The position numbers and the translations under genes are program-made. Positions 1 through 64,000 of a stretch of DNA of 64,000 bases are shown here, in pieces. Each line of letters begins with the position of its first letter. Within the stretch, counting starts at the first letter, position 1. The DNA lies in NCBI GenBank assembly GCA_964036045.1, contig OZ038378.1, positions 97,588,001 to 97,652,000 of the forward strand, written 5' to 3'. This DNA is from Eutreptiella sp. 'Long Island Sound 2002'. Taxonomy: Eukaryota > Protista > Euglenida. The notes beneath the pieces were generated by a model. The model was given only the letters and a program-made list of their open reading frames with translations. It did no database searches and was not told the DNA's origin.

Positions 1-1164
1 CAAGCGGCGCCTTCGTCTGAACATTGACGAGCGCACGTTGACGCAGATGGCCCGTGGTGACCCACGCAAACCCAAACCCAAGCCCGCCCCCGCACCCCGG
101 GAACGGTACCACCCCTATGGCCGAGGTCAACCCTACCCTAGTGCCACGCCCCATCCCACCCATCCACCTAGCCGGGGCGCAGAAACCCGTCCTAACATAT
201 TTCAAAACATAAGCAGGGTTCGATTCCCATGTCCATTGCCTGCCACGGCCGTTGTAGCCTCTCTGTAGTGTCTATCTAGCCATGTCTCAAAACTCTGCCT
301 CGGATTGCGCCTCGAGTGCCTCGCAGTGCGCGGCGGCCCCTACGGAAAGGAACGTCTGCACTGCCATAGAGGTTGGGGGGAATGCCGATACCATTGATGA
401 TGAGTGGGATACGGCGGGTACGTTAAAGGGATCTACTGCGTGCAATTGAAGACCCCTGCTTTGCGCCCAAGCCGCTCTGCTTCATCTCCGTTGACGACCG
501 CGCCATTTTTTTGCGAACCATACTGCTAAGCCAGTATCTACAATCAAAGTACAACAACACGTTTGAAAAGATAGTCAACAAAAAACACAGAAATGGAAGA
601 ACCCATAGCAGCTCAGAACCGGGGTCGCAACACGCCTTCTCGGCACCGCACCGGATTGGTGACGGTCTAGCGCCATGTATAGTTCCGTTGCCCCCCACTA
701 GAGGCGTAGTTACCCCCTAGGGATTCCGATACTCCGCAGGAGGCAAAAATCAAGGGGATGTGGCAACTACTCAAGTCCGTGCCGAGGGTGCCTTATGGAG
801 AAAAAGCCGCGTGGACGTACGAAGTGGTGAAACAATGGACAAAGAATGTGAACGACGCCGGCGCGCTTGCGGTCAAGAAACAACGCCTCATCCAATATGC
901 ACCCATCGTCATCATAATCCAACCCACCAAGGGGGTCAAGCCCGGTTTAGGCTCGGGACAGGGAGAAAGCGTAAGGCTGCGAATTTTGTTCCTTCTTGGT
1001 CTGTGTATTCTCATCCGATCTATATTCAGCATTTCGGACAAGATATTTGTTTTTGCTTGCACGGCCTCCTTGCACAGCCATCCAAGGGGTTCGGCATGCA
1101 CCACCCATTGCAACCATTTGTTTTTGTTTTATTTTTTCCGATCCAAGCTATATGGACCCCTAAA

Positions 1165-1185
1165 CTTAGCCGGCTCTTGAGGTCA
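1165..1185 (+). repeat. Left TIR of element A
   Basis: CTTAGCCGGCTCTTGAGGTCA, preceded by TSD CCTAAA. Confidence 0.92.
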
Positions 1186-1496
1186 CGGGCATAGCACTCC
1201 CGGGGCGCATGGGACCACCGTTTTAAAATGCTGTTTTTCAACCCCAAATTGGGAGATGTTGGTGAATGACATTTTTACCGGTGATTCCAACAACCTCTTT
1301 TTGTAGGTTATGTGCCTTTTCTTTGCATACTCGGACTTGAAAATGAGCCACCTACAAAAGACGAAACAAACAGTTTTTTGATGAGGTGTATGTACGTCAC
1401 ACATGAAACATACACAGCAACATTGACAGTTTCTGGGGGTACTTTTTTAGATAGACACAAACACCAATGCTTCTGATAGGAATGCATTACATGGTA

Positions 1497-4400
1497 TCAG
1501 CAGTGTAAATTGCAATACTGCAATGATGGACCTCCAAAGGCCGGATTCAAAATGTGATGAAAGCAGACAGCACTTCTCGTGCGAACAGGCACCGTAGCAG
1601 GCCCAAAAAAGTACAAGTTGCAAAATTTGCGCCCTGCAGAGCGCAAAAAAATCGAAACCATATAAAATCCACGCATCAAAAAGGGCTCAGAGAATTCATT
1701 TCTTGCCCTTCTTCGCTGGTGGCTTCGCCTGCTGGGCTTTTGCGGCCAGAGCATCCATGGCAGAAGTGGCATCGGGTGTTTGAGGGGTGTTCGGTGTTTT
1801 TTTTTCTTTGGGGGACGAGGAGTGCCATCTGAGGTCTTGCGCTTACTGCCCACTGGAGCATCAGCAGGTGCATCCAGGGCATCGACCTGCTCAATTTCAT
1901 CCTCAGACCTCTCCTCCTCTGGGGCCTGTACCTTGGCTACCTCACACAAACACCCCTCATCGATGCAGTGGAACAACTCCCGCCAGTCCACAATATAAAA
2001 ACAGTCCATTTGTGTTATGGTGGTCCCTAGCTGGCTCATGAACTCAGGCTTGTCAGCATACTTGCCTGTGTATGGAACCACAACAGAGGTTGATTCCGTC
2101 AGGCATCTGAAGAGGTGACAGGGCATCATAACATTAGAGGTGACTGCCAGAATCCAAGCAGATTCCTCAGGAGCTCGTGTATCGGTGGGCACAACCCTCA
2201 GAGCCTTCAGAAACCAACCAATAACAGGGAGTGACAGGGATGCCTTGTACTCGCCTTGATCATATCAAAAAAAGCTGGGTACCTTTATGCCTAACTTATG
2301 GGGGATTCCAAAATGCACTGTTCTCTGCACCATCCGCATAGTAGGATTGCCAGTAGTCTTATTGTACGTAGTAGTTGAGAGCCATTGGCAGCCATCACAG
2401 CTATCCAGCCCACACAATTGGTCGAGCAAGAACTTGAGTGCCTTGCCAGAACCCACAACGGCTATGGGGACCTCCTTGCCCAGTACCATGTCCAATAAGG
2501 GATGAACCTCACCCATTTACTCATCCTCAAGCTCCACAAGGATCTGCATGGGTACATAGGGATACTAGGAGTGGGTGGGGCAGTGCTGGGGGGGGGGGGG
2601 GCACACAGGCAACAGGCCCCCGGGGGGGGGGGGGGGGGTCAAACTGAATTCGGACATCGAGACATCCAGACAAAGAATTGTGCTATGGCAGTGCATACCG
2701 CAGCAAAAGGCGGGTATGCGGCGCCAGCAGGCAGGCCCCTGGTACCACCTAACGAGAAGATCCTCATTTCTCCCATAGCGTCATTCGCGTTGCCACCCTC
2801 AGTCGTCTGCAAAAGTGATGGTGATGCACCCATCTCCTTCAACGTCAATATTGCCAGTTTCTCTCCACTGTTGTCCACCTTTGGTATCACCGGCGGCTTT
2901 GACATAGCCAGTTGGAAGGGACGCCACTCCTCACTTGCCCAGAGCTTGCATTCCTCCACAAAAGACCAAGGAGGATACTCAGAATTTGCTGACCGGACCC
3001 AGTTGACAAAATTCAACTTAATTGCTGTATTTCTGGTCACCAGCTTCCGTACCAGTCAGTTGCTCTAGATTTCCTGGGAGGGCGCATGAATAAATCCACA
3101 CAAGGTGTTCGAATGACATTTCGGTAGCAATGCGCTCTGCGGAGCGCAAACGGATGCACAGGTCGAAATTTAATGTCGCATTTGGTGGTACAGGAAATTT
3201 TACGCTCTGCGGAGCGCAAATTAATGCACAGATCGGAATTTAACGGCTGATTTGGTGGTACAGGAAGTTTTACGCTCTGCAAAGCACAATACGACGGCAC
3301 TGTTGCTTTACGGGCCAGATTTGAGAGCACGCATACTTCGAGTTTCGTGGATCATGGTATTCTCTGGATGGAGGTACACGTACTCCCAGATGCGGTCATC
3401 CTTCAGTCTCCGGCATAATTTGTTGAACCCATGTAACGTTGCCTTGTCCGATGCCCAGTAATCGATGATCACCTGGCAGTGGTCCGCATCCAGGCCCAAT
3501 GCAGGTCGAAGGGTGGTACAGGTAATCCTTGCAGGCGGTAACAATGGTATACAGGACTGTTGGTGACGTGTTCTGTGACCCTAGGACACATCGAGCGGCA
3601 GGACATTACCTTCCTTGCAGACTCTCGCAACATTCTTCAGCCCAACCTCGCATCTGTTCTCGGTTGCTACCACCAGGCGCTGTCGGGGTCTCTAGACTTT
3701 CCACAGGTTCTCCTGACACCCAAAACCGAAGGAGGTTTACGTAGTAGTTGAGAGCCATTGGCAGCCATCACAGCTATCCAGCCCACACAATTGGTCGAGC
3801 AAGAACTTGAGTGCCTTGCCAGAACCCACAACGGCTATGGGGACCTCCTTGCCCAGTACCATGTCCAATAAGGGATGAACCTCACCCATTTACTCATCCT
3901 CAAGCTCCACAAGGATCTGCATGGGTACATAGGGATACTAGGAGTGGGTGGGGCAGTGCTGGGGGGGGGGGGGGCACACAGGCAACAGGCCCCCGGGGGG
4001 GGGGGTCAAACTGAATTCGGACATCGAGACATCCAGACAAAGAATTGTGCTATGGCAGTGCATACCGCAGCAAAAGGCGGGTATGCGGCGCCAGCAGGCA
4101 GGCCCCTGGTACCACCTAACGAGAAGATCCTCATTTCTCCCATAGCGTCATTCGCGTTGCCACCCTCAGTCGTCTGCAAAAGTGATGGTGATGCACCCAT
4201 CTCCTTCAACGTCAATATTGCCAGTTTCTCTCCACTGTTGTCCACCTTTGGTATCACCGGCGGCTTTGACATAGCCAGTTGGAAGGGACGCCACTCCTCA
4301 CTTGCCCAGAGCTTGCATTCCTCCACAAAAGACCAAGGAGGATACTCAGAATTTGCTGACCGGACCCAGTTGACAAAATTCAACTTAATTGCTGTATTTC

Positions 4401-6183
4401 TGGTCACCAGCTTCCGTACCAGTCAGTTGCTCTAGATTTCCTGGGAGGGCGCATGAATAAATCCACACAAGGTGTTCGAATGACATTTCGGTAGCAATGC
4501 GCTCTGCGGAGCGCAAACGGATGCACAGGTCGAAATTTAATGTCGCATTTGGTGGTACAGGAAATTTTACGCTCTGCGGAGCGCAAATTAATGCACAGAT
4601 CGGAATTTAACGGCTGATTTGGTGGTACAGGAAGTTTTACGCTCTGCAAAGCACAATACGACGGCACTGTTGCTTTACGGGCCAGATTTGAGAGCACGCA
4701 TACTTCGAGTTTCGTGGATCATGGTATTCTCTGGATGGAGGTACACGTACTCCCAGATGCGGTCATCCTTCAGTCTCCGGCATAATTTGTTGAACCCATG
4801 TAACGTTGCCTTGTCCGATGCCCAGTAATCGATGATCACCTGGCAGTGGTCCGCATCCAGGCCCAATGCAGGTCGAAGGGTGGTACAGGTAATCCTTGCA
4901 GGCGGTAACAATGGTATACAGGACTGTTGGTGACGTGTTCTGTGACCCTAGGACACATCGAGCGGCAGGACATTACCTTCCTTGCAGACTCTCGCAACAT
5001 TCTTCAGCCCAACCTCGCATCTGTTCTCGGTTGCTACCACCAGGCGCTGTCGGGGTCTCTAGACTTTCCACAGGTTCTCCTGACACCCAAAACCGAAGGA
5101 GGTTTCCAAAAATGCGCTCTGCACGGCGCAACGGGTATGAGACGTCAATAACTACCTTCATATTTAGGACACATGCAAGCAGAAGCGCTCTACAGAGCGC
5201 AAATTCACCAAACGCCACTATTTTAATGGGGACAGGCAATGAACCGGTTTCTCGGGTCCACGGAGCTGGCCAGCCTTTCGTAGCGCAGCCATCAGGGCTA
5301 GTTTTTCGTCTTGCTTCCACTCCTCACTTTCGTACTCCCACCAAATTGTATTGCCCACTTGGTACAGCTCCATGCCGGCCACGAACCACTGTTGCGCATT
5401 TGAGTCCCCAGTGACCTTTTCTCTGATGCTGAGCGGTGTGTCTGTCCTGCCAAATCTGCCACCACATAACCCATCCAGGTTGGGATCTCCTTTCGTTTCG
5501 CACATAACTCCTTCCACCATTCGTACGCCGCGGCAATCAGGTGTTGGAAGGCGATGACGTAAAAGATATTTGCTGCAGAGGACATAGGGGTACATGTGGC
5601 AATATTAAAATGAGGAATGACAGCACAGGAGCGCCCTGCAGAGCGCAACGAGACAAACACACTTATTATTGATACTGAAAATGGAGCAGACACATCAAGC
5701 TGCAGTCCCTGTGTACATTGCACCTAAAGATCGCCGGACGATGCACTCCAAATGCCTGTGAGGTGGATGCTGCTTGAAACTGGCCACCCGTGCCGCCACG
5801 AGTTGAGGATCCCTCTTGCGCACTTGCCGATACTCGCAATTGAGATCCTAGCGCAGTTTCTGGAAAGGGATCTTGAAGTGCTTTGGTTCCACCCACTCCG
5901 TGAGGCTGTTCTTCACCATTGCCTTTTCCATACTATCAATGTTCCGGGCCTTCGTTGCAGGATCGTCCTGAGAAGCATTCTTGGAGGGTGTCAAATAGGC
6001 CTCCAGGGCTTGTCTGAGATTTTTTGAGGTCTCATCTCCAGGAAGTGGCAACTCAGTCTCTGAAGGCTCCTCCATGTTGCGTAAAATGCAATGCCAAAAA
6101 GGGAGAAAACGCAAGAAAACAGGTGCATTGAAATCAGAAATGGGCAGAAATCTAAATTTACTGCTCACAATCGGATTCTTCAA
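1497..6183 (-). pseudogene. Second large ORF (ORF2) of element A, function unknown, disrupted and partly duplicated
   Basis: Fragments 5848-6183, 5218-5595, 4675-4911/3308-3544, 4006-4407/2639-3040, 2265-2516 and 1497-2192 are collinear with homologous blocks in ORF2 of element B. Confidence 0.65.
2365..5104. repeat. Near-perfect tandem duplication of about 1.37 kb (2365-3737 / 3738-5104)
   Basis: Identical ORF translations in both copies; the only differences I saw are G-run lengths (6 nt). Confidence 0.95.
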
Positions 6184-6199
6184 GAAGAAAAGACAAATC

Positions 6200-8327
6200 C
6201 TCTTCTAAACATGTGAATTCTTCAACCACATCACCATCTCAGCTAGACACAGTGATTATACTACGTTGGTCCACCATTTCCTCACAGTCATCACCGTTAT
6301 ACTCTTTTTGCACTTCGTCCTCACCATCTCGTACACCCACCAGGCCAACTTGGGGGCCAGGTGGTGCAGGAGGGGCTGGGGGGGGGGGGGGTGGACGCTG
6401 GCGGTATCATTGTGGGAGGGGGTTCCGTCTAAAGATGTGGTCCCTTTCCGCCATGGCCGCGGCGATTTCACGATGAGTATACCGTGGACACAATGAATTA
6501 AGCACATCTACAGTTTCATTGTCCACATCCACAGCACCTGCACGTGTGTGTAATGTTTTCACCAGAAAATCTTGCAGCCGTCGGGTTGAAAAGGGATCCC
6601 GCAGTTATCCCGGGAAAGCCATGGACTGCGGTTAGGTACCCACCACCTTCACCTGAGGAGCAGACGACCATTCCATAGGATGGGGGATACGGTCCGTATC
6701 CCGCACAAACATTGAAAGGTGCATCCGAATGGCATCTACAACGCGCTGCTGAAGCCTGCTGTTCTGCAAATCCTTTTTACCCCTTGTAGCCAGGGCCACT
6801 AGCAGGAAAGGGTCAATGGCCCCCTCGAGTTTGCAGGAGGTGGATGAGAATTGCCGCAACTTCTCAACAAATCGAGAGAGCATGGCCTCACAAGGTTCCT
6901 CGCTGTGCATACTGGGGCGGGGGGGGTTGTACCATACCATAGGACCCACAACAGTTTTGCTACTGCTAAGGTTCTGAGATATTCGTGTGAACCCTCAGAA
7001 CCATCAAACAATCGCAACACAGCCAACATACACATATTCAACAACAATTGTGCTGGGTGAGGCACTTGAACTCTACGCCCCGTAGACCAGTTGCAATCAC
7101 GGACCACCATACCCAAAATAAACAAATTGGGGACGTAATCATTCAACAAGTTGAAGATTGCCTCTGTTTGTTGCAAACGCTGTTGTTGCAGTACCGACCT
7201 ACTGCCAACTCGAGCGCTCTGTAGAACGCAAAGATTTTGTTTCAACTGTTGCAAGTACTGGGGGGCAACGAGTAACAGACTCATGAACAGCCTTTCCTTC
7301 CAAATGAGCTTGGAGTGTGTGTAAACATCCGGTTCAGGACTTTGTGGACCAGATGACAAAAAGCTACATAGAGAGAAGAATGTGCGATACACTGCTTCGC
7401 AGCAGTACTTGTACGCATGCCAGACACCATACACCATAGGACAGTAACGGAGAACATTATGAACCTTGTAGACGTCATATGTACTAGAGTACAACATTTT
7501 TGCCACACTGTAAAAAATCTTCATATCGATCAACATAGGCAGAACCCGGTTGGACTTCTGTTGCGGACTGACCACAAACTTCAAAATTCGAGCTAGATCA
7601 CACTGGGTGCCAGTAAGCAGTGGGGAAAGTAGAAGGGGTTTCCACTGCAAACTCTCAACCCCTTTGCGTTTCACATCTAAGGGGCACCTTACATCTGCCA
7701 TAGTGTAAGGGAGGCGTTTAGTGCATTGTCCAAGTTAGCAAGCAAAGTGTTATGACTTTGAACAACTGATGTCGCTATGTCCCCTATTTTGGAAAACAAA
7801 CTACCCAGTTGAGGGTATCCTAGAAAAACATCCAGTTCACGTTGCAGCGGCAGAATTGCAAATACAGAACATTTCAACGATGCCTTGGCACCAAATGGGG
7901 TGGGTAAGCAATGTTTCCTGTAGCAGTTGTCATACCACAAAAAACAAGGGGAACTGAAAAGCTCGTCTAGACGCTGAGCAGCAACATTGGAGGCCTGCCG
8001 TGATAAACTCGGGGCACTCTACAGACATAAACCAGTATAGGATAATTTACGGCGTGCTGCACGAGACATGGGAACGTCAGCCTCAACAGAACTACGCTTG
8101 GTACAGGGTTTCCATTGCTTATGCAATAACAAATAAAGATTGTATGACACCTTGCACAATTGATTAAACCAAGGCAAACCTTTACCCGTTACCTTCATAG
8201 TTGTCAACATCTGTTGAATGTCTCCGAAAGTTCGGTAATCACCTTGATCAGCCCTCAGTGCCATAAAAAATGCAAAGAACTGCAGGGCATAACCACCATG
8301 GGAATAAGCATGCTGCATTATATCCAC
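6200..8327 (-). pseudogene. Putative DDE-type transposase of element A (frameshifted), unclassified, Academ/DUF6589-like pattern
   Basis: ORF pieces 8019-8327, 7689-7940, 6799-7701 and 6632-6949 share ordered blocks with copy B: WYDN, PLDVKRKGVESLQWKPLLLS, LPMLIDMKIFY, YGVWHAYK, HSEEPCEAML, then a Pro-rich and acidic tail. It lies inside TIRs. The catalytic D-D-(H)-E reading is inference. Confidence 0.7.
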
Positions 8328-9365
8328 ACCTGAAATGTATTCTCGCTCCTACAAGAAGGCGCGGAACAGTGAGGCATCAATGGCACGAACAAGCCCGAAA
8401 AGAAACTAAATGAAGGGATACTGGTCAAGTAACGTTGCAGGGATACATGCCACGTTAAATCGATGAACAACAAGTAAATTTGTGCTACCAAAACAAGGAC
8501 AGTCAAAAACTTTGCGCTCTGCAGAGCGCAAACAATGCAGAACAACCAAAAACAGGGATCACCAGTGAGCATATCACGCTAAATGTGCTCTGCAGAGCGC
8601 TCCAGTCGGCAAAATAAGAAAAAACACCAATTGTCATGCGTTGTAAGCATTTGCGCTCTGCAGAGCGGAACACGGGCAACTGGTCAAGAATGGCTGTACT
8701 ATTCTGTGGCACAGAACATTGAATCATACTAACAAATGGGGGAACCACAAATACATGTCACAAAATGCGAATGTACCATACCTTGTCACCTTATAGGTCC
8801 TGGTGTCCCCTCCAGCCATGTACTGTCCCACACGACTGTCCAAAACCCAATGACGATCCATACATAACTTGACCAACCAACAAAATGTACTCCAAAATAG
8901 TACTTCGGCCAGATTTGCGCTCTCCAGAGTGCATGGAATAGGAATTGAAGGAGATGACGGGCTGATTTGTGGAGACAGGGTTTGGAGCGCTCTGCAGAGC
9001 GCAACAGGCCAGATTTGCATTAAAAAATCAAGTAACGTATGTTTGTGGATTGCTCGTAGGTGCGGCTTAACAATGGTTGTTCAGGCAACGGAGCGCTCTG
9101 CAGATCGCAAACACTTATAGTTGTTGAAAATCATGGCCTGAAGTGGACAGTTGGGCTTCCTTGCCCTCTGCAGAGCGCAACAGACTCGAGGTCCTTGAAA
9201 TTGGCGTTTGTTTTTGATGTTCCACACAGCGGACCTGTAAAGGGCTCAAGAAGCAATGTAACGAAAAGGGGTGTGAAACGTGCAAAGATGAAACCTCCAA
9301 TTTCCATCATGAAAACAGACACTTTCCAATTGCCCATTTTGGGTCTCATGCAGTGCCCGGAGTGC

Positions 9366-9386
9366 TGACCTAAAGAGCCGGCTAAG
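9366..9386 (-). repeat. Right TIR of element A
   Basis: TGACCTAAAGAGCCGGCTAAG, followed by TSD CCTAAA. Confidence 0.92.
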
Positions 9387-9542
9387 CCTAAAAGGGTTCA
9401 GCTAGGCTTCCACGATTTGATACACGGTAAGGCTTATGTCAGCCTTGGGATCAACTGCATGTCCGAAATGTATGTGCGAACGTTCGGAATGAATTGAAAG
9501 TACATGTTTTTGTGCATTCTTGTCATCCTAAATGTATGGGGA

Positions 9543-10618
9543 TTGAGAATTTGCTATTCAAAGTACGGGTTTGTGAGCCACCATAGCACCTAGATACCAC
9601 TGGGGGACATCTGTGGCTGTATGAGACTTTGAACCACTGGGACTTTGCGATTCAAAGTACGGGGGTCTGGGCCACCAGAGCACCTAGATACCATTGGGGA
9701 ACATCCCTGACTGAATGAGACTTTGAACCATGGCGAATATGCAATTCAAACTACGAGTTTCTGAGCCACTAGTGCACCTAGATACCGCTAGGGGACATCC
9801 CTGACTGTATGAGACTTTGAACCATTCGAAATTGGCGACTCATAGTACGGGTTTCTGGGCCACCAGAGCACCCAGATACCACTGGGGGACATCCCTAATT
9901 GTATGAGACTTTGAAACATTGGGGCTTTGCGATTCAAAGTACGGGTTTCTGAGCCACCAGAGCACCCAGATACCACTGGGGGACATCGCTGACTGTATTA
10001 GACTTTGAAACATTGGGAATTTGCGATTCAAAGTACGGGTTGGTAGGCCACCATAACACCCAGATATCACTGGGAAACATCCTTGACTGTATCAGACTTT
10101 GAACCATTGGGAAGTTGCGATTCAAAGTACGGGTTTCTGGGCCACCATAGCACCTAGATACCAATGGGGGACACCCTTGGCTGTATGAGAATTTTAACCA
10201 TTGGGAATTCGGGATTCAAAGTACGGGTTTCGGAGCCACCATAGCACCCAGATACCAGTGGCGGAGCTCCCTGACTATATTACACTTTGAACCATTGGGA
10301 TTTTGCGATTCAAAGTGCGGGTTTCTGAGCTACCGGTGCACCTACAAATCAATGGGTGACATCCCTGACTGCATGAGACTTTGAACCATTGGGATAGTGC
10401 GATTCGAAGTACGGGTTATGGAGCCACCAGAGCACCCACATACCACTAGGGGACATCCCTGACTGTATGAGACTTTGAACCATTGGGCATTTGCGATTCA
10501 AAGTACGGGTTTCGGAGCCGGCAGAGCACCCAAATACCACTGGGGGACACCCCTGATTGTATGAGACTTTGAACAATTGGGAATTTGCGATTCAAAGTAC
10601 GGGTTTTTCGAGCCACCA
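9543..10618. repeat. 94-bp tandem satellite, about 11.5 units
   Basis: The CAAAGTACGGG anchor recurs every 94 nt from 9559 to 10593, and whole units are similar along their length. Confidence 0.95.
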
Positions 10619-10711
10619 AAACAGCATGTACCATTCTGTGTACTAACATGTCCGAGCGTCCCACATTTTATATGGGTGATTTTGTGTACCAAGTGAAGAC
10701 GATTATAAGTA

Positions 10712-12180
10712 GTGAGTCGGCCTTCTTCGCCATCGTGTACACAGTGCCATGATCGCAACGGGCACACCCACAGGCCATCTCGGTTCCAAAGGAATTTTTG
10801 GCAACCCGTGGGTCATCTTGAGGAGGCGACCATTGAGTTCGATTCTTGGAGCCGGAAGATGTACAAGGTGCCCAAGGGACCTCGCTACGGGCGAGAAAAG
10901 ACGCAGAAGGTCAACAGAATTGCCCTCAAGGTGCGAAGGGGACTGGGGTTGTCCCGTGGCCAGTTGCACGTTCTGCACCGGCTATGCCCCAGCCTACACT
11001 GCAACGCCACGCAGCTTGCAAGGGAAGAAGAAATAACACTCCCCGTTTTCAACAGAGACATCACAAGCTCACGGCTCCTTGCACATGTCTGCTTTTTTCT
11101 GCCCCGGTTGCCATGAAAAAAAAAAATGCAACCGTGCCAACAGCCATCCACCCCTTTGTCACCGTTTATTTTCGCCGATGGTGTGTTCCCATGGGCTCGG
11201 GGGAATGTAAATTTGCAAGTAGCCGTCATGGACTGTGTGGGCAGTCTCATCCCCCACATGGACACCGGTGTACCTTGTAGCACCATGCTCGTGACGTGGC
11301 GGGAAATGTCCAAGAAGGCATCTAATACATGGCGCATGGAGAGACGCATAGAAGAACCGATCCTCCATCAGAAAAATAAATTTCCAATCTCACAGATCAG
11401 TGCCGTGCTAACCCCTGATTTCATGTGTGGTGACCACCATTATATTTGGTCCGAGACCCGCACCAACCGGTGTTCAGTGTGTGACTAGTCTCCGACGGAT
11501 CACATGCAAAAGCTCTTTTGGGGTACACACACCCCACCACCAATCCCGCTTTCCGTCTAGGTGCCGTTGACAATGTCGAGAACATGCAATTTGTGCAGCC
11601 CGTGCTGCACAATTTGAAGGGCACAGGGTCCCGCCTTTTTGGTATATGTGGGTGTGGTATGCATGGCACCCAGCAATTTGCATTCCTTGCTGTGCTCTCA
11701 AAGGTGGCAAAGCATTGTGTTGTGTCTCACACTACACAGCAAGCAGCTACAGTGACCAGCAACGCTTTGTTATCTGTACTGAGTCTCACAAGGTGTGAGT
11801 CGCGTGAGCTGTGGGCCAAGGTTGTTTTAGGCATGATTTTGCATCTGCCTTTCTACTGGGCTACCTTGTCACTATGCCTTGTGGCAGTGCTGCTTTATGC
11901 CAGTGACCTGGAATTGCCTACTGTTAAATGGAGAGCAACCGGTGCCCTACACACTTTTTTTACCACTGCTAGTCATGAAGTTGGCGGAGGGCGGGAGTAC
12001 AAGAACATTGTATCGCCATTCTTTGTTGCACACATGGGGTTTGCCCACATTGTCAGTATGCACTAGCGATGAGGCAGGGGAGAGCAACATCCATCTCAGC
12101 AAACGCTTTGCCCGGGTGACCTCAACAGTCCCGGACGACGGCATTCAGAAATGCTTGACTCATTAATTATACATGAAGCT
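10712..12180 (+). pseudogene. CxC + KDZ (Kyakuja-Dileera-Zisupton)-like transposase relic
   Basis: Ordered motifs across frames: FIFADGVFPW (CxC-type G.FP), RCSVCD*SPTDHMQKL, LFGICGCGMHG (G...C.HG), FVAHMGFAH (FH.yaH-like) and DEAGESNIHLSKRFARVTST (GE..E). Family assignment is from remembered motifs. Confidence 0.6.
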
Positions 12181-12660
12181 GTTGCACACAAGTGCAACTA
12201 GGCGCAAGGTCGCCTATCGCGGTCACAACGGCGGCCCATCATTCTCGAGCCTTGCATTTTGGGAGATGTTGAAGTGTGGCGGAACGGCATGGTGCACGCC
12301 CTGGCATTGTGGGCGTTCATTGGGGATGCCACCATGTACACGGATAAGAGTCCGCAAAGTTTGAACCTGGGACTGCGAGGGGTTCAGGGTCGCATTGGTG
12401 TTTGTTGTGTGTGTTGGCAGTGTGCCCACGTACAGAGCAGCACGCGACATTGGGAGCTATTTCATTTCATCACATTTCAGGCTTGGCCAATGTGGGGTGC
12501 AGCCAAGGAAGGGTGGCCTAGGAACCCCCCTCAAGATGACATGCTAGTGCACCGCTAAAGTAACGCACCATATTTATGGGGGGTGTTTTGGGAGTCAAAA
12601 TAAGCGTATAGGAACTATCACGACCTCGGTGTCGGACCAAGGGAGTCAACTCTTTTCGGG

Positions 12661-12815
12661 CAGGAACCCCCGTAGGAATCCCTTCTTAGACCCTCCCTGC
12701 ACCCTTCCTGGACCCCTTCCTGGTAGGAACCCCCCTTCCTAGACCCTTCCTAGACCCTTTGCTGGGCAGGACCCCCCCCCTTTCCTGGCCAGGAACCCCC
12801 CTTACTATGACCCTT
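12661..12815 (+). repeat. Pyrimidine-rich AGGAACCCCCTTCCT-type repeat block 1
   Basis: Iterated aggaacccccc/ttcct units; related to the blocks at 14951 and 16965. Confidence 0.85.
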
Positions 12816-12846
12816 CTTGCCCCTCAAAGGCAGCCCGGTTTTCGCA

Positions 12847-14820
12847 ATGTCTGCCTCTCCCTTCGCTTGGGATTGGATGGCGGCCGTCACAGGCCCCGCC
12901 GGTACACGTGGCTGCTCCCTTCCGGAGGGGCAGACCTTCCACGACACTGCCATCCCAACCAACTCCGCCGTGACTTGGCCGCCGGGCACAACCATTGGCC
13001 CGGTGCGCATCACCAAGCCCATCCTCCGCGAGAGGGCCCCCTGTGCCCTCTAAGACCTCATTGCGGAGATAGTGCGCCGCAACCCCGACATCACCGCTTT
13101 CCACGTGCGGCCCAGCGGAGCGGACTACTCCTCCTTGCTGGAGTCCCTGTCCACCCACCTGCCCAGCGACCACGCCCGGATCCACAGCCAGCACATGGCT
13201 GCCAACCCTGTGGATGCCGAGCCGCCCATCACCCTCCGGTTCGCTTCCACGAAGCCAAGGCCTGCCACTTTCACCAAGGAGCGGTGGTACAAAGAGACAG
13301 CCAAGACGAAGCTGTTCCTCTTCGATCCGCGGCAGTCCGGTGAGGAGACCCTCCCCTTCTACTGTTCACGGCAGTGGGGCAGTCACTCGGCAGCTCCAAC
13401 ACGGGGTCGGGTGCGCGACAAAGAGCGGGCTGGAGGTGACGGGGAGGGCAAGCAGCCTGCTGGCCGCATAGGCACTCGGCACGGTGAGTCCGGGGCCGTC
13501 AACGGGGTTTTTTTGCGGAGTATGAGGTGGAGGAGGCGCACACAGAGGCATTGGCGATCACCGAGGAGCACTAGGTCCGCATCTTCAACCACAACTGCCC
13601 AGTTCCTGACCGAGCTCAGGACCCGCCGCACCGCAAGATGGTGTGGGAGAAGCTGGAGGACATGTCCAAGCCTCCAGATGGGGAGGAACACATCCAACTG
13701 TGGGACCTGCTGCCCCTGACGGCCATGATGACGCCGGTGAAGGCCAAGATGGAGGCGATCTAGGGCAAGACGCTGCATGTCATGACGCAAGGGTAAATCG
13801 AGTCCATCACCCACATTCGACAACTGCCGCACCGAGATTTCCCAGCAGTGTCACTTCCTGTGGATGGCATTGCCCTCTCCCTGGCTTGGGCAATGTCGAT
13901 GGATATCCGTGACGATGATGTTTGCGCACAGTTTGTCGCCATATCTGCCCGTGCCTTCCCTCAGCCTTAGAGCATCCACCGCATGCCAAGGAGAAGGGGT
14001 TCCCTGTGGGTGATCTGCGCGACGGTGGTGCATGAAGGAGGCGGCCTGCCATGGCTGCGGAACCGGGGTCTCGCTGTATCATTGCGTGTTGTGGGCTGTC
14101 TACGCATACTGTGTCCTACGCCACCACCCACGCCATCACGCCCCTGTTTTGGGCACACAAGGCCGCTGTGAGTTGTGGAGTGCTCAGATGCCGCCGGAAG
14201 CCGACAAGTGAGAAGTGTTTGGGTGTGGAGTGCAAGTCCTTTGCCGCAATCACACGGGGATCAAGTGCAGCAAGTGCGACACCGAAGCAGCAGTAGCAAC
14301 AACATCCGATCCACGGAGTGCCAAGGCCGCTGATCGGAGTCGTGTCCCTTCCCTTCAGCACATGGTGACCTGTTTGATTCCATTGGATGGGACGACAATT
14401 TACACCGGGCATTGCGAGGCAGGGGCCGCACCACATGTGTTTCCCGATGACACAACCCCCAAGCCGGAGGACTGCCCACTGGCGGAGCATGCAGAAGAGA
14501 GTGAGCGGCTGCCCTGGCCGAGATTGGAACACCGCGCCTTGTTGGTTACGCCGCCTGGGAGCATTCTGGTGGTGGTGAACGGCCGCTTCGGAGGATTCAC
14601 CCAGGGTACCAGGGTTACAGAGCAGAGCAGTGACGTTTTGGTGTACCGGATGGAGATGGCACCACCCCGGCCCAGACCCGTGGACCCGAGCTTGTTGATG
14701 GCGGCCGGGGCGATTGTTTGCAACACCAAGGTGGCACACGAGCAGGCCTTTTGGTGCGCATGCCAGCATGTTGACACTGGGTGCCCTTTGAATCGGAGGG
14801 CCTTTGGTGGGAGGGGTTGA
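12847..14820 (+). pseudogene. Decayed ORF with a Cys/His-rich (PHD/Zn-finger-like) segment, function unknown
   Basis: ATG at 12847. Fragments 12817-13053, 13072-13719, 14051-14296 and 14215-14820, the last two containing CIIACCGLSTH and CGVQVLCRNHTGIKCSKCD. Multiple stops and frameshifts. Confidence 0.45.
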
Positions 14821-14950
14821 AAATGCAATGTGGCAAATATATGGTGAGTACTGGTTGCCAAGGGTTGGCGGTTGTGGCAATGCAAGGGGAGGGTTGTTTG
14901 AGGGCTCAAGTTGGGCACAGTGTGCGGGCTGTGGCATGTGCATGCCACTC

Positions 14951-15170
14951 GGGAACCCCCCCAAGAACCCCCTTCCTGCACAGGAACCCCCGCCCTTTCC
15001 TCCACAAGAACCATCCCAGGAACCCCGAAGGAACCCCCTTCCTGCACAGGACCCCCCTCCCTTCCTTCATAGGAACCCCCCTTCCTGGACCCCTTCCTAG
15101 ACCCTTCCTGGACCATGCCTACACAAGAATCCCCCCCCCCCTTCCTGCGCAGGAACCCCCTTCCTGGACC
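14951..15170 (+). repeat. Pyrimidine-rich repeat block 2
   Basis: Units such as aggaacccccttcctgcacagg. Confidence 0.85.
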
Positions 15171-15199
15171 AAGTCCTGTCCCCTTTCGTCCCTTGCATT

Positions 15200-16380
15200 T
15201 TGCGTACTTCTCGTCATGCTAACGTCTACGTTTACCCGCGGCTGGCACTGAAGTCCGTCGATGAGGAGGAGCGGGCTGCCCCGCTGCCAGTGGCACCATC
15301 GGAGGCTGCGCGGACTGTGGATGGGCGACCACCAAGTCTTCAGGACGCTCCGACATGGCTGTTGCAATCGACGCTGACCATCACGGACATGCACAGTCCT
15401 GCGACCAGGCAGGGGGGCACGTTGTGGTGTCGCGACTGCACACCGACGGTCCGGAAGGGGAAGGCAGCCACTCCCCTGCAACTGTTGTTGCGAGTGGCAT
15501 GTACGGACAGTCTGGCCGAGCTGCCCCGAGGGCATGCAGGACATGGCAAGAGGTACGTGGTTGCGCAGTACTTGTGCCTTGTTGGCCATGCCAAGGCCAA
15601 CAACACATGGTCTTTATTGGTGTACAGCGAGCAGACCAGGACACTGGTGAGTCTGGCAAGGCTGACGGATTTGGATGGCAGCGTCCCCATTGAGGTGCAA
15701 GACGCGGTTGAAGAGTGGCTTGAGCAGTACCGCAAGCGGTAAGAACAGGGTCAATTGGATGGACGCTCACATGTGAAGAAGGAGCCCGGCACGGCCGCAA
15801 GTACAGAGCCACTGTGGCAGCCACCTGGGCCCGAGGTCAAGTCGGAGCAATCAGAGAAGGCGGTGCGGGGATTCGTGAAGCGACCCGCCCCGAGGACCGT
15901 CATCACCGACTCCCCCTCCAAGCGGCGCGTACAAGGCAGCCCGAGGCGGGCAAGTCCAATGGCAATGCACACGGGGACAGTGATCACGCAGCTGGCACCT
16001 GGGTTGCAAGAGGTCGTGCGCACGGCGTTGAAGGAGGTGTTGCCTGGTGCCATTGAGAAGGCGATGGCAAGTAGCGGCAATGCCTGGGAAGAGCGGGCCA
16101 CGGAGCAGGCAACCAAGAGGGAGGTCGAAGCACGGGATCAGGTTGTGAATCGGAGGCAACCATTGCAAGTTGGTAGGCACAAGTTGTTGCCTTGGAAGAC
16201 CGGTTGGAAGCTGCCAAAGACGCGGCGCGCGAGGCGCAGGCAAGCAAGGTCAAGGACGAGTCTCTGCTGGAGGAGAAAACTGCAGAAAGTGACCGGGCGT
16301 TGAGCATCCCCAACCGGACGTACGGCAGAGGGCCCCAGCCCCAGCAAGTGATGAGGAGTGGCGAGGCACAGTGGCGATGA
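15200..16380 (+). pseudogene. Decayed ORF (CxxC, Lys/Glu/Ala-rich coiled-coil-like tail), function unknown
   Basis: 15200-15742 and 15755-16303 are in frame across one stop, followed by a shift into 16192-16380; composition is protein-like. Confidence 0.45.
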
Positions 16381-16429
16381 GAGCGCAAGGATCCCGAGTG
16401 TCCCTCCGGTCTTGGCGGCCGTTGAGGGG

Positions 16430-16930
16430 TGCTCGGGTTCTGCCAAGCTGTGTGGGCATGAGACGTGGGGAGACAACCCTTGGTGGCACACTGAGAGGGA
16501 GTTGCGTCCCGGTGGTGGCAGTACACGTGTGCTGCGACCAGCCCACTCCCAAGATTGCACGCATGCATGCAAGGCTGTGCGAACCCGCCAAGGGGTGTGC
16601 GACACACTGCACAAAAAAACCCATGCCTTAACCCATAACCAATGAATAGTCCTTTTTGGCGCAACCCTAACGCATATCTAACCCTTATCTTTTTTTGTGC
16701 GCGACAGTCGCGTAGGATAGTAGTCACGTCGTGCGCAGGGCGCGTAAGGTGGTGCCAGGAGCGGGGAGCTTCACATAGCTTCACCCTTGGGGGCACCACT
16801 GAGATTTCTAAGCTCTCCAAGCATGGACGCGGTTGCATGACATGTGTAGTTGGCATGCAGCCAAGGACGCAATGTCTGGCCCCCATGTGACAACGGTGTT
16901 TGAGAGGACCTGGGTAACATCTGTTGTGGC
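16430..16930 (-). pseudogene. Possible minus-strand Zn-finger ORF
   Basis: Within ORF 15984-17219: FFCAVCRTPLGGFAQPCMHACNLGSGLVAAHVYCHHRDATPSQC. Begins just after repeat block 3. Confidence 0.3.
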
Positions 16931-16964
16931 GGCAATGGGGCAGTACACCGAAACACAAGGTACA

Positions 16965-17188
16965 GGAAGGGGGGGCGTTTCGTGTGCAGAAAATGTCTAG
17001 GAAGGGGTACAAGAAGGGGGTTCTTTTACAGGAAGGGGGGGGGGTTCTTGTGCAGGAAGGGGTCCATGAAGGGGCCCAAGAAGGGTTTTCATGTACAAGA
17101 AGGGGGGTTCTTGTGGGGTTCTTGGGACAGTTCCTGGCCAAGAAGGGGGGGGGTTCCTGTGCAGGAAGGGGGTTCCTGTGGGGTTCCC
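16965..17188 (-). repeat. Pyrimidine-rich repeat block 3 (inverted relative to blocks 1-2)
   Basis: The reverse complement begins cacgggaaccccacaggaacccccttcctgcacagg, matching the start of block 2. Confidence 0.85.
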
Positions 17189-17301
17189 GTGGCACTTGCT
17201 GTGCACACCCTGCCCTCACAATTCTTGGCAGGCTTTCATTTTAAATGTAATGCAAAGGCCGTTGCCAATTTCCTTGCCAGTGTAGTTCGTGTGACCCCGT
17301 A

Positions 17302-17905
17302 TTGGGATCTGGAGATGCACGGCGAAAGAGATGGAAATACATTCACGACGTTGTGGGCGCTCTGCTTGGAGATGACGACATCGTTGTGCGCACAACCAGT
17401 AACGGTATAGTGATTGAGTCCAACCGCCACGAGGTGCGCGATGACGACGAACAGCATGCCTCCCAGGAAGTGATCCAAGTGTTGCAAACCGCACACCTAA
17501 TGAGCAGCATCTCCACCTCCAACATCCACGCGCAATATGTTAAAATTGGAGTGCAATTGTACATGAAGGGAATCAAAAGAGTGGCGCAGCAAACTGTTGC
17601 CATGCGTCGCAACGGCCCTGGAGGTTTCATCGGGGGTGGTATCGCGCCGGTTCGCCGCTGTATGTCCACTCCTTGAAGTAGTGCAAAGCCAGCTGACGTT
17701 GGGTAGGGCGTGCAGTACGTTTAACATCCCTGGCAAAGACCAGCTCTTGATTATCATTTGCGCAGATGCTACACCACTATGGCACACCTCGGCCACCAAG
17801 TGCGACATCCACGTGACCGTTTGGTCAGAGGGTGTAGCGGCTGCAAGCGACGTGCGACGCTTGGCGACGTGGTGGGCGTGTGATGGTCCGGATGATACAA
17901 ACTGT
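17302..17905 (+). pseudogene. N-terminal fragment of a putative DDE transposase, truncated by a GC-rich repeat
   Basis: QLLIIICADATPLWHTSATKCDIHVTVW...WWACDGPDD resembles the first catalytic strand (hhhhD.tP) of RNase H-fold transposases; abrupt composition change at about 17905. Confidence 0.4.
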
Positions 17906-20187
17906 CGGTTGGGAGCCTTGCCCCGTTGGGTGTCTCTTTCCCCGTTCCCCGGCAGGTGGTGCCCTTTGCCCTTCCCTTTGCCCCGTGCGTCCTTCTGCCG
18001 CCCACCCTTACCGTGGCGCCGCTCTCCTTCGCGCCCGCGTCCATGTCCCTACCCCTTCCCTTGTCCTTTTCCCCGCTTCTCGCCGTCCGTTACCTTCCTT
18101 CCCTTGCCACTCCTTGTTCCGTGGTGTTGCTCCCCTTTCGCTGCCCCGTCCGTCCCCTTTCCCTTTCCCGCTGGATCGCGGTCCTTGCGCCCCCCCCCCT
18201 TGCCCCCCCCCCCCCCCCCCCCCCCCGGCCCTGCTTGGACCTGCTGCCGCTGGTCGACTTGCCGCTGCATTTGGGGCGGCGTGATGGTTGCTCCCTTGGC
18301 GTGTGGGAGGGGAGGGCTGTGGCCGCCTGTGGCGCCCGTCGGGGAAACGGGCTTGTGGTGCTGGGGCGCTGCCCCACTTGCCGCCAACGGCACTGCTGCG
18401 GCCACCTGCGACTGCAGCCGGGGGCGCCGTCGCAGCCGGCGACGTCAGCTGCACCTGCCGAATACGGCTTCCGGGGGCACAGCAGGGTGTGGTCTCGCTA
18501 CACGTTGGAGCGGTACTTGTCCTGCTCGTTACCAGCCACCGGCGCCCCTGCAGCGCGGCCACCCTCCCCGCTTGCATCCCCCCGCGCCTCCCCCGGTGGC
18601 GTGCTCGGGCTCTGCGCGGTCACGGCGGCCTGCTCTGGTGGCCCGCGCGGGGAGGCGGGGGCCGTGGCCGCGGGGGTGGCCTCGGCCGGCGCCTGCTCCG
18701 GAACTTGCACCACAGCTGGGTGCGCGACTGGGGCGGCGGCCTTTGCCAGGCGTCGTTCCTCCCACTCTGCGGGAGTTTCCCCCTCGGGCGCCGGGGAGAC
18801 GCAAGAGCGGGAGCGCGAGCGGCCGTGGAAGCGGTCGTCCCGGTGGGTGAAGCCGTTGCAGTCCAACATCTTTAGCGGCAGTGAAGCTGTCAAGCACATT
18901 CAGTGTGGCTGACGCGTGTCGCCAAGCCGCGTGCCCTTTGTTACCCGTCCCGCCTCCCTGGTGTGTCGGTGCGTGCTGCAGGTGGTGCGGTGCGGTAGTG
19001 GGGGTAAATGGGTAGGTGTGGCCGCGGCTTTGGAGGGATGACGAGCCGGTTGCAACCCATCAACATTGGTGCGGGAGGTGCGTGAACCACTCGGCCCACT
19101 ACGTACCACAGAGGTCCCACCCGGGGGCAAGGTCTAGGACCATGGGGCCACATGGGTCCTGCAAGGTCTTCGAGGGAAGCGGCACGAGGTGGAGTCCGGC
19201 TACTGCGGTGACGCTCTAGCTCCGCTAAAAGGCCGGCCCGGAGGGGGGGCGGGCCGTAGAGGTGAGGAGGGGTGGCTCCCAAAACGCGCTGCGAGCCCCC
19301 GCGCGTCGCGACGACAAGCAGGAGCAGGAGGCAGCCTCGGTGCTCCTGCCAGAGGGTTTGGCCCCTATCGTGGGCTCTCCTCTTTCTGGAAACGGGGGTG
19401 GACAGGAGCGGGTGGGCCCAGCTGCGGGGCATGTCGGTGGGCAGTGGGGGGTTTGGTTGCGGCGCGGGTTCACGGGGGAAGGCGTCACACACAAACGAGT
19501 ACGGGGGGGTGCGTCTCATCCCGTCCATACCAGGTTTGAGGTTTGAGGTTTGAGGTTTCGGGTACTGAACGCGTTTCGGGTCCGGGGAGCCCCCTGGTCG
19601 GGCCACGTGAAATGCTCCCCACCGGGGCCTAGTGGGGTGCCCTTTGGGAGAAACCTCCCGCCAGGTGGCGGAGATCCCGGGTTCACGGGGCTCGGAGCCT
19701 TGTCCCTCCCCGACTTCCCCATTTTGCCACTGCCCGGTCAGTGTGTCGTTTAGCAACTAGGTTGCAGGCGCTTACCCACTACGTCGCCCCCCTATTGCAT
19801 GGTCGCCCGGGGTGCCGGCGATGTTGGGCCCGTGGTACTGGCTTGTCCCCAGTGGGACCCCCATGGGCTGGCGCGGAGGCTGCCTAGCCGCGGGGCTGGT
19901 GCGTGGCGCAGCGCGCCACTACTGCCTTGGCGGGTGTAGTGCCCTGTTTGTTTCTGCACAGCGCTGGCGGCAGGTCATGGGAGGCAGGGCCGGTGCTTCT
20001 CGTCTCCCTCTCCCCCCCCTCGCCGTCCCTCCCTTATGGCGGGTTGCCCCGTCCGGGTGCCCCTTCTCCTCGCCTGCTAGTACACCATTACAGTTGGTAT
20101 GTGCGTTCCGCGAGCTCGGTCCGGTTGCCCTTTTGGTGCGCGCCGCGTGTCCGTTGTGTGTTCGTGCACTCGCGCTCCCGCAGTGTT
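17905..20187 (-). mobile_element. GC-rich retroelement-derived repeat (decayed RT N-terminus plus Pro/Ala- and Lys/Gly-rich ORF), left part
   Basis: 19520->17905 is homologous to 39390->40790. The minus-strand translation PGMDG..PYSF..DMPRSWAHPLLS..LLLLLVVATR..PPHLYG resembles non-LTR RT regions 0-2. Confidence 0.5.
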
Positions 20188-20490
20188 CTTAGGAGGCCTT
20201 AATTGCCCGGGGGGTGGGGTGGGGGGTCTGCAAAATGAAAGCCATTCATGGGGTGAAAAAAAATGGTGAATTACTACCCCCTAATTGCACACAGCGCACA
20301 ATGTATGAAGTTTTGAACTGCAATCATGCCCCATATTGTCCACTTGGACCATTTTGCCTGCAATTGTGGACACTAGCAAACCATCCAAAACAGGCATTCA
20401 AATTCAAAGAAGTAGCACTCAAGGACAAATTGCATTGTCCACTGAACGGTTCCTGTTGTGTACAGATGACACTCTGTGAAGCAGTACACT

Positions 20491-20663
20491 GATGTATGGT
20501 GAAACAGACCCCCATTTTCAGGGTATTTCATTGAGACGCGAAATTTCGACACATTTGGCAAAATGCAGTATAATGAGATGTATGGTGAAACAGACCCGCA
20601 TTTTCAGGGTATTTCATTGAGACGCGAAATTTCGACACATTTGGCAAAATGCAGTATAATGAG
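20491..20663. repeat. 86-bp tandem duplication, each unit carrying the element-B palindrome
   Basis: gatgtatggtgaaacagac...gcgaaatttcgac...gtataatgag starts at 20491 and again at 20577. Confidence 0.9.
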
Positions 20664-20959
20664 GTATGAAATAATGTCAGTGCATTGCCTGCATGCCACG
20701 GAACAAGATTGATTCACAATATCGCGGACATACGATTCGAACCATAAGGAACTCTTAAGAATCAATCAATACACAAACATACGTCATAGAAATTACCAAA
20801 TGTTGCCTACAAAAGGCAATTGCCTGTGCCAACACCCACAAAGGTTGTGTCAGAATAGGAAATCAAATAAAATCGGACACAAATTAGAATTCAAAATGAC
20901 TGCTCAGAGGATGGTGGTTCTGCAGTCACCATCCTCTCATCATAGCAGTCAAAACCAAA

Positions 20960-23505
20960 TCACCGTCGTCGTTTGTTCCCGAAATGTGTTCCTTTTTGAG
21001 GTTGTTGTTGTGGCTGGGCTGCTGGTGCAGTCCCACCACTCACCAAATTCGCAAAGTTCTCCAATCCCTCTGGTGACGGTGACTGTCCTTTCGGCTCAAA
21101 CAGTGGATGTGTATTGCCTTTGTGTGGCGTGACCAACTGCTGAATCTGCTGCTGTGTCTGCTCCTCGTCATCTTGCGTCGCTGGAGCCTCAACAGAGGGT
21201 GATTGAGCACTTTTCGTAGGCGTTGCTTGGGGCTTGGCACTACCACCTGCATTGACACTAGGGCGATTGCTGGCCGTCCCCTTCTTGAGGTTTGGCTTAG
21301 ATGCCTTCGGCTTTGGGGTTCCCTTGGGCTTGGCATCCACGTCGAGCATACTATCCATGCAGTCCTGTTCATCAGGGTCGTCAGGTACATAAGCCATTCC
21401 AGTCCTGTCGACAGGCATACTCTTGTGCACTTGTGGCAACACAAACTCCCAGTAGATTGCAGCCAGAGGGTCAGCCTCTCTTAAAATACCAGTTGTGAGC
21501 TCAACAATTTCTTTAGGTAGTTCATCAACCGAGGATACCAAATACAACCGAAATATCCGACTTCAGACGGATGTGAAGCTAAATAGCCAGATTTGGAGAG
21601 CAAGACCCAACTAGCACCCAATTTGTAAGATTCATTGCCACTTTCATAACCTCTAGCACCCATTGAACAGCCTGAGGACACAGGATACTGGATAATGTGG
21701 CTTCACTGAACGTGACGTACATCGGCAGCTAAATACATGGTTCAAATTGCGCAAAATGGCGGGAGTGGCGAAATTTCGCTTGATGGTGAGATTTTGTTGC
21801 TTTGAGGGATCAATTCACAGGGGGCAATGTACCTTCCTTGGAATTGGAGTCAACGTGACAATTGTCATCACTGATTGCATCGGAGTGAAATTCGGATTGC
21901 GGCTGCCAGTGTTGTACACCATGACACTCACATGATTCACTCCCTCCTCAGCTAGGTCAGTATGCAGCTAGCTCATGATGATTCAAACATCCGCCAATTC
22001 ACCAGCAACCACCGGTGGTCTCCCCATTGAAACATGTCGCACAGCAAGAGGTGGTAGACCCATGGACCAGCCGTTTGGAACCTCAATGACAGCCAGTATC
22101 AAGGGCAACCCAACGACAATAGCATTTAAAATGGTAGTAGGATTCACAAGCAAAAGTTGAAAGGGGGACTCACCGCCAGTAGCATCTGCCCCACAACTAG
22201 AAATTGTCTTCAAGTGAACCACATTCCCTTCGGAGCTAGCAATGTCAAAGGAATACTGAGGTCTGGCCAGGTGCCTCCTAAAGTCTACATATTTTGAGGA
22301 TGTCAAGAATTCGGCCATGCACACAGAGTGCCATGGAGGTAAAGGCATGTCATCAGTGTACACCCAGTCTGCACAGCGGAACTTCCATGCACCAATCCCC
22401 TTGATATGACGATGTAGGGTAGCAATCTCGGATGTATTTCCTAATATAGAGAAAAACTAGGTGCCCAAACCAGCTGAGAGGCGACATTTCGCCACTATCA
22501 GCAGAATTCGATGATTTCATAGTGCAATTCAGGATGCCTGCACAACATACTGCGGGATGGGTAAACCAGCTCCTCTCGACAGTCAAGATGCATAACAATC
22601 CATCCCCATCGCATTTCTCGTTGGTATTCACGTGCCACTTTAGCCAGTCCTGCAACAGTAGCTCGTGGAGTCTCCATGTATCTGGCACACTGTGACAGGT
22701 ATGGTCCAATGAGCCCCTCCAATGGTTTGAATGATCCAAATGCCAAGGGGATCCTCTTGCTCTCGAAATTGCGTATTCCATCGACTGCTTTATAGCCAAT
22801 TGCCTCAATCATTCTAGCCAAGGGTAGCCAGCGTTGTGCCACACAACCCTACAGTGTATACAACCAAATTTTTCGGGCCCAGGATAGTAATGCGCATCCG
22901 AGCAACAGTCACACACCACGCTTCCTTCATCAGCTATCAGTCCAGCCTCCTCCAACATCTGGCGGCACACGTCGGTGAGACTGAGATCAGCATTCTCAGG
23001 CTCCTCCAAGTTGTCCACCAGCAGCACTGCCCTCTCACTCATGCATGCTGCTGTGCGTGACAGTTGTGCTATCTGCTGGTGGCCGGCCAGGTGTCTCCTC
23101 TGGCGCAAGGGAGTAACCCATCTCAGAACCATACACTCAAACTGCAGTTGCCATCTCAAAGGGTCAAGATTCTTTTTGTCACGTTCACTAGCCAGTCTCC
23201 TTGCTGCACAAAAGACATGCTGAACACCACTGATCCAGAAGCTACCCACTGACGCAATAACGGAAGAAAATTCGTCCACAGGCCCGCACACAAACGACAG
23301 ACGCGTAGGTGCACGTGCAGCAACATACAGCTGTCAGTAATCCCTTGATGATCCCCACGGGAGGTACCCTTGCCAAATCCTCCACCCGCAGCGTCAGTCT
23401 GGTCTTGCTGACCTTCCAAATTTGAGCATGCTCGCGGTTGACATCCACCCGCAGGACGTTGTGGGATAACACCACTGTCTTCTGGACGGCATCTGCTAGA
23501 GTCAT
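20960..23505 (-). pseudogene. ORF2 of element B, function unknown, includes a PHD-like Cys/His cluster
   Basis: Fragments 23242-23505, 22809-23291 (VCDCCSDAHYYPGPEKFGCIHCRVVWH), 22498-22842, 21983-22363 and 20960-21547 are collinear with ORF2 of element A. Confidence 0.65.
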
Positions 23506-24324
23506 TGTTTTCGGGGTGGCCTTCTTGTTCCCCCGGCTGTGCGGACTCCGTTGACCGGGGCCCTCGGGGGACCCTGCGAGGGTTGCGATAAAGAGGGTGG
23601 CTCTAGGGCCACAGGCACATTGGTGTTTGATTTTGGGGGTACAGATGACATGACAGTGGGGGCCTGGAAGAAATCAGGGTGCTCTGGGCATGGATCACAT
23701 TGACAGGCAGTGGTGATTTGGTTGTTTCCGGACGAGTTGTTCCTGAATTATAGCCTTTGCAAGGGAAATTCCCGTAATGCTGCAGAGAGTAGCTACAATC
23801 ACACATCATGACAGTCGGAGCAAAATGTAATACGTAAAATCATGAGAGTCGGGATCGCACACAAAAATGAATAGCACATTAGTGGTACGAGTGGCAGCAG
23901 TGTAACAGTACCCTGTCGGACACAGGCTCAAAACACACAAAGCCAAAAAGCAAGCGAAATTTCGCGTCCAAAACCAAAATATGCTAAAAGCACTATTGAA
24001 AACACCAAATATCTCAAATGTGGCGAAATTTCGCCACTCCATGCAAAAACACCACAATCCAGGGACAGTATTCGGTACATTGTGAGGACAACAGGTATGT
24101 CGGTCCCATTGTGAAGTATCCTGTCCAAAAACCTCCTCGTCATCCGGATTAACTATTATGTCGTCATCATCCGAAACAGGACTGTCATAACTGTTACTGT
24201 GGACTGCAAACAATGCCACCTCGGGGCCATCGTCCTCGTCATTGCTCGCATTGTCCGCACCTGCCCCCCCCCCCCCCCCCAATTCGGATGCTGCACCCTA
24301 TTCTGCGGTACTGGTTGATATGGG

Positions 24325-27144
24325 CTAGGTTTGGCTGGTGGTTTTGGATTCCTTGGGGCACGTTTGGCGGTGGTTGCACCGTGGATGGGGGGGAGGGGGG
24401 GGGCGGGGGTGAGGGGCACCTAGTTTTGCAACGGGTTTCCCTGGTTTGGCTTTTGGTTTGGGTTTGGGCTTTGGCGGGCGGGTAATTTGCATCACTCTCT
24501 GGATATCCACATTCTGTTGCCGTGCAATCGTTGATGGAGGCACTGTTTGTTGTAGAACCGTAAGAAGGTCATCGCTTGGAGGGTTCTTATGAAGAAGGGT
24601 CCTGATATATTTGTGGAAGACACTGAAAAGAACGCTACGTGGTGGAACGGCTGCAAATGCAGTAGAAAACCGAAGGTCATCTACACTACGCAACACAACG
24701 GCTTTTACTCCCCGAAGGGGTGGCGGCTTCCATTGTACAATGGGCAAGGATGCAACAGACACACTCATAATAAATTTTCTCAGATGGGACCCATACCACT
24801 TGACACACTTCTCTGTCAGTGAGAACCGCACGTTCTTCCTCCTTGTCAGGGTCTTACTCGGCGTTACAAAAATTTGCGAGGTGCCGCTCAGGAATGTGAT
24901 GGTAGTCCATATCCGGCATCGTGCACACAACTTGCACAACCTAATCAACATAGCCTCCCCATATTCCTCACTGTGAATACAACCGGCCGTTCGAGAGTGC
25001 CAACACTGCCATGTGACCAGAGCAGTCACAAATGTCTTGATGTACTCCACATTCTCCCATTGACCCCCCACCAAAGAAAGCATAACCAACAAACAAGACT
25101 CCGGCACTGCCAAGGCATTCTTCCCACTTCCGGGATCTCTACCAGCCCAATTGCCGTCTCTCACAACGACACCAATCCTAAATGCAGCAAGGCATTACTC
25201 CTTCAACAACAGCTTCAACCCCAAAAGTAGCTCCTTGCTTTTAGACTGCATGTCCGTCGATGGTCCATTCTGCGCTACAACGGCAAGCGCATCAAGTTAT
25301 GCCTGAACTCTTGGGAGGTAAGTGCCAGCATTCAGATAACGCGCCAATATTGTGTTCTCCATATGAAGGAGCTTAACCTTGTTTGGTACTGCATCGCCTT
25401 CCTTCAAATCGGTGTGTGCTCTCTCGATCAGACAGATAATGGGCATAAAGTTGCGGTAAAGCATGGTGATCATATGCTTGTACGGGTGCCAAACCCCGTA
25501 GATGAGGGGGAGGCTCGACTAGTGGAATCGGAAGTTCCATGAAGTGTAACTCTGCCCATACAGGTATTTCAAGAGGTCACAGTGAATCTTCATATCCACA
25601 CACAGTGGTAAATCATGACGAGTTGCCAGCTGCACATGCCGCATTGTAGTAAGCAGTTTCAAGGGATCCAGTCTGGTTCCACACTGTAGTTGAGACACCA
25701 TCATTGGTTGCCAACGGAGAGAGCCTGCTGCACATGCCGGATTGTAGTTAGCAGTTTCAAGTGATTCAGTTTGGTGCCACACCGTACTTGAGACAGCATC
25801 ATTTTTTTTATCCAATAGGCCAGTTCATAATGTGCCAAGGGCAACTGTGGGCCAAGTTCGATGCAGAGTATAGATTTCGGCATAGCCAGGGTGTGCATAC
25901 GGGCTGCAGCTCACGCCTGCGCCCCCATGGCTTCCCGTTGGCGTGGTAGTGGTCATGTCATTGGTATTTCCCACTCGTTTGGATCCCAGTGCGTTTGGTG
26001 GCGTTTCGGTAGAGGATGCATCGGGACTTCCGACCAGGGTGGGGTCCCAATGTTCTCGTGGCCGTTTCCGTATGAGGTATATCGTCTATCGTGCTTGTCA
26101 GGTTGTTTGCCGGTATTGTGTCGTCTTATGTTTGCAGGCGTCATGGTAGCACTCTGTCATGTTTGCCAAGTGTTTCTGCTGGCACCACATGTAGTGTGCC
26201 TATCGTAGGTGAAGGTCCAGCGGCTTATCGGTGCCAGCGCACATCCTTTGGTATCGCCCGCAGATCAGCAGCAGCATTTTTGCATCCGCATACCACATCC
26301 TTGTGTCGTACGTTGCTTGTTTATACCATTGCCTGCGTATTTGGCACATGTGTGCATGTGTGTTGTGCTGTCGTTGTGCCGTCGTTGAGACAGCATCATT
26401 GGTTGCCAGCGGAGAGATAGCACATTTTGCCGCACAATGTCCAGGAGGACTCTGACAAAGGTATGCTCAATCATGTCAGGAAGAGCACAAACCTGCCGAA
26501 GCAGATCCGCATGACGAAGTTGTAAAGCATCAACACGTGCCCCAATTGTCTAAACGGCACCAATTAGTGAGACATGACCCGGATCGAGATGGTGGTAGGG
26601 CTGGCAAATGTAACATGGCCACAACTGTGCAATTTATGGAGTGGTCAAGATGCAGCGGGTCCAACCCATAATTCTTTTTCACCCAGTTGTCATACCACAC
26701 CGCCATCTGGTGGTTCTGCATGCTTTGCCAAAGCCATGTTGCTTGTTGTCGCGCATTGGCAGTAAGTGAGGGAATAGCTGCATGCATAAGTCCTGTGGGA
26801 GCCAACCATCGGCGGGTCCTCCGGCTCAATGAAATAGGTATTGGCACATCCTGGCACTGTGCATCAGGAGCTACCATCTTTCTCAGAAGTTGCAACAAGC
26901 ATCGCAATGGATTTGAGAAAACAGTGTACCAATGGGGCTTCTTCCGTATTCCATGGGCAAACAACAACCGTGTAAAGTCCTTCCGTGATCGTCGATGTGT
27001 CCGCATTGCCAGGGCCCAGACAGCCAATAACCTTGCGGACCCCCCATTGGCAACATCCGTCATGAGGTCATCAACGGTCCGAAACTCACGATTTGCCACA
27101 ACCACCATAAGCAGTGCCGGATCCATGTCCTGTGGTGACCTCAA
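24325..27144 (-). pseudogene. Putative DDE-type transposase of element B, interrupted by a LINE fragment
   Basis: VWYDNWVKK (26530-27144), LLDIVRQNVLSLRWQPMMLS (26265-26474), LPLCVDMKIH (25519-25815), LIYGVWHPYKH (about 25510-25475) and HSEEYGEAML (24325-25164) occur in the same order as in element A. There is also an internal ~98-bp tandem duplication at 25629-25803. Confidence 0.72.
25804..26384 (-). mobile_element. 5'-truncated non-LTR retrotransposon 3' end
   Basis: TSD TTGAGACAGCATCATT at 25788-25803 and 26385-26400; T-run (minus-strand polyA) at 25802-25809. RKRPREHWDPTL/HWDPNEWEIP is homologous to the 3' end of the LINE at 48514-51199. Confidence 0.9.
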
Positions 27145-27604
27145 TCGAAATACTCACTATTTGCCTCAGAACAGGGAATATACTGCATGTCAAGATTGTC
27201 GGAATGTTCATAAAATTCATCAAAGGCACAAGTTTGGGGACAAATGAAATCAAATTAGCACACAAATATACAAATACACAATAAGGGCATCAAAACATCA
27301 AATAATGAAGGAGTGGCGTAATTTCGCGTCTCATGAGTGAAAAAATACATGAAAAAAGGGTGTGATATCGGCCAATTTCAAGGAGTGGCGAAATTTCGCT
27401 TCATTTTGGCAATTTGGCTGATTTGGGGGTTGAAATTGGAATTGGGACATTGGTATGGTTCAAAAAATGGCTTTTAAAACATAAATTGAAATAGTGACCG
27501 CCCCCCCTTGCATTTCATACCCTAAAAAATCACCCCGTTTCGGGGTAACAAATTCCACTTCTTGAGGGTCACCATGGGGGGCAATTAAGGCCTCCTAAGG
27601 TGTT

Positions 27605-30600
27605 AGCGCTCCTCCCCCTCGCCGGTTTTTGCACGCACTTCGCGCGGTCCCCTCGCAGGGCGCTGGTAGGGTCATTCCAAGTGGTCGGTGCCCCTCCGCG
27701 TTTCCGGCTCGGGTCCCTTGCTCCGCCCGTCGTGTGTGTGTGTGGGGGGGGGAAACCCGGTCCCCGCGTCTCCCTTCCTAGTTCTCGGTGGCGTGCCCCC
27801 ACGGGGGTGGGTACGTGTGGCCGGGGTAGCCCTTTGTACGGTCGGGGCACGGTGGGGGGGGGGCGGCTCCGGCCGGGGATGGGGCCGGCTGTCTCTCTGT
27901 TCGTCTAGTTCGGGGGGGGGCACCTAGTCTAGCCGCTGGGCGGGGCCTCGGGGGGTGTGGTAGCTTCGTGCTCTTGCCCAGGCGGGGCGGGGGGTATTGG
28001 GGGCGGGGGGCGGGGTGCTGCGTTGGTGCCCCCCTGCCCGGTGTCGAGCGGCGTTGTGTAGCCTGCGGGGGGATGGCTCGTGCGTACCTCTGCCCTCCCT
28101 GCACGGGCACCAAAGCGGTCTTCCACTGCGTCCCTTGGGCCATGGAGCGCGTTGAGGCCATACTGTTCCGACTTGCAACCGTGAGCATCTGGGCGTCGCC
28201 TGGGCGTCGCCCAAAGGGGACGTTGTGTGGCATGTATCCCACCTGCTCGTCCCTCCGCCGCCGTCTCGGCGGCCGACCGGTGCGGCTGCCAGGCGGTGGG
28301 TCGCGTGGGGGTCGCTTCCGGTGCCCGGGGGTCGCGGGGCCGTGGGGGGGGGGGGGGGTGGGTCGGATGGTGGGGGGACGGGGTCCTTTCTCCGTGGGGG
28401 GGCTTTGCAGCACCCAGGGGGGTCGCGCCGGCGCCGTGCCGGGCACGCTGGGGGGAGCCTGCTCTCCCCGAGGGGGGGGGTCTCTGTTTGCCGCCTCGTC
28501 CCCCTGCCCCCTCCCGGGCTCGTCCCCTCCCTGCGGGGAGCGCGGGAATACGATGTCCGTGTTCGGTCACCATGAAGCATACTGGTGTTCACCTGACGTG
28601 CGTCGAGTACGCCCCGAAGTCGGCAAGATTCCAGGTCCGTCGCTGGTCTACGGGTGCGCGCGCCACGGCACACCTGGAGGATATGGGGAGGAAAGACTAT
28701 GGAGAGATGGTTAGGGGGCGAACGGTGTGTGGACATAACCAACCCGAGTGTCCCGCCTGCCTCTTCTCCTACGGCTCCGAAGGACTGCGGCGCGACTTCG
28801 CAGGGCACGGGGCGGTGTGAGACGGTGTGGCCACTTGCGTAGTGTGTCATCCGTGCGCGGTGCGGGGCCACAGGCGACGGCCACCCAGGGCCGGTTTGCT
28901 GGGGGGCGGGGTCCGGGCTCAGGAGGTCAGTGGGTCAGCAGCGCACTGGTGCGGGGCCCTTTGTTCCTGTGGCTAGCGTGCGGCAGGGGTTAGCGTGGCG
29001 CAGCGTGAGCCGGCGCGTCAGTCAACACTGTACACCACGCGGCTCTGCAAGCCACCCCCGCCCGTGGGGAAACCCCCCCCCCTATCCGCCAGTCGGGCCC
29101 CGCCAAGCGGGGGGCCCCGCCCTCCCCCCCTCCGACTCCTCGGAGTTGACCGCGGCCAGGTGCCGCGACGGGGCGCCCGCGGTCGCGACAGGGTGCTCCA
29201 CCCGGAGGCGAAGCGCGTGGGCGTCGTGGTGCGCCCCCCCCCCCGGGCAGGGCGGGAAATCGCTCAGGGCAAGGTGGACCGTGACGTTGCCGGCGGCGTA
29301 GGACGCGGCGGCCACGTCCCCCGTCCCGCCAGTCTATGTCGTTCAGCGCATAACATTGTGTGCCATGCCTTTGGGAGACATAAGGGGCGGGTGGGCAGGT
29401 TGTTCAGGGGCGTTGTGGCGTGCGTGCCCCGTTTTGTGGCACACTGGTGCATAGGTCCGGTGGCGCACCCTAGGGGGGGGGGGGGTGGTGATCCTCCCGG
29501 TTTGGCAAGGCGCGTCTCGTGGCGTGCCTTGTTGCCGTGAGGGTCACGATCAGTGGCATTCGTCCCCCTTTTCGCCTGCGGCAGACGTAAGGGGGTGGTT
29601 CGGTTGGCTGTGTCGGGGTGGCGTGGCGTACCCGGTGCTGTGGTGTGCAGGCCCAGTTGCCCGCCCTTCGGGGGCGGGGGGGGGGGGGGGGCGGTGATCT
29701 CCCCGCGTTGCGAGGGGGGTCCCGCCGGTCGTCTTGCCGCAGCGAGGGTCACCGGCGGCGGCGTTTGTCCCCCCCTTCATCTGCCGCCGTGGGCCAAGGG
29801 TGTGGGACTACGGTTACTGGTCACGCCGGCGGTGAGGGGCGGCGGCCCGGGCTAACCTTCCGCTGTTCGGGGGCCGTCCCTGGGTGAAATTTGTGAGGGC
29901 TGGGTCAGGGGGGCCAGAGGGGTTAGAGGCATCAGGGTTAGGAGGGCCCCTACTTCCGCTCTCGCCGGGGCGTCGAGTGTCGCTGGCAGGTGGTTCCTGG
30001 GATCCGCACCGTCGCTGGAACTTGGAGGGCGGCGGCGACGGTCCCCCCCCTCGCGCGCCAAGCGGCGGCGGCATCTGCGGTCCCGCGTTGGTCTTGCCCT
30101 GTCCCTGTGCGTCGTCGGCATGCCAGCCAGAGTCATGGGGTCGGGGTCCGAGGGTGTGGCCCCCGCCTCGCGTCCCTCGGTGTGTGAGCGGTGGCGCGGG
30201 GCATGGGGGGGCTCCACGGGTAATGGCGTGTAGGGGGGGTCCGTGCCCCGTGTCGTCGCAGCGGGGGCCATGGGCTCGTATGTGGACGGGGGGTGGCATG
30301 GGTCCCCCGCCCGTGCCCGTTGCCAGAGGTCATGGGCCTTGGTTAGTTGACTTCGGACGGGCGTTGCGAGCAGACTCCCGCCAGCGCTTAGGTCTGTCCA
30401 CGGGCTCGAGGCTCAGTGGTCACCCGGTTAGCCGACCGCCTCTGCCTCCAGCGGCCGCAGGCTCGGGGCGGCGGTGGGGACCAGGTGTTAGCGACCCCTC
30501 GCCGTCACCACTCCATGCCGGGCGGTGCGCGGTTGCCAGCCGGTTGCAATTGACCCCCCCTCACTTCCCGGGCGGCGTGTGGGGGCCGGCACAGGCTGCG

Positions 30601-31681
30601 CGCGCCTTCCCTGGGCAGGGGCGCGGCTGTGGTCCTCCCGCACTCCGGGCCGTCACTTTCGCCTCCGCTTCTGTGGGGGCTGGGGCTGCGGCGGCGTCAG
30701 ATTCCTCGGGCGGTAGCGCCAACGTTTTAGGGCGGCGCGCAGGGCTCGGGCCACCAACTCATTGGTCTCCGCGTCCATGACGCGGAGCACCCCCCCCTCC
30801 CTCCAAAAAACCTGGCCATCCTAGCTCACGGCCCGGGCACCCAACCTGAATGATGGCCGGAGGGACCCTTTCGTGGTCCTCCCGGGCCATCCAGCCCCCC
30901 GGGGGCACCTCCCCGTTCCCCCCGGCCCGCCGGACGAACACGTCGTCGAACGAACGGTTCCTCCGGTACCCGGAGGTGGCCCAGTTCAGCCACCCCAGCA
31001 CCAACAGCACCGCCGGGAGGGTCTCGCCCCCAGGGGGTCGGTGATGGCGTCCGAATCTCGTACCCAGGTCCCGGCAGGGCGCGGGGCCTCTGTGACTCCC
31101 CGCGCTGGCTCGGCTTGGGGTTCCTGTGCTGCGGGGGCGAGGGACCTCCGCGCCGGCTCCGCTCGGGGCTCTTGCGCCGCCGAGGCGGCGGCCATCCGCG
31201 CCGGTTCAGCCCGTAGCTCCCGTGCCGCGGGGGCGGGGTCGCGCAGGGCAGCTCCGCGCGGGCAAACTTGGTGGTGGGGGGGTTGGGGGGGGACCAGGGC
31301 CCCCAAGGAGGGGTCGATGTTGTAGATGGACTGGTGATGGTGGTGGTGGGCGTGGTGTGCCGGCATCCAACAGGCGGATGCACTGCGCCGCTTGGACCTC
31401 CGCCCGCGGGGCTTCCCCGCCTCCTTTCCCGTGCGGGTGGTGCCCTTTGCCCTTCCCTTTCCATCCCGCCTCCGGGCGCCGCCTGCACTTGCCGTGGCGC
31501 CCTGTGTCGCCTCCCTCGCCCTTGCCCTTGGGTCCCTTCCCTGTCACTCGCCCTCCGCCTTTTTGCGCCCCCTCCAGCCCCCTTCCTTGTCCATGCCCTT
31601 TGCCCCCTTCGCTGCCGCCCGCGCCCTTGCCCTTTCCTTGCCCTTGCCCTTTCCTCTCGTCGCCTACTCCCTTCGCTCCCC
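27605..31681. mobile_element. GC-rich repeat, right part (host of element B)
   Basis: Continues the GC-rich sequence split by element B. 31430-31560 is homologous to 17930-18100 (KGKGK-type low-complexity coding on the minus strand). Confidence 0.5.
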
Positions 31682-32905
31682 TTTTTTTTTAACACAAAGC
31701 AACATTTACGGCCCGGCCAAGGCCCCACACTGGCATCCAGATGGTCCGGGGAAATCTGTTCAACGCCGGGTTTGAGTATATAGAACGTGATAAGGACTGA
31801 ATCTGCGACCGGCGTGAATTAGAGTCAGGTAATGCACTTTTGGTTAGCGGAAGGAGAGGTGATCAAGTGGGGGGGGGGGGGTCGTCAATGCTATGGGGCG
31901 GGACCGCATTTATAGTGGGAAGTGGAAGGAAATGAAAAGGGATGCGACGGGTGTTGCTGGACGGTGGTTTCTTGCGCGAGGATTTTTCTCGACGACGGCG
32001 GGATGGCGTTGGATGTGGTTTTTGGAGGCGTTGGCGTTTGCCCGTGAAATGGAAGGGGGGGATCGGAGGGTGGACTTGCTTTTCGCTTGTTTGGCTTTTG
32101 TTTCCTGGATACGGCCACGGGGAGGGGGGGGGGGGGGTATTGAGGGGTGACTATTGGCCGGGGGTGCCTAGTGGTGCTATAGGTGGAGTAAGGGGTACCC
32201 CAGGGTTGCTGGAGACTGGGGATGGGCGAGGCTGGGGAAGTGGGTGCTCACGGAGGTGGTTCAAGACTTCGTGGAGGATGCTAGTGAGGGCCGGACGTCG
32301 CCAACCAGGGCGTGACGTAAGTCCTCCTTGTGTTCGGCCAAGCACTTCCCGACTGGGAGGGTAGAGAGCATATCAGCTAGGGAACGGGGTACTAGGGTAC
32401 GAATGAAGTGCCGGCGATTGGTGACCTCCTGGGTTTCCCACCACACGGCGGTAATCACGTCAAAAGGGGGGGGGCATGCTTGGAACATAGGCTGACGGAA
32501 CGAGTCCATGGAAGGGCACTCGGCAGTGAAGGTGATGATCCAAAGGGTGATTCAGGGAGCACACGTGGCAGAGGTACTCAGCCAACTTCCAGTGCGGTTC
32601 ATAGGTAGACATGGAGTAGTTTCCTGACGTCCACTTGAAGGTGAAGGCAGAGAAAAAAATAGAATGCTTGTAGAAGTCGGAGCTGAAAGGGAGGTGAAGT
32701 TCAGCGAATTCATGTTTGGGAAGACGAGCTTTGATTTTGGCTGCAGAGGGGACTTTAAGAACTAGGCGCTTGTTTACAATGATAGACCCTAGAGGGGGAG
32801 GGGGGGTCGGGTTCCTATGCCATAGAAGCGCGTGTGTTGCCCATTTGCTGAAATAGCCGCTTACCTCGTTACCCTGGAAGCCGGCATGTCCCTTGATGCT
32901 GCGCA
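31682..32905 (-). mobile_element. Non-LTR retrotransposon 3' fragment (RNase H end, CCHC-like finger, A-rich tail)
   Basis: IKGHAGFQGNEVSGYFSKWA (RNase H GH..GNE motif) and YLCHVCSLNHPLDHHLHC in ORF 32460-32906; T-run at 31682-31690. Confidence 0.65.
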
Positions 32906-33683
32906 ATGTACCTGGGTGGAAGGGAGCAAGGCGTTCAGTTCAAGTTTTTGGATGATGCTACCATTTTGCACCGATGCCCCCTATCCGAGGTCCATGAACA
33001 CTTGCTCAAGACCTATCCACAAAATTTAGCCTTTGAGTTTGACTCCATAGCGGAACGGTCGAACATTCACATGCTTGACATCCATATTGTCTCTCTTTAC
33101 CCTTTCTAGTCCTCGGTATGGTGGAAACCAACACACATGTGCTCCTACATCTCATGGGAAGCAAACGTGCCGCGGCACATACACATCGCGTGGGTTTAGG
33201 GGGAGTTTATTCGCTATGTGCTTATTTGTTCTTCCCTTCGCTTCTACCGACTTTGCTGTAGGCGACTCGTTGGTGCCTTGATCTATCACAAGTATCGCAA
33301 GTCGTTTATCCAAGATCAATCGGTGGCATGGTGTGATAGAGACAAGTATTTGAAACTCAAAAGTGATGTGGTTTGCAACGTGGTGGGTGGGAGGGTTGCA
33401 AATGGGCCGCACGAGTCATCACTTAGCCAAGTGAAACTAAGCAAGACGCCACATTCACACACAACACCAAGGGTGTCCATATGTGTTTAGGGTCCGGCAC
33501 GATTCGTCTTTGCCTATTCTTTGGGCCGACATCATCCGAAAATTCAAAAGGAATTTGAATTGCTTGCCTAATGTCAAAATTTTCACTATTTTAAAGCCCC
33601 TTCCCTACATGAAGGCATTATTCCGGCGCTACGCACAGCAGGCACTCTGCACGGACGCTCCTGTGGCCAGCGATGGGAGATAA
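32906..33683 (+). pseudogene. Penelope-like element RT C-terminal half
   Basis: MYLG..EQ, FKFLDD, IHMLDIHI, VWWKPTHMCSYI, GEFIRYVLICS and HKYRKSFI follow the PLE RT/thumb motif order. Confidence 0.8.
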
Positions 33684-33749
33684 CTTTGTGTGTCTTTGAG
33701 GACAGTTTTGTGGTTTCCGGAAAATCCACGGAGGGTTAAAAAGCCATTG

Positions 33750-35635
33750 GCCAATTTATTTCAAAAACGCACAAACTTTTACATCCTCCACCTCCTTCCC
33801 CGCTCTTGCAAAGAGGCCCTACAGCCCTAGTTTCGCTTATCAATAAACTCATGCTGCAGGGGTTGCCACCGTACTGGGCACACGCCAATCTGGCCATGCC
33901 ATACAAAAAGGGCGACCCCCATTCAGCGGTAAACTACCGCCCCATTTCCCTCCTCAACCCCTGCTACAAACGGATTGCCAAATGGGTGATTGCCGAACGA
34001 GATGGGCTCACCACCCAATACAAACTACTCCACCCCTCCCAAATGGGAGGCCTCAAATGCCGCCGCACTGCGGACCACATTTTCCCGGTCCTTCAAGCCC
34101 TCCAGGTGCGCCCCAAATCTTACCACGTTTACATTGATTTCGAAAAAGCGTTCAACAGTGTGGTCCGCCCCACGTCCTGGCGCCTGCTTGAGCACTACAA
34201 CCTGCCTATCGAACTCATCCATTGCCTTCGACTACTTTAATGTGACACCCTGGACGCTCCCCTTGTGCGGGGGGGGGTCCCCTTATCGATACGCCAAGCT
34301 CCGGGGTGTCCGTCAAGGCTGCCCCCTCTTTCCCCTACTTTTTGTTTTGTATTTGAATGGCTTGCTTTTCAACGCCCCTTTCCCCAACCAATCGACTGAC
34401 CTCACCAATACTGGGCATGCTTTCATTGATGACCTCTTGTATCGCAGCCCAGACGCCTCCCTCATCCAGGCCTCATTGATTTCTTTGACACGGCCGGCCG
34501 GAAACTTGGCATGAACATGAATATGACCAAAACAAGCCCTAAAAGGGGCCGCCAAGCACGTTTTTTCATCGCCGTCTGGCTCCGTTTTCAACACTGTCGA
34601 CCCCATCACCGGCCGCCCGAGAGAATGTTATAAATACTTAGGGGTTTTTATTTTCACTACGGACCACCGCAAAAATTGCTCGCCCTCACCAAACGAGAAG
34701 TGTCATCGTTTTTTCAGCGCCATCAGCCCATCCCTTCGACACTGCCGGAGTTGCTGTCCGTGGTGAATTGCCAACTAATCCCCATTCTCTGCCATCACCT
34801 GATTGCCCACACCCAGCAACTTCAAGCTTTGAAGCACCATCTCTGGATTGCCGTGGCCAGGCAGGGCGGGTTTGCACAAAAAAAAAAAACACCCAAGGAT
34901 CGCCACCAGCCTAAATTGAGACTCGGATTGAATGTCCGCGACCTCAGCCGGGCAATCCACAAGTTTACTGTCGCCTCTGGCATTAGATACCTTAACAGCG
35001 AAGGCCCGGACGTCCCTTGTTGTGTCATGCAACAAGCCCTCCTCTCCCGTGAACCGAATTGGTTTCTTGACTCATTCTCGAATTCGTGCAACGCCCTCGG
35101 TCTGGAGTACAATGGGCTACCATCGAATCCCGCGCCTCACGACTTCCGCATCCCCCGTGATCACCTCTACGTAAAATGCAAGTCCCCTAAGACCGAGGAG
35201 GCTGAAACATTCCCCGGTGTCATCTCCGGGGTAGCCCACGATTCTGTGCAAGTTGATTTCCCTGACAACTCCTGTCAATTGCATGACGACAACACATGGT
35301 CTTGGACGCCCCGCCCGAGTGGGATTTTTTTCCTGGGACACGTCAGAACCTAGCATCCTTACCCTCCTCCCTGCACGTGCCAAGTCCCTGTATCCTGATG
35401 CCCAGCGCCCCCACTCCTGGCAACACCGGTCTCGTCTTCACCCCTGGGCAAGTCCTTCATCATCCCCTCTTTGGCCCATGTCTTGCAGTCAACTGACCTT
35501 CAGGCTTGAAATTGTAACAAGGTAGCGAGACTCCTGGAGTCCAGCGTGCCTACTATGTGGGTATACACTGATGGTTCGTCGTCCCCTCAATGCCACTATG
35601 CTGAGCTGCTCCTCGCCCTACGAATCGTCTGAAGA
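33750..35635 (+). pseudogene. Non-LTR retrotransposon RT plus RNase H start
   Basis: YKKGDPHSAVNYRPISLLN, YIDFEKAFNSV, GVRQGCPLFPLLFVLY, HAFIDDL, YKYLG-type segment, WVYTDGS at about 35559 and AELLLAL. Confidence 0.92.
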
Positions 35636-35639
35636 AACC

Positions 35640-37054
35640 GAGGGGTGGGCAGTGCTGTACCTGCGGCTCACTGGTGGCTAAGTGGAAATGTGAAGTTCGG
35701 GCTCATTTGGGGCTCAATTGTGCATAGCGATGTCTTTGTGCTTGTTTGTTGTGCTTTTTGCATGCTAGAGGATGTGCATTTACCATTTTTAGAAGTTTTA
35801 GATGATCACTTGGTCAAGGGTCAAGGGGGGGGGGTACTTTTTTTGGTGACGGCTCAGTTGACTGAGCGCCCGTCTGAGCCGTCACTGAGCCGTCACTGAG
35901 CCGGCTCACTTAGCTTTCACTTAGCTCTCACTTAGCTCTCACTGAGCGCGCCAAATGGCTCACTGAGCACCGAGTGAGCGCTCACTGGGAGTTAATTTGG
36001 GGCTCACTCAGGGCTCACTTAGGAACGTCTCCCCCTTCCCACCCTCTCTTCCCACCCTTGCCGGCCCACACTTCAACCTTTTCACACCAACATCGGTCCG
36101 CAGTTGTCACCATGTCTTTTCTCCAAGAACTTGAGCATGCATGCACACATACATACTTGCATACATGTACCCACCGCGACAAACATAGAAACATCCAAAC
36201 ACACACACTTCGTGAGGGACACACATATCCAAACACATACACGGACATACACCCATACACACGTCCACACACACATGCACATGCACGAATTGACAACCAC
36301 ATTCGTTCTTGATTGCAATTAACTTGCGTGTACATAAACACATGGCCACATTGAGGCATGCGCGGTGAAGGGCTCGGGAGAGATGGTTACGGGGTCGGGG
36401 TTCGGGGATATGAATCTAGCCATTTGCGTGGGTGTTCCGTGTTGCCCCATGACAATGGCACCCCCCCCCCCAACACACACACGGGCGCGCGCGCCATGAA
36501 GCACAAAATAGGGCACAAAGGATATTGCTCGCTAATGTGAGGTTCTTCATACAACCATCTTGACCTACACCATGACACATTGATCCCCCTCCCTCCATAT
36601 CCCCTCCCCTCCCCTTTTGCTTTGCTGCGTTCCCCCGCTTCCCTCGTGCGTAACCCTTCTGTTCTCTTGCCTGTCCCGTCCCCTTGTCCTGCATTTCATT
36701 TTTTTTTGCCGTGGCATCACGGGCATGATGGTGGCGGCAAAGACGATGACCTTTGCAGGTATGTTGTGCTATTATGTGTGTGGGTGTGTGTGTGCGTGCT
36801 TGCGTGTGTGTGTAGTTGTGCCCATGCGCATGTGCGCAAGTTTAGATGGTTTGTTCGTTCTTGGTTTCTCTCATTTGGTGTGTTTGTATGTCTGCTTGTG
36901 TGTGCGTGTGTGTTGGGGGGGGGGGGTTGCATGGATGGATGCGTGGGTGAAGGTGTCTTTGTGCGTGAGTGTTTGTGACTGTGTGACTGCATGCTTTGGT
37001 TCATGGTTGCCTAGGTTCGTGTGTGTATGTGGATTCGTCAATGTGTGTACGCGC

Positions 37055-37089
<35 letters not shown>

Positions 37090-37445
37090 GCAGCTGTTGT
37101 TTTGGATGTTGTTGTTGGTTTTGGTGTTGTGTGGCATAGGCTTTGATTGTGTGCGCATAACATTGTGTTTGTGGCTGGAGACGAAGGTATGGTTGTGTTT
37201 GTGCTTGTGGCTGTGGCTCTGGGTTTGCGTGCCGTTGTTGCTATGGTCGTTGTGGTAGCTCTCCTTGTGAGTGTGGCTATGGTAGTGGCCGTGGTTGCGG
37301 CTTTGGGTGTGGCTGTGGGTGTGGATGTGGGTGTGGGTGTGGGTGTGGGTGTGGGTGTGGGTGTGGGTGTGGGTGTGGGTGTGTTTCTGCAAGCTGTGTT
37401 GTGTGTGGATTTGGTTGTGGTTGTGTCAGTGTGTGTGGCCCTGCT
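35640..37445 (+). mobile_element. Non-coding microsatellite-rich dispersed element X, copy 1
   Basis: A CTCAC(T/TG)AG-rich head at 35662-36112 is repeated at 40904-41365. The (GT)n/(GTGTGG)n-rich body at 36113-37443 is repeated in inverted form at 37752-39050. Confidence 0.75.
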
Positions 37446-37739
37446 GTGGCGAAGGCTGCCGTTGCAGCTTTAACTGTGGCTGCAGCTGTTCTTTGGGTTC
37501 TGACTATAGCTATGGGGGGGGGGGGGTTAAAGAACTGCAAAGAGGGGGGCTCAATATACCATCCACCCCCTCCAAAACAAATCGCACCAAGTTTACAGTG
37601 ACAGTGTACAGTGTCAGTGTACAATGACAGTGTACGGTGAGAGCAGACGGTGAGTGTACAGTGATAGTGTAGAGTGCTAGTGTAGAGTCTTGGCCGTTGT
37701 GGCGGACGCACTGTGTGTGGGGACACATTCTATGAGACC

Positions 37740-38104
37740 TTGGGGAGTGCAGCCAGGGCCACACACACTGACAAACCAGCAGCCAAATCCAGACAAAACA
37801 CAGCTTGCATGAACACACCAACACCCACACCCACACCCACACCCACACCAACACCCACACCCACACTCACACCCAAACCCAAAGCCGCAACCACAGCCAC
37901 TACCATAACCACACCTACAAAGAGAGCTCCCACAACGGCCATGGCAACAACCTCACGCAAGCCCAGAACCACAGCCACAACCGTAAACACAACCATACTT
38001 GCATCTGCAGCCAGGAACACAATGTTATGCTTACACAATCAAAGTCTATGCCACGCAAAAGCAAAACCAACAACAACATCCAAAACAACAGCTGCAAAAG
38101 CTGC

Positions 38105-38137
<33 letters not shown>

Positions 38138-39050
38138 TGGCACACACACTGCCTTCGCGTACACATATTCACGAATCCACATATGCACACAAACCTAGGC
38201 AACTATAAACAAAAGAATGCAGTCACACACTCACAGTGACGCACAAGGACACCTTCACCCACGCATCGATCCAAAGAACCCCCCCCCCCGACTAACACAC
38301 AAACATACATACAAACACACTAAATGAGAGAAAACAAGAGGGAACAAACCATCTACACTTGCACACAGACACAAAGACACACAATAGCACAACATACCTG
38401 CAAAGGTCATCTTCATTGCCGCCACCATCATGCACTTAATGCCATGGCCAACAAATAGGAAAGGCATGGCAAGGGCACGGCAAGGAGACGCGACAGGCAA
38501 GATAAGAGAAGGGGCTCACATGGGGTAAGCGGGGGGACGCGGCATGGCAAAAGGGGAGGGGAGGGGTTAAGGAGGGAGGGGAATGAGTGTGTCATGGTGT
38601 AGGTCAAGATGGTGGTATGATGAACCTCAAAAAAGCGAGCAATATCCTCTGTGCCCTATTTTGTGCTTCATGGCACACGCGCCAGTGTGTGTGTTTGGGG
38701 GGGGTGCCATTGTCATGAGGGAACAAGGAACACCCTTGCAAATGGCTAGGTTCATATCCCTGAACCCCAACCCCGTAACCATCTCTCCCTAGCCCTTCAC
38801 TTCACATGGTTCAATGTGGCCATGTGTTTATGTACACGCAAGTTAATTGCACACAAGAACGAACGTGGTTGTCAATTTGTGCACGTGCATGTGTGTGTGG
38901 ACGAGGGTATGGGTGTATGTGTGTGTATGTGTTGGATATTGGTGTCCCTCACGAAGTGTGTGTGTTTGGATGTTTCTATGTTTGTCGCGGTTGGTACATG
39001 TATGCAAGTATGTATGTGTGCATGCACGATCAAGTTGTTGGAGAAAAAGA
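37740..39050 (-). mobile_element. Element X copy 2, body (inverted arm of foldback)
   Basis: Reverse-complement homolog of 36113-37443; ends next to CTATGAGACC (37730-37739), the reverse complement of GGTCTCATAG at 40866-40875. Confidence 0.8.
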
Positions 39051-40800
39051 CTCGTGGACCCCGAGCCGCCCTATATGGGATCTGGAGGGAGTGGCACGCG
39101 TCCAACCAGGCACGCCGGCCCCTGCTGATGGGAGACGCGCTACGGCTAACGGGCGAGGGGTCGGCCACCTTCCTCCACAGCACTGCCCCGGCCCTCCTGC
39201 ACGCCTTGAGGACGCGCCATTGGGCGGACGAGGCCTCGTACCTGAACCTGGCACGGGCAACGTACCCGGGGGGAGTGTCCGAGCTCCGCTCCATCTCCTA
39301 CACTCGAAAAATGAGGACCTGGAGGTGGGGGAAGTTACGATATTCGTGGAAGGCGCGTGCGAGGCACCACCCCCCCCCGCCCCAGCAACCCGGTGTACGA
39401 CGGAACGAGGCCCACCCCTCCGTACGCCGCCGTGTGCGACGCCTTCCCCCGGGAACCCGCCCGGTGCCTCGCCCTCCCGCCGGCCACCCACATGCCGCGC
39501 GGTTGTGCCCACCCGCTCCTGCCCTCCCCTCCTCTCCAGGACGAGGCGCACCCATCACAGGGAACGCCCTCTGGCACGAGCACCCATGCTCCCCCTTGCT
39601 CCTCCTCGTCGTCACAATGCGTGGGGACCCGAAGCAGGTCGTGGGGGCCATCCCGGCTCACCTCTACGGGCGGCACGGGGCGGCGCCGTACCCTGCCCCG
39701 CTCTCGCGGCGACCGAGGCTCGTGACGAGGTACACACCTTCCTGCGTATCCGGGAGGTCACCGCCATATGTGGAGTCCACTTGGTGCGGCTCCCCTCGGC
39801 GGCCCCCGACGACCCTCGCGGGCCCAGGGCCCCGAGCCCCATCCCGGGGTGCGAACTATGGCGCACCGAATGGGCCGAGTGGCTCGCGCGCCTCCCGACG
39901 CAATGCAGATGTATGGGAAATGGCCCCTGACCCCAGGGTCGCGACCACCGCCTGCCGCCCCACCCCTGGCAGCGCACAGCACCGCGCAGGCCACACCACC
40001 GGCGCACCGGCGAGTGAGAGGGACGGCACGGAGCGCACGGCCTGGCGATACGCGCCAGCCACACTGCATATGCCTGATAGCATTGCCAAGATGTCGGACT
40101 CTGATGGCTCCCCCAGCGGGACGACCGGCTCCACTGCCGGTCCCGCTCCCGCTCCCCCGTCTCCCCGGGGTGCGAGGGGGAAACCTCCGCAGAGCGCGAG
40201 GAGCGGCAGCTGGCGGAGGCTGCGGTCCCGGCGGAGCCGCCGTCAGGGCAGCCACAGGCGCCCCGCGCGACCCCGAGGTGCCGTCCCCCGAGCTGGCGCC
40301 TTGCGAGGCCACCCCCCCCGCCACCACGCAAGCACGCGGGGCTGAGGCCCCGGACGCTTCGCCGGGCCGGCCGCGAGGAGCTGCTGCAGCCGGGACGCAG
40401 AGCGGAGAGGGCGCCAAATACCGCGCCCTCACACAGCCCAGCCACACCCAGCTGAGCCCCCGAAGTCCTACCCGCCGAAGGGACCCCCGGCACCCCGGAT
40501 TGCCTCCCCCGAAGGGCGGCAACGGGACGCCACGGGCGCCCCCCCCCCCCCCAGCGCACACCGGCGGCCACTGTCACGCTGCCGCGGCGAGTGGTCCAGG
40601 GCGGGCCCGGGGGGGGCGAGAGGGGCCACGGGGACGATGGTCTGGCGGGTCCGGGCGCGCAAAAGGGAGGTGCAGGTGTAGGGCAACGGTGCCACGGAGC
40701 GGAGGGCAAGGGAGGGAAGCACAAAGGCTCAAGAAAATACGGACCCAGATGCAGGAACCCTGGGGGGGGGGGCTCGTTGGCCTTAGACAAGCGGATGTAG
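39051..40800 (+). mobile_element. Inverted retroelement segment: pre-RT linker, decayed RT regions 0-2, Pro/Ala-rich ORF
   Basis: 39060-39390 is homologous to 47180->46850 (AALYGIWREWH; EDLEVGEVTIFV); 39390-40790 is homologous to 19520->17905. Confidence 0.7.
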
Positions 40801-40875
40801 TGGGCAAATTTAGATTGGATTAGGTCGTTATCAATTAAAAAGCAAACCCTCAGGGGGGGGGGGGGGGTCTCATAG

Positions 40876-41369
40876 TAGCGTTTGAAGTGCTACTCGCTGG
40901 ACTTGCGGCTCACTTGGAAATGTGAAGTGGGGGCTCAGTTGGGGCTAAAGCGGCTCATTTGGGGCTAAGTGGTGTTTTTCAAGGGGTTTCATGTGAAAAC
41001 TTGTGCCTTTCGGGGGTGGGTTGGGGTTTTGGAATGTCCCCAAAGGGATCCCGCTCCCTAGTGCAAGAGGATTCAACCGGGGCAGGCGGTTATTTTTTTT
41101 CTACGGCTTAGTTGACTGAGCACCCCGACTGAGCCGTCACTGAGCCATCACTGAGCCGGCTCACTTAGCTTTCACTTAGCTCCCGCTTAGCTCTCACTAA
41201 CCGCCAAATGGCTCACTGAGCGCTGGGTGAGCGCTCACCGGGAGGTTATTAGGGGCTCACTAAGGGCTCAATCAGGAGTTTTTCTCCCTTTCCGCCCTCT
41301 CCTCCAACCCTTGCCGGCCCACACTTCACCCTTTTCACACCAACATATGTCCACAATTGTCACCACGAG
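40876..41369 (+). mobile_element. Element X copy 2, head (displaced by inversion)
   Basis: Homologous to 35662-36112; preceded by GGTCTCATAG. Confidence 0.75.
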
Positions 41370-44300
41370 CCCCGGTTGCACGGCGTTCACAACCCGAAGC
41401 ATCGCCGGGAGCGGCGTGGGGACACCTGCCCCGTTGAGGGCCCGGACGGCGGGGAGGGCACCTTAGCGGAGGAAGGTGCCCATGCTGCTTGCCAGATCTT
41501 GCGAGGCAGCAGCATGCGCCGTGTGCGCCTGTGCCACTGCACCCGACACGAGGCCCTGCACGGCCGCCTCTTGCGCACGGCGGCGGGCCCGTGCATGCGT
41601 TGGCCCGGTCCCCCGTCGGCGGGGCATCTTGATGTGGGTTCTACGGTGCGCGGTGCTGGGTGGTGGTTAGGACGTGAACACGTGCGACAAATGTGCGACG
41701 GACGTGGGGTCCCTCAGGTGCACGTGGGTCCACAGGAGGGCGGCAGCCGCGGGGCCTCCGTGGCCGTGCGAGGAGGTCCGTCCACTTTCGATGCGACGCA
41801 ACAGTGCCGCCTCCTCCGTGCGCTGATGCGGGCCCGGGGGCGGCTCTGCCCAGGGGCATGGGACCACCTCGGAGCACTGCGCGCACCTGTTGGTGCCTGC
41901 CGGCATGGCGGAGGACACCGTGTCATGCACGCCGCAGAGGTGGCAGGTGTGCGGGAGGTGGGGGGCCGGAGACCAGGGGTCGGGTCGGTGGAGCCAGCGA
42001 TCATCCCAGCGCTGACGGAGGGAGTCCCGGAGCTGCAACAGGCGGGCGCGGACGCAGCGACGGTAGTCTCTAACGAGCGTCTTCTTCCGGACTGCCTGCC
42101 ACGTGTCCGTACGGAGCACCCCATGGTTGTGGAATGCCGCGATGAGGTCATCCCACTCCGGGCGAGGGTGCTCCGGGCGGCCGACACATAGGTGTCGTGG
42201 CCGTGGAGGTGGGGCATAAGGGCGTCCCACCGGTGCCCGCTGGCACCCGTCGGGTGGAGGAGGGCCAGCAGGTCGTCGCTGGCAACTGCCTCCCAGCCTG
42301 CCCTCACTTCTGGGTGGTCGTCCAGCTCGCGGCGTAGCGCGGTGGCGAGGGCGGAGGGGTGCATGAGGAGGAGGGGCCCCGGGAGGCCGCCCAGGCGGGA
42401 CAGGGCGTCATCGTACGCGGGTCCCCCCTTCTTGGAGTGCGCCACCGTTAGCCGGGTGCCATCTCCGTCGGAGGGGAGCCACTAGACGGTAGCCGCGTCC
42501 CGTTCCCAACCACGTATCTCAGTGGCCGGTAGTACTTTGGCCGCATGCAGCACGAGCCGGGGGGGGGAGGGGCTTCCGGAGGAGCCAGGATATGTCGCCC
42601 CGCCATCCCGTATGGGTTTTTGGGGCCGCACACAGCCACTCCGCGGCCTCTGTGTCCCCATGGGCGCTTTGGGCCCACCCCGCGGACCGTTGTGGGTGCC
42701 GGTCGGGTGTGCGGTCTCCATCAGCGGGACGGCGGCGTATCGCTCCGCCGGGGTCTCCGGGGGGCGCGTTGCCGCGCACCACCAGCACCACCCTTGCGCC
42801 CATTCCGCACCTACGATGCGCGCTTCCCACGCGGTCATAAAGTTGCGTCCAATGATCCACGGGGGGAAGAGCGTGCTCTGGAGGTGCCTCGAGAAACCTC
42901 CCGGCGAGGCCTGATAGGGGTGGGGGTGCTCCTGGGCGAGGCACTCCAGCGTGCCATTCACCAAAGCGGAGGAAGGCCACGAAGTCCCTACTCGGGCGCT
43001 AGGGAGAGGGGGGTGAGTCGCCCTGCGCCGCCGTGAGCCACCGGTGCACCTGGGCCGCCGCGCTGTGAGGCGTGCGCAGGAGTTGTTCCACCCTGTGCTT
43101 GCGGAGCTCCCATGCAAAGTCCCCGAACCGGAGCATGTGTTGGAGGAAGACGTCCACGGAGGTTTCCCTTGGCGGGTCGTAGCGGGTGATTGTGCGGAGC
43201 GGCGCCTCCGCAGCGTCAGGCACCAGCCCGAAGCAGAATACCTCCGTCCACTCCGCCCCGGCGGAGCGCCACGAGGCGACCCACAGCGCCTTGTCCCCGG
43301 TCGGGAGGTGTCGGGCCGCTTCTTGTAGCGCCTGGCGGTAGTGTGGCCACAGTAGCCGCGAGTGGGTGCAGCCCATGGGCATGTGTACCGGGTTCTCCTC
43401 CTTGCCTCCGCAGATGAGGCGGGTTGGAGGGATGATGGACACGCCGGAGAGCCGTTCTTTTCGGGTGCGGAGCCTGCGTTGCCCCGGTGTGTGGCCGTCC
43501 CTGGCCCGCAGGGCCCGGTGGTTGGTGGCTGCCGCGGTGAGGTCCCGGGTGTGGACGTAGGCCGAGGCATGGGCGATGCCCAGGGGCGTGTGTCCTCGGT
43601 GCGTCGACGCATGGTTGTGTTGTGCTCTCTCGGCCACGGCACCAAGTGTCCGCATGGTGGGTGGCCGCAGCTCGAGGTAGCCATCGTCGCCGGCGACAAT
43701 GAGCTGGGCGTGGCTGAGGCCTGGCGTGTGTGTTCTGCACGACGGCGTCCTGGGACGCCGCCCAGTCCGCCTTGTGCAGCACCGCGTCGCTGTGGTTGGA
43801 GGTGGCGCGGGCGAACCAAAAAGGGTGCTCAGTATGCCGCCCGCGCACGCTCAAACTGTCCCTCAGCCATTTCAGGGGCAGCTGGGTGACCCCCTTTGCC
43901 GCCCCCGCAGGGACCCCCGTGGTCCTCTCCTGGTCCGCATGTATCAAGAGGTGGAGTATGACTTCGGAGTACACCGTGTGGACCCGTGGTCTATGGGTGC
44001 CGTATTGCAAGGGGAGAAAGGCGGCCACCCCCTCCCCATGGGGTACTGTGCCCGGGATGGCTACTGCGGGTGTGGTCAGCCACGAGGGCTACGCCGGTGG
44101 CGTGCCTGCAAGGCCCGCCCCCCGACGCATCGGAGGACGTGTGGGCCCCGGCCTCCGGGATCCAGTAGTATCCGGTGGGGTTGAACCATCGCGCGTTGAG
44201 GGGCGTGGAGTGCCACCTGACATCGGGGTGGGCGGGGGTCAGCTGGTCGACGCCCGGGGCCATCGTGCTATCTCGGTGCCGCCGGGTGGTCGTGGAATCA

Positions 44301-47300
44301 GACCTCAGCTCCGGCCATGGTGCTTGGCCAGGACGGGAGCGCCGTTAGGCGCTCCCAGAGCCACGCCGGGGTCTCCGCGTTGGTGCAGCACCAGGTGCCC
44401 TGCGACGTCCGACTGGTCTTCCAGTGCGTGTGGCGCCATGTGTGGGTCATGCGGCGCCGCTGTGGCCACAAGTAGGGTAGCGTCACGGGGCAGCCCCCGG
44501 GGGCCTGGGCTGGCCTGCCTCCACGTGCACCACCAACCACTATTTCGAGAGCCGTGCTTGCTCCGCCGCCTGGGCACACTGGTCGTCCGTCGTCACCATC
44601 CACAGCGGTGCCGGCGCGTGGGGCGGCGGGTGCAGGGGTTCCGGCCATGCCACGTCCGCGTTGGGCGCCCGGTGTTCGCCGTCGACTAGGACTTGTGGAA
44701 GGATGTACATGAGGGCTGCCGGCGGATGGTATGCTACCCCGCAGGTAGAGGGGGCCGGGTCGCCCTTACAGCGGTAGCCGCCCACATGGAGGTGTAGACC
44801 GTCCGGGGTCATCCACGGGCCTATGTGGGGAGCTTGTTTGGCCCTTGTGGGGTGGATGAGTCGCAAGCGGGTGTCCTAGGGCCTCGCGCCACCCGGGGTG
44901 GTTTGTGGGTCCTTGTTCTTGGCGGCAGTAGTGGAGGTGCTCTTCAACGCACTGGTCGAGACACTCCCTCACCGCCGCCGGCCACGGGTCATCGTTGCGC
45001 GGGAAGGGGTGGTGCGGCCCGTGGTTCCCGTGCCAAGGCGTTGTGTACGGCACCGTGAGGCGGCATGTGTCCCGGTGCCGTAGCTGGGCGGTGCGCAGCG
45101 TAATGACGTTGCCCGGCGGGGACTGTAGTTGGACGTGGGCTACTCTGGGGCACTCGATGGCGTTGTAGAGCCCCGGGCGGCCAGGGCCCGGGGTATGCGA
45201 TGGACCCAGTCACCTCCCGCCAGAGACGCGAATTCCGGGACGGGGTAGGGCACCTCAGGGCAGATGTCGTGGGCGCCAGCGATCTCCCAGAACATCTTGG
45301 CGGCCTGCACACAGAGGCCGCGCGGTGGTGGACGAGGGTGCCCACGAGGGCCACCGCTGCCTATTGGCACAGCGTTGGTACCTCCGTTAGTCCCAAGGCC
45401 TGCCGTCTTGCAGGCTGTCCCGGGAGGCGTCGAAGGCATACCGCGCCCTATGCTTCGCGACTTGGGTAGTGACGTGGTCCAGGTACCGTGCGGTGTTGGA
45501 GTCGTCGGCGCTGAAGGGTGCGACGTACTGTATCACCCCTCCCCCCAAGGACCGCCGGGATCACATCTTGTATCACCTTCGGCGGCGCGAGGTTGTTGAG
45601 GCACCAGTGGTGCAACGCCGCCAGGCGTAGCCGGTGCTTGTGCTGCAGGCAAAAGTCCCCGTCCGGCTGCAGCTAGAGCCCCAAGTAGGGGACGGAGTCT
45701 GCCGCCGGTACCCAATGCCAGGGGTCTGCTAGGTGAGGGCAGAGGCGCAGGTGTAGGCCCGCGACTCCCTCCGTGGTGGCCATGGCACACTTGCGGGGGT
45801 TGAGCTCCATGCCCATCATCCCCATGTACGTGGCGACCGCCTCTACGCCTTCAGCGAAGTCCTGCAGGGTGTGGGCCAACACGAGCAGGTCAGCGATGTA
45901 GGCCTAGATGAGGCCCCTCTCGGCCTCTCCCGGCGAGCGCAAGCGGTGCCACTGGGCTCTGAGCAGAGGCTCTAGGACGAGGGCATACAGAAGGCGGCTC
46001 TCGGGGTTACCCTGCCTGACCCATCGCTGCTTGTGGACCGGCTGCGTGAGCCCGTGTGCGCTGGCAATGCGCAGTCGGGCCGCCGCGTGGAGGAACAGCA
46101 GGAGGTCGATGACCGCCGGCGGCACGGAGAGGTGGCGTAGGATGAGGTGGAGTGCTCCGTGCGGGGCGGTGTTGAAGGTCTTGCGGGCGTCGAAGGAGAA
46201 GATGTAGTTGGGTTTCCCCCGCTCGAGCTGCCGCTGCGCTGCGAACAGGGGGGGCCCGGTGTTGGAGCCGGGGAGGGCCCCTTGCTTCCAGTCACTGAAC
46301 ACGCCGTGTCGCGTGAGCACGTCCGCGATCCGCTGGGTGAGGGGGCCCGTGAGCAGCTTCATGTCCAGCCGGCCCAGGTCGATGGGCCGGTAGTCATCCG
46401 GCTTGGCGGGGCTTGGGACCTTGGAGCTTAGCCACATGTGCGCACATGCCGGTAGTTCAGCGGCGGGGCACCCCTGAGCATGGCCCGGTAGGAGTGGACG
46501 AGGAGCCACTGGACGGGCACCGGGAGGTCCCGTCTATACCAGGTTGGTTGGGCGAGGGCGGCGGGGCGCTTCACGAGCGCCCTTCACGAACACTGCGAGC
46601 TCCCCTACCTCTAGGTCCTCCTCCGGCGGGCGAGGGGGCCGGTGAGCAGCTTCATGTCCAGCTGGCCCAGGGCGATGGGCCGGTAGTCATCCGGCTTGGC
46701 GGGGCCTGGGACCTTGGAGCTGAGCCACATGTGCGCATCTCGCCGGTAGGTCAGCGGCGGGGCGCCCCTGAGCATGGCCCGGTAGGAGTGGACGAGGAGC
46801 CACTGGACGGGCACCGGGAGGGCCCGTCTATACCGGGTTGGTTGGGCGAGGGCGGCGGGGGGCTTCACGAGCGCCCTTCACGAACACTGTGAGCTCCCCT
46901 ACCTCTAGGTCCTCCTCCGGCGGGCGGAGGAGGTGCAATGCTGCATCCAGCTCGGACATGCCCCACTAGCATGCGGTTGGCTCCTGGTTCAGGGTTGGGG
47001 CCTCGGCCGCCGTATGGTGTGCCAGCAGGGCGTGTAGAAGGGCTGGCGCTCTCATGTGGAGGGAGGTGTTGCAGCCCTCGCCTATCAACAGCACCGCATC
47101 GCCTACTGACAGGGGTCGACCTGACCGGTGAAAAAGTATGCCACTCCCTCCAGATCCCGTAGAGGGCGGCCTCAAAGTCCATGAGCCCGCGATGCGCGGC
47201 GTTACCGATCCACGGTATCGCCGGGAGCTGAGTGGGGGCGCCCGCCCCGTTGAGGGCCTGAAAGGCCGGGAATGCGGCCTCGCGGAGGAAGATCCCCATT

Positions 47301-47395
47301 CTGCCAGCCAAATCATGGGACACAGAGGCATTTGCGGCGTGCGCCTCCGCCAGAACATGAGCCACTAGGTTCCGCACCACCGCCTCTTGCCTACC
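41370..47395 (-). mobile_element. GC-rich non-LTR retrotransposon relic: RT, RNase H, CCHC, long C-terminal region
   Basis: DDYRPIDLGRLDMKLL, YIFSFDARKTFNTAPH, VRQGNPES, YIADLL (45900), YLG, RNase H-like SSDASGGG...WFARATSNHSDAVLHKADWAA and ICGGKEENPVHMPMGC. Confidence 0.88.
46340..46925. repeat. ~293-bp tandem duplication within the RT N-terminus
   Basis: 46340-46632 and 46633-46925 both encode HMWLSSKVP..KPDDYRPI.LG.LDMKLLTGPL, with several substitutions. Confidence 0.9.
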
Positions 47396-47872
47396 ATCAA
47401 AATATTGTTCCGGACAGAGTGTCGACGTCTGTTTGAGCTCATATCGCACATAGGGTCGGAATTGCAAAATGGGACAAAATAAAAGCCCTTCTGCATGGTT
47501 TGTGTCTACGCTTGTCATTGTGTAGTGTCACATCCCTCCCGCAAGTGCAAATGTCACCTGGAGGGAATACAATGGTCTCCTGTCTCTTGGTGGGAGTTTA
47601 GGGTCGCGCAAGCGGTTAATAGTGCGCATGGCAAGCATGATATATCGGCTTGTCGTCTTGTCGTGCCCAACGGTCGACAACATTGCTTTTGTCTATCGTT
47701 GACCCACCGAGCCTATGACTTTAGGTTCAATGGTGACGCGGGGAAGCTCATGTTATCACGTTTCTACCCCCCCCCCACCATTTCACTTGGACAGGCGGCC
47801 ACGATGTGCGTGGGACTATCACAGCTAAGTTGCGGCAACACATAAGGAAAAGACCAGATCATCCCGTTCGCT

Positions 47873-50800
47873 TCATGTCTTTCCAAGCAGGTCACAATGC
47901 TGTGGGGAGGGGTGTGAAGCCAGTTCGGATCCCATTCTCACTCTGTCCCATAGTGCAGCGATTGCAGCAATTTCAGCCATTTCAACGACTTTGAGTATCA
48001 TTTCAGCAAAATTCGAATGAATTCTTTCTGTGATCCACAGGTTGGAGGAATTGACACTTTTGGTTGAGCTAAGGCCTGTTGTGTCTGTGCGCGCCCTTCT
48101 AGTGTTCTTGGTGGTGTGCACGTGCTCTATATACTTCAATGCGGGCCGATCCACCGATTACCCTTCCTGTCTGGTGCTAATAGTGTCAGATCTACAATTT
48201 AGATGTTAAGATCACTATTCGAACCGGAGGAAAACTAAGCCAGCCATGGTACTTAGGGTTGATCTTTTTTGCGGACTACCGTTGAGGGAGTGCCTTTGGG
48301 AAAACCAATGCCGTCCTTATTCATGCTATGGTTGTAGTCCGTAGTCATGGCAAAAGCGACCAACTTTCCGCGGTGCTTTCCGAGAAAGATGAGTGGTGAG
48401 ACTACTCGCTCGGCAAGGTGTTTCCATAGGCGTTTTGTCCTCCCATCTGTGCAAAAAAAGGTAAACAAGTCTTCCTCCCAATGTTGGTCTCCCCACCGGC
48501 TGTAGTTGTCCTTTTTTTTTGTCAAATCGGCCGGTTCAGAAAGTGCCAGGGCCCGTAGGCCAGCGTGCAGAGTCTCTTGCTAAATGCAGATTTCGGCAGT
48601 GCCAGGGTAAACACGCGGGTCTCAGCTCCGGGCTGGACCCCCGTGGGTTCCCTAAGTTGGGGTCAGCTGGTTCTGTTACGCTGGCGTGTGATGTGTTGCC
48701 GTGTCGTGTTCGTCTGGGTCCATGAGTGGTAACTCCCATTCTGTTGGGTCCCAGTGTGGTTTGTGCCATTTGGGTAATGGGAGGAGTGGGATTTCCCACA
48801 ATGTGGGGTCCCACTCTTCCCTTGGTCGCTTGCGCGTGAAGTATAGTTGTCGGCGTATGGGCAGTGTTTCTGCTGTGTATAATTCCTGTTTTGTCCCGTA
48901 TGCCTTTTGTTCCAGGAGTAGGCGCCGGTGCCAGAGTTTCAGCGGTCAGTAAAACCAATGTAAGTGTCGATGGTGTGTTCCTTGCAGTTGGTGGTAATAC
49001 TGTATGTGTATCGTATAGCGTCGTGTGAGGCGTAAGTAGTTGAACCCGTCCTCGTATAGCTGGCGGGCTGTTTGTTTTGCGACATCATATGTGTGGGTGA
49101 CGTCCGGGCAGTATTGTAAATATTGGTGTTCCGTCCGCAGTTTGCGAAGGTGGTCCTGTGCTAACGATGCTTGCAATGCCTGGTACTTCCGTTTCGCAGT
49201 GATCGCGGACTCGTACATATCCCGTAGGTTGCGTATGTGGTGCATTGTCTGTTCGTACATATGTGCCTGGTTATAGACGTTGGTGACCAGGCGTAAATGG
49301 CTCATGGTGAGGTTTTCCAGGTTTGTGAGGTGTTGTGTTGCTTGTGCAAGTAATGTGTCGTGGTGTCGTGCGTGTTTGTTTGCGGTTTGTGGTGGTGGGT
49401 TTGTGTGCATGACGTTTCTCGTGAACCATTGAACGGCACCGTCGTCGTTGGCTTGGCGGGTTTCCTGGAGCCATAGGTCGACGTCTATGATTGGTGCCTC
49501 CTCATCCGGTATTCGTTTTCGTTTTTGTGTTCCTGTGGCTGCTCCCACATGGTCGCGCAAGTTTTGGGGAGTTTCACGTGGCGTGTACTGTGTGCCTGTG
49601 AATCTGGTGATCCACAGTGTGGAGGGCCCTAGGTCTGGTGTTGGGTCCGCCAGTTGGCGGCGTAGTTCGTGCACGCCTTGTAGGGCCCGGAACTGGAACA
49701 GCCCCACCACTGAACGGAACTTGTGTCGTTCCTGTTGTGGAAAAATACCCACAAGGGTGTGTGGGATGAGGAGGCGCACACAGAGCCACCGTTCGTGGTG
49801 TGTTGCTGTGCCCACCCACTCTTGCGCGTAGTGAGACCAGTGGTTCCACCATGTCACCCAGTCCGTCCGGAACATGGACCATGTCGGGCAGTAGGCTAGG
49901 CGCATTTGTACGGACCCCCCATGTTGGGTTCCACGTGCCGAACAGTGTGGGGATGCGTTCCCATGGTGCCCCATGTCCCCACCAGCGCACCTGCCCCCAA
50001 AACCACGGGATCCACGCGTTCCGTCGGTAGTGTTTTAGAGGTTTCCAGCTGATCCAGTGTACTTATGCCGGGAGTTTGTGTCGGCGCAGTTGTGTGATCC
50101 ATGATTTGGCGGGTGTTGGCATGATAAGCCCGTGGAGGAGTATGTCGCGTTGTTTGGGTGGTGGCAGCTCCATGGGCAGGTTGTCCCCCATTTTCGCCAG
50201 TGTGCCCGAGTCGTTGTTGCCTATTATGTCCTAGTAGTCCCGGTATGTGACGGCTTGTTTTGACTCTCGATGTCCGGGTGTCCAACAGATGGTCAGCCCC
50301 TTGGAGGTGACGTTGGCAAATCCCGGGTCACGGTAGTCCTGATCTTTTATTGTTCCCTTGCGAGGGGTTGGGGTGGCTTTCACCACTCCCTGGTTATCGA
50401 GGATGATTGAATCCCCAGGCTGTGCCAGGGTTGAAGCCACAGCGCAGGCCATTGTTTCTGCCCTGTAGACGTGTTGTGGTCCGTGCACGCGGAAGGCTGC
50501 CCTAAACTCACCATTGCTAATACCTCCTCCGTCCATGTCCATGTCCCCCGTCCATGTCTTTTGGAACCGTCTGTGTACCACCGTGAGGTGGTGGGGTGTC
50601 CGGTGTAGTATACCGCAACGCCCACTACGCTTGTGGTGTGGGGCAGCTGTGTCGTGACTTTTTGTCTTTCTTCGGGTAGTGGTTCGTCCGGTGGTGTTAT
50701 GCTGTCATACGATAGTCGGTGGGTAGCTACCTGTAGCCTGCCCGCCTGTTGCTCGTGGTCCTCTTCCGAGCTTTCAGAGTCAAATAGCCCTTCAGATAGG

Positions 50801-51543
50801 GGTCGGTGTGTACATGGATCCGGGGGCGGGATATGCGTTGTCCTGCACTGCCCCCCAAGTCACGGACAGCGTCCAAGTATTTGCATTGCGTAGCGGAGAG
50901 TTGCTGTTCGGATGGGCCGACGTTTCGAATTTCCTGCTGACCTATGGAGATCCATCTAGTGACAAAGGCCCACCAGATTTGTCGCAGTCCTAGTCCCCCG
51001 TCGCGTAGGTCGGTTGTGATGCGGTGGCGGTTCATTCACTGCTCAATACCTTGGGTGCTACGCGGGTATTCCAGAAGGATGTCATCCCAATTACCCATCC
51101 GCTGTCTGTTCCCCACGAACAGCCCGCGGTAAGTCCAACGGGGGATGAGTACCGAGTTTATAATGGTTACCTTCTCAAATCCATTCAAGGGGAGGGGCCC
51201 CGGCTGTAGTTGTCCTTCACCACTTGCAACCAAAGATGGGACATTTTTCTCCAAATGTTTGTTACACGTCGGATTCATGTGGTTGCGGAAATATTTCATC
51301 CACCAACACACGCGCCACCAGCGCCGGCGCTGCTGCAGGCGCTCGAGGCGGTTCAACCGCGATTGAGCGCTTCAACCGCGCCCATTCGGAATTCAACCGG
51401 GTAAAACCGGGTGAAACCGCTCTGTGGAGTACCCGATCCAAATGAGCACGTAGGGTAATGTGAGCAAAGGTAGGCACACCGCAGGTTGTGGGATAAGTTG
51501 GTCGTTGCTCCGCAAGGCACAACAAGTCTTTACTCTTTTGCAT
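47873..51543 (-). pseudogene. Unidentified decayed ORF split by the 48514-51199 LINE
   Basis: Removing the LINE at its TSD joins 51218-51543 to 48253-48495. It has a C2H2-like TCGVPTFAHITLRAHLDRVLH; no family recognised. Confidence 0.25.
48514..51199 (-). mobile_element. 5'-truncated non-LTR retrotransposon (RT thumb, RNase H, Zn-finger-like region, polyA)
   Basis: 18-bp TSD CCGGCTGTAGTTGTCCTT at 48496-48513 and 51200-51217; T-run at 48512-48520. Motifs LPLNGFEKVTIINSVLIP, DGGLGLRQ, WYTDGSK, RAETMA, DNQGV and WTPGH. Confidence 0.93.
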
Positions 51544-51849
51544 ATCCTTTACTTGCTTTGCTTATGAGTCGTGACCATTTGAACTTCTATTGAATTACGT
51601 AGGGTCAATTATGGGAGATGGCGTGTATTGAGCAAGTTGTGTACACATGCATTTGGTGTGCATTGTTTAAAGGTATAGAATTGCACTTGTGCCTTTGGTG
51701 CTAACCTCTCATTTGGCTGTCCTACTCCGTTGACATCCGGGATGTGTCTTACTAATTAATCATATCATTGGTGGAACGCGGTCGGTGAGCCATCATCCCT
51801 TTTCCTTGTGGTCTTGCCTGAGGATAGCTGATTTCATATGCCAATTAGG

Positions 51850-53500
51850 TGCGGAGATGATCCTCAATCAATGGCCAATATTCTTACTTTAATTGCATGC
51901 CTGCTCTCATGGGTCATCGGTGGGCAAAGTTTTCTCTTCATTTGCATGCTCTTTGGACCGGGTACTGTTGCGGTTCTCTCTTAGGGCTTGGATGGGTAGG
52001 GGTCTCACAATTCGGCGATGGATTAGTGAGGCTCCTTCTCTTAGGGCATGAATCGGTGGAGTTCTCTCTCTCAGAGCATGGACTTGGGCAAGACCATGTC
52101 TCTCGGGGCCTAGATTGGGGTGGCACCATCTCCATTTGGTGCGGGACCACCTCTCCTTGGGATACAACAATCTCACCATAGAGGTGCATTCATTGGCCCC
52201 ACGATGTCTCCATGTGCACTCTAACTGCAAGCCGGTTCTAGGTCTCTACATGTGACCCGGGGCATCTTCTTACCCAATCTCTGTCTAAGTAGCCTACATC
52301 GAATTGGTACAGTGTCGGATGGACATTCAGGTAGGCCAGATTGATTTCACTTGTCCACGTGTGGGTTGTTTCTAAAGCACATGCCGATTCGTGTATGCCA
52401 ACGCCATGGGGTCCCAAGCAATTAGGCACCAAGTCATGGGACCAAGTGGCATGTCCATGCATTGGAAGGGATGAGACATATGTCCTTTGTTGGATTTGCA
52501 TTTTAGTTATGACTTTGGTTCGCGACACTCCATATTTAGGGGGCCGAACAAATAGTATGTAGCATACACTAAACATGTGAAGTTTGGTAGGCAGACCCTT
52601 CTTGATGTCTTGGATTTCAGCTACAAGTAAACCCGCCAAGCGTATTCACTTGCGGGCCATTGTTTATGTTATTGCTAACGACTAGGCACCCGACATTTGG
52701 GGTGAAGTACTGAGGCATTGCTTTCATGATGATAGAAGTGTCATCTCAACCATGTGTCAAGATTTGTTTGCCATCGCCACGAGGTCACTCTACCAACCCA
52801 TATTTCGTATTCCTCATAGCAAGCGCTTCATATATGATCATTCGTGACTCATGAGGATGGAGAACTCTTGTATGTTGCTGTACATTACCTTGTGCTCATG
52901 GTCCAAGTCGACATCATTTCTCATGTTTGGAACTTGGGTCTCTCAGTTGTATGTTTTCACTTTTTGGGCAAGGGTGGCGATGGGCCAGGTGTGACCAAGC
53001 TTCATAGGGAACCAAATGACACCATTATGTCGTGTATGATTTTTCCTGCGCTTTGTCATACACCATATGGACCTAATTGATGTGATTGTGTGACGCATGC
53101 TTTCACGTGAGCCAATTTGTTTCTCTCAAGGCGTTGAATTGAGGTTGTGCTAACATGGCGTCACATGTCCATAACGGAACGCATAGTTCGAACGTGCATG
53201 GTATATAAATTGATTCTCGTGGATAGGGATGGAACATCTTCTCGACTGTGCCATGTAAGTGGATTGTCTCTTTATGCTCGAATGAATGTTGTAATTGCAG
53301 GGCTTCTTTCCCGGCTCTTTCACTCTTCATGAATTGAGAAGAAGCACTTCGGCACCACTCTACTCTGTCAGTCACACCAGCCCGAGTGTTGATCAAATTG
53401 AGAGTATCACAACTTCTTGTTGTGGTCGTCTTGCTGAGACTTCGGGGCCTTTTCAAAGATTATCTTAGTGCGGAGAACCGAAACATTCTACAAAGGGCAA
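51850..53500 (-). pseudogene. Penelope-like element RT relic (heavily decayed)
   Basis: In order: L*KGP, ALRETNWLT*KHASHN (K.ADK-like), GT(P)MALAYTN and YQFDVGYLD. This is the PLE motif order, with many stops and frameshifts. Confidence 0.55.
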
Positions 53501-56500
53501 TACAAGCCATTCAAAGGTCGAAGAAGTTGGGACTGTTTGATATGGCAACCATAAGGGGTACAACATCCTCCCAAGGGCAACCAAATGAGGGCAAGCGTCT
53601 TGACCGCCTTTACTAAAAGACCACGGCAATTATGGGCAATTTTGCCCAAAGGCGCTCCGTGTGCCCACTTGGCGGCACTAGCTCTCCAAAACTAGAAGCC
53701 TCCGCTATCCGCCACAACATGTAGAATTACTCAAGGGTATGAGATCCAAGAATCAAGGTTGCTTTTGTTCCAAAACACTCTACATAGGGAGATACAAAGA
53801 AAATTATCTGGTTCCCAATAGCTTTGGTTGATGAAAACCTCACTGCTTTCCCGAATGGCTTTGGATGATGAAAACCAAACTGCTTTTCAAATAAGGAGAA
53901 TGAACTCAAAGTAGTCTAGCAATGGTAGGCAGCGGAGTACCAGGATCAAAGTTAGGATGTCAACATCTTCCAAATCAAGTGATAAGTAGCAAAGAGGGGC
54001 TACTAAAAAATAGTGCCTACTTGAATACAAAATGTCAATCGTTTTTTCAAAAAAATGAAAATGATTTTACTGTGAAAGCTGACAGCAATATTACTATGTA
54101 GACTGTAATCACCATTGGATTTGCACTGTTTTGTGTGCAATAATGTGGGTTGGGAATCTGAGGCAAATAGGTTAGGCTAGACACAAGTTGTGGCTTGGCC
54201 AGCTTGGCCAAGCAAATGAATTCAGAATTAGGTACCGAATTGGACCACAATAAGTAGATAAAACTTTTGTGTATCTAGGCTCTGAGGTGGGAGAGCACTA
54301 GGCGTAACCTTTTAGGAGAGCAGCATGAGGTGCCTACTTTCGTTTGTTAGACACCTCCGTGAAAAATGATACCTCCGCTCCGTTGAGTGGTAGGGCTGAA
54401 CTTCATGGAGGGCTAGGGATAATACCCCAGCTACTTTGAAAAATGCCCTTTAGGCTTCAAAAGAACAAAGAAAGATATCTAACATACGTCCCAAAGGGGG
54501 GCTTGGCCTGGAACAAATACTGCACAAAATATGTGGTTATTCACTTCTTACTCCCCCTTGGAGTACTAATTAATCAGCTTAGGAAGACCAAAGAAAAAGA
54601 CTTAAATTCCCAAGAAAACTCACTAGAAAATAACTCATACCGGCAGATGGCACTCTCATCAGTTGATAGAAACATCTTATACTACTCCTACCTTGTAAAG
54701 CGGTGTAATGCACCGTGTATGATGTCCCGGTTGTGGGGCATTCCTCAAATGATTAAACAATTAAGCGAAGACTTTTGGCAAAAATATGTCGTTCAGTTCA
54801 GCACAGCACAACAGTTCAGCTAACCTCAGCACGGCACAACAAAGCACAGGGGCCAGGGGGTTTGCACAGCTCAAAATCCCAGTGATTCTGCGCATGTCCA
54901 GTGATTTTTCCCTGACCCACCCTTTAGAAGTCGAAGCAGGTGGGGGTGCTAAAGCCGGAGAGTACGGCAGGTGCTAGTAATACATTTCTAAAAAAAATCT
55001 TTGCACTGCTCTCTTAGGGACTGCCAAAGTGTCAGGGTGCCAAAGTGTCTCGCCGCCTCCCCGTACCAGCAAAGGAACCCTTTGTTGTCTACCCGGGCAC
55101 CCGACCTTGATGATAGCGTCGTTTAACCAAGAAAGCATTAAAAAAAAGGGTTTGAAGTGACGTTACCTGCAACCCCCGGTGTTTAACATCTATTGCATTG
55201 TTCAGCAGCCCTAACGTCCTAAAAAAAAAGGCAGGGAAGAGTCAAGAGCAGGAGAGGGGGGCAAAACAGGTGCATTGTACAGAGTGCAAGGTCCCGCCAA
55301 TTAAAATGGGACCGAATGGCAATATAAGACTACACCAGGCAGACCCCTCACACCCTCCTCCTGCACCCCACTGCCGAAGCTTGTCCGTCCCAAACCCCGT
55401 CCCAACCTTGTGTCCATGTGCACCCCCTAAACATGTCCTAAGCACCCTCCCAGACTCCATGCTCCAAGCACAGCCATAAACCCACACCCAACCCTGTCAA
55501 ACACCCCGAATCCAGACGGCAATTCACCCCGATACCAACCGCCCATCAACCACGTTCCCCTGCAACACCCATTCAAAGAGCAATGTGAAGTCCAGCAAGT
55601 GCAATTTGGTGATCACATTTAGTTCCATGACCTTCCATTCCCTCTCCTACCTCCATGCCTGAAATGTGCCTGGAAGGACCAGCAACATGAAACTAGAAGC
55701 AGACCTAGGGGAAGTCTTTGCACTGCGCGCGCACGTTGCGCGCACTGTGCGCTACTTTTAGACTATGTTCCCCCCGAAGATCCCCCAAGCAGACCCCTTG
55801 GAAACGCCCTTAGAATTAAGTGACCCAAACTGGCCCCAGCTCAAGAAAATTGCAAACTACCTTCCCTTCACATAACACACCACATGGGGCTGGAACGCAC
55901 AGCATAGAAAATAAAAAATGGCAAGAAAAAGCTGGGCATTTTGCAGGGGATTTTTGGAAACGCTTAGCAATTATGGTCACCAAATAGGACTCGTATCACG
56001 TGGTACATATAAGAAATTCCAAGCAATATTGGTTGCGTTTTGGGTCCCGAGCTGGCTACCAAAACTTCCGAGCATTTTTCCGGGCAACTTTGAAAACTTC
56101 CAGGCGATTATCAAATGAACTTTGCCATGTTGAGAGAGGGCAATGTTGTCCACCCATATACTTGACCTCAGCAAAGCAACCTGCAAAAATAAAAAGAATA
56201 CTTCACGCAACAAAGTGTGGAATCAAAGATTGTCCCGGTTTCCTCAATAGCCCCGGAACGTTGGGGCCCAAAAGAGGGCGGAAATGCTACGTCACCCCTG
56301 CATTCTCGGGTGTCCCCAAACAAAGGGGGACAAAATCAGAAGTCAAAACCTCCGCTAGGGGTCACCATGATGCCCCTAGGGGCCCCTAGTATCTCAAAGT
56401 ATGGGTCTCTAGTACGGCCAGACGCCCAAATAGTTGCACTGCGCGCGCACTGCGCTTGAGGCGCCCCCCTAGACCTGAGCATACAATTTGGGGGGAGGGT

Positions 56501-56561
56501 TGACTGTTCTGAGGATGCACCTAACACCCTGCCTAGGCTCCCACACCCCACTCACTCTCGG

Positions 56562-56995
56562 ATGGTACTAAAAAAAATCCCAGAAACTGACCAAACAAAA
56601 TGTACTGAAAACCCCACATATGTACTTGGAACCGCCTGAATTGTACCATAAACCCCCCCTAGTTGTACCAAAAAAAAAGCCCCGAAATGGAATAAAAAAG
56701 CCCCCGAGCTGTACCGAAAGACCCTCCGGAATGTACCAAAAAAAACCCTGAAACGTACCGAAACCCCCCCCCCCCGCCAAATACCAAATAATCCCCAAAA
56801 ATGTATCAAAAAACCCCCCGTTATGTACCAAAATACTGCCGCCAAATACCAAACCCCCCCCCAAAATGTACCAAAAAACCCCGCACAACCCACAAAATGT
56901 ACCAAAAAAGCCCCCGCGGGGGGTTTCTGGACCATTTCGGGGGGTTTTTTGGTACATTTTGTGCCAGAACGGGGGGGGATTTTGGTACAATGTTT
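56562..56995. repeat. Degenerate TGTACCAAAAAACCCCC-type minisatellite with an orientation flip at about 56915
   Basis: Repeated tgtacc+A-run+C-run units, then reverse-complement units (tttttggtaca) after CCCCCGCGGGGG. Confidence 0.85.
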
Positions 56996-57699
56996 TTTGT
57001 TATTCACCACGAGCTCCACTACCAGTGAGGTGCCGGAGGTAGGGCATCAGCAGTTGTTTGACGGATATCTTGCTGGTGGTCCTGGGCTGCATAGAATGCC
57101 AGCCCATTAGACGCCACGACGACACAACCATCTGCCCCCAGGACAGGCCTTTGCTTAGTGGTGAGGGGATCTGAGTAGGATCCAGCCGGTCAGCTCAGTA
57201 GGAAGGAGCCCGCCCTATGGGCAACTGAGTTGGACCCAGCACCATCCACAAGGCTCCTCACTAGGAACCCGCCCTGCCCACCCCCAAACTAGGCAAAGGC
57301 CTGCCCAAACGATCTTATAGAAGAATGTGGGCATGGCTGCTCACGCTCAACCACCTTGGCAGAGACAAGAAGTCATTCAATACCGTGATAGCAAGGAGGG
57401 CGACGAGGAAAGGAGGGCAGTACAGGCACCGCCCCCCCTGGGTACTCCTGCAAAAGGTGCAGTTCCTCGTTGCTCTGCAATGTACCGAACAAATCGCTCT
57501 ATCCCCTCCCAACATACGACCATTCCACTGCACGCCACACTTCACATACAATCCTGCATGTAAACCTGCCTCCTTCGGTCTCCTGCCACTCATTCAACCC
57601 CTGCTGCTATCGGGCCCTCTGCACATTCCAAAGAACTGTGACGCAGGCGGCACCAAATCGTGACAACATGATACACGTCGAATCAGTTCTATCCACGTT

Positions 57700-60510
57700 G
57701 AGAGTGAGAGTTCCTGCACCAGGGCGCTAATTGGCCGACCTTCTGTAACCTTCCCTCCCCTTCATTCTTGTGCGGCCTGGTTTCAGGGACCGCACACAAC
57801 CCATGCGTGTTGCATGGTCTGCGAGTCATCCAAAACCACAGAGTCAATACATGTGCACTGGCCGTGCATTCGTCGCCCAAAGCCCCAAAAAGCATTGGTC
57901 CATTTGGCTGGACTGCAATTTTGAAAAGGCGGCAACATGGGAGGTGAAAGGTTTCTACTTTCGCTGCATGCCACAGTAAAATGGAATACTGTCGCAACAT
58001 TTCCTGTGCATCAGTCAGACAGCCCCTAGGTTTCCTGCACATTGCGCGCAGGCCAGTGGGGTGTAGTCTTGTAGCTTCAGTGCACTGGCTAGTTTCTGCA
58101 CTGTGCTAGCAGTATATGCTGCCGGGTGTCAGGTAATGAGTACTGGGGACCGGTCCCGGATCTTGGTGCAACAGAAAGTGGCTCCAAAGAGGGAAAACGG
58201 CAAAAGGACTAAGATCAACACCAGGGGGCGCCACCATTGGGATATGACGCTTGAACCACCACTTTTGCTTCGAGGGCCCAATTCCTTGAAATCTTTTTGA
58301 TAAAGGCCTTGTGCCTGGTTTCCTCACTGATGGACCCAAACACGCCAGCTGTGACAAGTAGGCATGCTGTGGGCATTAGCACGATTCTCCATTACCGCAT
58401 GCATTAAGCCTTCATGCAAGCAGACAGCAAGCAGACAGACTGTAACCTTTTGCCAATCTGCTCCTATCGGCGTTAGGTTGAACGACTGTCTTCCATTAGC
58501 TGCAAGTGAAGCTGCGCCTGTGCTCGGGCTGCAGGAGGCTATAGTACGACAGGAGCAGTTTCCAATCAGATCCACAGGCCTTTAGAGGAGACGGGCAGAT
58601 AAATCTTGGCGCCATAGTCATCAATGGAGCAAAGACAAGCAAAGACAAAAAACCAGAAATGCCTCACAAAGCAGCCAAGATCAGGTGCACGTTGGTTAAG
58701 TGTCAAAAATGGCACCACATGACAACACCATCGGACCCCCGTCCCAACGGTTCAGTCTGCGTTTGTGGTCGTTGAAGCAAATGACAATTGGATGCATCGC
58801 CGAGGGCAAAGAGAAAACTATCGTGCAAGAGGGGTGGGTGGCGGGGTGCAGTGGTGCTGCCAGAAAAGCTGAAAGAGTATGCTGGTTGGTACAGACCCGT
58901 GTGTGTACGTGTTCGCCTTTTGCGGAGGGAATCCTCCACTCCTGGATAGGTGGGTTGGTTGCCAATTGGGGGTGAACAGGGTGGGGTAAAAAAACTGCGA
59001 GAGTCCGGCAGCCTTTTTGGCTACCTAACAGCTAGGGAAAAACTAGTTTTACTTTGTGAGAGTGGGACAGCTGTCCCGCTACTCACAGGTGCTGCTTCTG
59101 CCCCTTGGTGGGCAGGGGGAGGGGGTCCACAAGGGCAGTCCAGGGGGCGGTGGGTCAATCAAGGCTGGTCGGTTGTCATGCAGCCGGAAGGTTGAAGTGT
59201 GACCATATGCAAATTGGGACTTAGGCAGCACGCCAGGGAGCAGGTACTGCCGCAAGTGCCAACCATTCTCGGATACTTGGCCGGTTGCCCCACATGTTCC
59301 AGGTGGCACAGCATGCATATTATTACCACCATGCAGCCTCCGACAGCTCTACCACCAACACTGTAATACAATCAGTGCCCAGTACCTTGTCTTCGCATGA
59401 CTTGCCTGCTGATTGATCGTTCTTTGGGCGAGTGTGGGGAGGGCTGGGTTGTTTTTGTGGGTTAGAGTGGAACCTGTCTGCCCACTGCTCACAGCCTGCT
59501 GCGCCTGTGACGTCCGGCGGCGGCGGGGCGGCGCAGTATGCAACAAAGGTGAAATAGCGAAGGCGATTTTCTCGCACAAAGCTACCACAGCGTTGCCCAA
59601 AAAGGTGCTGGTGAGTAGATATTGCATGTGTATCTCGCCGCAGAAGGCATTGGCATGCCCCAGCAACAGGCATGCGCGACACTGAGCTTCCAGGAGGCAA
59701 TGGGGGGGGTGGGGGTTCAGAGCCAATTTCCCTGCCCACCTCCAATGTGGAACATTTCCCGGCGTCTACAGGTGACCCAAAAATCACAAAACATTGAAAA
59801 TGGTATTTTTGGAGTCAGTGCGTCCCGGCAAAACAGAAGTTCGTCTTGACAAAGTATTAGGCCGAGCACAGGTGTCCATTTCCCAGATACCACCCTTCCC
59901 CTGCCATCAGGAGGTCGCCATGCGGTCCATCAGGTCAAATCTGGTCCACGACGTCAATTCCATTCGAGGCCCAGCAGGTTAGGATATTCACATGGTGTCC
60001 AACAGGACGGTCATGAGGGCAGAACTGCACCTCCCCCTGCCCACCGCACCAGACGGAGTCTGCAGGTCTCACACTGCGGGGGAAGACTGGCCACAGAACG
60101 CCATACACCCCAAGTCCCAAAGTAGTGCTTACGTGTCTCCCATTGGGGGCGATGCATTGGGCAAGGGCTCGCCGTTGCGCACCCACATGTGCTTTTTTTC
60201 ATCAAAGGCGTAGTACTTTGGCTCCTTGGCCCCCTCAAGACTGTCAATTTGGCGCTTCTCGCTTCCAGCGGTCGCCCAGTCACTGCGGCGCATGCACTCC
60301 GTGACCTTGCCCCAGATCCTGCGAGCATCGGCGTCCCTGTACACGGGCTGTAGCGGGCAATCACTTGCATCCCACGTATGGATGTACTCCCGCTCATCCC
60401 CATTCTGCAGCCACACTTGGCCCGCCCAATTGCCACAAATCTCGTACAACTGCAGCAGAGGATCGGGGCAGGATCGGGGTGGATGCATCGAGAATGGGGG
60501 AAGGATCAAG
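57700..60510 (-). pseudogene. Second, very decayed CxC/KDZ-like transposase relic
   Basis: Ordered remnants: GVLWPVFPRSVRP, CMLCH, VCLLAVCLHEGLM, KPRGCLTDAQEML, KVETFHLP/FQNCSP and ASAHVLTLWF. Pattern-level similarity only. Confidence 0.4.
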
Positions 60511-60565
60511 AAGCATGCGTCATGCTAAACGGCAGACGCAGAGGATCCCGCAGGTGGACAAAATG

Positions 60566-60699
60566 AGGTTTGTAACAGCTGTCTACTTTGCGCCAGATTA
60601 TCCAGCGCATATCCATCGTCACCCTCCCCCAAAGGTTTGTAACAGCTGTCTACTTTGCGCCAGATTATCCAGCGCATATCCATCGTCACCCTCCCCCAA
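60566..60699. repeat. Exact 67-bp tandem duplication
   Basis: aggtttgtaacagctgtc...caccctcccccaa starts at 60566 and again at 60633. Confidence 0.95.
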
Positions 60700-63612
60700 C
60701 AAGCCCACTGTGGAAAACGCTCCCTTTCCATTCCCAAATGTCTAGTACCCTTGCCAGTGGAATGAACAATATGGGTCACTGCATACAAATGCTTCTGGAA
60801 ATCTCTTGTTCTCTATTTCAATCCAAGGGCCTCTTTGGCATGATGTACTAACTGAGCGCGGTGTCCAAAAGGCTTGTCATACCCTTGAAAGTCCTCAGGG
60901 CGAAGCAATGTAATGGCCCTAACATTACCAAAGCCATCTGAGTGTAATTTGGAACAATACTGCCTGATGGATGTGGGAGCTGCAGCTCAAAACCAGTCCC
61001 ACAGTTGGTCCAATAGACAATAACATGACACAACTGACATGTGGAATAATGCATGCAGAGGGAATTGAACCAAAGAATGCCTCACCAACTGAGCTACAAC
61101 TGAGAGCTTGTAGATAAGCGGAACAGAGCGTTCTTAGCTTGACATGATGTCTAGAAAAAGCGCAAATCCAGCGCACTCCCTTCAACTGCCCAAAAATCCA
61201 CTGCAAAGTAGACAGCTGGCTTGTAAGTAAGCAAGTAGCAGTTAGAGTCAAAGTGTAGTAGGTCAGGCAATTATGTTGCACAAGCGCACCTGCATGCCAG
61301 TGGCGGTGTCGAGGATCTTCCCTTTGACGTTGTGAGCAGTACCGCGCAACAGAGGCTTTGCCTCAAAGTTAATCACAGCCTGGAGCTTCGACGCAGAACA
61401 GTCCACTGAGGACTCCCCCACAAGCTCCGTAAATCCCCGAACCACCCGAACTGCGAGGGACGGGGGTCGCATGTCATACTGCTCTGCCCCGAACCTGATG
61501 AAGCGGTACCCATGCGGCACACCAAAGATGCTGGAGCCCCAGAATTGCTCTTCGATCCCAAGGCTGCTGCTGCTGTACAGTCCCTTGGCCTCATTCACAA
61601 TCACCGCTGCCACCGTCGGCCACTGGGCCAAGATCTGAGCAGCACAGCACGTACAATGCCAACAGAGCGAAATCACAGCACTGCAGTGGAACTACAACAA
61701 GCCAACGAGCATGTATGACGAGACAAGCAAGCAAGAATCGCGAGCAACATCGCACATCAGGTGGCTGTTGTGAAAAAGCCACCAGAGTTGTGGTGAGTTT
61801 TGCCAGTTTGGCAACAGATGGTCTCTTACCATCTGTTGCACGGCTGTGTCTTTGTTGTGCTGCTCTGGCAGCACTGACACCAACCTTTGCAATTCAGGGT
61901 TGAACTGGGGCAAGTATGTTTTTCTTTTGTTTCAATTTTGTGAATTGTGTAAAAATATTGCACAACTTCGCATTATTTGTAAGTGTACATAGGGCTGAAC
62001 GGCTGCGGTGCACATGGAGCAGAATGGACCGCTCTTTGGAGAGAATGAGAGAAAGAGAGGGGGGGGGGGGGTATGTTGTTTACAGTCCAACTAAACCGTC
62101 CGAGAGGTTGACTCGCACGTCATCTTTCAATTTGCTGCTACTGCACAACCGAATGCCACCTGAGTCGCCCAGGCGAGCTATATAGGATGCAGGTTGCAGC
62201 CCTGTTAGAGCACATGCTGTATATTTCACCCTTCGCGTCACCCTCATTTGGGATCTCATGCAGGCTGATTAGTTCAGGGGTTTACAAGGATTTGGCCACC
62301 GGCATTGAGATGTAAAGCGTGTTTTACCAGAGGGAAATGTACTGAAGGACTATAAATTCTGCTCCAAAAATGAATTGCCTGCAGACCCGAAATGGATGCA
62401 TGTTGCATGTCAATGCAAATTGTGCCTTGTGTATTCATTTTTTTTTCTCCCACTCAAACTGTCCATCCAGTTCACAGTGAGCTCTCGGGCAACAGCCCGG
62501 ATCAAGGAGTAGGGCTTACAGTACAAACGAGCGCCCCACATGCTCACGTGTTCCAGTGCCACCTGGTGGACCTACTCTGTTCACTAACTGGGTAATGAAA
62601 TCTATATTCTGCCTTCTGTATTCATTTTACATGTTGCTTGGATTCTAATTTTGAAGACGTTTCATGTGTGGTAAATTTGTACAATTTTAATTCCCTGTGC
62701 AAATTGTTGTTGTTTTCAGATATTGTTTGGCTTATAATATTGTTACTGTGCCTTTACATTTTCATTGTAAAATTGGAAATTTTAAATATGCACCACAATT
62801 TCACCATTGTAAAACAACCCCTCCAAAAATGGGGTAGAATTGGGGTCTTGGTGTCCAAGCAGCAAAGTGGTTGCAGTGATGGCCATTACCGTGCACGCTG
62901 AAATCGAATTGCATGCAAATCCACATTCACAGACAGCACAGCACAACCCTGCATCCCTGTCAAGGGGGGAAGGGGTCAGATATCCTGCTTAAAACCTACC
63001 CCAGAGCCAAATCTAAAAAGGGGAGGTGGGGGGGGGGGCGGGTTCTAGGGGGGTTTTCCGATGCGCAGGGTATCGTCCGCGGGAAGGGCACCCCAGCCCC
63101 CCACCTCCCAGCCCCGCTTAGCGGACCCAAAATGGGGCCGTTGGCCTAAGGGGTGAGCATACATGCACACCAAATGAAATACATTCCGGTTCTCGTATAG
63201 TGACGGGCACCTCCGTACAGTTGGGTATGCGGCCCAGGTGTGATCTAACAATTCACACCGCCCCTACCCACGTGTACGGTAGGGTTTCATCGGCTTGGGT
63301 ATTTCCGGCCATGGGTACCAGAAACCTCAAGAGTGTGGGTCTCCGAGGCGGTCATTGGGTTCAAAATACACCATGGGTTCAGAAATACACCATGGGGTGA
63401 GCAATGCATCAAGGCGAGGGCGTAAAAGAAGGTGAGTGTGTGATACTATACTGGCTGGCTAACGCAACTCGGCAGGCGCTTAAGGCTATGGCAGGCTCGG
63501 CCTCCCTCCCCGCGCCATTGTGTGGGCCTTCTAGTCCTTGTGTGGATGTTGCTAAAGGAGAAGGAGAGGGAGAGGGAGGAGGTGTGCGGGGAAGAGGATG
63601 TATTAGTCTGTG

Positions 63613-63614
<2 letters not shown>

Positions 63615-63645
<31 letters not shown>
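63615..63645. repeat. (GT)n microsatellite
   Basis: Direct reading. Confidence 0.95.
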
Positions 63646-63646
<1 letters not shown>

Positions 63647-63650
63647 CAGC

Positions 63651-64000
63651 CTACTTCTTGCGCCCAGGTGTCTTCACTGTGTATTGCGTTTTAGCATTGT
63701 GCATAGGAGTGGTAATGGACCGCTTCGTGCCCTTGGCTTTCACAGCTTCCCTTTTGGGGAAAAGTTCCACCCCGGAAGAAGAGGACGACAAGGAGCTATT
63801 ACCATCTTCCAAAGATGCCGAACTCTCATCACCACTGGACGAATCAAGATCTGCAGCAGACCCTGATTCCGTGGAGCTTGCATCCTCCTCTGGTCTCCAT
63901 TCCCAATCCCGGGGGCCAAGAGAGGCTTCAGAGTAAGATGCACCCCCGTTGTCAACCGCTTGTGCCCCCTTCAAAGTGATCTTGGGCCTCATCAACCCGG
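63651..64000 (-). CDS. Possible 3' end of a gene running off the window (Ser/Asp/Glu-rich tail)
   Basis: Open frame to the edge with EEDASSTESGSAADLDSSSGDESS then a basic tail; no family recognised. Confidence 0.3.
   Translation of the reverse strand, partial: GLMRPKITLKGAQAVDNGGASYSEASLGPRDWEWRPEEDASSTESGSAADLDSSSGDESSASLEDGNSSLSSSSSGVELFPKREAVKAKGTKRSITTPMHNAKTQYTVKTPGRKK

Follow-up and report, generated by a model that had tools for sequence, protein, structure and literature searches.

The window, a stretch of 64,000 nucleotides from Eutreptiella sp. 'Long Island Sound 2002', probably contains two decayed insertions (elements A and B) that represent distantly related lineages of one cut-and-paste DNA transposon family. 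Neither copy is still able to make either protein of the family, a transposase and the product of a second gene, ORF2. By sequence comparison, the transposases appear to form a large, unnamed family outside every superfamily represented by a Pfam model, hAT, P, MULE, RAG1 and KDZ among them. It is plausible that the transposon family is undescribed. On a more far-reaching and rather unlikely reading, it would be a eukaryotic cut-and-paste lineage with the rank of a new superfamily, sister to P/hAT-type enzymes and recognizable by a GxWH motif, CT[TA][ATG]G-NN-GGC ends and a 5-bp target site duplication (TSD). On the same reading, every lineage would also carry a ParB/parS-like self-recognition module, in which a nucleotide-dependent ParB-fold protein loads on private palindromes and decides which DNA is moved or how the host treats it.

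Two decayed elements and their termini

An earlier note on this DNA had described A and B as divergent members of one two-gene family with terminal inverted repeats (TIRs), and the structure it proposed is borne out. Both elements have 21-bp TIRs starting CTTAG..GGC. The left TIR of A (1165-1185) is CTTAGCCGGCTCTTGAGGTCA and the right TIR (9366-9386) repeats it in inverted orientation at 20 of 21 positions, and the left TIR of B (20188-20208) is CTTAGGAGGCCTTAATTGCCC, which pairs with 27579-27599 at 21/21. The flanking duplications are exact. The order transposase then ORF2 holds on the minus strand of both elements, and all of the peptide blocks quoted in the note were located in minus-strand ORFs of A and B. 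Comparison of A pieces with B (tblastn) gave 30% identity over 246 aa of the transposase core (E 4e-25) and weaker ORF2 matches. The features of A are as follows.

1165-9386, minus strand: element A, 8222 bp, dead copy, TIR 20/21, exact 6-bp flanks
1159-1164 (left) and 9387-9392 (right): TSD of A, CCTAAA, exact 6-bp match
6428-8342, minus strand: transposase gene remnant, from the family HMM mapped onto six-frame pieces and from sequence reading
1500-6183, minus strand: ORF2 remnant, multi-exon
~5698-5880, minus strand: ORF2 exon 1, ParB-like
~5439-5582, minus strand: ORF2 exon 2, with AFQH in place of GGQH
4678-4947, 4009-4422 and 1500-2264, minus strand: later ORF2 exons
2365-5105: tandem duplication within ORF2, unit 1374 bp (~1.37 kb), 99.6% identical
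1631-9176: private palindrome of A, 15 copies, core GCTCTGCAGAGC, full form GCGCTCTGCAGAGCGC; 0.13 expected by chance

A 5-bp TSD is possible for A only if the left boundary is shifted outward by one base. The transposase gene is broken by an in-frame TAG (8019-8021), by frameshifts near 7704-7716 and, in a C-run, near 6916-6928, and by a stop with a frame change near 6601-6659. In ORF2 exon 1, a TAG at 5848-5850 stands where relatives have Trp. With its stops, frameshifts and 1.37-kb tandem duplication, element A is dead. All 15 palindromes lie within A and none is in the transposase coding remnant; several are placed in 70-bp repeats (3133-3280, 4500-4647 and 8516-8666). A partial copy of A, 88-91% identical, is present in another assembly (L001). 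Element B has the features listed below.

20188-27599, minus strand: element B, 7412 bp, dead copy, TIR 21/21, exact 5-bp flanks
20183-20187 (left) and 27600-27604 (right): TSD of B, GTGTT, exact 5 bp
24400-27111, minus strand: transposase gene remnant, five pieces, by family HMM mapping
26584-27111, 26376-26516, 25528-25722, 25303-25515 and 24400-25188, minus strand: the transposase pieces
25718-26378: insert of ~660 bp with a short duplication in the transposase gene, missing from the L014 and L015 copies
20960-23481, minus strand: ORF2 remnant, later exons reaching down to ~20960
23332-23481, minus strand: ORF2 exon 1, ParB-like, AQIW versus GQIR in sister copies
22992-23258, minus strand: ORF2 exon 2, GVQH versus GGQH in sister copies
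22501-22848, minus strand: ORF2 exon 3
20538-27399: private palindrome of B, 8 copies, core GCGAAATTTCGC, up to GTGGCGAAATTTCGCCAC, all within B; 0.10 expected by chance

Element B is also dead, as shown by stops, frameshifts and the 660-bp insert. Its relatives L014 and L015 are 81-86% identical to it, and the L014 copy keeps both ends and a 5-bp TSD (AAAAC). The palindrome sites of B are also present in L014 and L015, with none outside elements. Absent from the earlier note are the observations that both window copies are pseudogenised and that each has a private palindrome.

When every CTTAG/CTAAG pair of the window was scanned, A and B alone joined TIRs with a TSD. The pattern CTTAGNNGGC occurs five times in the window, four times as an end of A or B. 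A solitary CTTAGAGGGC at 13045-13054 is partnerless, and the CTTAG...CTAAG pairs at 34637-35191 and 52040-55442 have weak TIRs, lack a TSD and are at chance level. A complete element in L009 has a perfect 23-bp TIR and flanks that agree at four of five positions. The TSD is 6 bp in A and 5 bp in both B and L014. A search with the joined flanks of A and B did not identify an excision, empty site or polymorphic insertion in the DNA examined. The loss of function in both window insertions and the divergence of ~10-19% inside each of the A and B families give no sign of current activity.

The transposase family and its nearest superfamilies

The family comprises at least 534 proteins: with the A core as query, phmmer retrieved that many among 1.84 billion representatives at E<=1e-3, of which 261 also reach E<=1e-10 and 30 reach E<=1e-30. 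Members of full length have 650-820 aa. A search for related loci with nine family sequences yielded five short contigs, all lacking element ends. In an alignment of 56 relatives, D283, W318, H319, E360 and R419 are invariant, and 90% or more of the sequences retain D149, E480, E481 and E484. The conserved motifs are WxDN, LVDxxI, GxWH and CEAxLS. Other than H319, there is no conserved Cys/His column in the family alignment.

The predicted model of the transposase (pLDDT 85.3) has an RNase H fold broken by an all-helical insertion domain. Its top structural matches (VIA-align) are all DDE transposases or integrases, led by the P element (Z 9.9, 290 residues aligned) and Hermes (Z 8.5, 274 residues aligned), with lower values for Tn5 (Z 7.6), RAG1 (Z 6.1) and Transib (Z 5.6). 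In Foldseek, the ten best rows consist entirely of Hermes and P element chains. No recognised DNA-binding fold was found at the N-terminus among the structural matches of the model. The predicted model and the ranges of its structural alignments, used in place of superposed coordinates, put a conserved acidic residue at each position of the DDE triad. The first would be the D of WxDN, on strand 1, the second the D of LVDxxI, which follows strand 4, and the third an E of SEExCEAxLS, where the catalytic helix begins. The catalytic E may be E481 or E484. Conservation across the family is highest in the blocks from which the earlier note built a DDE core (WYDN, DMKI, W-H-x-x-K and E). These blocks fall at the RNase H-fold triad sites, and the RNase H fold with conserved acidic residues, on which the note had staked its proposal, is present in the model. 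Of the general marks of DDE/RNase H-fold transposons, we found the fold with three acidic positions as well as TIRs with a target duplication.

The P element (PDB 6p5a) is the best structural match, and in the family, as in P, H-x-x-K follows the second D. The P element transposase has H-L-x-K at this point, its insertion is a GTP-binding domain and the TSD is 7-8 bp. Unlike P, the family has an all-helical insertion, a 5-6 bp TSD and a ParB-like partner gene, and lacks sequence or profile similarity to P, a Pfam match and a detected THAP domain. Hermes, a hAT element (PDB 8edg, 4d1q), has the second-best fold and shares the all-helical insertion domain. The catalytic-E motif of the family, [SC]-E-x-x-[FL]-S, resembles S-E-R-x-F-S of hAT transposases, in which an 8-bp TSD is typical, some lineages having 5-6 bp. 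In contrast to hAT, the family has GxWH rather than CxxH, a 5-6 bp TSD rather than the typical 8 bp, CTTAG termini, two genes and no Pfam hAT match. At a place comparable to the site that defines the C/DxxH group (hAT, P, MuDR, Kolobok, Dada), the family has invariant G316-x-W318-H319, so that H is kept and G replaces C/D. Transib and RAG1 have a 5-bp TSD and heptamer-like CAC termini; only the 5-bp TSD agrees, as there is no Pfam match, the Z scores are below those of P, hAT, Tn5 and integrases, and the termini here are CTTAG.

Other groups were set aside on published descriptions. Kolobok makes TTAA target duplications and has 5'-RR...YY-3' termini (PMC9587614), with which the TSDs CCTAAA, GTGTT and AAAAC and the C...G termini disagree. 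Dada lacks TIRs, inserts into small-RNA genes and has CCCC and CCHC zinc fingers (PMC3706591); here there are 21-bp TIRs, no Rfam family in the whole window and, H319 apart, no conserved Cys/His column. The resemblance to Academ/DUF6589-type transposases suggested in the earlier note was not recovered: neither the window pieces nor the 56 relatives match DUF6589 in Pfam at E<=1, and the closest solved folds are the P element and Hermes. Its remark that termini, TSD length and partner gene are unlike Academ does stand, since AcademX has a nuclease and 3-4 bp TSDs and AcademH a helicase and 9-10 bp TSDs (PMC10045372), compared with 5-6 bp and a ParB-like partner here; the family is set apart from Academ on this published description.

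The fold matches to the P element and Hermes would also suit a family that belongs to a named superfamily but goes unrecognised by the profiles used here, either a very divergent P/hAT branch or Novosib, Academ, Sola or Zator, with only the ParB-like partner unusual. We consider this possible but rather unlikely. The TSDs of P and hAT are usually 7-8 bp, and those of Kolobok and Academ, like the target choice of Dada, point away from these groups as well. No Pfam model, including those for hAT, P, MULE, RAG1 and KDZ, matches the 56 relatives at E<=1, and the same holds for the window pieces (E<=1) and for ten relatives of full length (E<=0.1). Nothing meaningful emerged when the window pieces, the 56 relatives and ORF2 pieces from five loci were scanned with Pfam and NCBIfam. 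The family profile found no chain at E<=10 among all PDB sequences, despite the presence there of Hermes, the P element, RAG1 and Transib. However, a blank Pfam scan may not exclude groups that have no Pfam similarity, as was the case for Novosib, Sola1-3 and Zator in 2017 (PMC5751038). If the transposase does lie outside the ~20 named DDE superfamilies, it would add one more, with hundreds of public sequences. For as long as the family lacks a name, these elements will go unclassified when repeats are annotated in this genome or in protist and metagenome data related to it.

ORF2 and the lineage-private palindromes

ORF2 is intron-bearing and its C-terminal part is poorly conserved. It adjoins the transposase in 10 of 10 elements with enough flanking DNA (A, B, L002 and L008-L014). 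It shares the strand of the transposase and lies downstream of it in A, B, L002, L009, L011 and L012; in L008, L010 and L013 it is upstream and on the other strand. This variable position and strand, together with the poor C-terminal conservation, would suit a passenger captured from a host and irrelevant to transposition. We consider such a role improbable, given that ORF2 is found in every element with enough flank across transposases that share only ~25-40% identity, and that GQxR and GQH, at two loop positions of the N-terminal domain, are retained in intact copies.

The model of the ORF2 N-terminal domain has pLDDT >90 over about residues 11-130, and this predicted domain is a ParB/sulfiredoxin fold. 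Foldseek matched it to ParB, Noc, KorB and sulfiredoxin with probability 1.00 (E down to 5e-5), and the best eight VIA-align rows are all of the ParB/Srx fold (Z 9.0-6.5), the next row having Z 4.1. Sequence profiles (Pfam including ParBc, and NCBIfam) did not detect ParB in ORF2, and none of 57 ORF2 homologues has any Pfam domain. Retrieval of these homologues needed an alignment as query; single-sequence searches gave near-identical proteins only. Past the ParB-like domain the model has pLDDT of ~50-75, and no helix-turn-helix was established there. Pfam and NCBIfam scans gave no indication of a methyltransferase in ORF2.

Five lineages have five different palindromes of 12-18 bp, each restricted to its own element. 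They are repeated through the non-coding DNA of the element, in subterminal, intergenic and intronic positions. Many lie inside 70-98-bp tandem repeats, and palindromes are also present in every ORF2 intron examined. Within copies of B they are not better conserved than other positions (88% vs 84%). We infer that the palindromes are candidate ParB binding sites. In the mechanism that we propose, the transposase would excise the element at its CTTAG ends and re-insert it at a target cut with a stagger of 5 bp or, at times, 6 bp. The ParB-like protein would recognise the palindromes of its own lineage, as bacterial ParB does with parS, and this recognition may mark, bridge or regulate its own element.

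Alternatively, the palindromes may not be ORF2 sites, but transposase-binding subterminal or internal repeats, DNA or RNA hairpin signals (e.g., tied to introns) or expanding mini-repeats, with ORF2 an NTPase or nuclease or in another role. This is conceivable, though we doubt it. The placement in tandem repeats and introns fits such an explanation, as do the failure to find a helix-turn-helix in the ORF2 model and the breadth of the ParB/Srx fold, which NTPases and nucleases share with DNA binders (PMC10853773). However, there is no recognised DNA-binding fold at the transposase N-terminus, and the sites of bacterial ParB are likewise palindromic and comparable in size. A ParB-like gene beside inverted-repeat arrays has also been noted independently in Plavaka (bioRxiv 10.1101/2025.02.11.637652). 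The constant ParB-fold partner and the private palindromes make this family a tractable case of how a eukaryotic transposon may distinguish itself from its relatives.

The bacterial ParB-parS, Noc and KorB systems have a fold in common with the ORF2 N-terminal domain and short palindromes repeated on the encoding DNA. They differ in host and setting, a eukaryote and a transposon here, and in that ORF2 has GQxR and GQH in place of ParB boxes. In En/Spm (TnpA and TnpD), a separate DNA-binding accessory protein recognises repeated motifs of the element. PIF/Harbinger elements likewise pair a transposase with a Myb-like or MADF partner protein that binds repeated motifs of the element (bioRxiv 10.64898/2026.05.26.728016). 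Relative to these two systems, both protein folds differ, and palindromes of the A/B family occur over the whole element, not just near the ends.

Red and brown algae have transposons, from superfamilies other than this one, for which ParB-like accessory genes accompanied by inverted-repeat arrays have been reported, and the elements described here widen this pattern to a third, unrelated transposase type. In Plavaka (EnSpm-related) of the red alga Bostrychia, PAG3 has an N-terminal ParB-like domain and lies beside tandem inverted-repeat arrays; its authors propose that PAG3 binds its own transposon (bioRxiv 10.1101/2025.02.11.637652). Plavaka has a transposase of another superfamily and PAG3 has a 2OG-oxygenase domain, whereas no domain of ORF2 was identified as an enzyme and elements of the A/B family are small (6.5-8 kb), with two genes only. 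The Ectocarpus DDE transposon Sola1-1_Ec32 encodes a ParB-like/DNA-methyltransferase accessory protein whose proposed role is to bind the sequence of its own element and modify it (PMC12477816). That element is a Sola1 of 21.5 kb with a 1104-aa accessory protein, and its methyltransferase domain has no counterpart signal in ORF2.

Two degraded elements and their ends

The earlier note described A and B as carrying terminal inverted repeats (TIRs) and exact flanking duplications. Both pairs of ends and both duplications were verified, and every peptide block that it quoted was located on the minus strand of the window. Transposase remnants were delimited using the family profile on a six-frame translation of the window, in which no further copies of this transposase were found.

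Ends, duplications and coding remnants of A and B
A left end, from 1165: CTTAGCCGGCTCTTGAGGTCA, 21 bp
A right end, up to 9386: reverse complement of CTTAGCCGGCTCTTGAGGTCA with one mismatch
A duplication: CCTAAA, immediately outside the left and right ends
A transposase remnant, 6428-8342, minus strand: in-frame TAG at 8019-8021; frameshift near 7704-7716; frameshift in a C-run near 6916-6928; another break near 6601-6659
A tandem duplication, 2365-5105: 1374 bp, 99.6% identical, within the second gene
B left end, from 20188: CTTAGGAGGCCTTAATTGCCC
B right end, up to 27599: perfect reverse complement of CTTAGGAGGCCTTAATTGCCC
B duplication: GTGTT, outside the left and right ends
B transposase remnant, 24400-27111, minus strand: five pieces
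B insert, 25718-26378: 660 bp inside the transposase gene, absent from the sister copies L014 and L015

With A bounded as listed, its duplication is 6 bp long, and a 5-bp reading is possible only if the left boundary is shifted by one base. A scan of all CTTAG/CTAAG pairs in the window identified a good inverted repeat together with a flanking duplication for A and B only. Four of the five CTTAGNNGGC sites in the window are ends of these two elements. The G+C content is ~50% in the elements, compared with ~69% in the DNA immediately before and after B.

Over 246 residues, the transposase cores of A and B are 30% identical (E 4e-25, tblastn of A reading-frame pieces against B), and the same search gave weaker matches farther downstream. 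Given the stops, frameshifts, insert and duplication, we conclude that both copies are dead. The tandem duplication in A is much younger than the other damage in that copy. ORF2, the second gene, is likewise disrupted or decayed in the two copies. In B, AQIW and GVQH stand where the sister copies have GQIR and GGQH; in A, a TAG (5848-5850) replaces a conserved Trp codon, and AFQH stands in place of GGQH. The 660-bp insert in B is flanked by a short duplication and includes a tandem repeat of 98 bp.

Other repeats occur in the window. A 94-bp satellite (11.4 copies, ~82% matches) occupies 9542-10618, starting 150 bp past the right end of A. The G+C-rich DNA directly before B (18757-19525) has an inverted paralogue ~20 kb away (39399-40202, 75-78% identical). 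Long repeat pairs within 35838-41365 are probably another repeat family (36114-36795 and 39051-38361, 87%, inverted; 36831-37446 and 38367-37750, 83%, inverted; 35838-36112 and 41093-41365, 87%, direct). Low-G+C blocks are present at 32-38 kb and 48-64 kb.

Related loci extend the comparison of ends. L014, an independent B-family copy, retains its two ends, and the 5-bp sequence AAAAC is duplicated exactly beside them; a 6.4-kb retroelement that encodes a reverse transcriptase (Pfam RVT_1) sits inside this copy at 412-6800. The A-family copy L001 is 88-91% identical to A and truncated, with the left end kept. In it, 255 bp (9483-9737) are inverted relative to A 7941-8195, and the coding orientation is that of A. 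The element in L009 is complete at 6.5 kb: its transposase ORF of 762 aa is unbroken, its 23-bp TIR (ATCTATGGCGGCC...) is perfect, and its flanks agree at four of five positions. L008 has TIR-like arms with CTTGGTWGGC, and a clear duplication was not found there. Comparison of the ends of A, B, L009 and L008 indicates that CT[TA][ATG]G-NN-GGC recurs at or near element ends and that CTTAG itself is not universal.

The transposase family and its placement

The A/B family is a real, large and unnamed transposase lineage with a P/hAT-like fold and a ParB-like partner. In a phmmer search of 1.84 billion representative proteins with the 311-residue core of A, 534 proteins scored E<=1e-3, and 261 of them E<=1e-10; roughly 40 among the matches listed are 640-822 residues long. 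Assemblies in ENA, JGI and Logan are the source of the 30 relatives inspected, which are annotated only as 'hypothetical protein'. Pfam, including its DUF6589, hAT, P, MULE, RAG1 and KDZ models, gave nothing at E<=1 for window pieces or 56 aligned relatives and nothing at E<=0.1 for ten full-length relatives, and a profile built from the 56 matched no PDB chain at E<=10. Invariant or near-invariant columns of the 56-relative alignment, numbered as in the full-length relative P0005, are W147-x-D149-N150, R229-x-P231-x-D233-x-x-R236, D283, G316-x-W318-H319-x-Y321, E360, R419, E480, E481 and E484. No Cys pattern is conserved in the transposase family.

The AlphaFold2 model of P0005, made with the 56-sequence alignment, has a mean pLDDT of 85.3 (>90 over most of 120-640). 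It places D149 on a long strand (144-153), D283 after strand 280-282, and the E cluster at the start of helix 481-496. When the model was searched against 48,161 PDB representatives, the top ranks held DDE enzymes only: P element transposase (Z 9.9, 290 residues aligned), Hermes, a hAT transposase (Z 8.5, 274), Tn5 (Z 7.6, 181), retroviral integrases (Z ~6.5, ~127-131, with alignments covering model residues 142-521), RAG1 (Z 6.1, 285) and Transib (Z 5.6, 263). Foldseek filled its top ten rows with chains of Hermes and the P element. The model thus shows an RNase H fold that carries conserved acidic residues, which the earlier note had named as a test, and the closest solved relatives are P and hAT, not RAG/Transib. 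The invariant GxWH stands at a place comparable to that of the C/DxxH motif, with the His kept and the first position not. Given these folds and the lack of a DUF6589 match, the resemblance to Academ/DUF6589 that had been proposed is not supported.

Duplications of hAT and P elements are usually 8 bp and 7-8 bp, respectively. Academ elements have 3-4 or 9-10 bp duplications and carry a nuclease or helicase (PMC10045372), as opposed to the 5-6 bp duplications and ParB-like partner here; Academ as described does not fit, in agreement with the earlier view that the termini, duplications and non-helicase partner are unlike it. Kolobok, with TTAA duplications and RR/YY termini (PMC9587614), is ruled out by the CCTAAA, GTGTT and AAAAC duplications of A, B and L014. 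Dada, which is without TIRs, targets small-RNA genes and encodes two zinc fingers (PMC3706591), is ruled out because TIRs bound A and B, the window has no Rfam match and the family has no such Cys signature. Novosib, Sola and Zator had no Pfam counterpart as of 2017 (PMC5751038). With Kolobok, Dada and Academ set apart by their descriptions, these mismatches, those with hAT and P, and the Pfam nulls make it likely, but do not prove, that the family lies outside every named superfamily.

The second gene

ORF2 was sought by profile in six-frame pieces of contigs encoding full-length transposase relatives. A matching exon lies beside the transposase in L002, L008, L009, L010, L011, L012, L013 and B; ORF2 in A was placed by a relaxed search. 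Relative to the transposase, the gene is downstream and co-oriented in A, B, L002, L009, L011 and L012, and upstream and oppositely oriented in L008, L010 and L013. Introns are present in ORF2 of most elements, and the transposase gene is usually intron-free. The conserved N-terminal part follows the rough pattern VPIxxLxWD...GQ[IV]R...PP..v.vW and continues, often after an intron, as [YF]xxLxGQHxxxA...RW...P...R..AG..Q.

No Pfam or NCBIfam model matched ORF2 pieces from five loci. The AlphaFold2 model of the N-terminal part (L008, 13-row alignment) has pLDDT >90 at ~11-130. Foldseek matched it to ParB, Noc, KorB and sulfiredoxin at probability 1.00 (E down to 5e-5). In an independent VIA search the top eight rows are all of ParB/Srx fold (PadC Z 9.0, KorB 7.7, a serine kinase 7.5, pNOB8 ParB-N 7.3, Atu1540 7.3, two sulfiredoxins 7.2 and 6.5, SbnI 6.5), and the next row scored 4.1. 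We conclude that ORF2 starts with a ParB/Srx-fold domain. No helix-turn-helix was demonstrable in the helical part that follows, which was modelled at low confidence, and Pfam/NCBIfam models identified no enzyme domain in the remainder. An alignment query recovered 57 further ORF2 fragments, several of them sister copies of B, and none of the 57 has a Pfam domain. Many are on megabase contigs; the three such contigs examined are all from one ENA assembly.

Private palindromes and a proposed mechanism

Five lineages each have their own palindrome. All 15 copies of the A palindrome in the window (core GCTCTGCAGAGC, <=1 mismatch) lie within A (0.13 expected), and all eight copies of the B palindrome (GCGAAATTTCGC) lie within B (0.10 expected). 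Those of L002 (TTCGCTCCATGGAGCGAA), L009 (TGCGCGCCNNGGCGCGCA) and L008 (TTCGTAACNGTTACGAA) are each different. The sites are mainly subterminal, intergenic and intronic, often inside 70-98-bp tandem repeats. In two further B-family copies, B palindromes occur at corresponding positions and are absent from the flanking DNA and the nested retroelement. Among B-family copies, palindromes are conserved no better than the remaining positions (88% vs 84%), the outcome expected if dead copies decay neutrally. When window 20538-27399 is set against L014 and L015, many changes at the palindromes are GCG to GTG or GCA, the pattern expected of methylated-CpG decay. The functional evidence is thus the recurrence of palindromes across lineages, each with its own sequence, and not their conservation inside any one lineage.

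Beside the demonstrated anatomy, the two folds (transposase and ORF2 N-domain) and the conserved residues, we propose that the DDE transposase would excise and reinsert the element, cutting the two target strands 5 bp, or sometimes 6 bp, apart. The ParB-fold protein may recognise the private palindromes of its own lineage, as suggested by analogy with ParB/parS, by the fact that gene and palindromes constantly occur together, and by two recent reports. In the red alga Bostrychia, a Plavaka accessory protein has an N-terminal ParB-like domain and adjoins tandem inverted-repeat arrays, much as ORF2 accompanies palindromes here, and the authors suggest that the protein binds the transposon encoding it (bioRxiv 10.1101/2025.02.11.637652). 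Similarly, a Sola1 family in Ectocarpus has a ParB-like/methyltransferase gene (PMC12477816), comparable to the ParB/Srx-fold ORF2. The idea of such an accessory module is thus not new; the novelty lies in its pairing with the A/B transposase family, in every lineage of the family examined.

Some palindromes lie in coding sequence. Copies in L009 at 1235-1255 and 1852-1942 are within the 762-codon transposase reading frame, and one in L002 is in the C-terminal tail, translated SLHGANI. Palindromes are thus either tolerated within a reading frame or translated as part of it.

Follow-up and report, generated by a model that had tools for sequence, protein, structure and literature searches.

ORF2 of a Euglenid Cut-and-Paste Transposon Group: a Second Gene with a Predicted Methyltransferase Fold

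A stretch of 64,000 nt from the genome of Eutreptiella sp. 'Long Island Sound 2002' (GCA_964036045.1, contig OZ038378.1, positions 97,588,001–97,652,000, forward strand), referred to below as the window, contains two decayed transposon copies, element A and element B, each with remnants of two genes, ORF1 and ORF2. The locus raises the question of what the second gene encodes and what its product could do for the element. A preliminary description had proposed a chromatin reader, an anti-silencing factor or a DNA-binding partner. The window copies are dead and ORF2 of both is a pseudogene; the functional inference on ORF2 was therefore based on the whole family rather than on these two copies.

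The element group and its copies in the window

Element A (1165–9387, minus strand) is delimited by 21-nt terminal inverted repeats starting with CTTAG (1165–1185 and 9366–9386, with an additional C at 9387) and by the 5-bp target duplication CTAAA (1160–1164 and 9388–9392). Element B (20188–27599, minus strand) has perfect 21-nt terminal inverted repeats (CTTAGGAGGCCTTAATTGCCC) and the 5-bp target duplication GTGTT (20183–20187 and 27600–27604). CTTAG-initiated inverted repeats with 5-bp duplications were found in both window copies and in 10 further copies belonging to three families, a mismatch of 1 nt being present in one case. The genome contains thousands of candidate loci of the group, and internal-deletion derivatives that have lost all or part of ORF2 and kept intact ends are abundant. 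By its inverted repeats, fixed-length duplication, copy number and deletion derivatives, the element group is a cut-and-paste DNA transposon; it is apparently unnamed and very successful in this 2.3-Gb euglenid genome. A third, young family, C, connects copies A and B.

The ORF1 product appears from its sequence to be an unnamed DDE-like protein, in which D203, D337 and E541/E544 are invariant or almost so. No Pfam match was found in ten relatives, and the ORF1 profile matched no PDB sequence. In copy A, the transposase-like ORF1 remnants (6650–8012, minus strand) with WYDN and YGVWHxYK motifs are split over several frames. The remnants in copy B (24325–27144, minus strand) contain three in-frame stops and approximately 656 bp of extra DNA (25723–26378) with 37-nt direct repeats on either side, which is missing from sister copies spanning the site.

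ORF2 consists of five blocks, e1–e5, all located on the minus strand in the window. In copy A, e1 (5716–6075) opens at the ATG of MEEPSETELP and contains a GQxRK...PP...W motif and one in-frame stop, and the N-terminal part of e2 (5221–5600), with a GGQH-type motif, is frameshifted relative to the sister copy L021. Blocks e3 (4681–5091, two in-frame stops) and e4 (4009–4413, W..PxPPW..V..W..R..L..P) correspond to blocks 1 and 2 of the preliminary description and have duplicates at 3314–3724 and 2642–3046, respectively. Block e5 (1500–2516) covers the predicted methyltransferase-fold core and an acidic and basic tail; a stop that falls between 2193 and 2264 breaks its frame. The duplicates belong to a near-perfect tandem duplication (2365–5110; unit of 1367–1373 bp, about 2365–3737 and 3738–5110), whose units differ by 6 bp at one run of G. 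Two copies of e3, of e4 and of the first part of e5 result from this duplication, which is private to the window copy, being absent from L021. The double occurrence of these blocks had been overlooked in the preliminary description.

In copy B, mutations have altered G, R and W, the conserved residues in the motif of e1 (23335–23505). Block e2 (22902–23291) runs from FWISGVQH to EGSVVC, and its conserved end is followed by a Cys/His-rich, "PHD-like" stretch (22812–22901). Within this region, the stretch VCDCCxDAHYCP is conserved. Block e3 (22546–22842, again block 1) has an open frame, and e4 (21986–22384, block 2) continues into the start of the predicted methyltransferase-fold core (IEVPNGW ... 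VVAGELADV). In e5 (20963–21985), the part at 21548–21985 has an intron inside and a frame broken by stops, and the part at 20963–21547 contains the end of the fold followed by the acidic and basic tail.

ORF2 as a separate, spliced gene

All ORF2 peptides quoted in the preliminary description were found on the minus strand where it had placed them. Comparison of the two window copies gave a BLASTP E-value of 1e-6 for block 1 (copy A, 4735–4878, with an identical second copy at 3368–3511; copy B, 22588–22731), and its Smith–Waterman score of 63 exceeded that of every shuffled sequence (23.9 ± 4.2, z = 9.3, 0/2000). The register of block 2 (copy A, 4261–4344 and 2894–2977; copy B, 22259–22342) was missed by BLASTP; its Smith–Waterman score was 56, compared with 27.1 ± 4.4 for the shuffles (z = 6.5, 0/2000). 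The ordered blocks reported as common to A and B are thus upheld, the similarity of both being significant against shuffled sequences, and the acidic/basic tail was found in every family, with the acidic part first. An FGC that had been noted in both copies occupies non-homologous positions and carries no meaning. Between the two window copies alone, e1, e2 and the end of e5 show no significant similarity (z ≤ 1.1). Family C exons match both copy A (e3, 1e-18; e5, 5e-42) and copy B (e3, 1e-6; e4, 7e-5), and multi-family alignments A2, A4 and A5 are consistent with the linking of A and B through family C. ORF2 motifs are kept across families whose DNA is beyond alignment.

In family C, ORF1 (P0001, 696 aa, 64 places at an identity of at least 95%) terminates at its own stop codon, and in 28 of the 64 places an e3 block lies 1.2–1.4 kb downstream on the same strand. 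The ATG of e1 is located 297 nt past the ORF1 stop, and in-frame GT-AG introns join e1 to e2 and e2 to e3; an intron separates e1 from e2 in every family. Individual introns are missing from other families: a single open frame spans e3 and e4 in L033, and e4 and e5 in L034, P0088, P0145, P0152 and P0074. Judging from these exon joins, ORF2 probably encodes one polypeptide assembled from the five blocks, with an estimated length of roughly 750–800 residues. The "large ORF" of the preliminary description is accordingly a five-block spliced gene, represented in the window by pseudogenes.

It is very unlikely that ORF2 has no gene of its own and is the C-terminal part of one long ORF1–ORF2 transposase produced by splicing or read-through. 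ORF1 and ORF2 are close together on the same strand, and one open frame runs from ORF1 into e3 in three loci (L017, L019 and L020); however, these loci are internal-deletion derivatives whose breakpoints differ, L017 lacking the last 60 ORF1 residues and about 1.2 kb of DNA, whereas full copies retain the ORF1 stop and the conserved ORF1 tail. In addition, ORF1 relatives of 680–756 aa occur on short contigs with their own ends, and an ATG opens e1 in families A and C and in L041. The earlier view of ORF2 as element-encoded agrees with this ATG exon beyond the ORF1 stop and with the block order and strand, which are the same in each of the three families for which complete copies exist.

The dN/dS values in family B were 0.32 for e2, 0.36 for e3 and 0.34 for e4, compared with 0.35–0.49 for ORF1, 0.62–2.4 for the other two frames of the same DNA and 0.6–0.78 for intergenic DNA. 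Blocks e2–e4 of ORF2 are under purifying selection comparable to that on ORF1, as the claim of a selected protein had anticipated, all controls being at least 0.6. For e1 (0.58) and the tail (0.55), the selection signal was not above the non-coding background.

The proposal that ORF2 is a chromatin reader with a PHD-like zinc finger at its core has an almost negligible probability. The Cys/His-rich stretch is present in copy B (22812–22901), but the second half of the cluster (GC.HC..WH) is the product of a frameshift of 1 nt that only the window copy and L009 carry (L002, aligned only from its mid-region, is in the same frame there), and 10 of the 12 B-family copies checked read ...EKIWLSAL and a stop in its place. 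The cluster was not found in sister families, lacks the conserved C4HC3 pattern of a PHD finger and has no Pfam match, and the dN of the stretch is 0.17, compared with 0.064–0.074 in the flanking exons. As far as sequence goes, the PHD finger was rejected on account of the private frameshift and the unconserved cluster.

Predicted domains of ORF2

The structure of the C-terminal half was modeled in AlphaFold using the e4–e5 region of a relative (P0145), not the window copy. The model has a mean pLDDT of 75.3 and a pTM of 0.70, with the core (residues ~90–310) mostly at 81–95. According to Foldseek, the best matches are CcrM, M.PvuII, a Type III Mod subunit, M1.HpyAVI, M.RsrI, METTL3/14 and MTA1. 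An unbiased VIA search against 48,161 chains had only beta-class N6-adenine/N4-cytosine DNA methyltransferases and MT-A70 proteins among its 20 best matches (Z 8.2–12.5, 160–215 residues aligned), the next fold having a Z of 5.7. The last ~300 residues of ORF2 before the tail (e4 and e5) are thus predicted to adopt a circularly permuted beta-class methyltransferase/MT-A70 fold. In the model, the target-recognition insert is almost absent, and beyond the domain come an acidic stretch and, last, a tail rich in lysine. This model-based fold assignment is what the present analysis adds; it was invisible to the earlier sequence-only reading.

The permuted Rossmann-like order, with motifs IV–VIII before X and I–III, is common to beta-class DNA methyltransferases (PF01555; M.RsrI, M.PvuII, CcrM, M.MboIIA, Type III Mod). 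The model shares it as beta4-alphaD-beta5-alphaE-beta6/7 hairpin and then beta1-alphaA-beta2-alphaB, colinear over 185–215 residues with M.RsrI, CcrM, M.PvuII and others (Z 10.4–12.5). ORF2 differs from these enzymes in the absence of a DPPY-type motif and of an FxGxG loop, in having hardly any target-recognition domain and in its low identity (6–11%); moreover, it is encoded by a eukaryotic transposon and has long N-terminal additions and a charged tail.

Motif IV, (D/N/S)PP(Y/F/W) after beta-4, was found in 0 of the 31 sequences covering its position, which was mapped by secondary-structure order and the aligned ranges of the predicted model rather than by residue-level superposition. B-like families read E-[VL]-P-x-x-W at this position and A/C-like families [DE]-[VI]-H-P-L-L. 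At the place of motif I (FxGxG), after beta-1, ~58 sequences read W-[VIL]-L-x-x-[TS]-x-x-P-x-L, a glycine loop being absent from all of them, and the motif-II acid is not conserved. PF01555 did not match e4–e5 of L034 at E ≤ 10 or ten relatives at E ≤ 1, and its genome-wide six-frame scan matched only loci other than ORF2. The HMM of PF05063 (MT-A70) matched neither ORF2 pieces nor the thousands of genomic copies, and no DPPW is present at the catalytic position. Since motifs IV and I are absent in all relatives and Pfam is silent, the ORF2 domain is read as a pseudo-methyltransferase put to use as a DNA-binding accessory protein. An unusual active site may nevertheless be possible, because the motif-IV position is acidic in 23 of the 31 sequences and beta-5 is followed by G-E-x-A-D-V-K, which is strongly conserved.

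Compared with MT-A70 proteins, especially the non-catalytic METTL14 and MTA9, the predicted fold is alike (Z 8.2–10.4) and a target-recognition domain is missing from both. METTL14 has a degenerate motif IV (EPPL), and this likeness suggests a role of ORF2 as a nucleic-acid-binding scaffold; in contrast to MT-A70, PF05063 does not score, and the element encodes no paired catalytic subunit.

As for the N-terminus, its similarity to ParB is a motif resemblance that might or might not reflect kinship. A language-model look-up gave weak leads to a ParB_N cluster (0.90) and a DUF3723 cluster (0.91). The genome scan with PF02195 (ParB_N) found 10 other loci, ORF2 not among them; e1 and e2 profiles found no ParB among PDB sequences, and the arginine-box position reads GGQH[IV]xxA instead of the GxxRxxA of ParB. 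If the N-terminus is ParB-like, the domain order would be that of bacterial and phage ParB–methyltransferase fusions (PF02195 + PF01555). A canonical fusion, a 552-aa open frame with both domains, is present on contig C339 of the same assembly; in the canonical form, the two parts lie ~100 residues apart, compared with ~300 in ORF2.

Private palindromes and the proposed role of ORF2

Each family carries 8–18 copies of a private palindrome near the ends, between the genes and in ORF2 introns. The family A palindrome, of the type TTTG CGCT CTGCAG AGCG CAAA, occurs in 18 copies within 1628–9179 (chance expectation 0.03), concentrated upstream of ORF1 (8513–9179) and in the e3/e4 intron, and none lies outside element A. 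The family B palindrome (GGCGAAATTTCGCC type) occurs in eight copies within 20537–27400 (chance expectation 0.25), which lie close to the two ends, in the stretch separating ORF1 from ORF2, in the e3/e4 gap and within the broken part of e5, with no copy outside element B.

The reading favored here, to which we give an even chance, is that the transposon has two genes and that ORF2, the second of them, encodes a pseudo-methyltransferase serving as a DNA-binding accessory protein, likely for the element's own DNA. Methyl transfer is presumed lost because neither the catalytic motif IV nor the beta-1 glycine loop is kept in any relative, and the domain would act as a DNA-binding module instead, as METTL14 and MTA9 do beside active partners. 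Its likely target would be the element's own DNA, contacted via the family-private palindromes, although palindrome recognition may belong to either ORF2 or ORF1. By analogy, ORF2 could mark "self" DNA and assist the ORF1 enzyme in assembling on the correct ends or in entering the nucleus, which is the job of TnpA in En/Spm and of the Myb-like protein in PIF/Harbinger. Those systems (En/Spm being of the CACTA type) likewise have a second gene beside the transposase and repeated short binding-type motifs inside the element and near its ends, and a role in end recognition or nuclear import is proposed for ORF2 by this comparison; in contrast, the folds are unrelated, and the repeats of the ORF2 elements are perfect palindromes, also found within introns. 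Among the functions suggested earlier, the fold and the lost motifs thus favor the DNA-binding partner, whereas the chromatin reader found no support; an anti-silencing role is conceivable but would depend on catalytic activity, against which the degenerate motifs speak.

An active N6-adenine or N4-cytosine DNA methyltransferase acting on the element's own palindromes (a CTGCAG core is found in two of them) is an unlikely alternative, in which methylation could keep transcription on, shield the element from silencing or time transposition to replication. Dam methylation times transposition of IS10 and Tn5 in the latter way. The predicted fold is that of beta-class enzymes, most of which act on short palindromes; selection is at the level of ORF1, and B-like families keep an acid, a proline and an aromatic residue after beta-4. 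On the other hand, A/C-like families do not keep this combination, and the results given above for motif IV, the GxG loop, the motif-II acid and both Pfam families speak against catalysis. An active enzyme would also agree with a 2026 preprint (10.64898/2026.05.21.726589), according to which eukaryotic retrotransposons, including those of Euglena gracilis, co-opted adenine methyltransferases, and 6mA in Euglena is linked to promoters. Those elements (DAM-DIRS/LTR and DNMT-carrying) resemble the present group as mobile protist elements with a DNA-methyltransferase-type domain, Euglena being among the hosts reported for them, but they are retroelements with the Dam-type domain inside pol, whereas ORF2 is a separate gene of a cut-and-paste element and belongs to another methyltransferase class with degenerate motifs.

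The loss of catalytic motifs, the many broken copies and the abundant deletion derivatives with intact ends might also suggest a passenger, a methyltransferase gene of host or viral origin that was captured, is decaying and contributes nothing to transposition. This is highly improbable: deeply diverged as the families examined are, all of them retain ORF2 in one and the same place, the selection signal is seen only in its own reading frame, and the predicted domain is well folded and retains conserved motifs of its own.

A further reading, rather doubtful at present, is that ORF2 derives from a ParB–methyltransferase-type ancestor and has become a sequence-specific "address reader" (or writer) of the 8–18 palindromes of its own family. 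Protein and palindrome would then co-diversify, and dozens of related families, whose copies run into the thousands, would avoid cross-mobilization. To our knowledge, two-component self-recognition of this kind is undescribed for eukaryotic DNA transposons.

We know of few two-gene DNA transposons. Their accessory proteins, such as TnpA of En/Spm, the Myb-like protein of Harbinger and MURB of Mutator, handle element-specific recognition and host silencing. The euglenid group described here places an accessory gene with a predicted DNA-methyltransferase fold, devoid of the usual catalytic motifs, beside family-private palindromes. Recognition of this gene accounts for thousands of orphan ORF fragments and has annotation value for Euglena-type assemblies. 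If the proposal is true, a cut-and-paste case would be added to the mobile elements recently found to recruit methyltransferase domains, and if ORF2 reads or marks the palindromes, this would offer a simple testable model for how sister transposon families stay separate.

Transposon copies, their ends and the surrounding repeats

The window is located on a 201-Mb contig of the 2.28-Gb assembly. It is poor in genes and contains nothing viral; the part analysed is composed of two decayed minus-strand transposon copies. Element A (1165-9387, minus strand) is bounded by inverted repeats matching at 20/21 positions and a CTAAA duplication; in element B (20188-27599, minus strand) the 21-nt inverted repeats are perfect and the duplication is GTGTT. 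CTTAG ends with 5-bp duplications were found in 10 further copies of families A and B, named after these elements, and of family C, a young family bridging them (9 exact; a single mismatch in locus L011). In family A, one end has an additional C. Candidate loci of these elements number in the thousands. A scan of metagenomes with the transposase-like gene ORF1 gave contigs of ≤4 kb only, too short to hold ORF2, the second gene. No description of these elements emerged from literature searches; the nearest published theme is that of retrotransposons with Dam-type domains, Euglena elements among them, treated in a 2026 preprint (10.64898/2026.05.21.726589).

In addition, each family has a private palindrome, which occurs 18 times in A (0.03 expected), 8 times in B (0.25 expected) and 9 times in one family C copy (0.08 expected), and all counted palindromes fall within their element. 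They are found close to the element ends, in the region between the two genes and within gaps and broken parts of ORF2, and those of A and C share the frame TTTG-4nt-CTGCAG-4nt-CAAA. One family C palindrome lies within the ORF1 coding sequence (locus L024, 2559-2572), where it encodes LGTAVP, so that this binding-site-like motif is kept in the transposase gene too.

Both window copies are dead. In copy A, stops interrupt blocks e1, e3 and e5 of ORF2, e2 is frameshifted, and a near-perfect tandem duplication (~2365-5110, unit 1367-1373 bp, the sole difference being 6 bp in a G run) doubles e3, e4 and the start of e5. The sister copy L021 lacks the duplication, which must therefore have arisen very recently or be an artefact of the assembly. 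In copy B, the e1 motifs of ORF2 are mutated and e5 contains stops; its ORF1 has three stops and ~656 bp of extra DNA (25723-26378) with 37-nt direct repeats at 25686-25722 and 26381-26417. This extra DNA is missing from the sister copies spanning the site and resembles the outcome of a local duplication or of repair more than a nested transposon.

Several other repeats were noted in the window. Towards the 3' end of element B, an 86-bp stretch is duplicated in tandem (20491-20662, 99% identical), so that one palindrome copy is present twice. An array of a 94-bp tandem repeat with about 13 units (9448-10687, ~80% alike) begins ~60 bp beyond the right end of element A. Short direct repeats built of CACTGAGCC / CACTTAGCT units form two blocks (35858-35960 and 41113-41215) spaced 5.25 kb apart. 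The interval holds a near-palindromic structure of 2.9 kb (36117-39047) whose arms are 84-95% complementary; together with the flanking blocks it may represent another CTTAG-type element family. The regions 18000-20000, 28000-32000 and 40000-48000 have 67-71% G+C and a strong T-over-A skew within DNA of ~50% G+C, and their translations give proline- and glycine-rich low-complexity frames.

ORF2 as a gene separate from ORF1

An 856-aa frame running from ORF1 into block e3 in the family C locus L017 suggested a single ORF1-ORF2 protein. According to tblastn analysis, L017 is an internal-deletion derivative without the last 60 residues of ORF1, and 64 places encode ORF1 at its full 696 aa, complete with stop. 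Loci L019 and L020 contain ORF1-ORF2 fusions at other breakpoints and are likewise deletion derivatives. The single protein was rejected on two grounds: the ORF1 tail is gone from L017, and the stop is retained in full copies. In full copies the ATG of e1 lies 297 nt past the ORF1 stop, and block e3 was found 1.2-1.4 kb downstream of ORF1 on the same strand at 28 ORF1 places.

As for the blocks themselves, in-frame GT-AG introns (124 and 79 nt) link e1 to e2 and e2 to e3 in family C, and intron loss differs by family: most B copies and L038 have e2 and e3 in frame, e3 and e4 form one frame in L033, and e4 and e5 form one frame in L034 and in the protein relatives P0088, P0145, P0152 and P0074. 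Given the shared frames, the in-frame introns and the separate stop of ORF1, it was concluded that the five blocks would make up one polypeptide, distinct from ORF1.

A LINE-like insertion that carries endonuclease and reverse-transcriptase ORFs lies just past e3 in the family C copy L018 (1568-5427; G000 assembly, C4:160895700-160905690), yielding a 708-aa chimeric open frame. Since this frame results from the insertion, it was excluded as part of ORF2.

Conservation, selection and the Cys/His-rich stretch

Every ORF2 peptide quoted in the preliminary description was recovered at its position in the window, and the first two of the ordered blocks proposed there to be common to both copies hold against shuffled sequences, none of 2000 shuffles scoring as high. 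For e3, the first of these blocks, the A-B comparison gave E = 1e-6 in BLASTP and a Smith-Waterman score 9.3 sd above the 2000 shuffles; for e4, the second, the score was 6.5 sd above. When only the two window copies were compared, similarity in e1, e2 and the end of e5 was not significant. Family C exons match those of A (e3, 1e-18; e5, 5e-42) and those of B (e3, 1e-6; e4, 7e-5), the exons being searched individually rather than as a joined spliced model. In multi-family alignments, columns common to the families occur throughout ORF2, and e3 is the best-conserved block.

The suggested test of selection was carried out on copy B against six sister copies, differences within family A being too few to judge. 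The dN/dS values of e2 (0.32), e3 (0.36) and e4 (0.34) were below those of the other two reading frames of the same DNA (0.62-2.4), of intergenic DNA (0.60-0.78) and of an intron (0.57-1.47); ORF1 gave 0.35-0.49. The values of e1 (0.58) and the tail (0.55) were no different from background. As all pairs share the window branch, these values are descriptive and carry no formal test.

The PHD-like finger read from copy B (22812-22901) did not survive comparison with other copies. It sits behind the conserved end of e2, where 10 of the 12 B-family copies read …EKIWLSAL-stop and then continue into e3. Its second half, GC.HC..WH, arises from a 1-nt difference in the window copy and L009, and no such cluster was found in sister families.

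Fold of the ORF2 protein

The e1 block has the pattern …LR.D…GQ.RK…L..L..PP…W, and e2 begins with Y.IGGQH[IV]..A, both of which resemble the ParB/Srx and DGQHR-type pattern. A genome scan with PF02195 and searches of PDB sequences with e1/e2 profiles gave no support for ParB/Srx at the ORF2 N-terminus, the sole hint being a weak language-model lead. The same assembly contains, on a small contig (C339, 37334-38590), a 552-aa open frame that passes the score cut-off of both ParB_N and N6_N4_Mtase. This predicted canonical ParB-methyltransferase may be bacterial, or viral or GEVE-derived.

Pfam scans of every exon and 20 relatives, searches of PDB sequences with single proteins and with profiles, and an Atlas look-up for e4-e5 gave no match. 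A profile of the e5 core matched 231 proteins among 1.84 billion, all unnamed ORF fragments of ≤453 aa, and these relatives were diverse enough for modelling. The AlphaFold model of the e4-e5 domain of P0145 built from an 82-row alignment had a pLDDT of 75.3 and a pTM of 0.70, with the core mostly at 81-95; with a 28-row alignment pLDDT was just 41. In the Foldseek ranking, CcrM, M.PvuII, a Type III Mod subunit, M1.HpyAVI and M.RsrI came first, ahead of METTL3/14, METTL4 and MTA1, and VIA-align scored these hits at Z up to 12.5. An independent search with VIA, covering 48,161 chains, returned 20 chains with Z of 8.2-12.5, all of the beta-class DNA methyltransferase or MT-A70 family; dehydroquinate synthase was next (Z 5.7). 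The structure searches called for in the preliminary description matched the modelled C-terminal half to the beta-class/MT-A70 fold. The modelled domain has the same order of secondary-structure elements as beta-class methyltransferases, but only ~30 residues at the place of their target-recognition domain.

At the position aligned with catalytic motif IV (DPPY/DPPW), B-like families have E-[VL]-P-x-x-W and A/C-like families [DE]-[VI]-H-P-L-L. The canonical motif at this position and the glycine loop (motif I) behind strand beta-1 were seen in no ORF2 sequence, and the motif-II acid is not conserved among them. Whole-genome scans with PF01555, PF05063 and PF02195 found other loci and no ORF2 copy. 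The PxPPW in the N-terminal part of e4 was rejected as motif IV, which structural alignments put ~90 residues further on; HPL.. and GSG in e5 were rejected as the HPxxKP motif and motif I, respectively, since these residues are not conserved in B-like families. ORF2 has conserved motifs of its own, namely W..W....PxPPW..V.....W......R..L..P in e4, G.PVxVxGExADVK after strand beta-5 and a W opening strand beta-1. With motif IV and the glycine loop missing and the motif-II acid poorly kept, the C-terminal domain of ORF2 is classified, on the model and the alignments, as a methyltransferase-fold domain that is probably non-catalytic.
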